In this document: positions 1-64,000 of the stretch, piece by piece | Layout of the letters: the number at the start of each line of letters is the position of its first letter | How positions within the stretch are numbered: position 1 is the stretch's first letter | Assembly: GCF_037042905.1 (NCBI RefSeq) | Contig: NC_087245.1 | Location: 27,962,001 to 28,026,000, forward strand | Reading direction: 5' to 3' | Origin: Lytechinus pictus | Lineage: Eukaryota | DNA: 64,000 nt | The notes under the pieces: model-generated | What the model was told of the DNA's origin: nothing | Database searches by the model: none | What the model saw: only the letters and a program-made list of their open reading frames with translations | Made by a program: the position numbers and the translations under genes

Positions 1-268
1 TATGTACATGTTCTTTTTTTTAATGTATTTCAACAAGAATGTTGTGTTTCTTTTGTTGGTAAATTAATTGTTATGCATGTTTTTCATCTTATTTATTTCA
101 ATGGACAAATGTATTTTCAAGTATAAAACTACATATTTTAAATCATTTAACTATGATGCACATGTCTTTCTATTATATATGTTTCAAAAGGCAGGATTGG
201 AAAGTTGATATTACTATAGTAATTACAATTCATTCTTTCCATGTTTTTATATCTATATACACTAATAG

Positions 269-404
269 GCAAGCGTTCTTATTGTCGAAGGAGGTGCCAA
301 GGTATATGGGAAGAACCTGGTTCTAGAAAGTGTAAATATGACTGTGGATGATGGTGGTTACATAGACGTCAGTGATGGAGGACATCTTGCTCAACAAGGA
401 CAGG
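269..404 (+). CDS. Exon 1 in window (ASVLIVEGGAKV...GHLAQQGQ)
   Basis: tag|GCA...CAG G|gttag; phase 0 to 1. Confidence 0.85.
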
Positions 405-3400
405 GTTAGAATTCCTTTAATTTCTGATTGTAGGATTGAGTAGGGAAGATAATATATGACAATTATTCTTGTGTATATACTCATATTTTGGTTTTTATGT
501 ACTTTGCCTATTTCCATTACAATTGAATTTCAGAATTTTAGGGATCATACTTTTTTAAAAAAATTGGAAGCATCCCAAAGGGAAGATAGGGTATATGGTT
601 TGGATTGAATTGTAAACATAAATGCACGTGAACAGGTACTTGTGAATTACTTGACAACAGATCAAAATTTATTGTACGATTCAATACAACATTTGAAGCA
701 CAGTATGTAAATCAATTTTTAATAAATTCGAAATAATTTCCACTTTTATCATTTATTCAATGAATGTTAAACTGAGCTGAACTTCTATTCGTGCAATACA
801 TTTACCATGCTGTATTATGAAATACAATGTAATTCATTAATTAATTGAATTAATTTTTATCAAGAGAAATTTAAATCTCATTTAAAAAAACCTATTGCTA
901 CATGTATCTGAAAACCGACCTAATCTACATTTCAATTTATGTTTTTGTATTATTTGTACTGTGTATGCTTGTACCTGTCTTAAAAATTCTTGTTCCAAAT
1001 TGGTGCAATGTCATTGCAGGTGCAGGGATAAGTCATCGCCTCGGTGGCAGTGGGGCATCTCATGCTGGTCTTGGTGGTAGAGGGGGGTGTCAGGGGTATG
1101 TCACATGCACCCTTCCCAAGAATCTTCCTTATGGTAACCTCTACAATCCAAGGGACTTTGGCAGTGGTGGGGGTGGAGCAAGAGGTGGTATCGGTAAGTA
1201 GATATGTTCCCTTTCGTAAATTAACTTTCCCCTAATACTAATAGTGCATGTTATCATGGTTATGACGTTTTTAGGGGGCTGTACACAGATGTTTCCGAGC
1301 AGGCAGGTGGGCTGACTTATAAAAACAATAAATGTATTCATATTAATGAAGAAAAAAAAGGATGAATAAGTCAACTTCTGCGCAGAATTTACTTACCACA
1401 TCACTACTGCATGAAATAAAAAGTGAAGAAGTAGGTTGACACAATGACATCATAGAATCATGATTCAAACATCGTTCACTATATCAACTTTTTTTAAAAA
1501 CATGATTCTGTACCAATGTCCCTTTTTGTGATTTGAGACACATTAACTTTTGATTAAACGCAACCATGATTCTGCGAAACCATCTTTCAAAACGTTTTTC
1601 AAGTCATCATTCTAGCTGAAAAGTCGTGATTGAACGCAGCCAAGTTTGAAATAAGATTTCAATTACAAAATGTTCATATGTTATTATGTACTGTGTAAAA
1701 ACCTCTAGGTGGGGGAACTCTGCAGATTCAAGTAGATGATGTTCTTCAAGTAGATGGTACTATAATGGCTGATAGTCTTGATCTAGCCCTGACCTCATCT
1801 GGATCCGATAGCTCTGGCGGCAGTGGAGGAAGCATCCTAATTGAGTCAGGAGCTTTTATTGGTGAGCAAAAACTGTCAATTTCTCCAAAGAAATTGCCTT
1901 CTTCTACTTCTGTTGTACATGTACATGTAGGTCATTATTAAGCAATGCAACATATTTATTCATTACAGTTGCCTTTGGGTTTAATAAGGTATAGGAATTG
2001 AATTATTTTCTGTATGAATATATCCCATTTCTGCCATGGGTATGAAACGAGTGGGCAGGTTTTTACTCCCAAGGGCGGTTTTCCAGCTATTTACCACATT
2101 GGGAGTCCATAATACTTGGCAAATTGTGATGAATTATGCATGCTGCAAGTTAGATCTGTAGTACCTTGGTGGAAAGTTACCAATGTAGATAGATGCTTAA
2201 TGGATTAATAGAGAATTTAAGCATGATTTGTTGGGCCTTTATGCTCAGTGGATTTTGATTTGAACACTCTATTAATTCAAATGAGGATTTTTCACACATT
2301 GAATTGGTTGTATCTTATTATCTCCTATGATCATTCTTTCAGGTGGACACACAGGTTCAATACAGGCATTGGGCGGTGCTGCAAAGTACACCAACGGTGG
2401 GAGCGGTGCCGGAGGCCGCATAGCTATATACCACCAAACAAATGTTACCCATGGAGAATACCGAGGCTCACTGAGGACGGAGGGTGGTCCAGTAGGCATG
2501 GGTGGTGCTGAGGCAGGAGCAGCTGGTACTGTGTACATCAAGCACCTTGATACAGGGTTCTCTGTGCTCAAGGTCGACAACGGTGGTAGGAAGCCAATCA
2601 CCAAGGAGATTGAAAATGTTGGTACACGGCTTAATTTGGCCGGTGGAACTCGGTCCAAGTCTTCAGTCTACACAGCTACCTCTGGTGTCAGAGTCTCTTC
2701 AAGTGGACCAACCTATGATCCTTATCCGTAAGCTGATTAACTTGAAATCTTTGCCAGATTCATTTATATAAAACAAAGGTGTTTTTTACATCTTGAAAGA
2801 AATTGATATATTTAAATAAATCATATCCCAGCTTCTAATTTTGTTAATGTTTTTTCCCCCTTTAACTTTGATGCAGAACAATCTGTTCTGTATGAAACAG
2901 GGATATTTCTTGTGGGGTGTATGCTGCAATTATACAGTTGTGTTATATAATAAAGGTACCAACAATATAAAGTTGTAGATAAAATGCCCTTTTCATTACA
3001 TGAGGAGTAGATTGTTTTTACAGTTTTTTAAAGATAGCAGTTAATAGTCTTACATATTATTCATATTCCTGAAAACATAAATGTGATCTTTTGTGGCTTA
3101 TTTAAAAAAAGAGAATGAATATTTTTATATATTTATGACAATTGCAAAAAGAAAGAATACAATTATGAGTTGCACTTTACGACTGGACATACACATTCCA
3201 TGATCATAATTTTTTATTCAAGAATTGCATCGTGACCATTCAAGCAGTTTTTTTTTTAGGTAGCAAAGGGGGTATCAGCCATCCTCCCCCCTTGAGCCCC
3301 AATTTTTTCAGGGTGATAATTTTAGTGGAATATGTGTACATATGTCCTTCTATTAGTACTTTAATTATTGGCATTGCAATATCCACAGATGATGAATTGC

Positions 3401-6392
3401 TTCTGTCTACCTGGATAATAATGATGAATTTCTTTTATTTTGTTTACAATAGCCATCATGATGATTATTACTATCTGGCATACCTCTTTGACCAGTCGTA
3501 TAATGGCGATGCAAGGTCATACTACAGAAGCAGCTATCACAGTGTGGTCTTGACCTTTGACCTTGGAGAAATCTTCTTTCTGAATGTAATCAGAGTTCAT
3601 GTCCAATGTAATGCTCTTACAAAGTTCAGGGTAAGTGACTGTACTAGAAAACATGTAGCCCTAGAGTAGGGTAGACAGTATTGAAATAAGGTATACCAAA
3701 CATTTTCAGTCTTATTTAGAGAAGATCTTTTGAATTAATAGAAAAAGAAAATCAGAGGTTATGACAAAATCTTAAATTCATTGTTGAATTGATTTTCCAA
3801 AGGAGGGAAATGATTTGAAAACACATCCATGCAATTTTACAAAATTCGGGTATTGCTTATTCAGTATGAAGAGATACAGTAAACCTCTCATGTTGGAAGC
3901 AAATTTAACAATGTTACTTCATCCCTTTGCCATTGAATAATTCCCAGAACTTTTTCATGATTGAATGATGAATGTTTTCATTGTCTCCTATTGGTTTCAG
4001 GTGGAGTCTTCTTTAGGAGGTACCATCCTGCCAATAACTACAGACTATGTCCTTCCTCCAAACCCATGCCGTGGGTCTGGCCCTTATCTGGAACTGTCCG
4101 TTAAACGAAGGGCCGACACTATCAAATTCCATTTGACTTCCACTCAATCAAGTTCTGTGACTTACAGTGATGCTGCATTGTCAGAAATCGAGATCTTTAT
4201 TGATGAATCTCATGTGCACTCCAGGTAAAGAATTATACATGCATTGTCTTTAAAAAGATTGATTGTATATATTTATATACAGTATACATGATTTAGTTGT
4301 GTTATAATGATGAATATGACTTCTTGGAAGATTATCATACAGCTTGGGAAATAATTTTCAGACTATACCATAAGGGATTTTAGACACTTTGTCAAAAGTC
4401 AGAGCTTCTTCTTTTCCACAGGAAACCCACAAGCCACAAGTTATTCATTACCAGTCCTCAAATATTTGAAAGATGAGAGTCAGTCCTACTAGACCTGGGG
4501 CCCGTTTCATAGAGGACTTGCAACTATTGAAACTTTGCCATTATGGCAACTACCAGGAAATCTTGATTATGATTGGCTGCTGAGCCCTGTTACCATAGTA
4601 GTTGCCATTATGGCAAAGTTACAACAGTTGCAAGTCCTTTATGAAACGGGGCCCCAGAATATCTGAATATCATTTTATCCGTAATATAATCCTTCACCTA
4701 TCGGTAGAAGTACATGCAGTTCTTGATACCTACATGTACCCAAGTGTCATACTGTATGTACACCCATTCCTTACCGTAGGTATGAACACAGAGGACTAGA
4801 CAGTGCAAGGACCTGGATTGAACCTGCTGGAACCAGTTCTCACCAGTTTGATGAGGTTTATATACTTGGAGGTGCACACCTGGCTTTCATGCCACTAGAT
4901 TACAACCTTACTGAGCCGGTTTCAGTTCAAGTTGGCCAGCTGTATGGGGATACAACTGGTAAGTACATGTATTACCTCTTGTAAGAAACTCAGATGACGA
5001 TACAGTGTATCCTGGAGTTGCCAAAGATTGGTTCTTACTATCATGTAGAGATGTTGAATCAGTCCTGGCAGTCTACAGAAGAGACATGTAAAATAAGTCC
5101 TGAAAGCTCACACACACCAGCAGGAAAAGTCTTACATATTTTCACGACAGCTTTCTTTCACAATGATTAAACTTACACCGAAGTCACACAATTGTGTAGA
5201 TACTAATGTATATACCTGACCTGCTGAATACTGATTCTCCTTCCATACTGGAACCAGATATCTTCTTTGAATAAAATATAGGAATAACAGAACTCAGAAG
5301 TGAACATATTTGATGAAGAGACTGAAGTAATCTTAATTATTTGTTTTGTAAAGGGGAAACGAATGTTGTTCACCTTTTCAGGTGAAGAGTTCAATTATTG
5401 TACTGTAAATAATTGCAAGTTTGCAGTTCAATTCTTGCTTTTCAGCTAACCACTGGTGTTGAAAAATGTATATTAGGCTGGTTTAATTAGAGAGTCCATT
5501 TTCATCAAATCCTGCCTGATCTGAGAGTATCAGAGATGTCTTTAATAAACAGTTTCAAAACATTTCCTGGCATTTTTTATTCAGTAATATATTTAACTAC
5601 ATGTACATTATTGTGATTTTATCTTGCCTTATCTTATTTGACTACATTTTGTTTTATTCTAATATAGACAACTTTACTTAGACATCCTTGAACACCATTC
5701 CTATATTTGCCAATGCTCAATTCAAATTCCTTCATTTTATCTTTATACTGGCATATGTTTTCTCATGATGCCTTTCTTGTTACCTTATTTTCTTTCTCAG
5801 TATTTGAATTCAAATTTTAAAATGAATTGAATCCTCTAAATCCATGTATGATCAATCTGATCTGTATTGAATGAAATCCATGACTTCTGTTCTCTGTTTC
5901 CAGGCTATATTCACCTTGGTTTCAAGCAGTCCATGTCTATCAACATCACTCATCCTGATATCTCCTTCAATACAAGGGTCTATGAGGAAGGAAGACTGGT
6001 GATGCCTTCTAGGGCATTCTTCAAAGGAGTTGAGCTTATTTCTTCAGGAAATGTTAGTCCACTCTCTTAAAANNNNNNNNNNNNNNNNNNNNNNNNNNNN
6101 NNNNNNNNNNNNNNNNNNNNNNNNNNNNNNNNNNNNNNNNNNNNNNNNNNNNNNNNNNNNNNNNNNNNNNNNNNNNNNNNNNNNNNNNNNNNNNNNNNNN
6201 NNNNNNNNNNNNNNNNNNNNNNNNNNNNNNNNNNNNNNNNNNNNNNNNNNNNNNNNNNNNNNNNNNNNNNNNNNNNNNNNNNNNNNNNNNNNNNNNNNNN
6301 NNNNNNNNNNNNNNNNNNNNNNNNTACTGCTACTACTACCAATACTGCTACCAATACTACTACCACTACTACTACCACTACTACTACCACTA

Positions 6393-6437
<45 letters not shown>

Positions 6438-9400
6438 ATTCTACTACTACTGCTACTACTACTGCTACTACTACTGCTACTACTACCNNNNNNNNNNNNN
6501 NNNNNNNNNNNNNNNNNNNNNNNNNNNNNNNNNNNNNNNNNNNNNNNNNNNNNNNNNNNNNNNNNNNNNNNNNNNNNNNNNNNNNNNNNNNNNNNNNNNN
6601 NNNNNNNNNNNNNNNNNNNNNNNNNCTAGTGCTCCAACAACACCAGCATCAACTTCTAATACTACAAACAAAAGCCTACTACTTGTACTACTACTACTAC
6701 TGCTATATAAGCTTGATGATGTACATGTAGCACAGAGTACACTGACAAAATGAAGTCTCTATGTCCTTTAGAGAGAGTGAAATAAAAATTATGAAGCAAC
6801 GAACCTCTCTTTTCATACAATGAACATGTAATCACCATGTAACTGATTTATCAATTAATCTCTTTTACTTGTAGTGGGAGTACAAACAAAATGGAAAAGA
6901 AGGGTTTTGCAAGACATGCTTCAAGTATGTATTTGCTCTCAATCTTTGCTTTAACACTTTCTCATTTATGTTTTTCCTTTTGTCATTCTGTGCTATTTAC
7001 TTCATACATATCTCTTTATTTTTTCCAGGTTGCAGGGATTGATGATCTGTTTGTCTTTGATGGTGGTTTTGTTCACTTGGATGCCAATGGTAGCCTTGGT
7101 TATGACAGCGATCCTAGAGAACACACTTTGTCTAGTCTACACATACAAGATGGCGGGACCTTCTGGCTGGAGAGCATAGATGTTTGTGATCGTGTGAGCC
7201 TGTCTGCATACAACATCACTGTAAGTACTGCAAGATTGTAAACAGTGGTGAACAAGCATGTCAGTTAGGAGTCAGTAGTCCAAAGTGTAAATCCACTTTT
7301 GTTCCTTGTTGAACGGGGTTGGCTGGATTCACCCCATGTCACGATAATCTCCCTTACCTGTCACTCCATTTTGCATGATTTGGTGCATATTCTCTAATCC
7401 TTGTACCAACCCTCCGACTCTCCACCTTCACGTGCTTCTGCCATGCTCTATAGGGGTTGGAAAAGGAAAGAGGAGCTCATTAAAAGATGGGTTCTATGGT
7501 CGATGGCTTGTGTTTTTTATATGATATGTCGCCTCACTGGCAAAATTCAATGTTTTCTAATTGTCCACCACTGATTTGAAACACAAAAATAACACTAGAG
7601 GAGAAAATATTCATTAGAAATCTACTTTAGATGTGAATGTATTTTGTTCAAATTGATCATTTGTGAAAAACATAGTTGAGATATCGGAGTTCTTTGTGAT
7701 GGTGTTGCTAAAACTTCAATTTTGTTTTGCTCTTCATGGTGAGTCACCATCTTAACAAAAATTTTGTTCTTTTTCAATATGTTTCTTCATCATATATATT
7801 TATATACAGAGAGTAAACATAATTGTTGTATTTTATTATACTAATGGGACGATATCTCATGGATTCTTCATGTATGTGCATTATTTTTGAAAAAGGGGAT
7901 TCGAAAGCATTTGTTAGAATAAGGGCTTGAATTTCAGTACCTGTGTGGATTTGTCAGTATGAATGTGTTGGTGGAACGCTCTAAACTGCCAAGTGATCGA
8001 TACATGTTGTAACTCTTAATCAAGATTGATAACTTATGCAAAAAATACATTGAGAAAATGTCTTCTGTTGTCTCACAATCAAGGATTATGTGTATGTTGG
8101 AAGTGTCTTCATGGAATTAAATATCTTTTTAAAGACTCTAGCTAATGTGATGTTCTTTTTAAGCCAAATTAAACTTTGTAGAGGTTATGATTTTATTTGA
8201 TTACATTACATACAGGTGTATGGAGGAGGTCACTTTCAGTCTAACGCTGGTCTCAATATCTCGGCATCTCATCTCTTTGCTATTTACTCTGGTGGTGAAC
8301 TCAATCTTGATCGTTCTGGTTTCCAGACTTGGTCTTCCATCCAGCTTGGATCTACACTCGTCAGGGGACCGGGCCAGGGCTATGGTAAGACCATACGCAT
8401 GAAAAATCCAGTTTAGAAATAGATGTTCATAATAAGTCTAATCTGCTCTTTGATTTGATGCCTCAATCACAGAAAATGGTCAAGAAATAAAAACAATTCT
8501 GTTTATTTGGAATAATCCTTGGATGTCAATGAATTCATAAAATGAGGTTTTACAGGTTAGCTTTCAGACTTACTTCAACACTCCAGTTTTGTTGACGATC
8601 AGCCATGCATAATGTCTTTTGTTAACTGTGCAATAGGTTAGGTGGGAAGCCAATGAACACATTTGTTGAATGAAATTATGGAAATACAAGTGTTGTTTCG
8701 AGGGAACATAACTTTTTTTATTTCTTGACCATTTCCTGTGATTGAAGTATCCAATCAAAGAGCAGATATCAAAATTTTTAGGCATGTGATTTTCTTTTTG
8801 GAATTCAGATACCTCCTGCCTAATGAATTTTTGGTATCCCTTTTTCAAATTGTTTTTACTCACTCATGCATGAATGAGAAATATTCTCTATTGTACCAGA
8901 TGAAAGAGGGACTCTAAGCGTTATTATGATAGGTCATTAGTCTGTTGTATTTGTGATCAAGTTATGATTAATCATTGGTAAATCTTGGTTTCATTTTTTT
9001 GTGGGACGCACTGTATATACCCTCACTTGTCGTATATTGTCCCATATACACAATTTATGTAAAGAAGTGTCTGTTTATTGCTGTAGCAGGTGTTGTTTGT
9101 TGATAAATGGAAATAGAAATTCATAATAATTGTTAGGGGAAAAAAACATTAAAAAATAATTGATCATATTACAAATGTGACATTTACATAATAGCAATAG
9201 ATAATAGACAAATATTTAGAATGCAGGGGCCAGCTATCATAAATAAAATAATAGCTTGACTTTATGGTACATGATTTGAGAAAATGGGCGATATCCACCT
9301 CTCTTTTTATTCCAATAGTACAGTCTCATTTAAATGATCCAGAACAAAATGCCACAACAATAAAAAAAAATCATTTACCCAAAATCAATTTTTTGTGTAT

Positions 9401-12400
9401 ATTGGTAAAAATATATGGCAAGTGCAGGTATATCCAGATGCAATATTCTTGAAGGAAATTGTGAAATGCAATGGATACAATTCTTTTTAGGTGGTGTTTC
9501 TGGTGGTAGTGGAGGAGGTCATGGTGGAAGTGGAGGTCGGGGGTCAGGTCAATCTCTTGTTGGTCTGGCCTATGGCTCTATCTATGATCCCACAGACTGT
9601 GGAAGTGCAGGAGGCTATGGAGAACACTATGGTAAGCTGATCTATTTTATAGTTGCCTAAATTGTAGTTTCAGAAATTTTCAACAACCACTCTCTTTTAG
9701 TGTAGACCTATGTATTTTCATGAATATTAAAAAAAACACTCGCTTTTATTATAACAATAAGTATGTAGTCCAAAAATATTTGACCACCATTTTCTTGTAT
9801 TGCTGCAGTGATGACCCATTTTCCAGAATTATTCCCATTATCATTCACTTTGCAATAATTGTAAATATAGAAATACTTAATGCCAAACTTATGTAAAATT
9901 GCTTCTTGACTGGTAATTGCTTAATGCATTAATCTGTCAACACCTTTTTAGAGCTCTGGATATTTACATTCATATGTCAATATCATCGAGTCAAATTTAG
10001 ATTGAAGTAAATACTTTCAAGAGAATATTGCAGTTGATGGGATAGTGAAATGTAGGATGTAGACAATGTGCCTAGTTCATCCGTCTTCTATTTTGGTCAT
10101 ATCAAAGTAAGAAATTATATGCTTTGCCTACCGGGGCAGTCTCGGAAGTTTAGATTTGTATCATGCAAAATGTCATAATGATTATGATAATACTAATTAA
10201 CATTTTTCTAGTGCCATCTACTAGAAATAATATATTCTGAGGTGCACTATTATTATTACCCCAGATTTAGCTCGAGCTGCCTTCCAGTGTTCAGTGCATT
10301 AAAGGTATTCATCCTGTTGGGTACTCATTCACGTCGCCTGAGTTGATTGCAGCACAATGTAGGTAAATTTCTTGCTGAAGTAAAACATGCCATGCAGGGT
10401 TTCAAACCCACGACCCTCCTATTGAAAGATGAGAGTCAGAACCACTAGACCACAACATCCCCAATATTAAGATACATTTATATGACTGAATTTATTCATT
10501 TTTCGTACAGGTGAGCTGTATTTTGGATCTGAACCTACCAAGAATACAGTTCAGTTGCGCGGCATTGGAGGCAGAGGAGGCGGAGCTTTGAAAGTTACAT
10601 CACGTCATGTGATCATTGATGGCATTATATCAGCCAATGGTGAACCTTCATTATATGCCAGAGCAGGTATGAAATGAATGGTGAACCATACCAAATGTAA
10701 AATGGCAATGATTTACTGTATCCTTATTGAAAAACTGTTGGTTGTTGTGGAGATTACTGCATCAGGGATTATACTAAAAGTAAACAGAGAAAGCAGCATC
10801 CAGAACTGAACCTTATGTAATCTTATGTATGTAAACAAATAAAGAAAGATTCTGAATTCAGTTAACAGGCGAAAAAAAATATTCGAATGGATAGTACATT
10901 CAGTTGAATGGAGTAAGGAAATAGATGGGGTTGTTTTCATTGTGATTTGTTTTGTATTGGATTATAATGACTGACTAGAGCCCTTGTTTCTTTTACAGGA
11001 TGTGTGCTTTACCTTAAAGATATTTTCATGATATTTCATATACATGTATGTTCATATTGTTTGATATACTGGATATACTTTCATCATGTTAAAATGTGTG
11101 ACCAAGAAAAATTTTCCTGTACTTTATAATGAACTATGAAATGAATTGAATTGAATTGTGTTAAATGAATTTCAAAATTTCTATTGTAGGAGGAGGATCT
11201 GGAGGGAGCGTTTGGGTAGAGTGTGAGGAGCTGGATGGCTTTGGTACCATCTCTGTTGATGGAGGCAATGGTCAGCTTGAAGGAGGAGGAGGTGCAGGTG
11301 GAAGGGTTGCTATTAACTACCAGAACATGGTCAACTTTAATGGCACCTTCACAGCTACTGGAGGTAAGAGATAGTTCCAAAAAGTTTGTACCACACATCC
11401 TTACCCTTATATATGGGACATTCCTGAAAATTTTAATCTTTGTGTTATGGTTCATATGAATGGTTGTAATGCTGTAAATATTTCATGGCTGAGCACTTCT
11501 TGAAATAAAGGTTGATTATTTTATGAACTTAACCAATTTCATTCATCATTTTGATCCCTTTTGGACACTTTTCATAGTTCATACTTTTGGTATATATGGT
11601 AGTGTAAGTGATATGAGCTCCCTTATATTATGATCTGTAGAATATGATTTGGATTAGTTTGCTTATGTGTGATAATCAGTATGGCTGAATATGTGACAAA
11701 CCTAAGCAAGATCTTCAATAAGTTCAAAAAGGTAAAATAAATCACACCACTTATGCCTTCCATTGTGCATTATATGCTTCAATTCTTAAAGTAGGTCCAA
11801 AGTTTGATGGAAAAACTCTTGACATCATGATGATTCCTCGGTGATGTCATAGCTCTTTTATATGATGTCATAATTATGATTTCATTAATACATCATGAAG
11901 ATGTGGAATGAAGGTGGACTACACCAGACAGATTATATTGCTTACACTTGTTTTCATGTGCACTACACTTTTTTGAATGAATCTGATTGCTCTACCGCCC
12001 CCCTCTACATTTTTCATGATAAATCCATCGCATGAAATTTTTCAACCGTGCCGCTCGCTGACTTTTTACTTTTAAATCTCGCACAACTTTTGAGACCAAA
12101 TTTGCAATGCCCGGGTATGCGGTTATCAAATTACGCAACATTATGTAAGTGCATGTCAGACCCATAACTATCAAAAACGTGAATTCATGTACAAATCCAA
12201 TGTAAATTGTGTATTTAGCCAAAATTCATATAAGGTTTTTTTTTCTACTTTTACTGATTAAACTTAATCAATTTTGTCTTTTTTATGATCAGAAGTAATT
12301 CTGCAACAATTTCCATCGAGGAAAAATAATAAAAAAACAAAAAGTCGAAAAACAAAGAAATAACCTAATAAATAAAAAAAACAATAAAATACACTGTACA

Positions 12401-15400
12401 TAAGAAACCAAATTTTGCAAAACCAAATTTTTTAAAAAGTACATTTGATTGGGAGTCTGAATAAAAAATAAGCAGTTTTGGGGCCATATTATAGTTTATT
12501 GTAGCAAATGTTTTATTTTATTCATAAATAAACATATTTTATTCATTAAATAAAAAATCTTATTATTTCAAAAAAATTAACTATACAGCCTTGATAATTT
12601 TATCACACACTACCACTGTGCAAATTTTTGCGGCGCTCGCGCGATCGAAGGGCGAGATCTCAGAGGGGAGCGGAATCCATCCCCCCCCCCCCCCGGCTGT
12701 GAGAGGGGTCCAAATAACCCGGCTCTTTTAGGGTTAAGAGCTTTGTTGCATTACATGTATGTGTGAAAGGTCAATATGTATGTTCTGTATGCATGTCCAA
12801 CATAGGCAGTTCATCCAAAGAAGATGGTGGAGCTGGAACAGTGTACCTGGAACGTCATGAACTCCTGTCAAACACATCTAGACAAGTCACCCACAAGATA
12901 ATCAAGGTCAACAACAGAGGGCGTTCTGAGCCTCGTTCGTTAGATGGATCGCAGGAACCTCTACGTAACCTCCTGGATGGACTCTATGATGATATTACAG
13001 AAGCTGGAGGGATAACGTGGCTGTGGCATACTGATAATGAATATGGGTTTGACGAGGTGAGTAGCTGTCATCTACCAGTCCTGCAATATGTGACCTGCCA
13101 CCCCCAAAACCAACAATAAGTCGACCAAAATGAATATACATGTAGAGGTTTTTTTATTGAGCTTGAAAATTCACTTCCTAAGCTTTAAAATTATATATAG
13201 TATGTTAAAATTGACCAACAATAACCATTACATGTACTTGTTTGAATGTAGAGGAAATAAAGCAAGAGCTTAAAAAATAAGGAGAAAACAAGGTTTGAAG
13301 TCTGGGGTTCACTCAAGCATAACATGTGCATACTGTGTAATCTCAGTGAAACTTCCAAGCAGTCCGAAAAAGTAGTGTCCAAGAAACTCTTGTACCTTTT
13401 CTTTTATTCGTTTTCATGACTTCAAATTTAATGGTATGAAGAAGAAGAATTGCTCTTTCAGATAAGCTATTTTTTTTTTTTTTGGGGGGGGGTTTGAAGA
13501 CCAATTAACTATGTTGGCTATTTACAGAGAACTTTACCTGGCGACTTATTGGTGGTTTTGGGGTGGTAGTACACATACTGTACAGAAGTTAAAATATTAG
13601 GGGAGCAAAATTGCATGTTTCATTTATATTTACATTATCAATGGACTTTGTTGAGTTCAGAATAACCCATGGAGTTATTTCTATGATAGATTTGAAACAA
13701 CATTAAAATATAATTTACATATCTCCATTGCTTAAGACTTCAACTGACCATAACTCTTTCATCTGTTGAAATAACCATAGTAACATGAACAATGAGTCAA
13801 TGAAAATCCCAAGATTTTCATTATGTCACTGATGGCAGAGATTTATACATGGGTTCTGGGGTTAGTTAAGAAAAGTATGTGCTTATTGTTAACCCATGTG
13901 AAATAGCCATTTCGCCTAAGCTTCTATTGAAATTGTCTCTCTTAATTCTTCTTTGTTTACCCATGTAGATTCATCTTCATGGAAATGCACATGTTGCAAT
14001 TCTGAGTAACACTTCTGGGGAGACAATCACTGTTGTTGGAGGAGAACTGTACGGGGATCGTTCGGCAGTGATACACATTGGCAAGAATCAATACCTTCAC
14101 TTCAACTTCACGGATGTCTACTTTGCTACCAATGTTCTCCTCTATAGGTAAATGTATGAACAGAATTGTGTTCTATGTGTGACATGGAAGTGCTGACACT
14201 ATGCTTTTTCCTCATGATGTAAAAGTCATGAATAAAATAAGTTATCTGTTCAAAAAATTATACATCTTGTATGTAGTAATTAAATCCTTGAACTGATACA
14301 ATTAGTTAATACTGCATGATCTTTTCAAAATTCTTTCTGTTATCTTTGTTTCTCATTATTACCTGTATTATATACAAGTTTATTAACTATGCCATTATTG
14401 ATGCATGATGTACATGTACATGTATAGATGATTATTTTCATTCATTTTATACAACACTTCTTCCAATTGTTTGTGAAACTATTTTCATTGCTTCAATCAA
14501 TGGCTTTTAAAAGCACATTTGTGAATTTGGGCCAATATGTACAAATATGTATGGAGTATATTGTGCCATTAATGTCTAAACTCTTCTTCTGATGTCAGAT
14601 ATGGTGAGCTGACAGTTCCTCCCAGACTCAGCATGAGGGATGTTTGGATGGATATCAAGGGGACGTTTAACGGCATTGATCAGTTTACAGTAGATGAAGG
14701 TGGTCAGCTGACTATGTGGTCAGTTGGACGGTCAACTGGTCAACCAGTGGGTGTCTATGAGTGTGTCAACATGACGGTCAGATCAGAAGGAAATGTGAAG
14801 GTAAACATCAACTAGTTTAATTAAGAAAAAAAACCAGTGGATTATCAAATCCAGAGGGAAATATTTTTTTTGGGGGGAAACAGGTGCAAAGATAATCACT
14901 TTTTGCCAATCCCAGAGCTCTAAGGACCAATTGTTTATGTTGTGTATTTCTTCTTGGAGGCCTTTAATATGATATTTTTAGGACAAGGCCTCTTTTCCAT
15001 AGCATGCATTTTGATATTACAGCACAAATGGGAAAAATCAAAATGACACAACAAATCTCCAAGGCCTTTAAAAGCGGTATCAATCCAGTCAATGGGGCGT
15101 CTATGGCCATGATATTCGATGGCCTTGGACTAGTTTAAGTCCAGAGATGGAAATAATATTGCTTGCACAATTGTTGGTACTGATACCAATGTTGAAATGA
15201 AATTAATGTGTTGAAATGAAATTAACATGGCTGGGACAAAAATTATGTCTAGAGAAATTTAGGAGAAGCCATCTTTAAGAAGTTAAGCGTTTGAAAATAC
15301 ATGTAGAATATATGTATTCATTTTGCTGAGAAAGTAATGGATACTATTTTGATGTGTAGTTAATGGATCATTCTCTGTGGAGTTTGATATTGAAGAAATG

Positions 15401-18400
15401 GAAAGAGAGAGCAACACAAAATAAATACATATCAGGAAATTGGAAGGCATCAGCGAACATCGAGCTAGAAGTGGGCTATTTATCAGCCTAGCAAATTCTA
15501 GAATTGTATTTTAAGATGATTATATTTTTTTTCATTCCAAGGTATGTTAACTTTTTATGAAATGATGGAAATTTAGATGTTAGCAGTGGAAGGAGATGAT
15601 GACATCACATTCCAGACCACATACCTTATCATCCAGGCTGGTGGGATAGTAGAAACCAATCGCTTGATCATCTCTGCTGAAAATATTACCATTGATTCAT
15701 CAGGTATGCCCTTCAAAATTTTGCTTCCTTTCCCATCATATGAAAGTGAGGTAGATGTATTCAAAATAATATAAAAGAGTGAAGGTGTATCAGAGAATGA
15801 ATTTATATTACAGTTGTATGTAATATGTATGCATTCTTTTATTCATTTTTTTGTATATTTATTTTTCTATTCTGGAATATGAATTTGAAATATAAAAAAA
15901 TATTACCACTGCCTTGCACCTGTTAGTTAAATGGAATGGGTTTGTATCCCACTGTTGCTACCATAACAGATAACAGAACAAAATAAAATCTGATTTGTAC
16001 TGCCAAAAGCACTGCAGTTGGCATTTTTTAGATGTATGGGTGACAATTTAATGCCTTCAACCTTTTTGAGGGGATGGGGGTATGGATGTTTTTTTTTCCT
16101 TGTAGCTGATTTTTTCACATTCTCAAACATTTTCCTCTGGCAGGATCACTTAATGCAGATCACCGAGGACATCCAGCTGGAGAAGGTCCTGGGGCTGGTC
16201 TGCCTCGCTCTGCATTCCCTGGCGTCCAGGGTGGATCAGGGGCAGGACATGGTGGACGAGGGGGACGATCCTATGGAGGGATCTACTCTGCTTGGTCCTA
16301 TGGTTCCACTCACATGCCTCGACAGATGGGCAGCGGTGGAGGTCCTGGTGGATCTGGTGGTAAAGGGGCAGGTGAGAAACTTGTTAAACCTGTCTTAATG
16401 GCAACCTTTCTGTAAAGGTCACCAGTCTAAACTAACCATGAAGCTGGTTACAATAAAGCAAGAAGTCTGTATTATTAGGTATAATCAACAACTTATTTTT
16501 CTTGAAGAACGTCTCACAAATGGACACACTTTGCCATTGAAAAATTAATGGATTGCTTTCAACGGCTTCGATATGATACTTAATGACGTAATACAATCTC
16601 CTAGCATGTTTTCCAGTTACATATCAAAACTGAAGTGGGGAATAGGAGCTAAGAAATACATACATTTTTTTTGTTTGACTCTCCCAGGTTCTATGTGGCT
16701 GCTTGTCAATGATACCTTAAGGGTCGAAGGTCTTCTCCATGCTAACGGAGAGGATGGATATGCGAGATCAGGAGGAGGATCTGGTGGAAGTCTTCTCCTG
16801 GATGTCTTTCATCTTGATGGGTCTGGTATTATCGAAGTCAGGGGAGGCAGCGGTAAGTTGAAAAGTAACCATATTAAAGGTCAAGTCCACCCCAGAAAAA
16901 TGTTAATTTGAATATATAGAGAAAAATCAAACTAGCAAAATGCTGAAAATTTCATCAAAATCGGATGTAAAATAGGAAAGTTAAGACAGTTCAAAGTTTT
17001 GCCTATTTTTTCACAAAACAGTGATTTGCACAACTCAAATAAGATAGTCAATGAAGTCCCTCACTCACTATTTCTTTTTCTTATTTCACATCCGATTTTG
17101 ATGAAATTTTTAGTGTTATGCTTGTTGGATCTTTCTCTTTTTATTCAAATCAACTTTTTGTTGGGGTGGACTTGTCCTTTAAAAAAATTAAGACTGAATG
17201 GATGAATGTGATGTATTGTCTTAATTAATGAAATTAATAGTTATTCAATTTCTTTTGATATATACACACAACAAAAAAAGTAAGTCCCCCCATAAACAAA
17301 CATCAATAATTTCCGAACCAATGCGAGTTTTTAATATATTTTTACATGGGCGTGTAGGTAATTTTATAAGCTACCCTCTGAGTAAACGTTATGGACGTAT
17401 TTCACTTAATGCTTCAGTGAGCACCGTCAGAAGGCAAAAATGTCACTTTTCAAAAGTCACAAGCCAAATATCATGACTTTGATTCCATTTTATTGGAACT
17501 AATTCCACATTCTCATCATAAAAAGTAGTCAGAAGGCTTGTAAAAGGTACTCTCTAAAAGACGATACAACTTTTTTGGCTAAATTTCACGGTTGAATAAA
17601 CACAAGTCCAAATTTGCTATAATTTGATTTTTTACACATTTATATCAATAAAAATGATAGAATATGATGACAGTTAGTTTTGGAAGAGTTTCTTCAACAA
17701 TATTCATCGTTTCACGGTTCAATGAACATTTATTGAAAAAAAAATACGATTTTCAAATATCATAGGCGAGTATTGGTTCATTTTGGGAACTGAAAATGAT
17801 CTTTTCTCAAATTTTTCGTTATGTTCATGACCAATTAACTTGCTTCAATGATTCAAAGGCGTTTAATTAAATATCCATGCTTGAATGAACATGTAGAATG
17901 CGATTAGCTCTTTTTTACGTTATTGGAAAAAATGCAATTTGTTACAATGGATATCTGTCACAAACCTCCTTGCATAGTTCATTTGATTTGATTTTTATGA
18001 AAATCCCGATGTTTAATGCATCAGTGAGCACACAATATTCGAAAATTATGCAAATGAGAAGAAAGTTCAAGGCCTTGGCCCCACTCTGTGTCGTATCGAA
18101 TGGTTATTTTGGTGTGCGCGCCTTTTGGATAGTGTTACTCTGAAGCCATGTACGAAGTTTCATGAAATAACTATTGGCAGAAGTAACAAAAACCGTCCAT
18201 GAAACAAACACTCATTTCATATTTGTTAAAATTTTGACTTCGTCTCTCATAGACTTGTGTACATTATGGGTGCACATGTTTAAGAATAAGTAACCCCTTA
18301 TTCAATATGGTGGAACTTTTTGTCACGGCTGTCTTTAGCAATGTCATTTGGCAGTAATGTTTATCAAACTATGGGCAGAATTCTGTGCAAAAATGAAATC

Positions 18401-21400
18401 AATTTGTTTATTTATGGATGAGTGAGCACGCATCAAAGTGGGAAAATTTGTATTTTCAATGTCACAGACTCATTTTAAAGGGTAATAAAGTGAATATTGG
18501 GGGCAAATTCGGTTTCAAATAAGACTTTAATTGCTATCGTTTTTATCATCCATCATTTCTATCACCACACACCTTCCGAACTTTAAACATTTTCATGGTT
18601 GAGCGAGCACATTCGAAAACTTAGGAATGAATACTCTTTATACTGCATAAATGTATTCTTTTCCTAACAATTTTTCATGATCAGTTTAATTTATGGACAA
18701 ATCAGTGGTGGGTCCAAAATTTTTAAATGGGGGAGGGGCCTATAATCGGGGGAGCCACCAACATTTTCAAATTTTAACATGATCTAACAAGTTGTAGAGG
18801 ATACTACCATAAACCCCTATGATGATACGTCACAATACAGGGGCCGGGGAAGGGTTTTAAAAGTGGGGGGGGCTGACCATGCAAAAAATCACAATCGTAT
18901 GGTCTTTTTTACATTTTTGTACATGCTTTTGGAAAAAAGTGGGGGGAGGGGGCTGAAGCTCCCCGCCCAGCCCCCCCCCCCCCCCCCGCTTCCGCGGCCC
19001 GTGCAATACATTATGCTCACTCAACCATGAACTTATTATATCAAAATTGTGTGTGGAGTGGCTAAATGATGGATAGTAAAACAGCATAACACCATAAAAT
19101 TCACCTAAAGACAACATTTGCCCAACTTTGTATTTGCACAATCTGAAAAACGACTCTTGTGACTTTCAAAAATTGTCATTTTTAATTCAATCTTTAATTA
19201 CTCGTGCATGACTCAACCGATCAATCTTATTTTTCCCCAGGAGTTGCTTAATGAGTGTAGAAAACCACCTACGGAATATCATATCTCAAAATATTTCCGT
19301 TCAAAAGTTACAGCAATTTGATTTAGGGGGGACTTACTTTTTTTGTTGTGTATATATCAAAATCTCTTGCAAATCAGGATTGCTAAGTGCTGTTGATCTT
19401 TGCTCCCATGCCTCCTGGTATATTATCATCTGGTAAAGAATATTAGTGCAGTATATTGGTTGTTGAATATGTGAGGACTGTCTTTTGACATATATATAAT
19501 ACCAGACCCATAGCTGATACGAAGTGTGATTGGTCCTTAGCGCGTTACGTGATATGATCAAAATCTGTATATTTTAATGTAAAATTGTTGTCCATTCACT
19601 GAATTTCAGCCAGCAATGGTGGAGCGGGAAGCGGTGGTAGGGGTGCCATTTACTACCAGCATAGCAGCTTCACCGGTGACCACCTTATGCAAGGGGGCAT
19701 GGCATCAGAGCAAAATGGCGCTGCAGGAACCTTCTACCTCCAACAGAACACAACGGATGGCATCACAGTCTATCGCCATTTAGTGGCAGACAATGACCAG
19801 CAATCGTCCACATCGATGGTCGTTGAAGAAGAAAGTCTCACCTTAAGAGGATCATTTTCCTATGGATCTCTCTCGTATACGTCATACAGTGGAGTGATTG
19901 TCGAGACCTCTCATAGTCCTTACAAGCAGTCGTCTTCATCGTCTCATTCATATAATGCTCTGAGCAATATGTTCAACCCTGTCTCTGGTGCTTATGTCAC
20001 CCATACCTCAGCCCCTGTCATAGTCACCATCACACTTCCTTTCACCGTCTATGTCAAGGCTATCAAAATCAATCCTGTATGCAGTGGGTAAGATGATTCT
20101 TTTTAAGATTTTGAATATCTCTGCATATTTGCAGTGGCTTTTGTTCAAGTTCTATTTTTTACCATCAATAATTATAATTCAGACAATGTACATGTACTTG
20201 GTTGGTAAGAGCAATCAAGTAGTACCACTGAACCAAATAAAAATGACCCTTTGCCAAAAATTAACTGAAAATATTTGATTATCAAAGATAGGAAATAGTG
20301 ATTTAATGATTTTTACATTTTTTTTTTAAATCAAATAGAAAGTCATATTTTAATAAAGAAAACATACCTTTTGTTTATTGATTTATGTATTTTTTTCTTA
20401 CAAAAGCTAAGAATAATTCAGTTTCAGCAATTTGTATTAAATACAAATTGGATGGGGCATAATTTGGAAATTATCAGCTCTATAAATGTATGTTAACTAC
20501 TATCATGCAGTGATTTATCGTACGATTTCAAATGTATATTTCTCTTGAAACCATATGATAATGTTAAAGATAAGTGAGAAATCCAATTCATCATATCCTA
20601 TATCACATGCAGTTGGGGTTATGGAACTCAGTTCCGCATCGTTGCCTACTCTGAGACAGAAGCTGATGTAGCAGATGTGACCAATGGGTTTGTAAGCACT
20701 CTCGGGTGCTCTGGAATTTATCAAGGATTCTACCATGTCAGAAAAGATGTCATTAGGGTAGGTTTAATCAGTCTTTATCCAGAAAACTTATCTGTATCAT
20801 TTTCTTTGGTTGATTTATGAAAGCTAGATCATCGGATCGTTAAGTTGATTCATGTAGATGTATCCCCAAAAAGGAAATGTGCCATTAAATAAAATCAAGA
20901 ATTTTATTTAATTCTTACTTTATAATAATAATAATACATGTTGGTATATTTACCCAGGAAAGCCACTTCTGTTCTGAAAACTGTTCTCCTAGCGGGCCCT
21001 GCTATTATTTGGTTATTTGGTTTACTTGGCTGTTAAAAGTTGCTGCCTAGGCTTATAAGACCATCTCAACAGTCACAATGCTACCCATTTTAATAAGGGG
21101 TATATTTGAGAAGATGATGGGGTCAATGCTTTTGATAAGATTTAAGATGAAATTTATATCTATTCATAAATGGTGCTTGAACTACCATTGGGGTAGCCTG
21201 TTCCACTTGTCAATGGATTGAAAATACATGGGGACTTTGTCACCAATACCTCTAAAATTGTATTGTTATAGAAATAAGATTTGATTTTTTTCACCCCTCT
21301 TCTTCCAGTTTGAGATTCACCTCCAAGGAAATGCAGGATTTGCTTCTTTGAGGAATGTTGAGATCTTGTCAACAGAGAACCCCTTAGCTACAGAGCAATC

Positions 21401-24400
21401 AAGGTATTCTGCCCATCCTGAAACACTCATAGTGACATCATCAGAGGAATCCTCAGCACTTCATTATGACAAGGTAATGAGAGAGAAGCCATTCCATCAT
21501 AATGGATATGACATGATATGACTCAGTTTCAAAGACTCATAATTCTGCGACAGTAGACGAAGACGACTAGTCCTGCACTGTGATTAGGTTTATTGTTTCT
21601 ATGAAAGTAAATTTATAAATGCTGCTTCTAAAACAGGCGTGAATCCTTGATGTCGGTTAATGATTATAATAATAATAATAATAATAATAAGATTACCGGT
21701 AATCATAATAGTAATAATAATAATAGTAATAATAATGGTATAGGGTATTTGTATAGAACACATATCCTCCTTGTTATGTACTCGAGGCCGCTCCTATATT
21801 ACCCCAGCTAAGCAAGTCTACCAATTCTGTTGCTCACAGCTTTTGAGGAATTACATAATGCCGGTACCCATTTACCTCACCTGGGTGCTTGGGTGTTGCA
21901 AATGGTGGATCAATTTTTGGCTAAAAAAAATTATGCCATGGTTGGGATTCAAACTTGCAACCCCCTGTTTCAAAGTCCGGACATTAATCCAGTTGGCCAC
22001 AATGCCCCAATAGCACCAACAAAATATTGCTCATAGCCTGCATTTTCATCGCATATCATTTTCACAGATCACAGTGAAAGGTGGAGCCAAACTTGGAATA
22101 ACTGGCAATTCTTCAAGTCTCTCACTCAGAGAAATTCTGACTGGTGATCATACTGGTCAGATCACTGTCAGAACCGGACAGTCACTCGATGTCCAGATAC
22201 CTAGGAACTTCTTGACCATTTCACTCTTGGCCAAAGTCAACAGCTCCATCACTTTGTCTGAAGTAGTAGAGTGTCGTCGTATTGGCATGAAAATATATGG
22301 TAAATACATGTATAGTCCTGAAGTCTAACAACTTTTTCAGATACATGTATCCAAAATGTGAAAGTATTAATGAAATGTGCATCAAATTCATAGAAATACT
22401 TATACATGTACAGTGTATGTGGTCATTGATATAATTCAGTTTGGATAATTCCTTGAACATACAGTACTTTAAAAAAAAAATGAAATATAAACATGAGTTT
22501 TACCAATATTCCATAGATGCTGATTTTTCATTCAAGGCATTTTGTTGAATTGTGACTTGTTGTTTTAGCTTATACGGCGCATATCATTCAGTAGTGAATA
22601 TTTGCGCCAGACTTCTTTAATCAACATATGTCTTTTTACAAGCACCATTTGGTTCCAAGTAGGTAATAGGATAAGTTTAGAATCCCATTTTACTCTACTT
22701 AATTTGATGTTTCATATACAATTAATTGACATCAATAATTGCATTTATATAACTTATTAAAAGGGAGGTTCACCCTGGCAAAAAGTTTTTTGTAAAAATA
22801 CTAGAAAATAATAAGTAAATATTGGGGAATGTTTAAGAAAAATCAATCGAAGATTAAAGAAAGTTATATGAAATGCATAAATTTCAATTGTTTAATGGTG
22901 CATGATGACAAAAATATTTTGTCGTTCAGGAGCGGGTGTCAATTAATTTGTCTGTTGGTATACTGAAGGTACCGTATGGGTACTAGTATTCAACCCGGCA
23001 TAATTCAAAGATTTTGACATATTCCCCAAAATATTTAGAAATAGGGAATTTATCTTAATTTCACACCTTTGTTATTTCCAAGGTAATCTGTTGTCGATAT
23101 TTTCTTTGTCAACCTGTCGACTGTATGCGCGGAGGATCGAATTATGCGGCGATGGCCTTTTGCACTGAATGGTACTAGTATTCAACCTAGTGAGGATTGA
23201 TAGCAAATCTCAAAAGGGTTTAGATTGCTAAATTAGATCTAGATCTATGTAAGTCTCTGGCTTTGATTAATTCCATGTTTGGTCTCATCTCAAATGGTCT
23301 AGTCCATAGTCGGATGGGACAAGGGCAGATTGAGAGACAGGGCCATCTTTCATCGCTAGGTTGAATACTATTGCCGACGGGTTGAATACTAGTACCAAAA
23401 TCCGTCGCCGTATAATTCGATCGCCCGCGCACACAGTCAACTGGTTGAAGAAAAAAATAACGGAAAAATAATAACCAGCATTTGCTCTTGGAAATAAGAC
23501 GGGTCTGAAATTCAGGTAAATTCTATATTTCTATATATTTGAGGAAACTCTCCAAACGGGTTGAATACTAGTGCCCTTACGGTGCAGTAAAAAAAAAAAT
23601 ATATTTTTTATTTTTAGAAACTTACATTTCACTAAATTTTTTTAAATTCACAATACATTGAAAGCTGCTTGCATATTAAATCACAAATAAAAATGAATAA
23701 ACTTCTAACAAATTTTTTAATCTTTGATGGATTTGCCTCAAAACTTCACCAATATTTTGAAAAAAAAATTTCTGCAATTTCTACAATAAACTTTTTGAGA
23801 GGATGAACTTTTCCTTTAATGGATATTTTGACAAATATAGTAGAGAAATCCGTATAAAAAGAGCCTTCAAGTACTTGTGTATTCTATATCAATGTGAAAA
23901 GGTGAGCTTCACAGACTAGATAGACTGACAATTGGTGACCAGTGCAGAGTGAGCATGGAAAACCCTACTTTCACTCGACTTGAGATTGACCACCTGGACA
24001 TCAAGACCTTTGGTTCTCTGGACATAAACAATGAAAATGATGGACATACTACAATCCTTGGAACGAAACTCGATGTGAGGAGTGGAGCCCAGGTTAGTGC
24101 AAATAGTAAAGGACAAAATTTGAAACTGGAGTTTATGAGCCCTCTGACCCGAAGACTAAAAATTAATTGGAGATCTGTTATGAAATATCTGATTTGTTGA
24201 TTGTTGGTTTGCCTAACAATAAGGTGAATGCAAGTCCGATCTTGACTCTTCACTGGACAAACTATATTTTGTAATTACTTGCAAACGTTTGTGTTATGGG
24301 GCTCCAATTCATTCATAATTCAATTCTAGGCCAAATAATGCTTTCTTTATAGTCAAGGAATTATATTTGATAATTATGTTTGACAGTATTGAATATTAGA

Positions 24401-27400
24401 CATGGAAATGTATCACCTGACATTTGAGTTTATCTTGAAGCCTTTGAGAGAAGTTGTGTCTCTGCATTTTTCCGTATGTACCTCATTTTATATGGAAACA
24501 GTAATCTTAAAAAGGAATGGTTTGATTGTCTGATGATTCATTTTGTGTGGGGAGGTCAAAGAGGGATTTTATTTTAGGTAATGGTACCTATACAGTAATT
24601 GCCATTTAACTGATTAAAAGTTGCCTCATGTTTACATTTTATGGAAAAAAAATCCATGGAATACACACATCATTTGACATTCCATTCTCATTATCTGATG
24701 ATTCACTAAAATTTCACAATGGTCACTTGATAATATATTTTACCTACAGTATATCATCCGTTTGTGCACAAATTTTGCTCTAATCAAACAAATCTAACCT
24801 TGTATTTGAATATACTATTTTACATTCATATTTATCTAGTCATTTTGATTGTAGACGACAAGTAGTTAAATATCCAAATTACCGCCTATCACACTTCTAA
24901 ATATCTTTGATAAACAAAGCTGAAGAATCAATACCACATCATCTGCAGATATGGCAAACGAACTATGAAAGCCATTTAAATGTCAATCTTTGAATTACTT
25001 GTGAGTTTTGAAATACTGGTGGGTGTTTCATAAAGCTGTTCGTAAGTTAAGAGTGACTTTAAGAACAACTGGTGATCCTTTCTTGTAGAATATGATATAT
25101 TCATTGGCGATGGTTTAGCGCGTAAGAAAGGATCACCAGTCGTTCTTATAGTCGCTCTTAACTTACGAACAGCTTTATGAAACGGCCCCCTGGATAAGAA
25201 CTTTATCACTGATCAAAGTATAAGAGTTACCATCGGCTGTCCCCATGTTCATTAAAAGATTATTCATATTTTGACAGATGATGTGTGGAGATCTGAAGAT
25301 TGATTACGATGATATCAGTTTTGAGCCATCAAGTCTTCTCCAGGTTGGATTCTCACCAAACTATGAGCATCATCCATATGATGGTAGGTATACACTCAGC
25401 ATATCATCAGGGCCCTGTCTAACAAGGAGTTGCGATTGATCCACTGATAATCAATTATGGATAGCCAGTGACCCCAAATTTTAAATGCAAATTTAAGATT
25501 CAAAGTGCATTTAAAGTGTTTTCTACGTATAATTTATACTTTTGCAAGCATCAGTGCCTTGAAAAGTCAGTGTGCTCCTTCTAAGTTCCAAAATCAAGTT
25601 AACATTATGTTCTACAGTGGAAAATCTCACCGGTCAAACCTTCTTTAGATTGTGTTTGACAAGCTTTATTTCCATACTGCAACATGTGAATAATAATATA
25701 ATTTTGCATATGTCACCAAAGAGCAAAGAATATGGTGTTAAGAGTACCAAATAACACTGAATTTACATTTTTGGAAAAGGGAAAACGGGGAACTCTAGGA
25801 TAGTTGTTATCATATCCTACAAAACCGTTGATGCAACAGATTCACCATGAACACTTGACTGTTGTGACAGAACCTCAGTGGTTGTCTTTCCTTCTCTAGG
25901 AATAGGGCTTGGTTTATCAGGTGCTTCCGGAAGCTCAGGTGCAGGTCATGGCAGCAATGGAGGACAGGGCCAATCTCAGCCTATTGCTGGGGCATCCTAC
26001 GGTTCCTTCATGACCCCTGATACCTTTGGGTCAGTTGGAGGTCACTCCGTCTTCCCCCATCGTGGAGGATCCCCCGGAGGACGTCTCTTCCTCAGTGCCA
26101 ACCGGAGTTTCCACATTGATGGTACTCTAGATGTATCAGGTAAATGACAGAGTTTATAATAATAATAATTATAATACGTAGTTACATTTGTATAGCGCTT
26201 GATACATATGTTTCTAAGTGCCTCACATTACAATTATTATTATCCCAGTCATCGGATCCTGGCATGTCCCTCATGCAATGCATCCTTACTCCACTCCCTG
26301 GGGAGCATTCCAACAAGAGATCCAAGACTCAATTGCTAGGCATACTACCTAGGCCTTCGCATCCTACCAGGTACCCATTAAACACCTGGGTGGAGAGTGG
26401 CAAAGTGTGGATTGAATCCTTGCCAAAGGACGCTAGGCCTAGGTGGGATTCGAACACATGACCCTCTGATTGCAAGGCAAGAGTCAGAACAGCTACATGT
26501 ACACCACAACGCTTCCACAACACAGTTTGAGTTGACCAGTACTGCAATTATTGTTGCTCTGAAGTTTGTATTGTTATTAGTGGGTTTTATTTGGTTTCAT
26601 GATATTGTTTATTAAAGTAGATAATATGATGTTGTAACGATGTTGAAGGTGGTCTAATAGTAGACCGGCCAAAAGTAAAAAAGTGCTCTAGATAAGGATT
26701 CGACGGCAAAATTTGTTAATGCTTGGCATCCCAGCTAAAAGTCTTGCAAAAATACCCAGGAATAGCGTACGGCCGGATGCCAAGCGCAATTTTGCGTGAA
26801 AGTATTATTTTTTGCGTAAAAACTGAAAGAATGTCGAAAATCACGCATTTTGATATTTTGACGGATTATCATCATATTTTTTATTATCTTTGATATGAAA
26901 TTATTTTTATTCAGAGTTTCAAATTATAAGTCTCATAAATATGCATTTCAAATTTGAACATTACACACACACATACGGCACAGGAAAAAATAAAACTGCG
27001 ATTTCCTCAAAATAAAAGTTTGTGAAAACTATCAATAGTTTGAAGTTTTTTACGCAGCTTAAATTCTTCGATTTAACTGCGTTTATCCATCAAATGTATA
27101 GTAAATGTCCTAATGTCACAAATATTAAAAGAATTTTTAAGTAAGATGGAAGATATCTCACTTTATGTTATCCGAAAGGAGACAATGTGCATTTTACCAG
27201 GTGCGCATTTTGAAAGAAAAATTGAAAATACCGTACATTATGTACATAATTACATGTATAAGTACATACTAAAGCGAGTTTTTAATTACATGTATAAGTG
27301 CATTCTAAAGCGAGTTTTTAATTGGATAGCACAATTTGTCAATTCTTTGCATCCCAGCTAAAAGTCTTGCGGAAATCCTGAGGAATAACGTATGGGCGGC

Positions 27401-30400
27401 TGCCAAGTGCACTTTTGCGTGAAAGTATCATTTTTTGCGTAAAATTTGAAAGACTGTTGAAAATCACGCATTTTGATATTTTGACGAATTATCATCATAT
27501 TTTTGGTTATCTTTGATATGGAATTATTTTTATTTAGAGTTTTGAATTATAAGTCTAGTAAATATGCATATCAATTTCGAATATTACACACACATATATG
27601 GCAATATGAAATATAAAATCGTGATTTACTAAAAATAATAGTTTGTGAAAACTATCAATAGTTTAATGTTTGTGTTCCGCATCTCAATTTCGTCAATTTT
27701 AGCGCTAACCGAATAAATACATAATAATTGTTGTCATGGCACATATAGTGAAAACAAATGTTGAAATAAGATGCAAGATATATCCTTTTATGTTACATAT
27801 GCGAAAGATAACAATGTACATTTATCGGATGCGCATTTCTGATAAAATACAAACAGCGCACAATATTACATCTATATTGCATATACTAATATTAATCAGT
27901 GCGATACTCGTCATGATATTATATAGGATTATGTTTACTTTTGTAGAGTTCGATCTTCTTGCTATTTCCGCGAATTAATTGGTGCTGAACGTAAATCTAC
28001 CTGTGGCGATATTCATAAATAGGTCTGATATTTAATTTGCCGTTACCATGGTAACATTAATTTTGTAGGAATATCTATATCCAAAATCATAGAAACAGTA
28101 GCGTACCTAGGATTTTCCACAGGGGGGGGGGGGCAAAACCGTCGGCCAAAAAAATTGACAAGCAAAAAAAAAAGGTCTGCAAGCTCGTCAGGGGGGGGGG
28201 GGAGGTCTTCAAGCTCGTCGGGGGGGGGGGGGGGCATGGATACGTCTTTTGCATGGGTTGGGACTCGTCAGGGGGGGGCAGACTGCCCCCTCTGCCCCCC
28301 CCCCCCCCCCCCCCCGTAGGTACGCTAGTGCATAGAAAATATACATGTATGAATAAAACGATCGAACTAGCATTTTTAAACTACTCTGTCAATCTACATT
28401 TTACTTCAATTATTGGATTATCAAAGTCTAAAAAAATATGGCCGTTGCCACGGCAATACCTATTTTTTGTCTCGCCTGCATGCATAGCAGAGCAGGACTA
28501 AAGGAGCCACTTTTCCGGCGGAGGCGACGGTAGCTTTGATATAACAGCGTCATATCAACCTTGAAATCTTAACCAAGGTTACGTTTTCGAAATTTCGTTA
28601 TAACTTTGAACGTATATAAAAAAATTAATGACACTTATGACAGTATTCAGGTATTACTGATCGTCTTGCACAAGTTTTAGATCACATGATTAAGGTCAAA
28701 GGTCATTAGAGTCACTGAACTTTGGCCATATGGGGGTATTTTTTCTTAATGTCATCATAACTTTTGAATTTTATTGATCCAGTTCATGATTAAACTTGAA
28801 TATAAGGGTATTAAAGTATGATGGATCATTTTGCACAAATTTCAGTTCACATGATCAAGGTTATACGTCATTTAGGTTCGATGAGCTTATTATTTTATTA
28901 TCACATGAATGGCGCTTTTGTGAATAATTATTAGTTTCAGTTGTTTCTAATGTTCTGCTGCTATAATTATTATGTGAAAATATGAATAATAAATGTTGTT
29001 TGGTCTTTTGCATTGCAAGTTATAATTTTCATTCAATTAATTTTGCTTCATTACAGTTTTCGCGTTTGCTATTATCATAGGTCCATGCTGTTATATATCG
29101 TAGTCTAAGACGGGGGCCGGACAGTCCGACCCTGGGCAGCCCTGGACATACAGCGGCGTACCCAGGATTTTCCAAAGGGGGGGGGCAATTTTTTTGGAGG
29201 ATATTTCGTCCGCGAAAAAAAAATTACAAGCAAAAAAAAGGTTTTCAACCACAAATAAAGGATTTTGTACCAGAAAAAAAAAATCGTCAGGGGGTACGTC
29301 CCCTGCATGAGTTGTGACTCGTCGGGGGGGGGATACTTTCAGCTCCATGTAATCCTTTCGGACACTACACATGACCTTAGGCAGAGGGGGGAGGGGGGAG
29401 AGGCAGTTGCGGCCAGAAATTTTGTAACTCGTTTTAAGTATGTACTTATTCATGTAATTATGTTAATAATTTACGGTATCTTCAATTTTACATTCAAAAT
29501 GCCCCCCCCCCCTCCCCGCTAAATTTTGCATGCCCCCTTTCGGAAAATATTTCTTCCATCTTACTTAAAAATTATTTTAATATTTGTGACATTGGAAACG
29601 ATCGATATTCGTTAGATGAACCAATTTAAATCGAAGAATTTAAGTTGTAAAAAAACTTAAAACTATTGATAGAGTTCACAAACTTCTATTTTGAGTAAAT
29701 CACGATTTTTTTATGTCATATTGCCATATATGTGTGTGTAATATTCCAAATTGAAATGCATATTTAGTAGACTTATAATTTTTAATTCTGAATAAAAATA
29801 TTTCCATATCAAAGATAATCAAAAATATGATGATAATCCGTCAAAATATCAAAATGCGTGATTTTCGACAGTCTTTCAGATTTCACGCTAAAAATGATAC
29901 TTTCACGCAAAAGTGCACTTGGCATCCGCCCGTACGTTATTCCTCAGTATTTCCGCAAGAATTTGAGCTGGGATGCAAAGAATTGACAAATTGTGCTATT
30001 CAATTAAAAACTCGCTTTAGTGTGTACTTATACATGTAATTAAAAACTCGCTTTAGTATGTACTTATACATGTAATTAAGTACATAATGTACGGTATTTT
30101 CAATTTTTCTTTCAAAATGCGCACATGGTAAAATGCACATTGTCTCCTTTCGGATAACATAAAATGCGATATATTCCATCTTACTTGAAAATTCTTTTAA
30201 TATTTGTGGCATTAGGACATTTACTATACATTCGATTAAGAAACGCATTTAAATCGAAGAATTTAAGTTGCGTAAAAAACTTTAAACTATTGATAGTTTT
30301 CACAAACTTTAATTTTGAGGAAATCGCGGTTTTATGTTTTCCTGTGCCATATGTATGTGTGTAATATTAACATTTGAAATGCATATTTATGAGACTTATA

Positions 30401-33400
30401 ATTTGAAACTCTGAATATAAATAATTTCATATCAAAGATAATTAAAAATATTAAAATAATCCGTCAAAATATCAAAATGCGTGATTTTCGACATTCTTTC
30501 AGATTTTACGCTAAAAATGACACTTTTACGCAATATTGCGCTTGGCATCCGGCCGTACGCTATTCCTGGGTATTTTTGCAAGACTATTAGCTGGGATGAC
30601 AAGCATTAGCAAGCATTAACAAATTTTGCCGTCCAAAGTATAAAAAATCGTTTTGGCCGGTCTACTATAACATTACCCCATCCTTACTGGACTTCCATTT
30701 CAGCAATCAGAACATGTAGTTCCTGATACCTGTTCCAACTGTGTTAGGAGTTATAGTAAGTGTAGATTAGGATATGAAACCTTGTTAATGTCAGTCTGAT
30801 GATGTATCCACTACAACATGATACCCTTTGCAGATGCTAAGGAAGTTATGTTTCCTGTTTCATACACTGATGAACATTTAACATAGCTTAATATAAAGAA
30901 AATATAGGAATGTTGTAAGTCGTAAGAAAAATGGTAGCAGTCATTGTATATATCATTAACAAATTCACAATTGATACCAAAGCATTTCAGTTGGTATTCC
31001 CTTTTTTTAAGATGCTGAACATTTCCTTATGGCTTATTATTCATTTTGGACCTTAACTTGACTTACAGTTGAGTCCAAGTCTCTTGTACTGCTTATGATT
31101 GGTTTCATTGCTTGCTTTAATTGGTTCAGGTGGAGCTGGGACATCCCCTAATGCAGGTGGTGGAAGTGGAGGAAGTATCTGGATTGAAACAGAGACATTC
31201 AATGGAGATGGCTCCATCAATGCCCTTGGAGGAGATGGAGAGGGAAGTGGAGGCGGAGGTGGAGGTGGAGCTGGTGGGAGAGTGGCCGTTTATTATACCT
31301 ACAACCACTTCTCAGGTAAACGAATATGACAGTCACGGAGTGATACAGAGTGCAGTAGAGAGAAGTAGAAAGAGCCATGAGAGTACATAGAGACAAAAAA
31401 AAGAACAAGCGAGAGAGAGGGTTGCATTTGATAATATGAGAGATGCTGCCTATATGTTTACTTAGGAGAATATATATTTTATAAGCTTCTGATACTAACC
31501 TTGTCGATTCTTTCTTGACCTTTGGAATTTATTACCAACTCGTTCTGCATTAACTATCCTTGTGCATATTTTTTTTTTTTAATGACTTTTAGAAAAGCAT
31601 CATCAGATATATTTTGACACATGTACCAATTGTTACCAATCCCTCTCATCACTTATACAGTAGTTCTTGTCCATTCTGATAGATGATTGTATTCTAAATC
31701 TGTTTTATCTTTGTAGGTTCATTTGTAGCAGCTGGTGGAGTGTCATCCTACGAGCCTGGTGGTCCAGGAACAGTATACCTTCACAAGCTTCAACCAGTCA
31801 ATGGCACCTCATTCCTTGATGCTTCCAGCCCTGAAGGACAGATCATGCACGACTCCAATGTCTCATCCCCTCTCACCAATCGCACACTCTACCTTAACAA
31901 CCTAGGACGCCTGCCAAGATCCAAGAACCGAAATCTCACTGAACTGTACTCGGAATACCAGTCAGCCACGACTATCACCTGGTTAGAGCCTTCTGTGCCC
32001 GCAAAGATAGCCATTCAGAGGAATAACCAATCGCACAATTACTCCGATGACTTCGTCATAGATGAATTGCATGTGTACGGAGGTGCAGAAGTTGCTTTCA
32101 TTGATCCTCTGCATCCAGGATCACAGTTGATGATGCGTCTTGGAACCATCGGTGGCGACCGTACAGGTCGGATGCTCATCGGCTTCAATCAGACCATGGA
32201 GGTGATACAGCCAGATTTTCCTCTCAGCGTTGATGTCTATAGAGGAGGAGAGATAGTTCTCTATGGAGAACTGATTGTCAGTGGTGTGACATTCAACATT
32301 GAGGGCGTCCTTCCCTATGCAGAAAATATTACCATCAGGGATGGAGGTGAGATACTTTTTCAGAAAATAATTTACATTTCCACAGCATTCAGCGATACAT
32401 AATAAACAGATCAAATCAGTGATTAAATTTTCATGCAATTTATGGATAAATTAATATTTCAAGCTCTTGTAAATATAACAATGATTTGTAAAAAAAATAG
32501 TTTTCTTATCACGTATTTTCTTCATTAATAAATATCAAATTTTACATCATCGCAAAGAATACCTCCTGATTATCCCAGCATAAACATATACCACATGAAA
32601 CTGGTGTCAAATTATCGGCAGAAATTACTCTTTTGGGACAACCAGCTTGTGTTACATGACTAGTTTTTTTTGTTACGGTAATCACATTTGGAGGTGAAAA
32701 ATTTAATTTCCCAAAATCAACGTCTTGCTATTAATTGCAAATTTGCAATTGATCGAGCTGTGAGTAATGATATACTGTTAAAATTGATTTATCTATCATG
32801 GTATTGATACTTGCAACCGATTGTAGATACATGTGATGTTCAACGTTATTTGCAGGGGTACTTAACATGCATGAAATGATAGGGCTGGATGGTGAAGCAA
32901 CAGAGACGGTTCTCTTCAACTCTATCAACATCAGGAATCATGGGACATTCTTAACTCACAATGGGAAAAACAGGAGGGCTCTGATCGGCGATTATTTACA
33001 GGTTAGATTGTAATATTGTAATAGAGATCTTTTGGATAACAATGGGGCTTCATTGGAGGTGGTGAGTTTATCATTTGATATAATAATAATTATTATTATT
33101 ATAATAATAATTATGATATTAATGTCTTATTTACCCAGGGCAGCCACTTCTGTTAGAAAGCTGTTTTCCACTGGGCCCTACATAACAAAACATGTTATTA
33201 GTACCTTTCTCTAATCTAAAGGCTGAGCAACTAGCATGTAGGCAGAAGGTTCTATTTCTATATTAAAGTCTTTTGTTGTTACTCATCTGGGGAGTTTATT
33301 TTATATTATCATTTTAGAGATACCAATATGATTTCATAGTGTATTGGTTTTGCAATCCGATAATGCACATTTTAAGTGAAGTCGCATGAGCCAGTGCAAT

Positions 33401-36400
33401 AAAGGCATGAATAATCAATACAGAGACCTTTGAACAAACCCTACAGTTGCCTTATTATTATGAATAGTCACATATCTTTGCCGTAGCATCTACTGATACT
33501 AATTATTTATTGGTCACCTTCGAGAGAAAGTTTTTTGTTCAATTATAGGGCAGCTATGTTTATCCTGTATCTCCAATATTGTTTAGTTTCCAATTACATA
33601 TTTTTAATTCTATTTTGTAGTTTTGGTGGCAGCAGTGGGATATGGCCATATCATTTTCTGGAATTGAATGCAGGAAGGTTTTAATTATTTAGATCATTAT
33701 TTGAGGACAATTGTTTGACATCTATATATTTTTGCAGTGCTGTAATTCCTCTTTTTTCATTTAATCTGAACACTTCTTCTAATGTCTACCATTACAGTGC
33801 TTTATAATCGCATATTATGTTATGACCTTTTGTTAAGACATTTGTGTTGTGTTGTCTTTTCCTGTCTTTTTAATATTGTCTTGACTTTGTCAGTTTGACT
33901 TCTTTCATGTTTTTTCCTGTTCTTTCCTCTCTCTCTCTTTCTCCCCTCTCGCACTTGCGCTTTCTTTGTGTATTAGGTTTATGGTGGAGCATCGTTGCTC
34001 TCAACTAATCTCTATCTTGAAGTTCGTACAGTCATAGTAGATTCATATGGGACAATCAGTGTTCTTGGGTCAACGAAGGAATCAGCAGGTATCTTTGTTT
34101 TTTTTCTTTGTACCCGCACTTTTTCTCAAAAACTAATTCAGTGTCATTTGATAAAAATTCCATCAAAATATTAGTTTTAATTAATTTTTGTAGATAAGAA
34201 TATTTTGCAAAATGACCGATAACATCTACAGGTTATGAAATCCTGAATGATAATCTACATGTACTAAAATGAATGCATGTATTTTGTGTTAAGTACATTT
34301 TCAATATAATATGACTGATAGTTATGAAAATAGGATATTCGCATTAAAGCTCAATTTCAAATTGCAAGAAAGTATGAATAAATTTTGTCAATTATCGAAG
34401 CTCGCAAAATAGGCTTTTAGTGATACACTGTATGACATGATTTTCAAGCTACAACTGTTCTTTCTGATTTAGAATAGTAGTGAAATATTTTTGCAAGGAG
34501 TAATTCAAGTTGCTATTATTTACATGGTCAATAAATAACAAACAGCTTGTTGGGTAGAATTACTGTTATGTTACTAAATAGCGTCATTTACAACTGTCTA
34601 CCATCTGCTGTGAACTATCAATTATTTTTTTCACTGAAATCCATTACCTGTTTCTAATTTCTGAAGCCGTACATACATACATACATCCATACACACACCC
34701 ATACACACATGCATACATACATACATAACAGGAACTTATATAGCGCTTTACCAAACATATATGATCAAAGCACTTTACAATAAATAACTAATAATAATAT
34801 TAATGAATTTACATTAAACAACACTTTAAAATATATCTACGGGGACTGGTGCCTAATCTTAATGCCCTGTTCACCCACAGTTTAAGGAACTTGCCCAGAA
34901 GGCTATCCGGCAGGTTCATAACTCACAAGGGCTCTAAAAACACCAGGCCTAAGCTAAACCCTAACAAAAAAACAACTTACAAAAGAGAACTAAACATGAA
35001 TATTTAAACCAATGGTTACACCAAAAATCATATAAGGAGAAAAAAAATTCAACGAGCAAATAAATGTGTTTTAAGCAGAGATTTAAAAGTTTTAAACTTT
35101 TCAGCAGATCTTAGTGTTACAAGCAGTTTATTCCATAATTTGGGCACAAAATTAGCAAATGCTTTATCACCATATGAACTAAAACTTCTTCTGTGTTTGA
35201 GGAGGTATTGGTCAGCATATGATCTAAGGAATCTAGTATTGCCCATATGAATATAATTACTGATTATGTCTGATAGATAACCATAGAGACGTTCTTTATG
35301 ATTAGCGCTATACAACTGTTGTAAATTATCATTTTATTGTCCTTAATCAAATCTGCATTTTATTCCTACATGAATTTTCCTGTAGAAGGACCTGGCGGAG
35401 CATTCATGAACTCTGGTGCTTCCCATGGTGGAGAAGGGGGCGGTGAAAACTCTTTGGTGCCGGTACCCCAAGCCTATGGTTCCTTCACCACTCCTACAGA
35501 GTTTGGGAGTTCCTCCAGCTCAGGAACCAATGGTGGTGGCATTCTTAGTGTTTTGATCTCGGATTTGAGAGTTGAGGGTCGTCTTGAGGCAAATGGAATG
35601 AATTCCGGGGATTTCGGCGGGGCGAGTGGTGGCAGCATCATGATACAAGCAGAAACAATACACGGAACTGGTGTCATCTCGGTAAGATATGAAACAAGTG
35701 TACATTATACGTTGCTAAGCAAGCAACTTTCCAGGGGCCCATTTCATAAAGACTTACAAAAATTGTTCGCTTTACCATTATTATAACTACTTTTGGAAAC
35801 CGTGATTTTGATTGGGTGCTCTGTCCTGTTATTCTGGTTTCATATTATGTAAAGTTTGAAGATTTTTGTGACTTCATAAAACATTGTGATAATATTGCAG
35901 TGCCTTGCTTACAACTTGTCAAGTCATACAGAATTTTGGTTCTTTGTTCGAGAATGATGTATTGTCTCAAAATGTTTTCCTCAAAAATTCTTTTCAGTTG
36001 TCATTTCCTACCATCTACTTTTAGAACTGAAAATTTTTATAAAAATAGGTCATCTTTTTGTCTGAAAGTATGGATTTTGTGTGTTCTGCAAATGAGGTTT
36101 AATGTGACCTGCTACCCCAAAAACCAACAATAAATCATCCCAACTGAATTATGAGATTTTTATTGAGCTTTAAAAAGCAAGTCCTTAGCTTTTAACTGAT
36201 TTATCAACAATCACCTAAACAGTTACTTGATTGAATGTAGAAAATATTTTAGTGAGAGCTACAAAACCTAAGGAGAAAACAAAGTTAGTAGTTCAGAGTT
36301 CACTCAAACATGAGAAGTGCACACTGTGCAATCTCAGTGAAATTTCCAAGCAATCTGGGAAAAAAAATTGTGTCAATAACTCCCCGTATCTTGTGTTTTA

Positions 36401-39400
36401 TTTAACTTTAACACTTAAAACTTTGAAAAGAATTACTCTTTCAGAAAAGGTAATTTTCTAATCTATACTCTTGTTGACCAAATTATAGTTTTAGCTATTT
36501 ACAGAGAGCCTTCCCTGGTGACTTGTTGTTGGTTTGGGGGTGGCTGGTCACAAAAGAGAGGACACTAAGTATTAGTACATTTTCTATTTCCAGGCAAATG
36601 GAGGTGCAGGGACATGTGGGGGAGGGGGTGGAAGAATGGCACTGTACTATAAACACCTCAGCGATGGCGTGACCCATGAGGTCAGAGGAGGTCAAGGGTC
36701 ATTGTATGAACACGGAGCATCAGGAACAGTCTATCTGAAGGAAGAAGGGGATGTGGAGCGAAAGATTCTGAAATCTTACAACCATTTTGCCAGAGCAAGC
36801 TCACAGGTACATGTACTCACCATTGTTTTTTTATTTTTCAGTAATGATAATGAAAATAATTGGTATATACACAGGACTATCTATCGAGAAATAATCTGTA
36901 CCTTTTACATTTTGTGTGTTGTTTGCTTGATCTACATAGAGTCTCAATTCTAAAAAAGTACATTTCTTTTCTGTTGCATATTGAAAATACTGTCTTAATT
37001 ACCCAATCTGTTTTCCTATATGTTGTGGGGATTTTTGCCTTAATCATTGCTGATGTCTTCTCATGATGATTGCAGCATCGTTTTAGTTTTCAATCCATGC
37101 TTTGGATTGAGATGTGTGCCATTACAGGTTATCTTTGAAGTAAATCCCCATTTGCTAGTGCTACAATTTTTTCTCTGGCAAAGAATTGTAGTCATCAGCT
37201 TCAAAAATCCAGAGCAACGATGTATGTCCAAATATCAATTTAAAAATAATGTTTGTGCAATGAAGTAATGTTTGTTCGATGTGTCCTATCAGTGGCATAA
37301 AGGGCCAACAATTTTGAGGGGGCACACAAAATTTATCAGGTAAACGTTCTACAATGTGAAAAGGGAAAGAAGCAAGTATGATATCATATCGTATTTCCCT
37401 GTCATTTTCTAGCTTGTTAATATCCTTCTTTTTAATTTTTCTTGGTGGTGGAACATTTAGGGGGATGTGCCACCCACCCCCACCCACCAACCCCCATTTT
37501 GTGGATATGATACAACCATCATTTTGTGCATCAGGTGATAGGATGAGGGCCCCTCCTATAATTTTTCAAAATAAAAGAAAAATACATGTAAATGTAAAAA
37601 AAAGGGGGGGGAAGAAAAAAAAATCATCAGGTACATGTAAATTGTGTTACTCTTTCTTAGCCCTGATACTAAAATAACCTGATACTGCTCCTTCTGCTAT
37701 CATCTTGACTATCTTTATAACAAAGTACTTCCTAGTCCAAACTACTCACAACACTTTCTGTGCTCTGTACTTTAGAGAAATGCTCCATGATATATCTTGT
37801 ATTATTAAGTTTCCACCTTTTACTCTGTATGGTATCTGTTTTTGTCCCCATGACAGGTCAGAAGAACGGTTGTTCCTCTTCCTCCAGACCCTGATCTTGA
37901 CCATGATCTCGACCTCCTGGACATTGGTCAGTATGCTCACGTTGAGCTTGAAGCAGTGGACATTCATGGTGACCCTGCAACCGATGACTCTCGTAGAACA
38001 CTTCACACGTCTGATATCGCTGGTGATCTGCTGGGAGTGCTTCATGTAGGAGAGAATGATAGTATACAGATTGGGGCTAATGCTACTTCCAGGATACCGT
38101 TCAGCATCACTGTTTACCAGGTATGGATTGCAGAATGGGGGATAAACCTGATTAAACACATCTGAAGAAAACATTGTCAAATAACACTACTTGTGTTGTT
38201 ATAGTAAGAATCTTTCATTTATTATGCAGCGTGGTTTGGTATTGCATTTTTGTTTCTTGCCATAACACTTGGTCACCCAAGCAACTTCTAAGTTTTATTG
38301 ATCTATAAATGAATTGGATATTAAATATGAAATATAGTACACATTTCAATAACAATAATAATGAACTTTGGGGCTCATGTATTATGAAACTTGATATCAT
38401 GATGGCTTGGTTTTACTTTCCTTCATCAGGATGGAAGAGTATCCCTACCACCAAAGTCTGTCTTCCAGGGTGTAGACCTCACCATGCTGGGAGGAAGATT
38501 AGAAAGAGTCGACTTGTTGGAGATCGCAAAGCACTCCCGATTCACCTTTGACCCCAGTGCCAGCATCAATTCTGAGCAGCCCAGTGATATCGACCTGGCT
38601 TCCCTACTCCTGTTAGGAGGAGGAACCATGGAATATATGGGAAGCCCAGCTGGTGATGATGAGATGAAGATGAGCTTAGAGGAAGAGCTAGAGATACGAG
38701 GAGGAGGAGTCATGAGAGGAAATCATCTCTCCATCACAGGTTGGTTTTCTCTCTGCTTGTGGGCGATCTTGGCAGTAAAGTAATATTTCACAGACGGTGT
38801 AATAATATGTAGTAAAGAAGGTATAATGTATCTACCCCAACCATCTTTCATTCTTCACCTCTGTAAGAAGTTGGAATTGAGATTATTTTTATCAATATAT
38901 CACGTGAAAATAAACAGCAATTTGAACAATATTGAAACCATTTGAATGGCTTAGTTTGGTAAACACAATGAAATAAGTAATATGATGTTTTCATACAGTG
39001 TTCTATGATACTATAGGAAATTATTGTTCCAGCGGCTTTTTTCTTTTTCTTACGCAATGTGAGTTAAGATTTATTATAGAAATGTAAAATAATGAATATT
39101 GTTCTCTATCTTCTTGTTGCTGGTTCATTTACTGTTTGTAAAGTAATATGCCAAAGGTAGAATGTTTTTTCTTACAATCAAAGAAATAGAATCCAAACAA
39201 TGAAAATCACTGCTTTTGTAATAATTCCACTTAAAATGTGGCACTAAGTATACTTTGCTCTTATAGCTTGTGTTAATAGCATACAAATATAAAGGACATC
39301 AAAATTATTTTAGCTTTAACTAATGTGATTGCAATGATAAAGAAATTTATAAGGCTTTACCATGCTCCAGTCATTCAGTAAGTTCCTTGTAAGATTACAA

Positions 39401-42400
39401 AAGCTTTATCACCCCCTCCCCCAATAAAAACAATGAGAACCCTCAAAATTTGGAATTATAATTCAAACATTTGCAGATTATTATCATTCTCTGTACAAAG
39501 AATATTGGAACTTCATAATTCTCTAGTCATATGCATCAATAATTATTTATGTACTCTGCTCCAGCACATGATATAATGATTGACTCTGGAGCCCTGATGG
39601 ATGTGAGCAAGCGTGGTTGGCCACCTGGAGAGGGTCCCGCTCCTGGTATCTATGGTGTAAAGGGTGCTGCTGGAGCCTCCCATGGAGGGCGTGGTGGAAA
39701 GGGGACCAGCGTGGATCACAGTGATAATGCATATGGAAATGTTACAAATCCAAATGACTATGGTAGTGGTGGTAGTCTTCTGACTGGTGCAGGTCAGGTG
39801 AGAAGGAATTACAAATATGACTCTTCAAGGGTTTATGAAACAGAATTTGGGATTGAAATTAAAGATTGATATTAGATGTATGCCTCTAAATTTGTTCCAT
39901 GCCCAACAGAGAGAGTAAAGTGTGTCTTAAAATGATGCAGAACTTGTCATCTTCATTGATAATAATGTAAAAATTGATTCAGTAGCATGCATCATTTTAT
40001 CATAATCTGACCAATAAGGTGATGTATTTTGTACTGCAGGCAACTCAGAAATGAATTGCGATTGTAAGTCAAATTGAACTCTTTTTTAAACACCTTCCAA
40101 TACACATAGGATAGGATTTGAAGCTGTCACATATATGGTTTACTAATGCTAGGAGTCCACTGGGCTGGCGCCTCCAGTTTGCGCCAGTTGGTACCAGTTC
40201 ACACCAATGCAAAGCGGTTGTTGCGTCTAGTGTCGCCAATAAGGTACCTAGTGGTGTCCAGTGGCTCAAACTGCCTCCCAACTGGCACATGGTGGCATGT
40301 ATTGGTGGAAAAAATTGAATTGGGCATGACAAAAAAATCAAAAGTTTTTGAGACTTTTGGACTTCTAGCATAAAAGCACATGCTTACTACTGAAGAAAAA
40401 CAACTCAGTTCTGCAAATCCAATGAATTTCGGACTATCATAACTAGGAAAACAGAAGTTTTACAAGTAATGCTTCTTCCCTATGCATTAACTACAAAAGT
40501 TGTTCTGTATTGTAAAATGGTAATGTGGACCCTAATCATTAAATAAACTTTAGCTTCAACCAACCTTAATGATTAATTGGGGCGAGTAAAGAGCAATGTT
40601 TTCCCGGCTTTTTGCTGGGAACCCCGCTTTTAGCAAGGAATCCTCCTTACCAGAAGGGTGTTCAAGGCTTTACTAAATAAGCCCTGATAATCAGAGGCCG
40701 CTCTCCCCTTACCCCTCCTTTTTCTGGATGGATCCTGATCAATTGATTGGCTGAAATCTATCACATGCCCAGTCATTTCTAGTAGCTAATTGGGCATATT
40801 TGCTAATGACTGGTACTATTGACTTATTTTATTGACCAGTCATGGTTTTGAGTTGAGGATGGTTAGTCAAATAACAAAGATCCACATCTCTATCCTATAA
40901 AACATTTAATACTCATCACTCTGCTCCTGCACTTGAATGACTATCCACGCTCTTTACCTTTTAAACACTCTGAATTCCCTTGGTTATGCATCAGGTTTGT
41001 TCCAAAGGTACATGTACCTTATGCATATAATTCTTACTAATGCCCTTGATAACGTGTATTATTTGTATACTATGTCTCTATAGACGTCAAGTGGTGGTGG
41101 CATCATCAAACTGATGGCCACAGGCAATGTTCTTCTGGATGGTGAGATTCTGGCAAGCGGAGGAGATGCAAACCATGTAAGGACAAGTGGGGCTAGTGGC
41201 GGCAGTATTTTCATCTCGGGAGGTGCTGTGACAGGTAAAATGAATCATATCGGCAGTTGGTATAAATTCAGCAAATCAGCTTGGAAGTAATAATTTTGTC
41301 TGTTTATTGATTGAATGTAAGGATAATTATTGATCCTGACAGCAGTGGTATTCACTGTTGTTTTTCCTGAAATATGGATATTTTCTTTTAGTGACTGATT
41401 TTATGTTTCATGGTTTTTTGTTAAATTGATTATGATCATGATGCTGGAAATGAATTTATATTGTTATTTCAGTAAAAGTAATTTGCTTACCGCCGGAAAT
41501 AAACTATAGAGTAAATACTTGTTCTTATGGTGTTACTCTTCATGTGCTCATCACACACCTAAAGGGATATGGAGACCGTGCCTTTTCATCTATTGCTCCA
41601 CGCATCTGGAACTCCCTCCCTTCTTCACTCCGTGATATTGACAACATTGAGCTCTTCATATTGTCTCTCAAAGCTCACTTATTTCAGCAGATGTGTAATA
41701 ATTAGCTTAATTGGATGAGCCTGCGCCTATGAATGTTTTTAATTGAATATGGCGCAATATAAATCCTGTGGATCATCATCACTTGTACCTATTTCAACTG
41801 ATTAATATCATAATAGAGCTACATGTAAGTTCTTTGCAAACTAGCAAGAGATATCTATAAATGATTTTATTTTTCATTTTAGGGCTTTTATTCTTTCATA
41901 AAAATGCATGAATTTGCTTAGAAGCATTGACCTTTCAATTTAACATTTCCAGGGCGTGGCCGTATCTTGTCTGATGGAGGCGATGCTACATGTGTACCTC
42001 ATTGCAGCAGCTGCGATCCTGAACGTCGCTGCTTGCAGTGCACTGATTATAAGTACTGGATCGACTTCAATTGTGTTGATGACTGCAGATATTGGTATAA
42101 CAGAAGATGGAGGGGTGACAGAGATGGACGTCATTGCAATGGAGAAACAGATGGTGGAATCAAGGTAGGTGTAGTAAATGCAACTGAAAAATTATCTCTG
42201 CCTCCATGAGGAGCCTATGCAGCTATGGCAATTCTATGGAAATTCTTGCATATAGATGTCCATATGATACTTCCTAGTTTTGCATGTTTTGTATATACAT
42301 TTAAAAAACACATGGATATACAATGGCTGGCTTGGTTTAAAGACATACCATAATTTAAAAAAAAGAACCACATAATACATATTGTACAATGAATGAATTA

Positions 42401-45400
42401 ATATTCAAGTGTGGACTGCAGCAGATTTGAAGGATCATTGTGGAATGATCATATGTAATGTTGTAAACAATTGTGAGAAAGAAGCAGTCTTTACTCTATG
42501 AATTTTCATTCAATTAGGCAAATGGTAGTTGAGATTGAAGAAACAGTAAAATCAGTTGACCCAACAAAATTATACCTCAAGATAGTTTACTCTTGCATGG
42601 ACATTTTATATGAATGAAGCTATCAAATTTATCTTTCATTTTGAGCTTAAACTAATTTATATCCACAGTAAGTAGAAGGTGTTTTTAATTTGCCATTTTT
42701 TGAATAAAAGTGTCATCAACTTTTTATTAAAAAAAAGTTTCTCCAAAAGTCTGAGCATCTCCGTTTTAACCTTCCCATTTATTTTATTAAATTGGACAGG
42801 AAATTGGAGGAGGAGGATCTGGTGGAAGAATTGCTATCCATGCCAAGGATGATTACAAGTTCCGAGGGACACTGCAGGCTCATGGTGGTAGCAGCCACCT
42901 GGAGCCTGGAGCAGGAAGTACCATTTATACCAGCTTGGTATCTTCCAACATCACCCAACGTTCTCTCATTGTTGACAACTTCAATCGTGAACCAACCGCA
43001 GAGTTTCTGCCTGACGATCTTGACCTTGACAGCAGCAGGACATATGTGTTTGTCGGAGACAAAGACTTGGATGTGGAAAGGCTCCAGATTGAAAGAGGTG
43101 CTCATGTGGTCTTTGCAACGTCTGCAGAAGGCGAGGGGCGGTTCACCTGTGGGCTTGTGGAAGGTGATGGGACGGGGTTGGTACACATCCTACCTGAAAC
43201 ACCTGTGCACATCTTGGACTCAGTTTCACCATTCCCAGTTGCCTTCAGAAACTATGAGGGATCAACAATGGAACTTCCAAAAGGTAATGTATCAGCACAT
43301 TTTCTAGACAAAGTCCTTTTATGGTAAGTAGCTCTTGATGTGAACTTTACATCAAATGTAACAAGCTAACAATAGTGTAAACATCTACAAAGGATCACAC
43401 AATCCATGATTCACGGGTGTTCTGCAGTATGAAGAAATTTTTTGTGCTCACCATTGGACTGATAAATTAGTCCCCAATAACAATATTTGATGTATAGGCT
43501 AACTTCTATTATCATTATTAAACTCCATAGTATTGGCTGTCATGTTAATTTTATTGTCTCGCCTGCATAGTAGAGCAAGACTTTAGGCTCAGCATCCTCC
43601 ATCCAAAACCCAACCCTCCTGTTCCCCTCCCCTTCTTCCAATTCTTCTTTGGCTGTCCTTTCCTCTCAATCCACTCATCTTGAACTCAAACCCCTTCTTA
43701 ACACATGCTCACCCCTGAAATATCAATCTGATTATTTTTAGATTATCAATTACATATACTTTATTTTCTTTATGGGAAGCGAATTTAATTATATCACTTT
43801 TATTGGATTTACTACCATGATTTCCTTTGCTAGCTGTTTATCTTGGTGACCTGTCCCATAAGAAGATCTATGTAGAGGGTTCTGTTGAAGGCCTGGAAGA
43901 CTTCATTGTTGGAGAGAGAATTGAAGTGGTCCTGGGAACCAAGGTATGCATCAATTACAGTTTAATTTAAACTGCTTTTCACCTTTTGAACAGCAAGATA
44001 TGTTTGAATTTTTCAATTGCTTTGGTTCAAAATATATATCATGCTTACAGGGATCAAGTAAATTGATAAATAGATAGATAGATAGATAAATGGTTTATTC
44101 ATAAAAATCAAGACATCATCGCCGCTAAGGCCGAATTGCGATGTATTTACAAGGTAAAAATGAAACAAAAAATATTCAAACAATAACAGAGATAATTACA
44201 AAATAAATAATGCGGATAAAGTATGGTATTATACATATTATATGTTCAGTATACTTAGGAATATCATAATTAATTTTACCACAAAATTATCTGAGAAAAG
44301 ACATTTTAGCACTGATGAAGTATTTCTGTTCCTGAATAAATCTATTCCATACTTTCATGGGGTATTTTAATCTGGTATTGGAAGTTTGTTGGGTTAGATA
44401 TTAAAGTCCTGAAAGTCCTTAGCCGTGAATACATTACCATGAGTACTTAAAGTCTTGTTTGCATATAATCATTCTTTTTCTTTTTTGTGGTAATACCAAC
44501 ATAATTTCACATCCTCAGGGAGGTTCTGCTAATCATCCTGACCAGACCCTAGTCCTGAACTCTCTCCGTATCCTCACAGACGGAAGCTTTAGCTCCCATT
44601 ACTCAGGTTCTCTTGCATATGAAGATGTAGTAAGCCCATCGCTGTCATTAGCAATCACCGACTCTCTTCACATTCAGCCGGGTGGACAGCTAAAGGTAGG
44701 ATCCATGTTGTTTTCTTTCTGTTTTAGTAATTTAGTTGCTCCTTCAATATAATTCGCCTATCATATTCAAGAGATGTGCAATGTCTAGAGTAGGGTGATA
44801 TTGAAATATCCTCCTCTTTAGATATCAAACTCAAGGGCCAATTTTCAAAGGCTTCGGTTTCTCTTTGGTCCTAATCATCTTATGTTATATGTTATGCTTT
44901 GATTCTGATTTATATTTTTGATATTGGTTTTAATCAGGTCAATCCTATGTTGGATGTACCTGTACCCTTTGGTGTAGAAGCAATTGGTCTACTTCTGAGA
45001 TAGTTTGTTACCACATGAGCTAAGCCCATTTGGTCTACTTCAGTTTGGTCTACATTGATATTATATTTGGTCTTCCCTAGACTTGCTGTCACACCCACTT
45101 CAACTTATTCTCATGTACTTATTGCCCAGATTGTCATTTGAGTACTACATTTCATTTGCTTTCATATGGATAAACAAAAATAAGATTGGATCGTTTTCAT
45201 TTTCCAGTATTGTATTATAGTGGCCTTATGATTATTGTAAAAACAGTGGGTATTCTATGAAAATGTCTTTTATTATGATTTCAGGGAAGTTGGATTAATG
45301 TGACAGCAGGACGGATCATTGAGATTGATTCAGCTGGTATCATCGATGTGAATGGTCAAAGTCCCATCAGGCCAACAGACCAGGAGAGTGGATATCCTGG

Positions 45401-48400
45401 TACAACAGGTATATATTACTTCAAGAATGATGTAATACTTTTCATAGTATATGGCTGTAAACTTCAGTATTTATTTTATAAACTTCAGTACTTGATATAT
45501 TAAAAATAATGACTTGTTTGCTTTTTAATTCCGATATCTTGTATGCCTTCTTTCTCTGTGATCATTCTGGCTGTGATTGCATTTTGAACACTAAATTTGT
45601 TTATGATTTGAAAGAAACTATTTGGATCATATCTTTCAGGATCATCTGGTGGCAGTTTGGGTGGTACAGGAGGACGAACCTTTGACCAGGCCATCCCAGC
45701 CCCACCCCGAGGTTCACTCTTCGATCCTCTTGACTTTGGAAGCTGTGGAGGTCAAAACTCTATTGATCTAGATTCCTTGGGGTATGGTGGTGGAATCATC
45801 AGTCTTACAGCACCTATTCTAGATCTGAATGGAGCAATCCTTGTGGATGGTACATCCTCTAAAGGCGGGCGCAATGGAGGAGGCAGTGGGGGTTCTATCC
45901 TCATTAAAGGTATTTGAATGCCATCCCTTGGTCCCATTTCATCAAGAGATACAAGTGTTGAAGATTTGTCATTATGGCAACTTCCGTGGTCACATGGTCT
46001 ATCAACCAATCATAATCAAGTTTACCATGGTAATTTCCACAATAGCAAGTGCAATAGTTTTAATTTGTATGAAACAGGCCCTTGACGATAACTGTGTGTA
46101 AGGCTATAAAAAACAATCACTATCTCAGTACATTATTCATGTTATTACATGTATATCCATCATTGGAGTAGGTTGTCCTCTGGGAATGGAAATTTAAGTC
46201 AAGTCAAACATTTTATTTGTAGGAAAAGAAATCAAGACAGGAAATATATTGGTATCTGAGTACAAGTGATTTCCTCCATTAAAAAATCTCTATTTAGCAT
46301 TTTGTTAAAAAATGGTATGTAGGCAAAATTTTTTTCATTAAGGGCTTCATGTCTATTCATAATTTTTCAAATGTTGAGGTAGAACTAGCCACTCTTGAAT
46401 TTGAATTTAGTTTCTTCAGTGTAAGGACACGTTGCCATTGGTAGCAGCAGTGGGATGCATAGTATATGGAGGTCAGATAAGCACTAAAACAAACCTTTTT
46501 TTAAGGGTCCAGATACTGTTTAAGAACCTCTTTTCATTTTAAAAAATGTAATGGGACCCACCTACTCTACGCCTTTATGGATTTACAAGAAATATCTCCT
46601 TTTCCCTCTAGTTTCTTCACTACAAGGTCAAGGTTCATTGTCAGCCATTGGTGGCAGCGGTGGGATGCATGGTGGCGGAGGAGGTGGAGGACGAATAGGC
46701 ATCCACTTCAATAACAATACCTTCCATGGTGATCTACAAGCCACTGGAGGTGACAGTGGCTATGAAGTAGGAGGTGCGGGGACTGTTTTGTTCTTCAACA
46801 GAGCTTCCGATGAAAAGACATTGATGATTGACAATTCTTTCAAGACTCCTGGTCCACTTGCAAGTTCTACGGATTATGATATTACTGGGAGTGAAGAGAG
46901 TTGCCGCTCTTGGCTTCTACCTGCGTTTGATGGCGATGATTATGTTTTTGATGAGTTGGTCCTGAGGGGAAGAGCCCATTTAGCTATAGCTGGTGGTGAT
47001 CATCCCAGCATGAATACTACTGTGAGAATTAGGAAGACTTCAGGGGATGCTTCAGGGATCTTCCATGTGGGTCCACATCAGGTGAGTTGCTCTTGTATAC
47101 AGTCAAGTTTGAGGTGATCAAAGTTTTGCTTGCCTCCTGGGACCAATTACTCACAGTAAAACTTAATTATTTTATACCTCAAAAAGTATGTATTTACATT
47201 TCGAATGTGTATATGTACATGTATGCTGAAAAAAAGAAGGTTTGGTTGTCCCAATTAACTGCTTTAGTATATTATTATGGTGAATAGATTAAGACATGTC
47301 CTCAAGGTCAATTGAGATTTTTTTACAGATGAAAACATTTGGATATTAATGCTTTCGTAGTTGAGTGCCTTTCACACTAAGTAAAATGTTGTCTTCTGTA
47401 TGTACTTAAGTAAATAAATTTCTCTCTCAAGGATCTCAACATTGACCTTCCATCTGAACACCCACGTGTTGCTTGGGGTGTGCTCCTCAACCCTTATGGT
47501 GACCTTGAAATGCCTGCTGACCTTGAAGTCCATGGAGTAACCTTTGAACTTGAAGGGCAACTACATAATGTTCGAAACCTCATCATTGGCCATGGTGGTG
47601 TAGTAAACATGAGGTGAATAATTATTGTTAATCCATGTTAAATCAATTAAAATGGTGTTTTACATGTAACTTAAAGTTTAATCTATACAGTTTTGCAGAT
47701 TAGAATATTTCAATATCGATGCTGCTACTCAAAGGTTTGCAAATTGGTAGGCTACTTGGTTTTAGTTTTGATAAAATGGATACAATTAGTTATGACAAGA
47801 CAACTTCACTGTGTCCCCTCATGATGAATTGATGCTAGCTGTTTTACTGTATGTCACTGAAGTTAAATGTTAAATTGAGAATCAGTATTGGCCTTTTGCA
47901 TCATCAAGAAGCTATTGTGCTCTTTCTGTTGAAGTGAAAGAAATTTCAGTATATTTGAAGCAATGTCTACCTTTGAGCAATATACCAATGTGAGGCACAA
48001 GTTATACCAGACACTTAATGATAATGGTTAATCAAGTGATAATTTTTTCAATGTATTCCATGGGGATTAAAAGAAAATATTAGTAGTAGTTGATAATATT
48101 TCATGTCTTATGACTATTCAATGCTAATAATATGCAACATTTATATAATGATTAATGTCTGTGCAGAATGTTGCTAAGTGTTGCATACTATTACCCCAGT
48201 TTTAAGCATGTCTACATGTTGCATATCTGACATTCCAAATCAAAACTGAAGTCACAAACTGAAAATTATTTAAAACCAATATCATACTTGAAAATTTATG
48301 TCTCGTTTTTGATCTTCAACTATTTACCAGACCATACACAAATAGCACTGCAGGAATATCACACGCTCTACACTATGACTCGATCATAATCAGAGGTGGA

Positions 48401-51400
48401 GGCAAACTAGTTGTGGAAGGTGGAGAAAAAGGCTTCAATCTCCATGGAAACACCCTCATTGTTGAGAGCGGTGGTATTCTTGAGGCAGACCACCTTGCTT
48501 TAGTGGTGGATGATCTTGTCGTAGAGGAATTGGCAGTGATTGATTTGAATCACATTGTAAGTTCGTGAATTTCAAGTGAAACTGTAATTGAACAAGATTC
48601 TTGTGTTGAGCATCCTAACCAGTTGCTTTGTTCCCAATCAGGGCGTTGTTTATTTTATGGATCTTTTCAGTGTTTACCTATTCATGTTTTGTCCATAATG
48701 TTATGAAGTAATTTCTAATTGCATAAACTATAATGACATTACTAAATTGTTAGTATGCTTGGAGAAGCCTGTGCATAACTCCTTGTCAAGGTTGACATAG
48801 AATGTGGTGTGTTTAGGTAGCCGGCAGATTGCCCTAATAGGATAAACAAACTTCCCTCTAGTACAAATTATGAGGAATGGCGATGTGACCTATATAAGCC
48901 ATTAGTGCTATATTGAAAAGATTTTTTCTGTTCAAAGATAAACTGCTCTTAGAAATGTATGAAGTATTAATAAAAATGGTATCTATAAAGTCTGATATAA
49001 TATAAAATATTATGAAGTATCGTTGGGAAGAAAGTAAGAATTGCAATGATAATGGGTCCTGGATATGGTTTGAAAAAAAAAAAATTGCACCCAGCATGAC
49101 TCTATTCTTATTTTTTCTGTTGTATCCTTACCTTTTATAATGCATTGTTTGTTGAATTATATTGATAAGCAATATATATTTACATAATTAAACGGTTTTT
49201 TAATCATGTATTAAGGTCTCCAAATAAAGTGAGATAGGTTTTATAGCATAATGTACAACAGTAATGAATGTTTTATTTCTCTCAGTCACAGTTTACTGAG
49301 GGTCAAGGGTCAGAGGTCACTGGGGCAGGTCATGGAGGCTTCGGAGGAGGCAGTGAAGATCATCCTGGAGGAATCGCATATGGAGATGCATTCCGCCCAT
49401 CTCACTTTGGCAGCATTGGTGGTAGTGATGATGTAATGGGAGGTGGAATACTACATGTAGATGCAAGAAACAACATACAAATAGATGGTGAGATCAGGGC
49501 TTCTGGTATCGTAATCTTTTATTTTTACTGCATGTTTTACAAACTGAATTCTCTTTTAGAGTGTAGCAATCACCTGAAACAAGAGTTATAAACTGCAAAT
49601 ATATACAGACATTCTATAGATAATTGTGCAGGAGTGTACAAGATAGCATCTGGGATACCATGAAGCTTTCGTCAGTCCATAGTCTGAGCTTGGGACAATG
49701 CAAGCCCCTATGTAGACAAAATTTAACAGGTGCATTAGAAGTACATGTATGTTTGCAAGTCATGTTTTAATATCTTGAAATGGTGTAAAATTTAATCATG
49801 TATTACCTCACTGTAGAAGTAATTAATGGAAAAAATCATTTTGTATTTATAATATGTTAACATTGAATGTCACAGAGGAGAATATTCATTGGTGTTTGGA
49901 ACACAATAGTTCAAGAACAAAAAGTTTAATTATCCAATCAATTTCCTTTCAGGATGGGCATAATTGTATATTGGTACATAAAATAATATGATTTCAATGG
50001 CAATAGCCATCAGGTATGTCAGAACCATATTAATTTATGCAAGCCTTACTTTGGTGGCAGTGGTGGGATTGTACACTCAACTGTTATGAGGTCTTCCTTT
50101 ATGTAGAAATTATGCAGTATTTGAGTAAATTGCAGATTAGATCTTGCTCCATCTTTAACTTTGAAGGGGAATTTCAATTGTGACTGAATAATATAAACAT
50201 TAAATATCTGCATGAAGTAAGGCAAGCTTAGATGAGTCAGAAATAAAAACAAAATAAGCAATGTGAATTAAACAAGTACTTATGTGACCTTAGGCACTGT
50301 CAGGTGTGATGGAGAAAGGGGCATGGATAGAGCTGAAGGAGGAGCCAGCGGAGGGAGCATTCTCCTTGAAACAAGAATCTTTACAGGATCAGGAAGTATC
50401 CAGGCAAATGGAGGGAGAGGTAAGTATTTCAACCAAAAAAATCATTATGAGATGGATTTCCATGTGTTTTACACATTTTTTAAAGATATTTGATTTAATT
50501 TGATAATGAAGAATCAAGAAGAGACAACAGCATAATTAGAACAATGTACAGAGATATGGATCCTTGTTCTTATTGTGAAGTCATCTTTATTTAAAAGGGG
50601 TATGGTTTGGTAATAGTGAATTTATTTGTAAAGGACCTTTAATTAATGAATAAATGAAAACATGAAAAAATGTTATCTTTACTCAGGCTTTGGAACAGTC
50701 GGAGCAGGAGGAGCAGGAGGAAGGATTGCTGTCTATTACACCGAACACTCATTTGTTGGTCAAATGGTAGCATATGGAGGAGTGGGATCTAATCTGAAGA
50801 ATGGAGCAGCAGGGACAGTATACCAAGAATCCAGGAATCCATTGTCTGTCCATAGAACTCTTCTTGTGGACAATAATGGCCTTCAGGTTCCTGATGTAAG
50901 TACCCTTAATCAGTTCACTCAGAATGCTTTTGATGTCAAGTCATGTGTAGTGCTCATGTGAATTGTTTAACGTGTAGATGTTTTTTTTAAGTGTAAGGTT
51001 ATTATTGTAGTTGCAAGTTTTCGTGAACACTCAAAGAATGTGCATATTCTAATATGATATTTAGAATGATTAAGTAACCTCAATGAAGAGACTGATTACC
51101 TCTAAGGAAGTTTTTGATAGGATACAATGTGATCTTACTTTTTGTATGTGGAAAATGTGGATCGTAGAATTATTCCGTTTGAGTGACACTTGCCCTTTGC
51201 CTGTGTCTCTTTCCAGACTATGATTACTGATTACAACAATCTCCAGACTGTTGGAACAAAGACCTGGTTCCCGGCAACTGCCAACAACATGGAGTTTGAC
51301 GAACTAACCCTGCTTGGAAATGCCCATCTTGCATTTGAAGCCATTGAAAGTTTGACATTGATTGTTGCCAAAGTCATTGGTCCTTCAGTCCATGAAGGTT

Positions 51401-53821
51401 CCTTTGGGACACTCCACATTGGACTATACCAGTCGTTTCAACTGAATGAAGTTGACATTATTCTGCCATTCAACCTGAAGCTCTACCATGATGCTACTCT
51501 CACAATCCTCCCACCTGGTGTCACCTTTCAGTCAAGCCAGAACTTCATCAATGGGAGGGTAATTGGCGGTGGAGATGTAACGGTCATTGATGCAGAGTTG
51601 TCTTACGGTCAGCATGCAAGGTCTGGAAATACTCCAGAAGCTACGATTGTACTGCATTCATTACAGATCAGATATGGTGGAATCGTATCATTCCTAGATG
51701 GTATTGAAGAGTACACTATTAGGGCTGGAACTGTTAATCTGTCTCCTGGAGGTATTCTGAGAGGAAGAGCTTTGCTAATGGAAGATGTGGACACACTAAC
51801 TATTGAGGAAACCGCCATTCTGACAGTAGATCATGCTAATCCTTTCTCTCAGAATACTGGTAAGCAGTCAAATCATGTCTCATTAGCTTATAATGCTGAA
51901 ATACATGTAGAAGTTTGCTTTGTTCCTTTATAGTTTTTCATATTGACAGAATATGAGGCTCCACTTTTCTTACAAGGAATTTGTTCACAAACAGAAATTA
52001 TTGATGATAGTATTAGCTGGATTTATAAAGTTTTTTTTTTAAATGCCATGATTATTACCCCATATTAGCTGTGCTGCCCATTTAGGCGCTCAAGAATTCT
52101 AGGAATTTCTTCCTACCGGGTACCTATTCACCTCACCCGTGTTGAGTACAGCACAATGTGGGTAAATTTCTTGCTGAAGAAAAACACGCCATCGCTGGGA
52201 TCGAACTCACGTCCCTCAGATTGAAAGACGAGAGTTATAACCACTAGATGCATTGACTGCTTACTGTCGCATTTGCACCCAACGATAGCATCATGGTACT
52301 CTTGTTCTGTTACTGTGTTATCTTTAAATAAGTTGGTTTCATTGGGTGTAGATTTTTTCAGACAGTTTTTATATGAAGTTATTTTTATACATCAAGAGAA
52401 ATTTAATCTTTTGTATTTTGGCTTGGCTTAAGTATGATATACGTTCTCTTTTGAATGATTTGAAGAATTTAGGTCTGGCTCTGGTGGAAGCCTTGGTGGG
52501 GAAGGAGGATATGGACACGTCACCAGCACAAGAACATACCCCATCACTGATATCAGCAGTCCAAACCTGTTTGGTGAACCTGGACAATGTCGATGGAACC
52601 CCTGTCTAAATGGAGAGTCCCCAGCTGGAGGTGGGAAGTTACTTATCAAGGCACATACTATCATCAATAGGGGCAACATTAGTGCAAGGTATTCAGAATT
52701 ATATTTCACCTACCTAGAAGCTTTTGGAGGATCATTCAAAAGTCTTTCATGTGATAAAACGGCTTAGCCCATCTTTTATCTGTGAAAAGAAGATTGTTGC
52801 AAAGTAGATCTTAATGTTAAGATTGCGCAAGAGACCGGTCATTCATATATTCTATATTTATCAAAGACTGGTGATGAGTAGTCATGATTAAAGTTTAATG
52901 ATCACTTACAGTTTACTATATTCTGTTTGATAAAAAAACTTAGTACACTTCTCTATGTTGCTATGCAAGTATTTATTTGTTACCATGGATGGTAACATTC
53001 ATATCATGTTAAAGTAAAACTTACAAACAGAATATCTGTAGTTAAATTGATGTGATATGTGTAATAAATTATACATTATTTACAAAAAATACATATCATT
53101 ATCATTGTTGGTTCACTTTGTTTTTCCACAGTGGAGAAGATACTCCCAATAGTATGCAGGCTGGAGGTGGGTCTGGAGGAAGTATCTGGTTAGAGTGCAC
53201 AAATATTGACTCTACTGGTAAGTTAATTATCACACCTCTTCGCCTCTATGGATCATATAAATTGCTTATAAAGAATATGTACTTTATAAGAAGAAGAATG
53301 CATTGAAATTTTAAGTGATGTAATGCATACTTAAGTTTTCATTTTACATGTATGTACATGTATTTGTCATTTAAATTGATACTTTTGTTAATTTCTAAAA
53401 AGATGATGCAACCATTCAAATATTTTACTCAATACATAGACAAGAGTGAATAAAAAGAACTTTTCTCAATTTGGTGCATTAAATTGGATATAGCTAATCA
53501 TATAAAAAGAAATAATGATAACATATTTTGGCATGGTTTGGATAACAATGTTTCCATCCTTCAGTGTGTTGACACATAACTGAGTGAAGTGGGACCAAGA
53601 CGGAATATTTTTTTTATACTGGTCTTTTCATAGGTACCATATCTGCAGCTGGTGGTGTTGGTAGGGAAGGAGGAGGTGGGAGTGGTGGCCTGATCAAGAT
53701 TTCACATGAAGTTGGGTCTATCTCGAAAACACCAAGGTCCTGTGGAGGGCTGGGGCACCAGACAGGAGGTCCAGGACTAGTTATGCTTGAACAGAAACTG
53801 ATTGGAACATATCACAAAATG
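269..53821 (+). CDS. Giant multi-exon gene (partial at both ends): 52 exons, 3,864 aa in window; Gly-rich/beta-solenoid tandem-repeat protein, probably extracellular
   Basis: All 51 introns are GT..AG and exon phases match throughout (sum 11,592 nt, divisible by 3, no internal stop seen). Recurring motifs GA(S/G)HGG, YGxxxxPxxFGS, DGxIxAxG, GGSGGSI, GGGGRIA, GAAGTVY, LxVDN, FDE..GxAH, GD.TG..H.G..Q. Many N-x-S/T sequons. Confidence 0.9.
1020..1193 (+). CDS. Exon 2 (GASHAGLGG...YGNLYNPRDFGSGG; Gly block of unit 1)
   Basis: cag|GT...ATC G|gtaag. Confidence 0.9.
1709..1861 (+). CDS. Exon 3 (GGTLQIQ...DGTIMA...GGSGGSILI)
   Basis: tag|GT...ATT G|gtgag. Confidence 0.9.
2343..2727 (+). CDS. Exon 4 (GAGGRIAIY...GAAGTVY...LKVDN)
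   Basis: cag|GT...TAT CC|gtaag; within ORF 2327-2731. Confidence 0.9.
3453..3630 (+). CDS. Exon 5 (inserted galactose-binding-like domain, LTFDLG)
   Basis: tag|C CAT...TTC AGG|gtaag. Confidence 0.85.
4001..4224 (+). CDS. Exon 6 (...AALSEIEIF...)
   Basis: cag|GTG...TCC AG|gtaaa. Confidence 0.85.
4495..4657. mobile_element. Palindromic MITE (GGG..CCC ends, CWG flanks; PIF/Harbinger-like)
   Basis: ctggggcccgtttcatagaggacttgcaact ... agttgcaagtcctttatgaaacggggccccag; degenerate relatives near 35732-35885 and 45925-46082. Confidence 0.75.
4780..4958 (+). CDS. Exon 7 (RTWI...FDEVYILGGAHLAF...GDTT)
   Basis: tag|G TAT...ACT G|gtaag. Confidence 0.9.
5904..6052 (+). CDS. Exon 8 (YIHLGFKQ...)
   Basis: cag|GC...GGA AAT|gttag. 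Confidence 0.85.
6073..6324. other. Assembly gap (N run)
   Basis: Run of N. Confidence 1.
6325..6705. repeat. (CTA/CCA)n microsatellite, interrupted by N gap 6488-6625
   Basis: tactactac repeats between and after the gaps. Confidence 0.95.
7029..7220 (+). CDS. Exon 9
   Basis: cag|GTT...ATC ACT|gtaag. Confidence 0.85.
8216..8384 (+). CDS. Exon 10
   Basis: cag|GTG...TAT G|gtaag. Confidence 0.85.
8440..9014. mobile_element. Remnant of a TA-flanked Tc1/mariner-type non-autonomous element
   Basis: Right end ttttttgtgggacgcactg|ta; internal inverted pair ~8465 and ~8715; left end not found. Confidence 0.4.
9491..9631 (+). CDS. Exon 11 (GGGHGGSGG...YGSIYDP; unit 2)
   Basis: tag|GT...TAT G|gtaag. 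Confidence 0.9.
10190..10462 (-). mobile_element. tRNA-derived SINE (degenerate)
   Basis: Antisense B-box-like gggtttcaaaccc and head aaccactagaccacaac; similar copies ~21700-22008 and ~52050-52248. Confidence 0.7.
10511..10666 (+). CDS. Exon 12 (GGRGGGALK...DGIISANG)
   Basis: cag|GT...GCA G|gtatg. Confidence 0.9.
11190..11363 (+). CDS. Exon 13 (GGSGGSVW...GAGGRVAI)
   Basis: tag|GA...GGA G|gtaag. Confidence 0.9.
11992..12733. mobile_element. piggyBac-like non-autonomous element, truncated at one end; inverted relative of 62826-63575
   Basis: Ends ...ttttaggg|ttaa; body is reverse-complement similar to 62826-63575. Confidence 0.75.
12806..13056 (+). CDS. Exon 14 (GGAGTVYL...TWL...FDE)
   Basis: tag|GC...GAC GAG|gtgag. 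Confidence 0.9.
13089..13575. mobile_element. TIR MITE (TGTGAC ends), copy 1
   Basis: tgtgacctgccacccccaaaaccaacaataagtcg ... cgacttattggtggttttggggtggtagtacaca; homologous to 36103-36552. Confidence 0.75.
13969..14147 (+). CDS. Exon 15 (IHLHGNAHVA...GDRSAVIHIG)
   Basis: tag|ATT...TAT AG|gtaaa. Confidence 0.9.
14599..14800 (+). CDS. Exon 16
   Basis: cag|A TAT...GTG AAG|gtaaa. Confidence 0.85.
15577..15703 (+). CDS. Exon 17
   Basis: tag|ATG...TCA G|gtatg. Confidence 0.85.
16144..16371 (+). CDS. Exon 18 (GSGAGHGGRGG; unit 3)
   Basis: cag|GA...GCA G|gtgag. Confidence 0.9.
16688..16852 (+). CDS. Exon 19 (EGLLHANG...GGGSGGSLLL)
   Basis: cag|GT...AGC G|gtaag. Confidence 0.9.
16878..17178. mobile_element. 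MITE with TTAA target duplication and AGG..CCT ends (Kolobok-like)
   Basis: ttaa|aggtcaagtccacccc ... ggggtggacttgtcct|ttaa. Confidence 0.8.
17265..19350. mobile_element. ~2.1 kb non-autonomous DNA transposon, TA-flanked (Tc1/mariner-like), no ORF
   Basis: TIR cacaacaaaaaaagtaagtccccc / gggggacttacttttttgttgtg, with ta on both sides. Confidence 0.8.
18838..19003. mobile_element. Poly-G/poly-C MITE nested in the 2.1-kb element, 5-bp direct repeat CAATA
   Basis: caata|caggggccggggaag ... cttccgcggcccgtg|caata. Confidence 0.75.
19610..20087 (+). CDS. Exon 20 (GSGGRGAIY...GAAGTFY...LVADN; start of second inserted domain)
   Basis: cag|CC...AGT GG|gtaag. Confidence 0.9.
20613..20757 (+). CDS. 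Exon 21
   Basis: cag|T TGG...ATT AGG|gtagg. Confidence 0.8.
21309..21473 (+). CDS. Exon 22 (...ASLRNVEIL...)
   Basis: cag|TTT...GAC AAG|gtaat. Confidence 0.8.
21700..22008 (-). mobile_element. tRNA-derived SINE (degenerate) with upstream (TAA)n tail
   Basis: ggtacccatttacctcacctggg core, gggattcaaact B-box-like, (aat)n 21662-21735. Confidence 0.65.
22068..22299 (+). CDS. Exon 23 (GDHTGQI..GQ)
   Basis: cag|ATC...TAT G|gtaaa. Confidence 0.85.
22762..23815. mobile_element. TTAA-flanked long-TIR element (Kolobok-like) carrying a nested MITE
   Basis: ttaa.aggg.ggttcaccct ... aggatgaacttttcct|ttaa; ~100-bp imperfect inverted arms. Confidence 0.6.
22971..23583. mobile_element. Nested MITE (CCGTA ends) with repeated tactagtattcaacc motifs
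   Basis: accgtatgggtactagtattcaacccg ... cgggttgaatactagtgcccttacggt; motif present five times across both orientations. Confidence 0.75.
23902..24092 (+). CDS. Exon 24
   Basis: Weak aaag|GT acceptor required by phase; GCC CAG|gttag. Confidence 0.7.
25019..25189. mobile_element. Palindromic MITE with CTG target duplication (PIF/Harbinger-like)
   Basis: ctg|gtgggtgtttcataaagctgttcgtaagttaagag ... ctcttaacttacgaacagctttatgaaacggcccc|ctg. Confidence 0.8.
25278..25383 (+). CDS. Exon 25
   Basis: cag|ATG...GAT G|gtagg. Confidence 0.75.
25900..26139 (+). CDS. Exon 26 (GAGHGSNGG...YGSFMTPDTFGS; unit 4)
   Basis: tag|GA...TCA G|gtaaa. Confidence 0.9.
26156..26518 (-). mobile_element. Full-length tRNA-derived SINE, same family as 60978-61342
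   Basis: Reverse complement of the 60978 copy (head, core and AT-rich tail). Confidence 0.9.
26658..30667. mobile_element. 4.0-kb fold-back non-autonomous DNA transposon (TAG..CTA ends, 3-bp TAA duplication; Academ-like)
   Basis: taa|tagtagaccggccaaaa ... ttttggccggtctacta|taa; >1-kb inverted arms built from a ~623-bp tandem unit (gcatcccagctaaaagtcttgc at 26726 and 27349). Confidence 0.8.
28096..28330. mobile_element. hAT-type MITE with 8-bp target duplication, nested in the fold-back element
   Basis: catagaaa|cagtagcgtaccta ... taggtacgctagtg|catagaaa; truncated relative begins at 29151. Confidence 0.85.
31130..31315 (+). CDS. Exon 27 (GGGSGGSIWI...GAGGRVAVY)
   Basis: cag|GT...TCA G|gtaaa. 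Confidence 0.9.
31717..32346 (+). CDS. Exon 28 (GGPGTVYL...DELHVYGGAEVA...GDRTG)
   Basis: tag|GT...GGA G|gtgag; overlaps ORF 31740-32402. Confidence 0.9.
32856..33001 (+). CDS. Exon 29
   Basis: cag|GG...TTA CAG|gttag. Confidence 0.85.
33977..34088 (+). CDS. Exon 30
   Basis: tag|GTT...GCA G|gtatc. Confidence 0.85.
34670..35290 (-). mobile_element. L2/CR1-group LINE 3' fragment with (CATA)n tail
   Basis: ORF 35049-35315 encodes YGDKAF...PKLWNKL...FKSLLKTHLF, a typical ORF2 C-terminus. Confidence 0.75.
35386..35681 (+). CDS. Exon 31 (GASHGGEGG...GGASGGSI; unit 5)
   Basis: tag|AA (NAGNAG, alternative start 35389)...TCG|gtaag. Confidence 0.9.
36103..36552. mobile_element. TIR MITE (TGTGAC ends), copy 2
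   Basis: tgtgacctgctaccccaaaaaccaacaa ... ttgttggtttgggggtggctggtcaca. Confidence 0.75.
36594..36806 (+). CDS. Exon 32 (GGGGRMALY...GASGTVY)
   Basis: cag|GCA...TCA CAG|gtaca. Confidence 0.9.
37857..38120 (+). CDS. Exon 33
   Basis: cag|GTC...TAC CAG|gtatg. Confidence 0.85.
38430..38739 (+). CDS. Exon 34
   Basis: cag|GAT...ACA G|gttgg. Confidence 0.85.
39565..39797 (+). CDS. Exon 35 (GASHGGRGG; unit 6)
   Basis: cag|CA...GGT CAG|gtgag. Confidence 0.9.
41084..41234 (+). CDS. Exon 36 (GGGIIKL...DGEILASGG...GASGGSI)
   Basis: tag|ACG...ACA G|gtaaa. Confidence 0.9.
41510..41765 (+). mobile_element. L2/CR1-group LINE 3' fragment
   Basis: Translates to GYGDRAFSSIAPRIWNSLPSSLR...LKAHLF; tail gcgcaatataaat. 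Confidence 0.75.
41953..42164 (+). CDS. Exon 37 (furin-like Cys-rich insert)
   Basis: cag|GG...ATC AAG|gtagg; CVPHCSSCDPERRCLQC...CVDDC...HC. Confidence 0.85.
42800..43283 (+). CDS. Exon 38 (GSGGRIAI...LIVDN...GDGTGLVHI)
   Basis: cag|GAA...AAA G|gtaat. Confidence 0.9.
43834..43943 (+). CDS. Exon 39
   Basis: tag|CT...ACC AAG|gtatg. Confidence 0.85.
44519..44695 (+). CDS. Exon 40
   Basis: cag|GGA...CTA AAG|gtagg. Confidence 0.85.
45285..45408 (+). CDS. Exon 41
   Basis: cag|GGA...ACA G|gtata. Confidence 0.85.
45640..45909 (+). CDS. Exon 42 (GGSLGGTGG...PLDFGS...GGGSGGSI; unit 7)
   Basis: cag|GA...AAA G|gtatt. Confidence 0.9.
46612..47081 (+). CDS. Exon 43 (GGGGRIGI...GGAGTV...FDELVLRGRAHLA)
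   Basis: tag|TT...CAT CAG|gtgag. Confidence 0.9.
47432..47613 (+). CDS. Exon 44
   Basis: aag|GAT...ATG AG|gtgaa. Confidence 0.85.
48331..48556 (+). CDS. Exon 45
   Basis: cag|A CCA...CAC ATT|gtaag. Confidence 0.85.
49286..49487 (+). CDS. Exon 46 (GAGHGGFGG; unit 8)
   Basis: cag|TCA...GAT G|gtgag (possible alternative donor after 49505). Confidence 0.85.
50294..50419 (+). CDS. Exon 47 (GGASGGSILL)
   Basis: tag|GC...AGA G|gtaag. Confidence 0.9.
50687..50895 (+). CDS. Exon 48 (GAGGRIAVY...GAAGTVY...LLVDN)
   Basis: cag|GC...CCT GAT|gtaag. Confidence 0.9.
51217..51859 (+). CDS. Exon 49 (KTWF...FDELTLLGNAHLAF...)
   Basis: cag|ACT...ACT G|gtaag; within ORF 51190-51933. Confidence 0.9.
52050..52248 (-). 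mobile_element. tRNA-derived SINE fragment
   Basis: Similar to 10190-10462; gggatcgaactc B-box-like. Confidence 0.65.
52466..52688 (+). CDS. Exon 50 (GSGGSLGGEGG; unit 9)
   Basis: Phase requires the gaag|AA acceptor rather than ttag ending at 52472; GCA AG|gtatt. Confidence 0.75.
53132..53217 (+). CDS. Exon 51 (GGGSGGSIWL)
   Basis: cag|T GGA...ACT G|gtaag. Confidence 0.9.
53634..53821 (+). CDS. Exon 52, last exon found (GGGSGGLIKI...GGPGLV); gene open downstream
   Basis: tag|GT...AAA ATG|gtaag. Confidence 0.85.
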
Positions 53822-54255
53822 GTAAGTGCACATTTTCTGGATCTTGATTTGGATTGTTACAACTCAACACTCGTGGGGAGTTGGGTAGGTGTGTGCAAAG
53901 ATTTCCTATCTTTGCAGGTATTGAGTTCCATTCTATCAGTATTTTGAGGATGATTGAGTGTTTGAAAAAAATATTTCCTGGAGCCAATTACAATATACAC
54001 TACTCAAAAAAAGTTAAGGACCACTTTTTAAAACGTACATAAAGATTTTATACAAGGTGTTTTATTTCTGGAAATACCTCAGTACAACTGTCCTAAATGT
54101 CCTTAAACACGCTGTAATCAATTTCACGCATGGGTGGTTTCAGTTGTTGCATAATGTCTCTCGCATCACTGCACATCCTGAAAAGTGGGCCCCGAGGGGT
54201 ATCAGCTACCGACATGAAGTGGTAAAAACGAATGTCTGAGTGTCTTTCAGGCAGT

Positions 54256-54787
54256 TCAGTAACGAGTGTGACCACCTCCTGCAGCAATAACGGCTTCACA
54301 GCGCTGTCTCATGGAGCTGATGAGGCGATTGATGTCTCTGACGTCCAGTGCATCCCATGCAGCCTCCAGAGCCACACCCAGCTGCTGCAGTCCAAGTGGA
54401 TGGGCTTCGAGCTGCTCGAGACTCCTCCCCATCATGTCCCAGACGTGCTCTATCGGGTTTAAGTCCGGGGACCTCGCTGGCCACTCCATACGCTCAATCC
54501 CCTGGCCCTCAAGGAACTCGGTCACCACCCTAGCTCGGTGGGCACGGGCATTGTCATCCATGAAAATGATGTTTTGTCCCACATTTTCTGCAAATGGCAC
54601 CACTATAGGTTCAAGGACCTCATCCCTGTACCTCACTCCTGTCATTGCTCCCCCTGGGACCACGTAGAGACGAGTACGGTTGGCGTAGGTGATGCCTCCC
54701 CACACCATGACGCTGCCTCCCCCATAACGGTCATGTTCTGCAATACAGGGGTCTGCAAATCTCTCTCCTGGTCGCCTCCAGACTCTC
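54256..54787 (-). pseudogene. Inverted duplicate of the transposase 3' half (intact frame, retains W)
   Basis: ORF 54256-54708 (-) reads ...PIEHVWDMMG...GGHTRY. Confidence 0.9.
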
Positions 54788-54981
54788 TACAATCAACAAA
54801 TTGCTGACAACAGCAATACCAAGATACAGCTGTCCAGGATGCCATCAAACACAATGAAATCAATTTCACACATGCAGTTCTTTCATGTCTCTTGCATCAT
54901 TGCAATGTGCCCGTACAAAAGTGGCTTCCAAAGCATTTTCTGTCTTTAGTCTGTACAATCAACAACTTGCCTACAACAGCA

Positions 54982-56010
54982 ATGCCAAGACACCACCTAA
55001 GTGAAACAGATGTAGCCAGAGCCCTAGGGATGCTGGAAGCTGGCCTCAGTCAGCGAAGAGTAGCCAGAATGATGGGCGTGTCACACAGTGTCATTAGCAG
55101 AGCAAATCAAAGACACCGAGAGACAGGGCTATACTCCGAGAGACCCCGCAGTGGCCGACCAGTTTCGACAACCCCTAGAGATGATCGCTACTTGACGAAT
55201 CTCAGCCTCCGCAACCGCTTTCACAGTGCACGCCGCCTCAACAATGACTTCGCTGCAGCAACTGGAGTGATTGTTTCCACTCAAACAATCCGTAACCGAC
55301 TTCACAGAGCCAATATGCATGCCAGACGGCCAGCTCAGTGTGTCCCACTCACCCCTGCTCACAGAAGAATTCGTCTCAACTGGGCCCGGGAGCATGTCAG
55401 ATGGACCAGACAGCAATGGCGTAGAGTTCTGTTCACAGATGAGAGCAGATTTTCCCTTGACCACAATGATGGACGTTCGAGAGTCTGGAGGCGACCAGGA
55501 GAGAGATTTGCAGACCCCTGTATTGCAGAACATGACCGTTATGGGGGAGGCAGCGTCATGGTGTGGGGAGGCATCACCTACGCCAACCGTACTCGTCTCT
55601 ACGTGGTCCCAGGGGGAGCAATGACAGGAGTGAGGTACAGGGATGAGGTCCTTGAACCTATAGTGGTGCCATTTGCAGAAAATGTGGGACAAAACATCAT
55701 TTTCATGGATGACAATGCCCGTGCCCACCGAGCTAGGGTGGTGACCGAGTTCCTTGAGGGCCAGGGGATTGAGCGTATGGAGTGGCCAGCGAGGTCCCCG
55801 GACTTAAACCCGATAGAGCACGTCTGAGACATGATGGGGAGGAGTCTCAAGCAGCTCGAAGCCCATCCACTTGGACTGCAGCAGCTGGGTGTGGCTCTGG
55901 AGGCTGCATGGGATGCACTGGACGTCAGAGACATCAATCGCCTCATCAGCTCCATGAGACAGCGCTGTGAAGCCGTTATTGCTGCAGGAGGTGGTCACAC
56001 TCGTTACTGA
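54982..56010 (+). pseudogene. Tc1 DD34E transposase, 342 codons, single TGG>TGA nonsense at 55825-55827
   Basis: HTH region, GRP motif, FTDESRF, MDDNARAH, then 34 residues to E in SPDLNPIEH. Confidence 0.92.
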
Positions 56011-57127
56011 ACTGCCTGAAAGACACTCAGACATTCGTTTTTACCACTTCATGTCGGTAGCTGATACCCCTCGGGGCCCACTTTTCAGGATGTGCAGTGA
56101 TGCGAGAGACATTGTGCAACAACTGAAACCACCCATGCGTGAAATTGATTACAGCGTGTTTAAGGACATTTAGGACGGTTGTACTGAGGTATTTCCAGAA
56201 ATAAAACACCTTGTATAAAATCTTTATGTACGTTTTAAAAAGTGGTCCTTAACTTTTTTTGAGTAGTGTATGATGTGTTGTAACTCCTAGTTAATGGCTG
56301 ACAGGGTTTAGCATGTTGTGGACTTCATCTCTCTGTAAATGTAATCCTACCAAGTTCTGCTGTAGTAATTATTAACAAATCTAGCAGCGTTTCTTTCCAT
56401 TGTCAAAACTTCTGATTTACTATCAATAACTGGGATATACTCATTTGATTTGCTAGTTCATTACGATTAACTTGCACACCGAATAAAAGTACACAATTTT
56501 TCCTGCGCGCACTATCCCAAGATCATCACGCAAATAGGCGTCCATTTCCTCTTTTACTTTCGCCTGCCGCCGTGATCAGACGTTAGCTAAGTACACTCCC
56601 ACTTTGCTTTTTTAAAGTGTCCGTTGTTGATATATTTATCTATATATTTAATGCCTATTTCAATCCTTTGCCTTTCGGCTTTAGATTGATTTCATTTACA
56701 ACATGTATATCTCTCTGCGCGGAGCCTTCGTGTTATTTATTCACGTTTTCTTCAAATAAACTTATGAGTTCCGAACCGTCAGTTTCGTTTTCTCACAGAC
56801 GGGTTGCCTCCGCTTCCCTTCCCCGTATAGCTCCGCGCTCTCCTGCGTGCCGCAGGCACTGATGCCACGCTCCCTTTTCTTCTTTATAATCCTTCAGAGC
56901 TTCCAAGTCTTCCGGATCCTGCGGGAGAATACTGGATTACGATCCAATCTCCCGTTCTCCCGACCCCATGCCAAAATCTCCCGGATAATCAGGATTTTTA
57001 GCTGTTAAATTGTAAAATTCATACAAACGACTGTTTTACGAGTCTAGCATGTTCAACTCCCTAACACCCACGTGGAACCTCCTTATCACATTTTCATTTT
57101 ACCCAGTAACTTTTACCAGTTTTTTTA

Positions 57128-60100
57128 TAATCGTACGTTGATTTCCAATGTAGGTGGTGTGGCTGTATACATATCGAAAAAGTTCAATTACAAAAAAAGG
57201 GATGATCTGATTTCACCAAATTTAGAATGTATTTGGTTTGAATTGCATTATCCAAACAAGTCTCCAATTCTGGTTGGGGAGTTTTATAGACCTCCGAATT
57301 CTCATGTTGATTTCTTTGAAGAATTAGACAGAAACTTGGATGCTGCTCTCTTGGAAGATATGAGCAGTATTATTTTGGGTGATTTCAACTGTGATTGTAT
57401 GCCACAACAAAATGATGTGAATGGGGAAAAAATAAAGTTTTATACAAATATGTACGGGCTGAGTCAGCTTATTGATACTGCTACAAGAGTTACAAATACC
57501 TCTGCCACTTTAATTGATTTGATATTTGTATCAGACAAAGAACTATACAGTGAATGGGGAATATTTGAAACTAGTATAAGTGATCATTATTTGGTGTATA
57601 CAATTCGCGATTTCAGTGCTAAGATGTATAAAGATTCAGAATTTGCAGAATTTCGTTCATTTAAAAATCTTGATGAGGAAACATTTTATAGCGAATTGAG
57701 AAATATTCCTTGGCAGGTCGTAAAAGATATAGATGATGTTGATGTTGCTTGGGATGTATGGTTGACTTTTTTCAATGATGTAATCAACAGGCACATTCCC
57801 TTTTGTAAAAAGCGGATAAGAAAAAAAGCTTGTCCTTGGATATCTGACGAGGTCGTCAAGCTAATGAAGGAACGTGATAAGGTTCTAAAAACAGCTAAAG
57901 TTAACAAAAATAATGATATTTGGGACACATACAAATTTCTGAAAAATAAAGTTATTCATCTCATGAGAAAAAGTAAAAAAGAATATAATGCTAACCAGAT
58001 TTCACAAAATCAAAACAATAGTAAGAAAATGTGGAGATGTTTGAGAGAACTTGTGCCCAAGTCATTACCTATTTCTCCCAACACCATAAACGTAGATGGA
58101 ACAGATGTGTCGGGCAATGCAAATATTGCTGAAGCATTTAATGAATTTTTCAATTCAAATGCTACTAATATTACTAAGGACCTGCAAAGGGATACGTCTC
58201 AACAGAGAGTTCAAGTAGAAGATGATACAAATGTTGGTTCAATTCACTCTCAATTTGAGCTAGAGTTGATTACTAGAGATTTTATTTTGAAACAGATTGA
58301 TAATCTGAGTATAGATAAATCAACTGGGGAAGATCATGTCAGCTGCAAACTTTTAAAGATGACAAAAAATATTATCGCAGAGTCCCTTTGTGATATTATT
58401 AACAAATCCCTTACTACTGGAGTTGTTCCTCGTGAATGGAAAAAGGCTCGGGTAGTACCAATATTTAAATCTGGTGATATGTCTTCGTTGAATAATTACC
58501 GCCCAATTTCTATATTACCAATCGTTAGTAAAATTTTAGAAAGGGCTGTTCACCAACAGCTAAGTGAATTCTTGGACGTGAATGATTTATTACACCCAAA
58601 TCAATCTGGTTTTCGGCCTATGCATTCAACAACTACTGCCCTTGCAAAACTTGTAAATCAGTGGTCGTTAAACATTGATAACAATTTAATTTCTGGAGTT
58701 GCGTTCATAGATCTTCGGAAGGCCTTTGATACCGTGGACCATGAGCTGCTTTTAAAGAAATTAACTTGCATTGGTTGTAGTAAGAGGACTATCACTTGGT
58801 TCAAATCATATTTATTTGATCGACAACAAGTGACACAATTCAAAGGAGCCAAATCGCACCCTTCAATCGTCAAATTAGGCGTGCCACAAGGGTCAATTCT
58901 AGGTCCCCTTTTATTTTCAATATATGTTAATAGTTTACCTGAATGTATTCATGAAGGTATTATAGATATGTACGCTGACGACACGACACTTACCGTCAGT
59001 GCGAATGATGCGACAGTTTTGGAAGAAAAATTAACTGTTGCATTAAACAAGGTCATGGCATGGATTAAAGATAATCAGCTCGTCCTCAACACTGAAAAAA
59101 CTTGTGTCATGATAATAGGTTCTCGTGCTAATCTCAGGAAAATAGATTCTTTCACGATTTCGTTAAACGGTGATTTGATAAATAGGGTTCAATTCACCAA
59201 ATGCTTAGGAGTTTTGATAGATGAAGAACTGAAATGGTCAAAACAAATTGAAAATGTATGTAAACTTACTCAGAAAAGCATTGGCATAATAAAGAGAGCG
59301 AAAAGTTCTTTGCCTGTGCAGTCCTTAAAGTTGCTTTATAACAGTTTAGTGTTGCCAAGATTTGATTACTGTTCTGCTGTATGGTCGAATAGATTTCAAT
59401 CCCATACAATTAAGCTGCAAAAAATTCAGAAGAGGGCTGCAAGAATTATATTGAACAAGACATACGACACACCGTCGGCTGATTTGTTCACAAGTCTTAA
59501 ATGGATGACACTAGACAAATGATTTGAGCTCAGTCGCGTTTTGATGATATTTAAATGTGTTCATAATTTAGCACCTTCTTACCTTCAGGTAAACTTAACC
59601 AATCCAAATGATGTACATGAACATCATACCAGACAGAGAGACAGTGGATATTTACGCATGCCCAAGTTTCGCACTGATTGTTATAAGTGTAGTCCAATCG
59701 TATCTTCAATATTTGAATGGAATAAGCTTGATAATTCAATTAGAACAGCTCCTTCTGTCATTTCATTTAAGAGAATGTTTAAAAGAACTTGTAATTTATA
59801 AATAACTTGCGGAACATCCACTGTTGTGCTTATTTTGTGTTAGCATGACCTTGATGATTTGGTGTATATTATCAGTATTTTCAAGATGTCCTTCTTAATT
59901 AATTTGATTTATTGATATTTTATTATACGTCAAACGAGTGCCCGTCTGCGTTTTGTTTGCTGCTAAGTTTGTTAATGTTTCGTTTTACATTCAAATCCTA
60001 ATGTGAATCTTAATGCTGTAACATTCTGTACATACGTTATGCATTTTGTAAATATGTTTATTGTTATTCAGGGCCCCATGGAAGACCACTACTTATTGGT

Positions 60101-60157
60101 GAATGGGCTACCCTGTCAAAATATCAGAAATAAATAAATAAATAAAAATAAATAAAA
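57128..60157 (+). mobile_element. 5'-truncated CR1/L2-group (Crack/Daphne-like) LINE: partial APE endonuclease + reverse transcriptase, 3' UTR and (AAAT)n tail
   Basis: YRPP, ILGDFN, SDH (endonuclease); NYRPIS, DLRKAFDTV, GVPQGSILGP, YADDT (RT); one in-frame TGA at 59520-59522, frame continues to 59801; tail aaataaataaataaat. Confidence 0.92.
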
Positions 60158-60977
60158 ATGTAAATGAAGATAATTTTACTGAACGACTGGTGAATTAGTC
60201 TAACAAGCCATTTTATTTCCGGGTTCTGCAATGTGTGTGATGGAAACACTTCAGCGGCACTCCATGCACATGCCCCCCGATGCGCCCCGGCGCGGCCCTG
60301 CCTGGTCTCCAGCCGGCCGCGCTGCGCCAGGGGGCTACGAGAAGGGAAGTCCAAGAGCACTGCGAGGCATTTTTCGTAAGCTCGTGTGCGCTTTATTCGA
60401 GCTGAAACTGGATCAACGATGGGATTAACAAGTGGATTTCAGGAGTAATTTTATTGACAATCCTGAAGAACAGAAGCAAAGTGGAGATTTTTTCGCCTAC
60501 GGTACTTTCACTTGGGTTGATCGGATTCGAACATTTTCTCTTTCGTGAGTGAGCTAGCCTGGCCTGGCGCTGGCTGACTGAGCTGTGCGAAGCACGCCCC
60601 GTCGGCCGTCCCGATAAATTTATCCACACTACAATCTCATTGTCAGTGACCATGGAGATCATGGAGATGGAGTCATCCAAGACCAAGATGACAAAATATT
60701 TTTTCGAAGTATAAAGATAATTTTCAAGTGGAATGGGACTGTGTGACAATTTTCACAGCAATCCCTCAGAGACTTTAAACAGGCCATTATATTTATAATT
60801 ATAAGTCTTTACAGGGCCAGGCAAGCTCATTTACCATGTTTACCACTACTGCAGCCCCTTCCCCCTCTGGATAAACTAAAGGTTTTTCCATGTTGAATGC
60901 ATTCTTTTATGAATTATTTAAAAAAGATACTGTATTGCCTGAAGTATATATTTAGTCAATGACAATTCATGAAATTC

Positions 60978-61342
60978 GTGGAAGCGTCGTGGTGTAGCGG
61001 TTCTGACTCTCGCCTTGTAATCAGAGGGTCGTGTGTTCGAATCCCACCATGGCCTAGCGTCCTTTGGCAAGGCGTTAATCCACACTTTGCCACTCTCCAC
61101 CCAGGTGTTAAATGGGTACCCGGTAGGATGTGAAAGCCTATATGTAGTATGCCTAGCAATTGAGTCTTGGAACTCTTGTTGGAATGCTCCCCAGGGAGTG
61201 GAGAAGGTGCATACATTGTATGCGGGCATGCAAGGATCCGATGACCGGGGTAATAATACATGTATGTCTGTAAAGCGCTTAGAGACGTCGTTCCGATGTA
61301 TTAAGCGCTATATAAATGCGGAATATTATTATTATTATTATT
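60978..61342 (+). mobile_element. Full-length tRNA-derived SINE (SINE2)
   Basis: A-box gtggtgtagcgg, B-box gttcgaatcc, core ccacccaggtgttaaatgggtacc, LINE-like tail aagcgctatataaat..(att)n. Confidence 0.92.
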
Positions 61343-62825
61343 AAATCTCTCTAATGTGCATTTATCTATCTGCAAAAAGTTTTGATGGTTTAGACAGCTG
61401 TCAGTTACTATCAAATGCTGTTTCTTAATGTGTTTTGCAACCCAAAACTCCCATCCGTGGGACAACGTTCCGCCGCTCCCTCACAAAATCATACCTCCGC
61501 GAAATCTACTGGATTCTATCTTCCCAATGTTGGCAGCTCTGATCCTTTATAATTCTTGACTTGCTCCTTTGCCTCGTCTTAAATTGAATTGATTTTATTT
61601 CCTCTCCACAGCTTAGGCTATGTTGGACAGGTAGGAGCGTCGTCCTTGTTTGTTCTCAAACTTGTTTTCAACTTTGTTGTTCTTGTTTTGATTCGGTTGA
61701 TTGTTCTCCTTGTGTCTCAATCAATCTTTTGTTCTTGATTGATTAATTGATTGATTGATTAATTAATTGATTAATTAACTAATTGGTTAATTTTTAATTA
61801 ATTTTAATAATTATTTTGTATTGAATTTTTTTTTTTTTTAGACTTATTGTCTTAAAAAAAATTTCTCTTAAAACTTTTTTGGGAAGCCCCCCTGTTCTTT
61901 ATTAGCGTCCTTTGTTTGCGCTAATGAGTTTCGGCTTTCCAGTTTAAGGGAAGTAAGCTTTTACTTCTTCCTTTCAGATCAGCTCCTTTTACTCGTCAAA
62001 AAAAAAAAATCTTGTGTTTTTTTTTTTTAGCTGATCCTGCTCTTCGTCTTGTTTTCTGTTTTTAATTAATTAACGTCATGTCTCGTGTAATTAATTTTTA
62101 AAAAAACTTTTTTTTTTCTCACTTGAGCATCTTAACTTAGTTTCAGAACTCATGTTTAAGAAGTCGGTCCTGTTTGTTAATAACCGGAGTTATTAATTTT
62201 ATTATTAATAATTCTGAAAGGGATCTTGTTTTGTAACCTTTCTTGCCCACCCACCCCTCCGCCCTCGCTCTGTTTGCGACCCTCCTTTTGTTCTTTCAGG
62301 CTAAGAACTTACCAGGTAGATGAGCTCTTTCGACTCATCTCTTGATGACTCCATACCTGCCGCTGGGAGAGAACCAGACATGGTATTTTGTCCCTGTGAT
62401 CAGCGGCGGTGAGTATGAGGGCAAGAGAGTGAGACCCTTTGCGAAGGGCTCTATAAAGGGTGGAACCGTAGAGTTGCGTCCACGTGCCCAAGACCTTGGA
62501 ACCACGCCCACGTGCCTGAAAGGTGATAGCCAAGGCTCCCTCGACGGGACCTGAACCTATTTTGGGGAGTGTTGTACTAGTATAGAAAACCTCACTCCTC
62601 CAGGGCTGCTTGACCCACCAGCTATCGGGTCCAACAAGTCCAGGTTAAGAGCGTGGGACTCTTTTCCCGGCACAGACTAGGCTCGATGCTTTGTCACTAT
62701 CCGTCAGGGAGCACTAGCAAAGGGCTACCACCCCCTAGTCGCTAGAGACATGTGAGCTCGACCCTGTCGATCTCACGATTATCTGATCAGGTCGGAACCG
62801 TGGAATCGCGTCCACGTGCCCTTAA

Positions 62826-63575
62826 CCCTAACTTGGCCGGGCTTTTTTTGCTGTTCTGTGGCTGGGGGGGGGGGTTGATTCAACCCCCCCTGAGATCTCG
62901 GCCGCCGATCATGCGAGCGCCGCAAAAATTTACACGCTGTTAGTGTGCGATGTAATCTACAAGGCTGTATGGTAAAATTTTCCCAAATAATGAGATATTA
63001 TTTTATATGAATTAATTATGCTAATTTATTCATAAATCATACTTTTTACTCTAATTCACTAAATAAAGCTCCTAGAATGCTAATTTTTGGTAAAAATATT
63101 CTTTGTAGCATTCTTAATAATCGCAATTAAAAAAAACTTTGGTTTGGAAATCAATTTCTTATGTATTTTATTGTTTTATGAATTTCTTTGTTTTTCAACC
63201 TTTTGTTTTTCTTTGTTTTTTTTCACCAGATTTATTGCACAACCTTTTTGAACCATAATTATGCTAAAATCAATTGATTTCAGCTGTTTAAAGTAAAAAT
63301 AATCATATCTTTATGAATAAGATGAGAAAACTCAATTTGCATTGACTTTGTACACAAAATCACGTTTTGGAACAATTTTTGGTCTGACATGCACTTACAA
63401 AATGTTGCGTAATTTCGGAACCACGTACCCGGGCGTCGTAAATTTCTCAAAAGATGCGGGAGACTTAAAAGTATAAACTCTGCGAGTGGCGCGGTCAAAA
63501 AAATTACGCGCGGCGGAATGATCGCAGAAAATGTTGAGGGGGGTTGATTCAACCCCCCCCCCGGCCATTTTAGGG
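62826..63575. mobile_element. piggyBac-like MITE, 750 bp, TTAA duplication
   Basis: ttaa|ccctaacttggccggg ... cccggccattttaggg|ttaa; internal palindrome gggttgattcaaccc near both ends. Confidence 0.88.
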
Positions 63576-64000
63576 TTAAAGGTGGAACCGTGGAATTAGC
63601 GTGCATGTGCCTGAATGGCTTGATCAAATTTGGGTGACTTTTCTCATGCGAGATATCACGTCCCCCCTGTCTCTTGTGCCCTCTTCTGCCCCCCCAGCGG
63701 GGGCCGCATAGAAGAGGAAGAAGAAGAAATTCTAGGTCGCTAACCCCGCTTCGCGGGCAGACCTTTCTTTCTGATTCTTGTGCCGATGGCATCTCGAGCA
63801 TCATGTATTTTTATCCTCATGCTCCCCGTCAGCTAAAACCGCCGTGTCAAGCACCGGGCAGGTCAAGCAGACATTCGCCATCTCACACCTAGGAGAGTCA
63901 CCGGCAATTTCATGATTCGCCGAGGGAAATCCCCGCTAATACACAGGTGTTATCGACATATGGGCGTCGCCCCCCATTATGTCACCAGACTCCCGATAAC

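What the first reader, a model, noticed from the sequence alone, without database searches (positions are those of the whole stretch)
269..53821. Giant uncharacterised tandem-repeat protein (>3,864 aa): nine Gly-rich/beta-solenoid units
Seen: 52 exons splice into one intact frame. The G(A/G)(S/G)(H/L)GG motif recurs in exons 2, 11, 18, 26, 31, 35, 42, 46 and 50, about 390-600 aa apart. It is followed in a fixed order by YGxxxxPxxFGS, DGxIxAxG, GGSGGSI, GGGGRIA, GAAGTVY, LxVDN, then TW, FDE..GxAH, GD.TG..H.G..Q and LxIxxGG rungs. Units are too diverged to align at DNA level, and N-glycosylation sequons are frequent. Established: interleaved GGxGG strands build polyglycine-II bundles, as in the ALK/LTK glycine-rich domain. 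Inference: a secreted or surface rod-like scaffold (matrix, adhesion or recognition) of a family I cannot name or assign a function to. Both ends lie outside the window, so the full protein is larger.
Basis: partly seen in the sequence, partly recalled or inferred. Interest (0 to 1): 0.75.

Follow-up and report, generated by a model that had tools for sequence, protein, structure and literature searches.

The report
Giant beta-helix repeat surface protein gene
The window holds nine of about 31 tandem 415-residue beta-helix units of a giant, transcribed gene for what is probably a membrane-anchored cell-surface protein, in a probable sea urchin; the family is widespread but has never been characterised.

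Summary
On the + strand only, exon-sized open stretches match a ~415-aa unit profile in strict cyclic order. Nine units start inside the window. A minimal 43-exon chain gives 3,339 aa without a stop. Contigs of one public run show seven GT..AG splice joints, which join eight exons into one open 809-aa frame. Both assembly gaps lie inside one intron (6053-7028) whose flanking exons abut in frame and in the unit profile.

The gene is much larger than the window. About 31 units run from -42.6 kb to +106 kb. They continue, partly within single exons, into teneurin-type EGF arrays, then EGF-VWD-LamG cassettes, one transmembrane helix and a ~100-aa tail ending near +142 kb. That would total roughly 20,000 aa if it is one gene.

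The unit has no Pfam, NCBIfam or PDB sequence match, yet 2,426 cluster representatives carry it. They include hemichordates, amphioxus, echinoderms, a mollusc, a sea anemone and a choanoflagellate. Proteins with bacterial surface domains carry only the Gly-rich module.

The beta-solenoid reading is supported. The polyglycine-II/ALK analogy is not. Function is inferred only.

The parts
269..404 (+). Last exon piece of the preceding unit (profile positions 353-393). That unit begins upstream of the window at about -1426.
1026..8384 (+). Unit 1. Exons at about 1026-1193, 1709-1930, 2343-2727, 4780-4958, 5904-6052, 7029-7220 and 8216-8384. The last exon also carries the GPGxG start of unit 2.
   Evidence: Collinear profile hits 3-54, 56-107, 104-181, 185-232, 223-287, 287-357 and 355-391. 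The last two are weak on their own (E 0.74 and 4.8). In-frame GT..AG pairs. The junction 2727/4780 is the weakest, and an extra exon is possible there.
6053..7028 (+). Intron that contains both assembly gaps (6073-6324 and 6488-6625).
   Evidence: Donor GTTAGT at 6053 in phase 0. Acceptor ...TTTTTTCCAG, with the next exon starting at 7029 in phase 0. Profile positions abut at 287/287.
9491..15745 (+). Unit 2. Exons at about 9491-9631, 10511-10666, 11190-11363, 12806-13056, 13969-14147, 14599-14800 and 15637-15745.
16144..24105 (+). Unit 3. Exons at about 16144-16371, 16688-16852, 19610-19987, 22075-22299 and 23920-24105. Extra coding sequence is likely after the LxVDN motif (19837-20088) and at profile positions 286-327.
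25900..34088 (+). Unit 4. Exons at about 25900-26139, 31130-31315, 31717-32346 and 34023-34088. It includes a 5-kb intron full of repeats, and profile positions 304-359 were not located.
35386..38739 (+). Unit 5. Exons at about 35386-35681, 36594-36806, 37857-38120 and 38430-38739.
39565..43943 (+). Unit 6. Exons at about 39565-39797, 41084-41234, 42810-43283 and 43834-43943. The last third of the unit (profile 305-393) was not located. The junction 41234/42810 is weak.
45615..48556 (+). Unit 7. Exons 45615-45909, 46612-47081, 47432-47613 and 48331-48556.
   Evidence: The junctions between these exons and on to unit 8 appear as GT..AG joints in run X1 contigs, and the frame is open. The start at 45615 is predicted only. 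A protein in the public collection (P0020) matches the exon at 46605-47108 at 77% identity.
49286..51859 (+). Unit 8. Exons 49286-49487, 50294-50419, 50687-50895 and 51217-51859.
   Evidence: The junctions up to 51217 appear in run X1 contigs. The 3' end at 51859 is predicted only.
52466..53821 (+). First 170 profile positions of unit 9. Exons at about 52466-52688, 53132-53217 and 53634-53821. The unit resumes at 68342, outside the window.
   Evidence: Donor ATG|GTAAGT at 53822 in phase 0. Acceptor, with the exon starting at 68342 in phase 0. Profile 105-170, then 173-374.
53822..64000 (+). First 10 kb of a 14.5-kb intron. It carries a Tc1-type transposase ORF (54808-55824) and a LINE endonuclease/reverse-transcriptase ORF (57048-59519).
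   Evidence: Pfam hits. Intron limits.

Best explanation
The window is the middle of one very large + strand gene. The gene spans from about -43 kb to +142 kb relative to the window, about 185 kb in all. It probably encodes a type I transmembrane cell-surface protein of roughly 20,000 residues.

Domain order:
- About 31 tandem units of ~415 aa make up most of the ectodomain. The first unit carries an inserted discoidin-like segment.
- A long array of teneurin/tenascin-type EGF domains follows.
- Repeated EGF-VWD-LamG cassettes come next.
- One transmembrane helix and a ~100-aa cytoplasmic tail end the protein.

Each unit is predicted to fold as a right-handed beta-helix. A 165-175-aa Gly-rich module supplies three to four long rungs, and the GGxGG runs lie between the modelled strands. 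About 230 aa of short three-strand rungs follow.

Inferred mechanism: the units form a long, stiff, glycosylated stalk, about 0.2 micrometre long if they stack end to end. The stalk holds binding surfaces far from the membrane. It would act as an adhesion or pericellular-coat scaffold, as beta-helix adhesins do in bacteria. The VWD, EGF and LamG part near the membrane would mediate matrix contacts or multimerisation.

Shown here: the unit layout, splicing in one 6-kb stretch, the fold prediction, the domain order and the family's distribution. Inferred only: that it is a single gene over the whole span, the rod geometry and the function.
For: Unit layout:
- The unit profile hits the + strand only, in cyclic order, about 31 times over 150 kb. 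This is the only locus matched in the genome.
- One 2,072-aa exon holds five clean units.

Transcription: seven GT..AG joints seen in public contigs give one open frame.

Links between the parts:
- One 1,114-aa open stretch holds the last units followed by EGF_TEN/EGF_Teneurin domains.
- Later open stretches join EGF, VWD and Laminin_G_3.
- The last one (2,183 aa) ends with a hydrophobic helix, a tail and a stop codon.
- The Ptychodera homologue P0028 also joins units to EGF_TEN.
- The Saccoglossus homologue P0001 has the same N-terminal order: Gly module, F5/8C, ~520-aa region, then units. Only the ~520-aa region matches significantly (E 7e-14). The Gly-module and F5/8C matches are weak (E 0.04 and 0.3).

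Fold:
- AlphaFold2 gives pLDDT 92.8 and pTM 0.89 for a unit, and 96.2 and 0.90 for the Gly module. Both models are all-beta.

Conservation: proteins from other genomes match single exons at 72-77% identity, while units within the protein share only 25-51%. Each unit is therefore conserved individually.

Glycosylation: sequons are enriched and cysteines are few, 17 in 3,339 aa.
Against: - Transcript evidence covers only 6 kb of the window. The one run is of unknown type and also holds unspliced contigs.
- No signal peptide or first exon was found upstream of -42.6 kb.
- Continuity from the EGF array to the VWD/LamG/TM part rests on same-strand order, and on the first VWD-bearing open stretch beginning with what looks like the last cysteines of an EGF-type module (by eye). 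It does not rest on reads.
- The geometry between units was not modelled.
- No expression site, ligand or phenotype is known for any family member, and literature searches were blank.
Confidence: 0.62

Rival explanations
1. The locus holds two or more adjacent genes rather than one. For example, a secreted beta-helix/EGF protein could be followed by a separate EGF-VWD-LamG transmembrane protein. The repeat array itself could also be split into several transcripts.
For: RNA-type evidence covers only units 7-8. Public gene models of homologues are all much shorter (1,200-6,500 aa) and often end inside units. A 5-kb gap of simple repeats separates the EGF exons from the first VWD exon.
Against: Everything lies on the same strand throughout. 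No internal transmembrane helix was found in the two largest downstream open stretches scanned, and no promoter-like break was looked for. Units, EGF and VWD are joined pairwise inside single open stretches. Contigs of run X1 extend about 1.9 kb and 1.0 kb beyond the stretch laid on, so they probably reach neighbouring units. Short public models are expected for giant repetitive genes.
Confidence: 0.22
2. The Gly-rich modules form polyglycine-II/polyproline-II helix bundles, as in the ALK/LTK glycine-rich domain or the springtail antifreeze proteins, rather than beta-helix rungs. They would then act as ligand-binding or surface-binding faces.
Confidence: 0.08
3. The beta-helix units are catalytic or glycan-processing domains, like the G8 plus beta-helix ectodomains of CEMIP/TMEM2 or polysaccharide lyases and tailspikes. 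The protein would remodel extracellular polysaccharide.
For: Sub-threshold G8 hits occur in homologues and in one window exon. Pectate lyases, tailspike depolymerases and the TMEM2 ectodomain appear among the structural neighbours. An Atlas cluster carrying G8 scores 0.81-0.90.
Against: All G8 scores are below Pfam's cut-off. The best structural neighbours are non-enzymatic adhesin or passenger domains. About 31 tandem copies argue for a structural role. The invariant columns across units are all glycines, and the near-invariant ones are almost all glycines, so no conserved acidic or basic catalytic set is evident.
Confidence: 0.06
4. The array is a decaying or non-functional repeat region (a pseudogene), or an assembly artefact.
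For: There are assembly gaps in the window. TE insertions sit in introns. Some unit thirds were not located (units 4 and 6).
Against: The 43-exon chain has no stops. Spliced contigs exist. Proteins from other genomes match at 72-77% identity while paralogous units share only 25-51%. Both gaps are intronic.
Confidence: 0.02

Closest known systems
Uncharacterised homologues in other holozoans: Saccoglossus kowalevskii LOC144342564 (XP_077861759.1), Ptychodera flava XP_070533134.1, Branchiostoma belcheri KAI8481428.1, Asterias rubens LOC117301055, Apostichopus japonicus 'Tenascin-X', Dreissena polymorpha DPMN_003926, Actinostola QZH41_003345 and Salpingoeca rosetta PTSG_13036
   Same: They share the same ~415-aa unit in tandem, with 27-52% identity to the query unit taken from the downstream 2,072-aa exon. 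The Ptychodera protein also continues into teneurin-type EGFs. The Saccoglossus protein has the same N-terminal order, with an F5/8C insertion.
   Different: All are automatic models of 1,200-4,600 aa with no described function. None shows the whole architecture seen here. The name 'Tenascin-X' comes from the EGF part only.
Bacterial beta-helix adhesins and passenger domains (pertactin, Ag43, Pet, IcsA, HMW1, EtpA, VacA p55, L. reuteri SRRP, tapirins)
   Different: There is no sequence relation (5-12% identity). This protein has no autotransporter barrel or TPS domain. It is eukaryotic, spliced and anchored by a transmembrane helix. Its units are repeated about 31 times and carry a Gly-rich module.
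Large repetitive surface proteins that carry only the Gly-rich ~165-aa module, mostly from metagenomes. Their partner domains are dockerin, Big, fn3 and CarboxypepD_reg (for example P0010, P0015, P0034 and AFDB B8FIE2).
   Same: The Gly-rich module is homologous, with the same motif order GxGHGG, YGS..P..GSGGG, DG.ISA.G, GGGSGGSI, GGGGGRIA and GAGT.
   Different: They lack the second ~230-aa half of the animal unit. The spacing between modules is about 100-300 aa, and the partner domains differ.
Plant glycine-rich proteins of the DUF8003 (PF26010) group, for example AFDB F4JV81 (1,432 aa). From memory this is Arabidopsis At4g32920.
   Same: The predicted Gly-rich module superposes with TM 0.72, 30% identity and E 1e-5. 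An Atlas cluster carrying DUF8003 scores 0.79-0.87.
   Different: PF26010 is not in the local Pfam copy, so HMM membership could not be tested. Their function is also unknown (one search was blank). The overall architecture differs.
ALK/LTK glycine-rich domain (polyglycine-II lattice)
   Same: Both are extracellular, very glycine-rich and have repeated GG runs.
   Different: There is no sequence or structure match in any search. The models show beta-strands rather than a PGII lattice. There is no TNF-like partner domain.

Membership tests
ALK/LTK-type glycine-rich (polyglycine-II) domain | Sequence similarity to the ALK/LTK glycine-rich domain | tested here: not met
   Unit and module profiles against all PDB chains at E <= 1 and E <= 10 return no ALK or LTK chain. 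Pfam gives no family at all at E <= 10.
ALK/LTK-type glycine-rich (polyglycine-II) domain | Lattice of left-handed polyglycine-II helices in the structure | tested here: inconclusive
Right-handed parallel beta-helix fold (pectate-lyase-like / adhesin passenger) | All-beta solenoid of repeated short-strand rungs | tested here: met
   DSSP on the unit model shows about 34 strands and one short helix, with runs of 3-5-residue strands over residues 192-410 and long strands over 60-172. pLDDT is 92.8.
Right-handed parallel beta-helix fold (pectate-lyase-like / adhesin passenger) | Structural superposition on solved beta-helix proteins | tested here: met
Right-handed parallel beta-helix fold (pectate-lyase-like / adhesin passenger) | Sequence membership in a Pfam beta-helix family (Beta_helix, NosD, pectate lyase and similar) | tested here: not met
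   No Pfam hit for the units.
G8 domain (PF10162) | Score above Pfam's gathering threshold of 22.9 bits | tested here: not met
   Scores are 12.3 bits (window 48263-48565), 18.2 bits (P0001) and 20.2 bits (P0005).
DUF8003 (PF26010) / plant glycine-rich protein group | Match to the PF26010 profile | not testable with these tools
   The model is absent from the local library. The only leads are the Atlas scores of 0.79-0.87 and the AFDB structural match to F4JV81 at TM 0.72.
Teneurin/tenascin-type EGF array | Pfam EGF_TEN / EGF_Teneurin above threshold, in the same reading frame as the units | tested here: met
   L009:1231-4572 (window coordinates 105231-108572) scores 219.5 bits for EGF_TEN and 198.9 bits for EGF_Teneurin, after unit profile hits in the same open stretch. 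This lies outside the window.
VWD-containing surface or matrix proteins | VWD domain above threshold | tested here: met
   Three downstream open pieces score 50.6-79.1 bits, and one of them has two matched stretches, so there are at least four VWD domains. No GDPH autocleavage motif is present. This lies outside the window.
Type I membrane protein | N-terminal signal peptide and one C-terminal transmembrane helix | tested here: inconclusive
   A transmembrane helix lies at residues 2054-2085 of the last 2,183-aa open stretch, followed by ~100 aa and a stop. The signal-peptide exon was not found.

The most novel reading that the evidence does not exclude
This may be one of the largest animal proteins, at about 20,000 aa. 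It would be a membrane-anchored rod of about 31 individually conserved beta-helix units. It would represent an ancient holozoan surface-protein family, found from choanoflagellates to deuterostome invertebrates, with no vertebrate or arthropod among the named hits. Its Gly-rich module is shared with proteins that carry bacterial surface domains and with plant proteins. No member has ever been characterised. It would define a new class of eukaryotic beta-helix adhesion or pericellular-coat molecule.
Probability: 0.4. Interest if true: 0.75.

Novelty: new variant of a known kind. Interest (0 to 1): 0.6.

Why it matters
Long beta-helix stalks are a standard design for bacterial adhesins but are hardly known in animal surface proteins. 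Here, an animal gene strings about 31 such units in front of classical metazoan matrix modules (EGF, VWD, LamG) and a membrane anchor.

The unit defines a large family of 2,426 cluster representatives. It has no match in the Pfam copy used here, no solved structure and no literature found.

Naming the domain, solving one unit and locating the protein in sea-urchin embryos or adult tissues would do three things. It would fill a real gap in annotation. It would test whether animals use rigid beta-helix rods for adhesion or as an apical coat. It would also clarify the history of a Gly-rich module shared by bacterial-type surface proteins, plants, protists and animals.

Tried and rejected
- Pfam on 30 window pieces and on whole units, up to E <= 10, gave nothing for the units. 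NCBIfam gave nothing.
- PDB sequence searches with single exons and with two profiles found no relatives.
- Foldseek against the PDB and Swiss-Prot AFDB found nothing at E <= 0.001.
- The PF26010 (DUF8003) lookup failed because the model is not in the local library.
- Literature searches for DUF8003, PTSG_13036, At4g32920 and polyglycine-II/beta-solenoid found nothing relevant.
- The search for a signal-peptide exon between -52 kb and -42.3 kb gave no convincing candidate.
- Extra sequence in units 1 and 3, after the LxVDN motif, looked discoidin-like by eye. Pfam did not confirm it.
- A GDPH autocleavage motif was sought in the VWD regions and is absent.
- Looking up the contig of the C-terminal homologue P0331 gave no DNA and no informative neighbours.
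- A homology search with the C-terminal 2,183-aa piece found only six unnamed proteins.
- The taxon was not tested by me. 'Sea urchin' comes from earlier notes of this scan.

Full report
**1. What is in the window**

The window is AT-rich eukaryotic DNA (GC about 0.35) with two N runs, at 6073-6324 and 6488-6625. Pairwise BLASTP between these stretches gives E-values down to about 2e-8. DNA-level self-comparison finds only repeats outside the modelled exons.

**2. The unit**

A search of the window's own genome showed that the window is G000:C1:27962001-28026000. All 24 matches to a first core profile lie at this one locus, on the + strand, both upstream and downstream of the window. I fetched 200 kb of flanks.

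A single 2,072-aa open stretch downstream (window coordinates 94089-100304) holds five clean units of 412-422 aa. I built a profile from 55 units, four from this exon and 51 from database homologues (alignment A3, 393 positions). It hits the 264-kb region only on the + strand. Successive exon pieces run through positions 1 to 393 again and again.

I count about 31 units between -42.6 kb and +106 kb. Nine of them start in the window, at about 1019, 9496, 16224, 25905, 35400, 39633, 45633, 49307 and 52471.

**3. Frame, splicing and the gaps**

For every neighbouring pair of profile-anchored pieces there is an in-frame GT..AG intron. The minimal chain has 43 exons and 3,339 aa with no stop, and the profile finds nine units plus two partial ends in it. 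Several units have profile gaps: unit 1 after position 181, unit 3 at 190-193 and 286-327, unit 4 at 304-359, and unit 6 after 305. More exons must therefore exist.

One public run (X1, type not recorded, kept as contigs) holds 45% of the sampled words of 45600-51599. Laid on that stretch, its contigs show seven joints with GT..AG ends: 45909/46612, 47081/47432, 47613/48331, 48556/49286, 49487/50294, 50419/50687 and 50895/51217. Two contigs extend 1.9 kb and 1.0 kb beyond the stretch. Joining the exons at these joints gives one open frame of 809 aa, against 43 and 64 stops in the other two frames. My simple splice scoring had ranked all seven first. The run also holds unspliced contigs, so it looks like RNA with some pre-mRNA or DNA.

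Both assembly gaps lie in one intron. The exon 5904-6052 ends at a GTTAGT donor in phase 0. The next exon starts at 7029, after a pyrimidine tract and AG, also in phase 0. The profile positions abut (223-287, then 287-357), and the junction falls inside a conserved unit motif. The hit on exon 7029-7220 is weak on its own (E 0.74). Nothing coding appears to be missing, but the intron's length is unknown.

Unit 9 resumes in frame at 68342, after a 14.5-kb intron with a Tc1-type and a LINE element.

**4. The rest of the gene**

Downstream:
- The open stretch 105231-108572 (1,114 aa) contains the end of the unit array followed directly by teneurin/tenascin-type EGF repeats (EGF_TEN 219 bits).
- More EGF exons follow, up to about 115.8 kb.
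- Open stretches of 2,647, 329, 575 and 2,183 aa then carry EGF, at least four VWD domains and several Laminin_G_3 domains. No GDPH motif is present.
- The last stretch ends with a hydrophobic helix (residues 2054-2085), about 100 further residues and a stop codon.

Upstream:
- The first unit pieces lie at -42588 and -39320.
- The Saccoglossus homologue P0001 starts with a Gly module, an F5/8C domain and a ~520-aa region before its units.
- Only the ~520-aa region matches this locus significantly, at -28716..-26986 (E 7e-14).
- The Gly-module and F5/8C matches, at -39332 and -36761, are weak (E 0.04 and 0.3), but they fall in the same order.

No signal-peptide exon was identified.

If this is one gene, the protein has roughly 20,000 residues. 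That single-gene reading is an inference. It rests on shared strand, on pairwise domain joins within single exons and on partial homologue models.

**5. Fold**

AlphaFold2 with the 55-row alignment gives pLDDT 92.8 and pTM 0.89 for one unit. The Gly-rich module alone, with 94 rows, gives 96.2 and 0.90. Both models are all-beta.
- Residues 60-172 form a few long strands separated by Gly runs.
- Residues 192-410 form many 3-5-residue strands in the rhythm of a beta-helix.
- Residues 1-58 are confident but have no regular strands.

In AlphaFold DB clusters the module matches uncharacterised proteins at TM 0.65-0.83. The entries with uninformative names include A0A2G8L4F5, A0A2G8JC83 and F4JV81. 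Others are annotated with dockerin, DUF11 or DUF2341 domains. No organism names were shown for these rows.

ALK and LTK never appear. I therefore accept 'beta-solenoid' and reject the specific ALK-type PGII reading. A PPII-like element in the first ~58 residues stays open.

**6. Family and distribution**

The exhaustive profile search found 2,426 cluster representatives at E <= 0.001, 764 at <= 1e-10 and 73 at <= 1e-30.

Named members are all 'uncharacterized' or 'hypothetical'. They come from Saccoglossus, Ptychodera, Branchiostoma, Asterias, Apostichopus (auto-named Tenascin-X), Dreissena, Actinostola and the choanoflagellate Salpingoeca rosetta.

A second class of proteins, mostly from metagenomes, carries only the ~165-aa Gly module. 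Those I scanned also carry dockerin, Big, fn3 or CarboxypepD_reg domains, which points to bacterial surface proteins.

The units have no Pfam or NCBIfam match. G8 hits are sub-threshold. The Atlas points weakly to DUF8003, which is absent from the local Pfam copy.

Proteins from other genomes match the 2,072-aa exon at 72% identity end to end, and a window exon at 77%. Units within the protein share 25-51%. There is thus no concerted evolution, and each unit is conserved on its own. Intron positions differ from unit to unit.

**7. Interpretation**

The most likely reading is a giant cell-surface or pericellular protein whose ectodomain is a long beta-helix stalk. With about 13 rungs per unit at 4.8 A per rung, 31 units would span about 0.2 micrometre if stacked. 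This is my estimate and was not modelled. Function is inferred by analogy with beta-helix adhesins and from the EGF, VWD and LamG partners. No experiment or paper bears on it.

Earlier notes of this scan call the genome a probable sea urchin. I did not test that.

**8. Verdict**

The fold class is known. The family and its animal architecture are uncharacterised, so I rate it a new variant of a known kind.

Noticed in passing
window 53822-64000 (the intron continues to 68341): A 14.5-kb intron inside unit 9 carries a Tc1-type transposase ORF (54808-55824, HTH_Tnp_Tc3_2 plus DDE_3) and a LINE ORF (57048-59519, endonuclease plus RVT_1). Both are on the + strand.
   Followed up: partly
window 26699-27671 and 29653-30636: A 984-bp inverted repeat at 92% identity, with further 77-81% direct and inverted copies, fills the 5-kb intron inside unit 4. 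It is probably a foldback or TIR element. A Gly/Pro-rich low-complexity stretch lies between the arms at about 28030-28500.
   Followed up: no
window 13088-13566 vs 36102-36543; 10249-10449 vs 52048-52248; 4498-4653 vs 45930-46081 (inverted): Dispersed repeats of 69-78% identity are shared between introns of different units.
   Followed up: no
whole locus, window coordinates -42.6 kb to +106 kb: Exon structure is very uneven. The window's units are cut into 4-7 exons each, and intron positions differ from unit to unit. Downstream units sit in exons of 678-2,072 aa without introns.
   Followed up: partly
L008:89-6304 (window coordinates 94089-100304) and window 46605-47108: Proteins from other genomes (P0275, P0283, P0020) are 72-77% identical to single exons, whereas neighbouring units in the same protein are only 25-51% identical. 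The units do not homogenise.
   Followed up: partly
window coordinates -39332 to -26986 (L001-L002): The first unit appears to be interrupted by a discoidin (F5/8C)-like segment and followed by a ~550-aa Gly-poor beta-rich region. This is the same order as the N-terminus of the Saccoglossus homologue, though only the Gly-poor region matches it significantly (E 7e-14). The other two matches are weak (E 0.04 and 0.3).
   Followed up: partly
window coordinates 121121-141948 (L010, L016, L017): The membrane-proximal part is a repeated EGF-VWD-LamG cassette with no GDPH motif. A homology search found only six unnamed relatives in the length range 0.55-1.75 times the query, so this part is also poorly known.
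   Followed up: partly
window coordinates 116850-118005 (L010): A long simple repeat lies in the gap between the EGF exons and the first VWD exon. In all three + frames it reads as Phe/Ser/Leu-rich open stretches.
   Followed up: no

Follow-up and report, generated by a model that had tools for sequence, protein, structure and literature searches.

A Tc1-like element with two right ends in an intron of Lytechinus pictus: probably one copy of a mobile, rearranged derivative of a young family

Introduction

The window analyzed here, a stretch of 64,000 nucleotides of Lytechinus pictus DNA, contains a Tc1-like transposable element that lies in an intron and terminates on both sides in the same end. 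The original prediction for this locus held that the left end of the element had been replaced by an inverted copy of its right 790 bp, and that read-through from the host gene would provide transposase double-stranded RNA acting against the whole family, as Mu killer does in maize. We asked whether the rearrangement took place at this locus, making it a unique allele, or whether the element reached the intron in its present form as one copy of a mobile class.

Structure of the element

A repeat search of positions 53000-57300 returned a single long inverted pair, 53990-54787 and 55479-56276, with arms that were 99% complementary and separated by 691 nt. Base-by-base comparison placed the element proper at 53998-56268 (2271 bp), with a TA at each side; the outer 8 nt of each arm in the repeat search are merely a partly palindromic, AT-rich target outside the element. 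When the window copy was compared with a normal copy of the family (L007), both of its ends were found to be the right end. The two 790-bp arms differ at exactly 4 positions (54089/56177, 54152/56114, 54417/55849, and 54439/55827), and all 4 differences are transitions. The structural part of the original prediction, namely a left end replaced by the right 790 bp in inverted form, about 4 transitional mismatches, a spacer at 54788-55478, and intact termini with TA flanks, was thus confirmed. The features of the locus are listed in Table 1.

Table 1. Coordinates of features at the two-right-end element, in positions of the window
Feature	Position	Strand	Remarks
Host exon	53633-53821	+	Spliced contig of run X1; open frame with glycine-rich repeat
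Left TA target-site duplication	53996-53997	.	Base-by-base comparison
Short arm, inverted copy of the family right end	53998-54787	-	Matches reference copy 1909-1117 at 99.7%; DDE_3
Open transposase frame in short arm	54259-54786	-	Residues 167-342, 176 aa
Rearrangement junction (54787/54788)	54784-54791	.	4 nt common to both sides; at 11 other loci too
Spacer (loop), 691 bp	54788-55478	+	166-bp repeat, 5' leader, transposase residues 1-166 including D153
Transposase frame of the window copy, 281 aa	54982-55827	+	TGA stop at 55825-55827
Long-part arm, native right end	55479-56268	+	Mirror of 53998-54787
Right TA target-site duplication	56269-56270	.	Base-by-base comparison

Each arm comprises the right terminal repeat and the 3' untranslated part together with the sequence for transposase residues 167-342, so that D244 and E279 of the DD34E triad are within the arms and D153 is outside them. 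The spacer of the window copy has one full 166-bp unit and the partial unit that is present in all copies; typical members of its junction class (described below) have one unit more. The TGA that ends the long transposase frame is a private G>A change located after E279 of the catalytic triad, and a further 59 codons remain open beyond it at 55831-56010. In all, the window copy has 7 private substitutions, the stop codon among them; its private bases are at 54152, 54415, 54818, 55827, 55849, 55851, and 56177. It is predicted to be a non-autonomous copy with intact ends.

The restriction of the arm mismatches to transitions was also considered as a sign of editing or of directed mutation. This was rejected, as 16 of the 23 single-arm changes in the junction class are transitions, an ordinary proportion, and RNA editing leaves DNA unchanged.

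Identity and age of the family

Pfam matches of the transposase were HTH_Tnp_Tc3_2 (PF01498, 5.6e-19), DDE_3 (PF13358, 2.6e-16), and PF13936, and its relatives in a protein search were named Tcb1/Tcb2 or Tc1-like transposase. The catalytic triad of a natural full copy is D153, D244, and E279 with a 34-residue gap. With paired-type helix-turn-helix DNA-binding domains and DDE_3, DD34E spacing, TA duplication, and terminal inverted repeats, the family has the characters of a Tc1-like DD34E element. The closest transposases outside the family in a large protein search were 89% and 87% identical, and the next were at most 59% identical.

A search of the same genome (812 Mb in 368 contigs) found many copies of the long part of the element at 98-100% identity. 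Family loci were fetched and compared by BLAST with L007 as the reference. The normal member is about 1.9 kb long and encodes a 342-aa transposase, with 1 to 3 tandem 166-bp units after the left terminal repeat. Each of its two terminal repeats, left and right, spans about 200 bp; they are 83% alike, with the outermost 34 nt or so being identical. Many other loci were head-to-head fusions in which a near-complete copy without a left end is joined to an inverted, truncated right part; these are referred to here as two-right-end (R-R) elements. The search for normal and further rearranged copies that the original prediction had proposed thus yielded both, including 11 more loci with the junction of the window copy.

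Over the right 1.2 kb, normal copies differed from one another by 0.29% on average, as did R-R copies, and comparisons of normal with R-R copies gave the same mean. The family as a whole is thus very young, and it is apparently thriving and recently active.

Near-identical transposases were also present in other public assemblies (P0001 and P0002), and the family was found at near identity in runs with five different organism codes and in marine and echinoderm metagenomes. Run X2, which is genome-sized, contained a 1.5-kb family contig at about 98.8% identity and none of the unique intron and exon sequence at 53600-53990. The element may be present in more than one species. Metagenome scans with the junction 29-mer and with the right-end 30-mer gave no match.

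One junction at 12 loci

A 120-nt probe over the joint between arm and spacer matched 11 further loci over its full length at 98-99%. A twelfth match, at 87%, was rejected as an instance of the same junction because it proved to be a different one. A 29-mer across the joint had 12 genomic matches, 11 of them exact and 1 with a single mismatch, and the reversed control had none. The 11 loci other than the window are on other chromosomes, and all 12 members of the class share the same architecture, lie in unrelated flanks, and have TA on both sides. A typical member measures 2440 bp. Two members, the window copy among them, are short of one 166-bp unit, another has an additional unit, and one carries a further internal deletion. 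A full 342-aa frame is present in 9 of the 12. Because the same junction is found at 12 loci with unrelated flanks and TA duplications, the window element arrived already rearranged, as a mobile unit.

Pairwise differences among the 12 copies were 0.14-0.66%. Of the 26 variable columns in the arms, 23 were confined to a single arm of a single copy, and no variant was common to several copies. Such star-like variation has the pattern of a burst from one source with identical arms. The 4 arm mismatches of the window copy are likewise all private, and its arms were, therefore, identical on arrival.

The 3 remaining variable columns were private to one copy, yet found at mirror positions of both arms (54415 and 55851 in the window). 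This observation points to occasional conversion from arm to arm.

These data bear directly on the origin implied by the original prediction, in which an ordinary element inserted into the intron and had its left end replaced in place afterward. Intact TA flanks would be expected after such a replacement as well. However, the identical junction at 11 other loci, each with unrelated flanks and TA duplications, and the identity of the arms on arrival make a local, one-off event practically untenable, and the junction predates the insertion. The other 11 loci could instead be segmental duplications, an explanation that is argued against by their unrelated flanks.

An assembly artefact, either a palindromic chimera or a collapsed repeat, also has to be weighed. 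Some long-read libraries are known to generate artefactual palindromes, and among four runs no independent contig spans the junction. However, random chimeras would not repeat one joint 12 times with separate flanks, TA duplications, and private substitutions, and the other junction classes of the family (at least 14 in the sample described below) also respect the exact ends of the element. We consider a misassembly highly improbable, since the same junction occurs at 11 other loci with different flanks and with private substitutions of their own.

We assign a probability of about 0.85 to our main reading, in which the window element belongs to a mobile class of R-R derivatives of a young Tc1-like DD34E family. 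The suggestion that the element could still be mobilized is well supported: the rearranged form is present at 12 loci with TA duplications, and many copies of the family have full transposase frames. The youth of the insertion suggests that it may be polymorphic among individuals.

Census of two-right-end elements

The genome was surveyed with two exact 30-mers located just inside the shared terminal sequence, one specific for the right end and one for the left end; mutated ends are missed by this survey. The right-specific 30-mer was found at 401 sites in the whole genome and the left-specific 30-mer at 131. If a normal element has one right and one left end, and an R-R element has two right ends and no left end, the excess of right ends corresponds to approximately 135 R-R elements compared to at most about 131 left-bearing elements. 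These counts imply that R-R forms would make up about half of the family. The original prediction had named a rearranged structure native to all family members as a finding that would speak against it; this was borne out for about half of them, the left-bearing elements forming the other part.

Among the first 100 of the 401 right sites (C1 to part of C3), there were 38 convergent pairs spaced 1.3-3.0 kb apart versus 24 single sites. In contrast, no convergent pair, as expected for a form with two left ends, was seen among the first 100 of the 131 left sites. On C1 and C2 there were 20 convergent right-end pairs, including the window copy, and every one was a true R-R element in unrelated flanks. 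TA was present on both sides in 18 of the 20, and each of the other 2 has one end that mismatches the search motif.

The 20 sampled elements fell into at least 14 junction classes. One class, which holds two complete transposase genes in head-to-head orientation, had five members, another had two, the class of the window copy was represented by two, and eleven elements were singletons. Loops measured 60-1160 nt and the inverted coding sequence 0.2-1.3 kb. At least one full 342-aa frame was present in 13 of the 20 elements, and two full frames in 3. The joints had 0-4 nt of microhomology or a short filler; none was at a TA, and none had internal end sequence. The second right end was in place of the left end in every case. 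In one element, L050, the left end was retained without only its last 2 nt and was followed by 6 filler nucleotides.

An R-R structure could, in principle, result from two independent insertions in opposite orientation, one in or beside the other, with a later deletion. The family is abundant enough to supply such pairs, and L050, in which an almost complete left end is found beside a truncated inverted copy, has the appearance expected. However, joints that lie away from TA and contain no internal end sequence argue against this explanation, as does the lack of any fixed difference between the arms in the three classes with several copies, which is a weak test in a family that is just 0.29% diverged. 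We consider double insertion quite improbable. The census indicates that R-R forms arise repeatedly through non-homologous or microhomology joints, and that at least three of the classes have moved as units. Natural, recurrent, and mobile two-right-end foldback derivatives of a Tc1-like family are a variation on a known type of element; no report of natural two-right-end Tc1 forms was found in the literature searched, which offered precedents only.

Host intron and the question of silencing

A 1988-nt contig from run X1 aligned to the window solely at the host exon, as a spliced transcript would. The alignment ends at 53821, with a GT at 53822, which supports an exon donor at 53821/53822 and leaves 176 nt of intron before the element, the same distance as in the original prediction. 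The window is full of exon-like frames on the plus strand, indicative of a very large gene with glycine-rich repeats. Five of its exons had no Pfam match, and the leads for the host gene in the protein atlas were weak (all below 0.9). These results support placing the element in an intron, in sense orientation, of a host gene that is expressed.

The RNA of 53998-56268 had a predicted fold of -1874 kcal/mol, and in this structure 788 of the 790 positions of an arm pair with the mirror position in the other. In the host pre-mRNA, the antisense short arm would be followed by the loop and then by the sense arm, and folding into a 790-bp stem is plausible according to this model. If read-through produced about 0.8 kb of transposase double-stranded RNA in this way, small RNAs derived from it might repress the family, and the intronic copy would be a trans-silencing locus similar to Mu killer. 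Expression of the host exon from the same strand and the predicted stability of the stem both favor this possibility. However, none of the contigs of four runs (X1, X2, X15, and X7) spans 54787/54788 or the joints with the flanks, and at 54784 they show just the normal continuation of the family. The coverage of family contigs in RNA-like runs was not accepted as a sign of transcription, as genomic DNA at approximately 0.5x per copy over hundreds of copies is sufficient to account for it. The promoter region of the family is inside the loop, and self-transcription would leave out the short arm.

The census also weighs against the proposed role, because some 135 copies capable of forming a hairpin coexist with a family that is 0.29% diverged and in which many transposase frames are full. 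With so many hairpin copies in a young family rich in open frames, any silencing would have to be collective, late or recent, or weak, and there is no reason to assign a special role to the window locus. We regard a trans-silencing function of this particular copy as rather unlikely, and its status as "the" silencing locus of the family was not upheld.

Proposed origin and spread

For the class of the window copy, we propose that the left 245 bp were replaced once, in an ancestor, by the inverted right 790 bp, with 4 nt of microhomology at the joint. The resulting unit, typically 2440 bp and usually with an intact transposase, would then have transposed in one piece to no fewer than 12 loci, this intron among them, duplicating the TA at each. 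After landing, the window copy would have gained its 7 private substitutions, including the stop.

In general, R-R elements could originate when the DNA breaks in or close to the left end, a stretch of variable length is lost, and synthesis proceeds by fold-back or template switching on the same or a sister copy. End-joining at the left-end break is an alternative route. The left end of L050 is what a transposase cut 2 nt inside the end, followed by end-joining, would leave. The joints can be explained by several models, fold-back among them. Identity of the arms compared to the rest of the family was considered as a test of self-templated origin and discarded as uninformative, the whole family being just 0.29% diverged. 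Fold-back priming at breaks is documented in yeast, where it gives short inverted insertions (PMC11724301), and microhomology-mediated remodeling has been described for a Tc1/mariner element in Aedes, where there are MITEs derived from Tc1/mariner (PMC3814204). Abortive gap repair is another route to internally rearranged derivatives. The joints reported here resemble both systems in having 0-4 nt of microhomology or filler and in representing many independent events. Those in Aedes and yeast, in contrast, are mostly deletions or very short inverted insertions, whereas the inverted duplications in this family are on the kilobase scale and always replace the left end.

Once formed, an R-R element might be excised cleanly as a palindrome and inserted at a new TA by a transposase that accepts two right ends. 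The success of these forms could mean that two right ends are a sufficient, perhaps even a better, substrate for the transposase. Indirect signs that R-R forms may out-transpose normal copies are the site counts (401 right against 131 left), the classes with several members, and the lack of left-left pairs. Frequent formation would give the same counts, and the 11 singletons among the 20 sampled elements are a point against it. Absence of left-left forms fits a biased origin and a biased ability to move equally well. A wider reading, in which the family is being taken over by R-R forms that are repeatedly born, likely by fold-back, move as units, and now equal or outnumber their parent, is possible and is offered tentatively, at odds clearly below even.

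Relation to known elements

The general assumption is that a cut-and-paste transposon depends on the two different ends that it has by nature. Experiments with Mos1 and Sleeping Beauty indicate that the natural pair is suboptimal, and what was engineered there seems to have happened here in a wild genome. With two right ends, Mos1 was cleaved 15 times better than in its natural form and transposed 26 times better; with two left ends it was 50 times worse (PMC4505599). Preference for one end has similarly been reported for Mboumar-9 and Sleeping Beauty (PMC4505599). The elements found here are like the Mos1 right-right constructs in being bounded by two copies of the right end. The Mos1 constructs, however, had repeats of about 30 bp and were engineered donors assayed in vitro (PMC4505599), whereas the present forms are natural and recurrent, carry 0.2-1.3 kb of inverted coding sequence, account for about half of a family, and are known from sequence alone. 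If the preference for the right end is true, this family would be the first case in nature, and on the scale of a genome, to match the engineered hyperactive "RR" configuration of Mos1. The family also makes it possible to test, in a tractable marine invertebrate, whether asymmetry between the ends limits transposition in vivo.

Mu killer, which belongs to the Mutator superfamily of maize, occupies one locus and does not move, and both its siRNAs and the heritable silencing have been demonstrated (PMC3440606). The analogy drawn in the original prediction held in part. Both are partial inverted duplications of a transposase gene with two copies of one terminal repeat, and in both a hairpin RNA would be expected from read-through of a flanking gene. 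In contrast to a single fixed locus, the window junction is shared by 12 loci and approximately 135 R-R elements exist. The present form also differs from Mu killer in being an animal Tc1-like element that is mobile and often has an intact transposase, and in that our knowledge of it comes from genomic sequence. The window locus is one decayed member of a recurrent mobile class and not a unique "killer" allele. If R-R forms are taking over the family, each product carries a kilobase-sized hairpin of its own transposase gene, and the spreading family would build its own double-stranded RNA trigger. With this family it becomes testable, in an animal, whether derivatives that carry a hairpin initiate small-RNA silencing against a young DNA transposon.

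Tc7 of C. elegans, reportedly described by Rezsohazy et al. in 1997, is said to have long inverted arms around a unique loop, Tc1 ends, and insertion at TA. Its arms reportedly contain no transposase sequence, and it is said to be strictly non-autonomous. The R-R elements are similar to Tc7 and to foldback-like Tc1 hitch-hikers in their long inverted arms around a unique loop, in having the ends of an autonomous element, and in insertion at TA. In contrast, the arms here consist of transposase coding sequence, and most copies of the window class have the full gene. The full frame was present in 9 of 12 class members and in 13 of 20 sampled R-R elements, and the frame of the window copy is 281 aa.

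For genome annotation, R-R elements resemble nested or misassembled copies, and they carry duplicated transposase genes.

Structure of the R-R elements

The commonest class of elements with two right ends fused head to head (R-R elements) carries two complete 342-aa transposase genes, also head to head. The short arm in this class stops 4 nt before the ATG, and the second gene therefore has no upstream leader. The left end was examined in L050, a sampled R-R element, where it is near complete, with only the last 2 nt missing (L050:2050-2100), and is followed by 6 filler nt and then by an inverted truncated copy. Such a joint is what would be expected if the transposase had cut 2 nt inward of the terminus and end-joining had then sealed the break, a course of events that would fit TACATGTA excision scars.

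Copies of the family carry 1-3 units of 166 bp in tandem. The unit number differs between members of the window's class, the 12 loci, its own included, that share the arm/spacer junction of the window copy, and this variation accounts for the element lengths of 2271, 2440, and 2606 bp in that class. In sequence the unit is 73-75% alike to the inner portion of the terminal repeat; the units could be additional transposase-binding sites or a promoter. At 3 of the 26 variable arm columns in the window's class, substitutions private to a single copy were found at mirror positions in both arms, which points to occasional gene conversion between the arms within an element.

Coordinates and loci of the features described (L, fetched family loci; L007, natural normal copy)
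Feature	Location	Strand	Description
Very large host gene	window 875-53821	+	dozens of exon-like frames
N runs	window 6073-6324; 6488-6625		252 nt; 138 nt
Mirror-position private substitutions	window 54415 and 55851; further cases in L031, L036
166-bp tandem units	window 54784-54993; L007:1294-1706		between left terminal repeat and transposase start
Non-LTR retrotransposon	window 57048-59519	+	824-aa open frame; PF03372/PF14529 endonuclease, PF00078 reverse transcriptase
Commonest R-R class	L043, L044, L055; also L016, L017, L026		2905 bp

Distribution and genomic surroundings

Twenty public sequencing runs (X1-X20) were considered for window 53600-56600, and contigs of four of them (X1, X2, X7 and X15) were aligned to it. 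Runs under five distinct organism codes, as well as metagenomes labelled marine or echinoderm, contained the transposon at near identity. In one run of genome size it was present at approximately 98.8%, but the unique flank of the window copy was not. The transposon family may be common to several species, or it may have been transferred recently.

The non-LTR retrotransposon lies in the same intron as the window copy, on the strand of the host gene. A Pfam search with five host-gene exons gave no match, and a protein atlas search for the host gene gave a weak G8-domain lead only. The exon-like frames of the host gene contain glycine-rich repeats (GGSGGS... and GGxGGRI.VYY).
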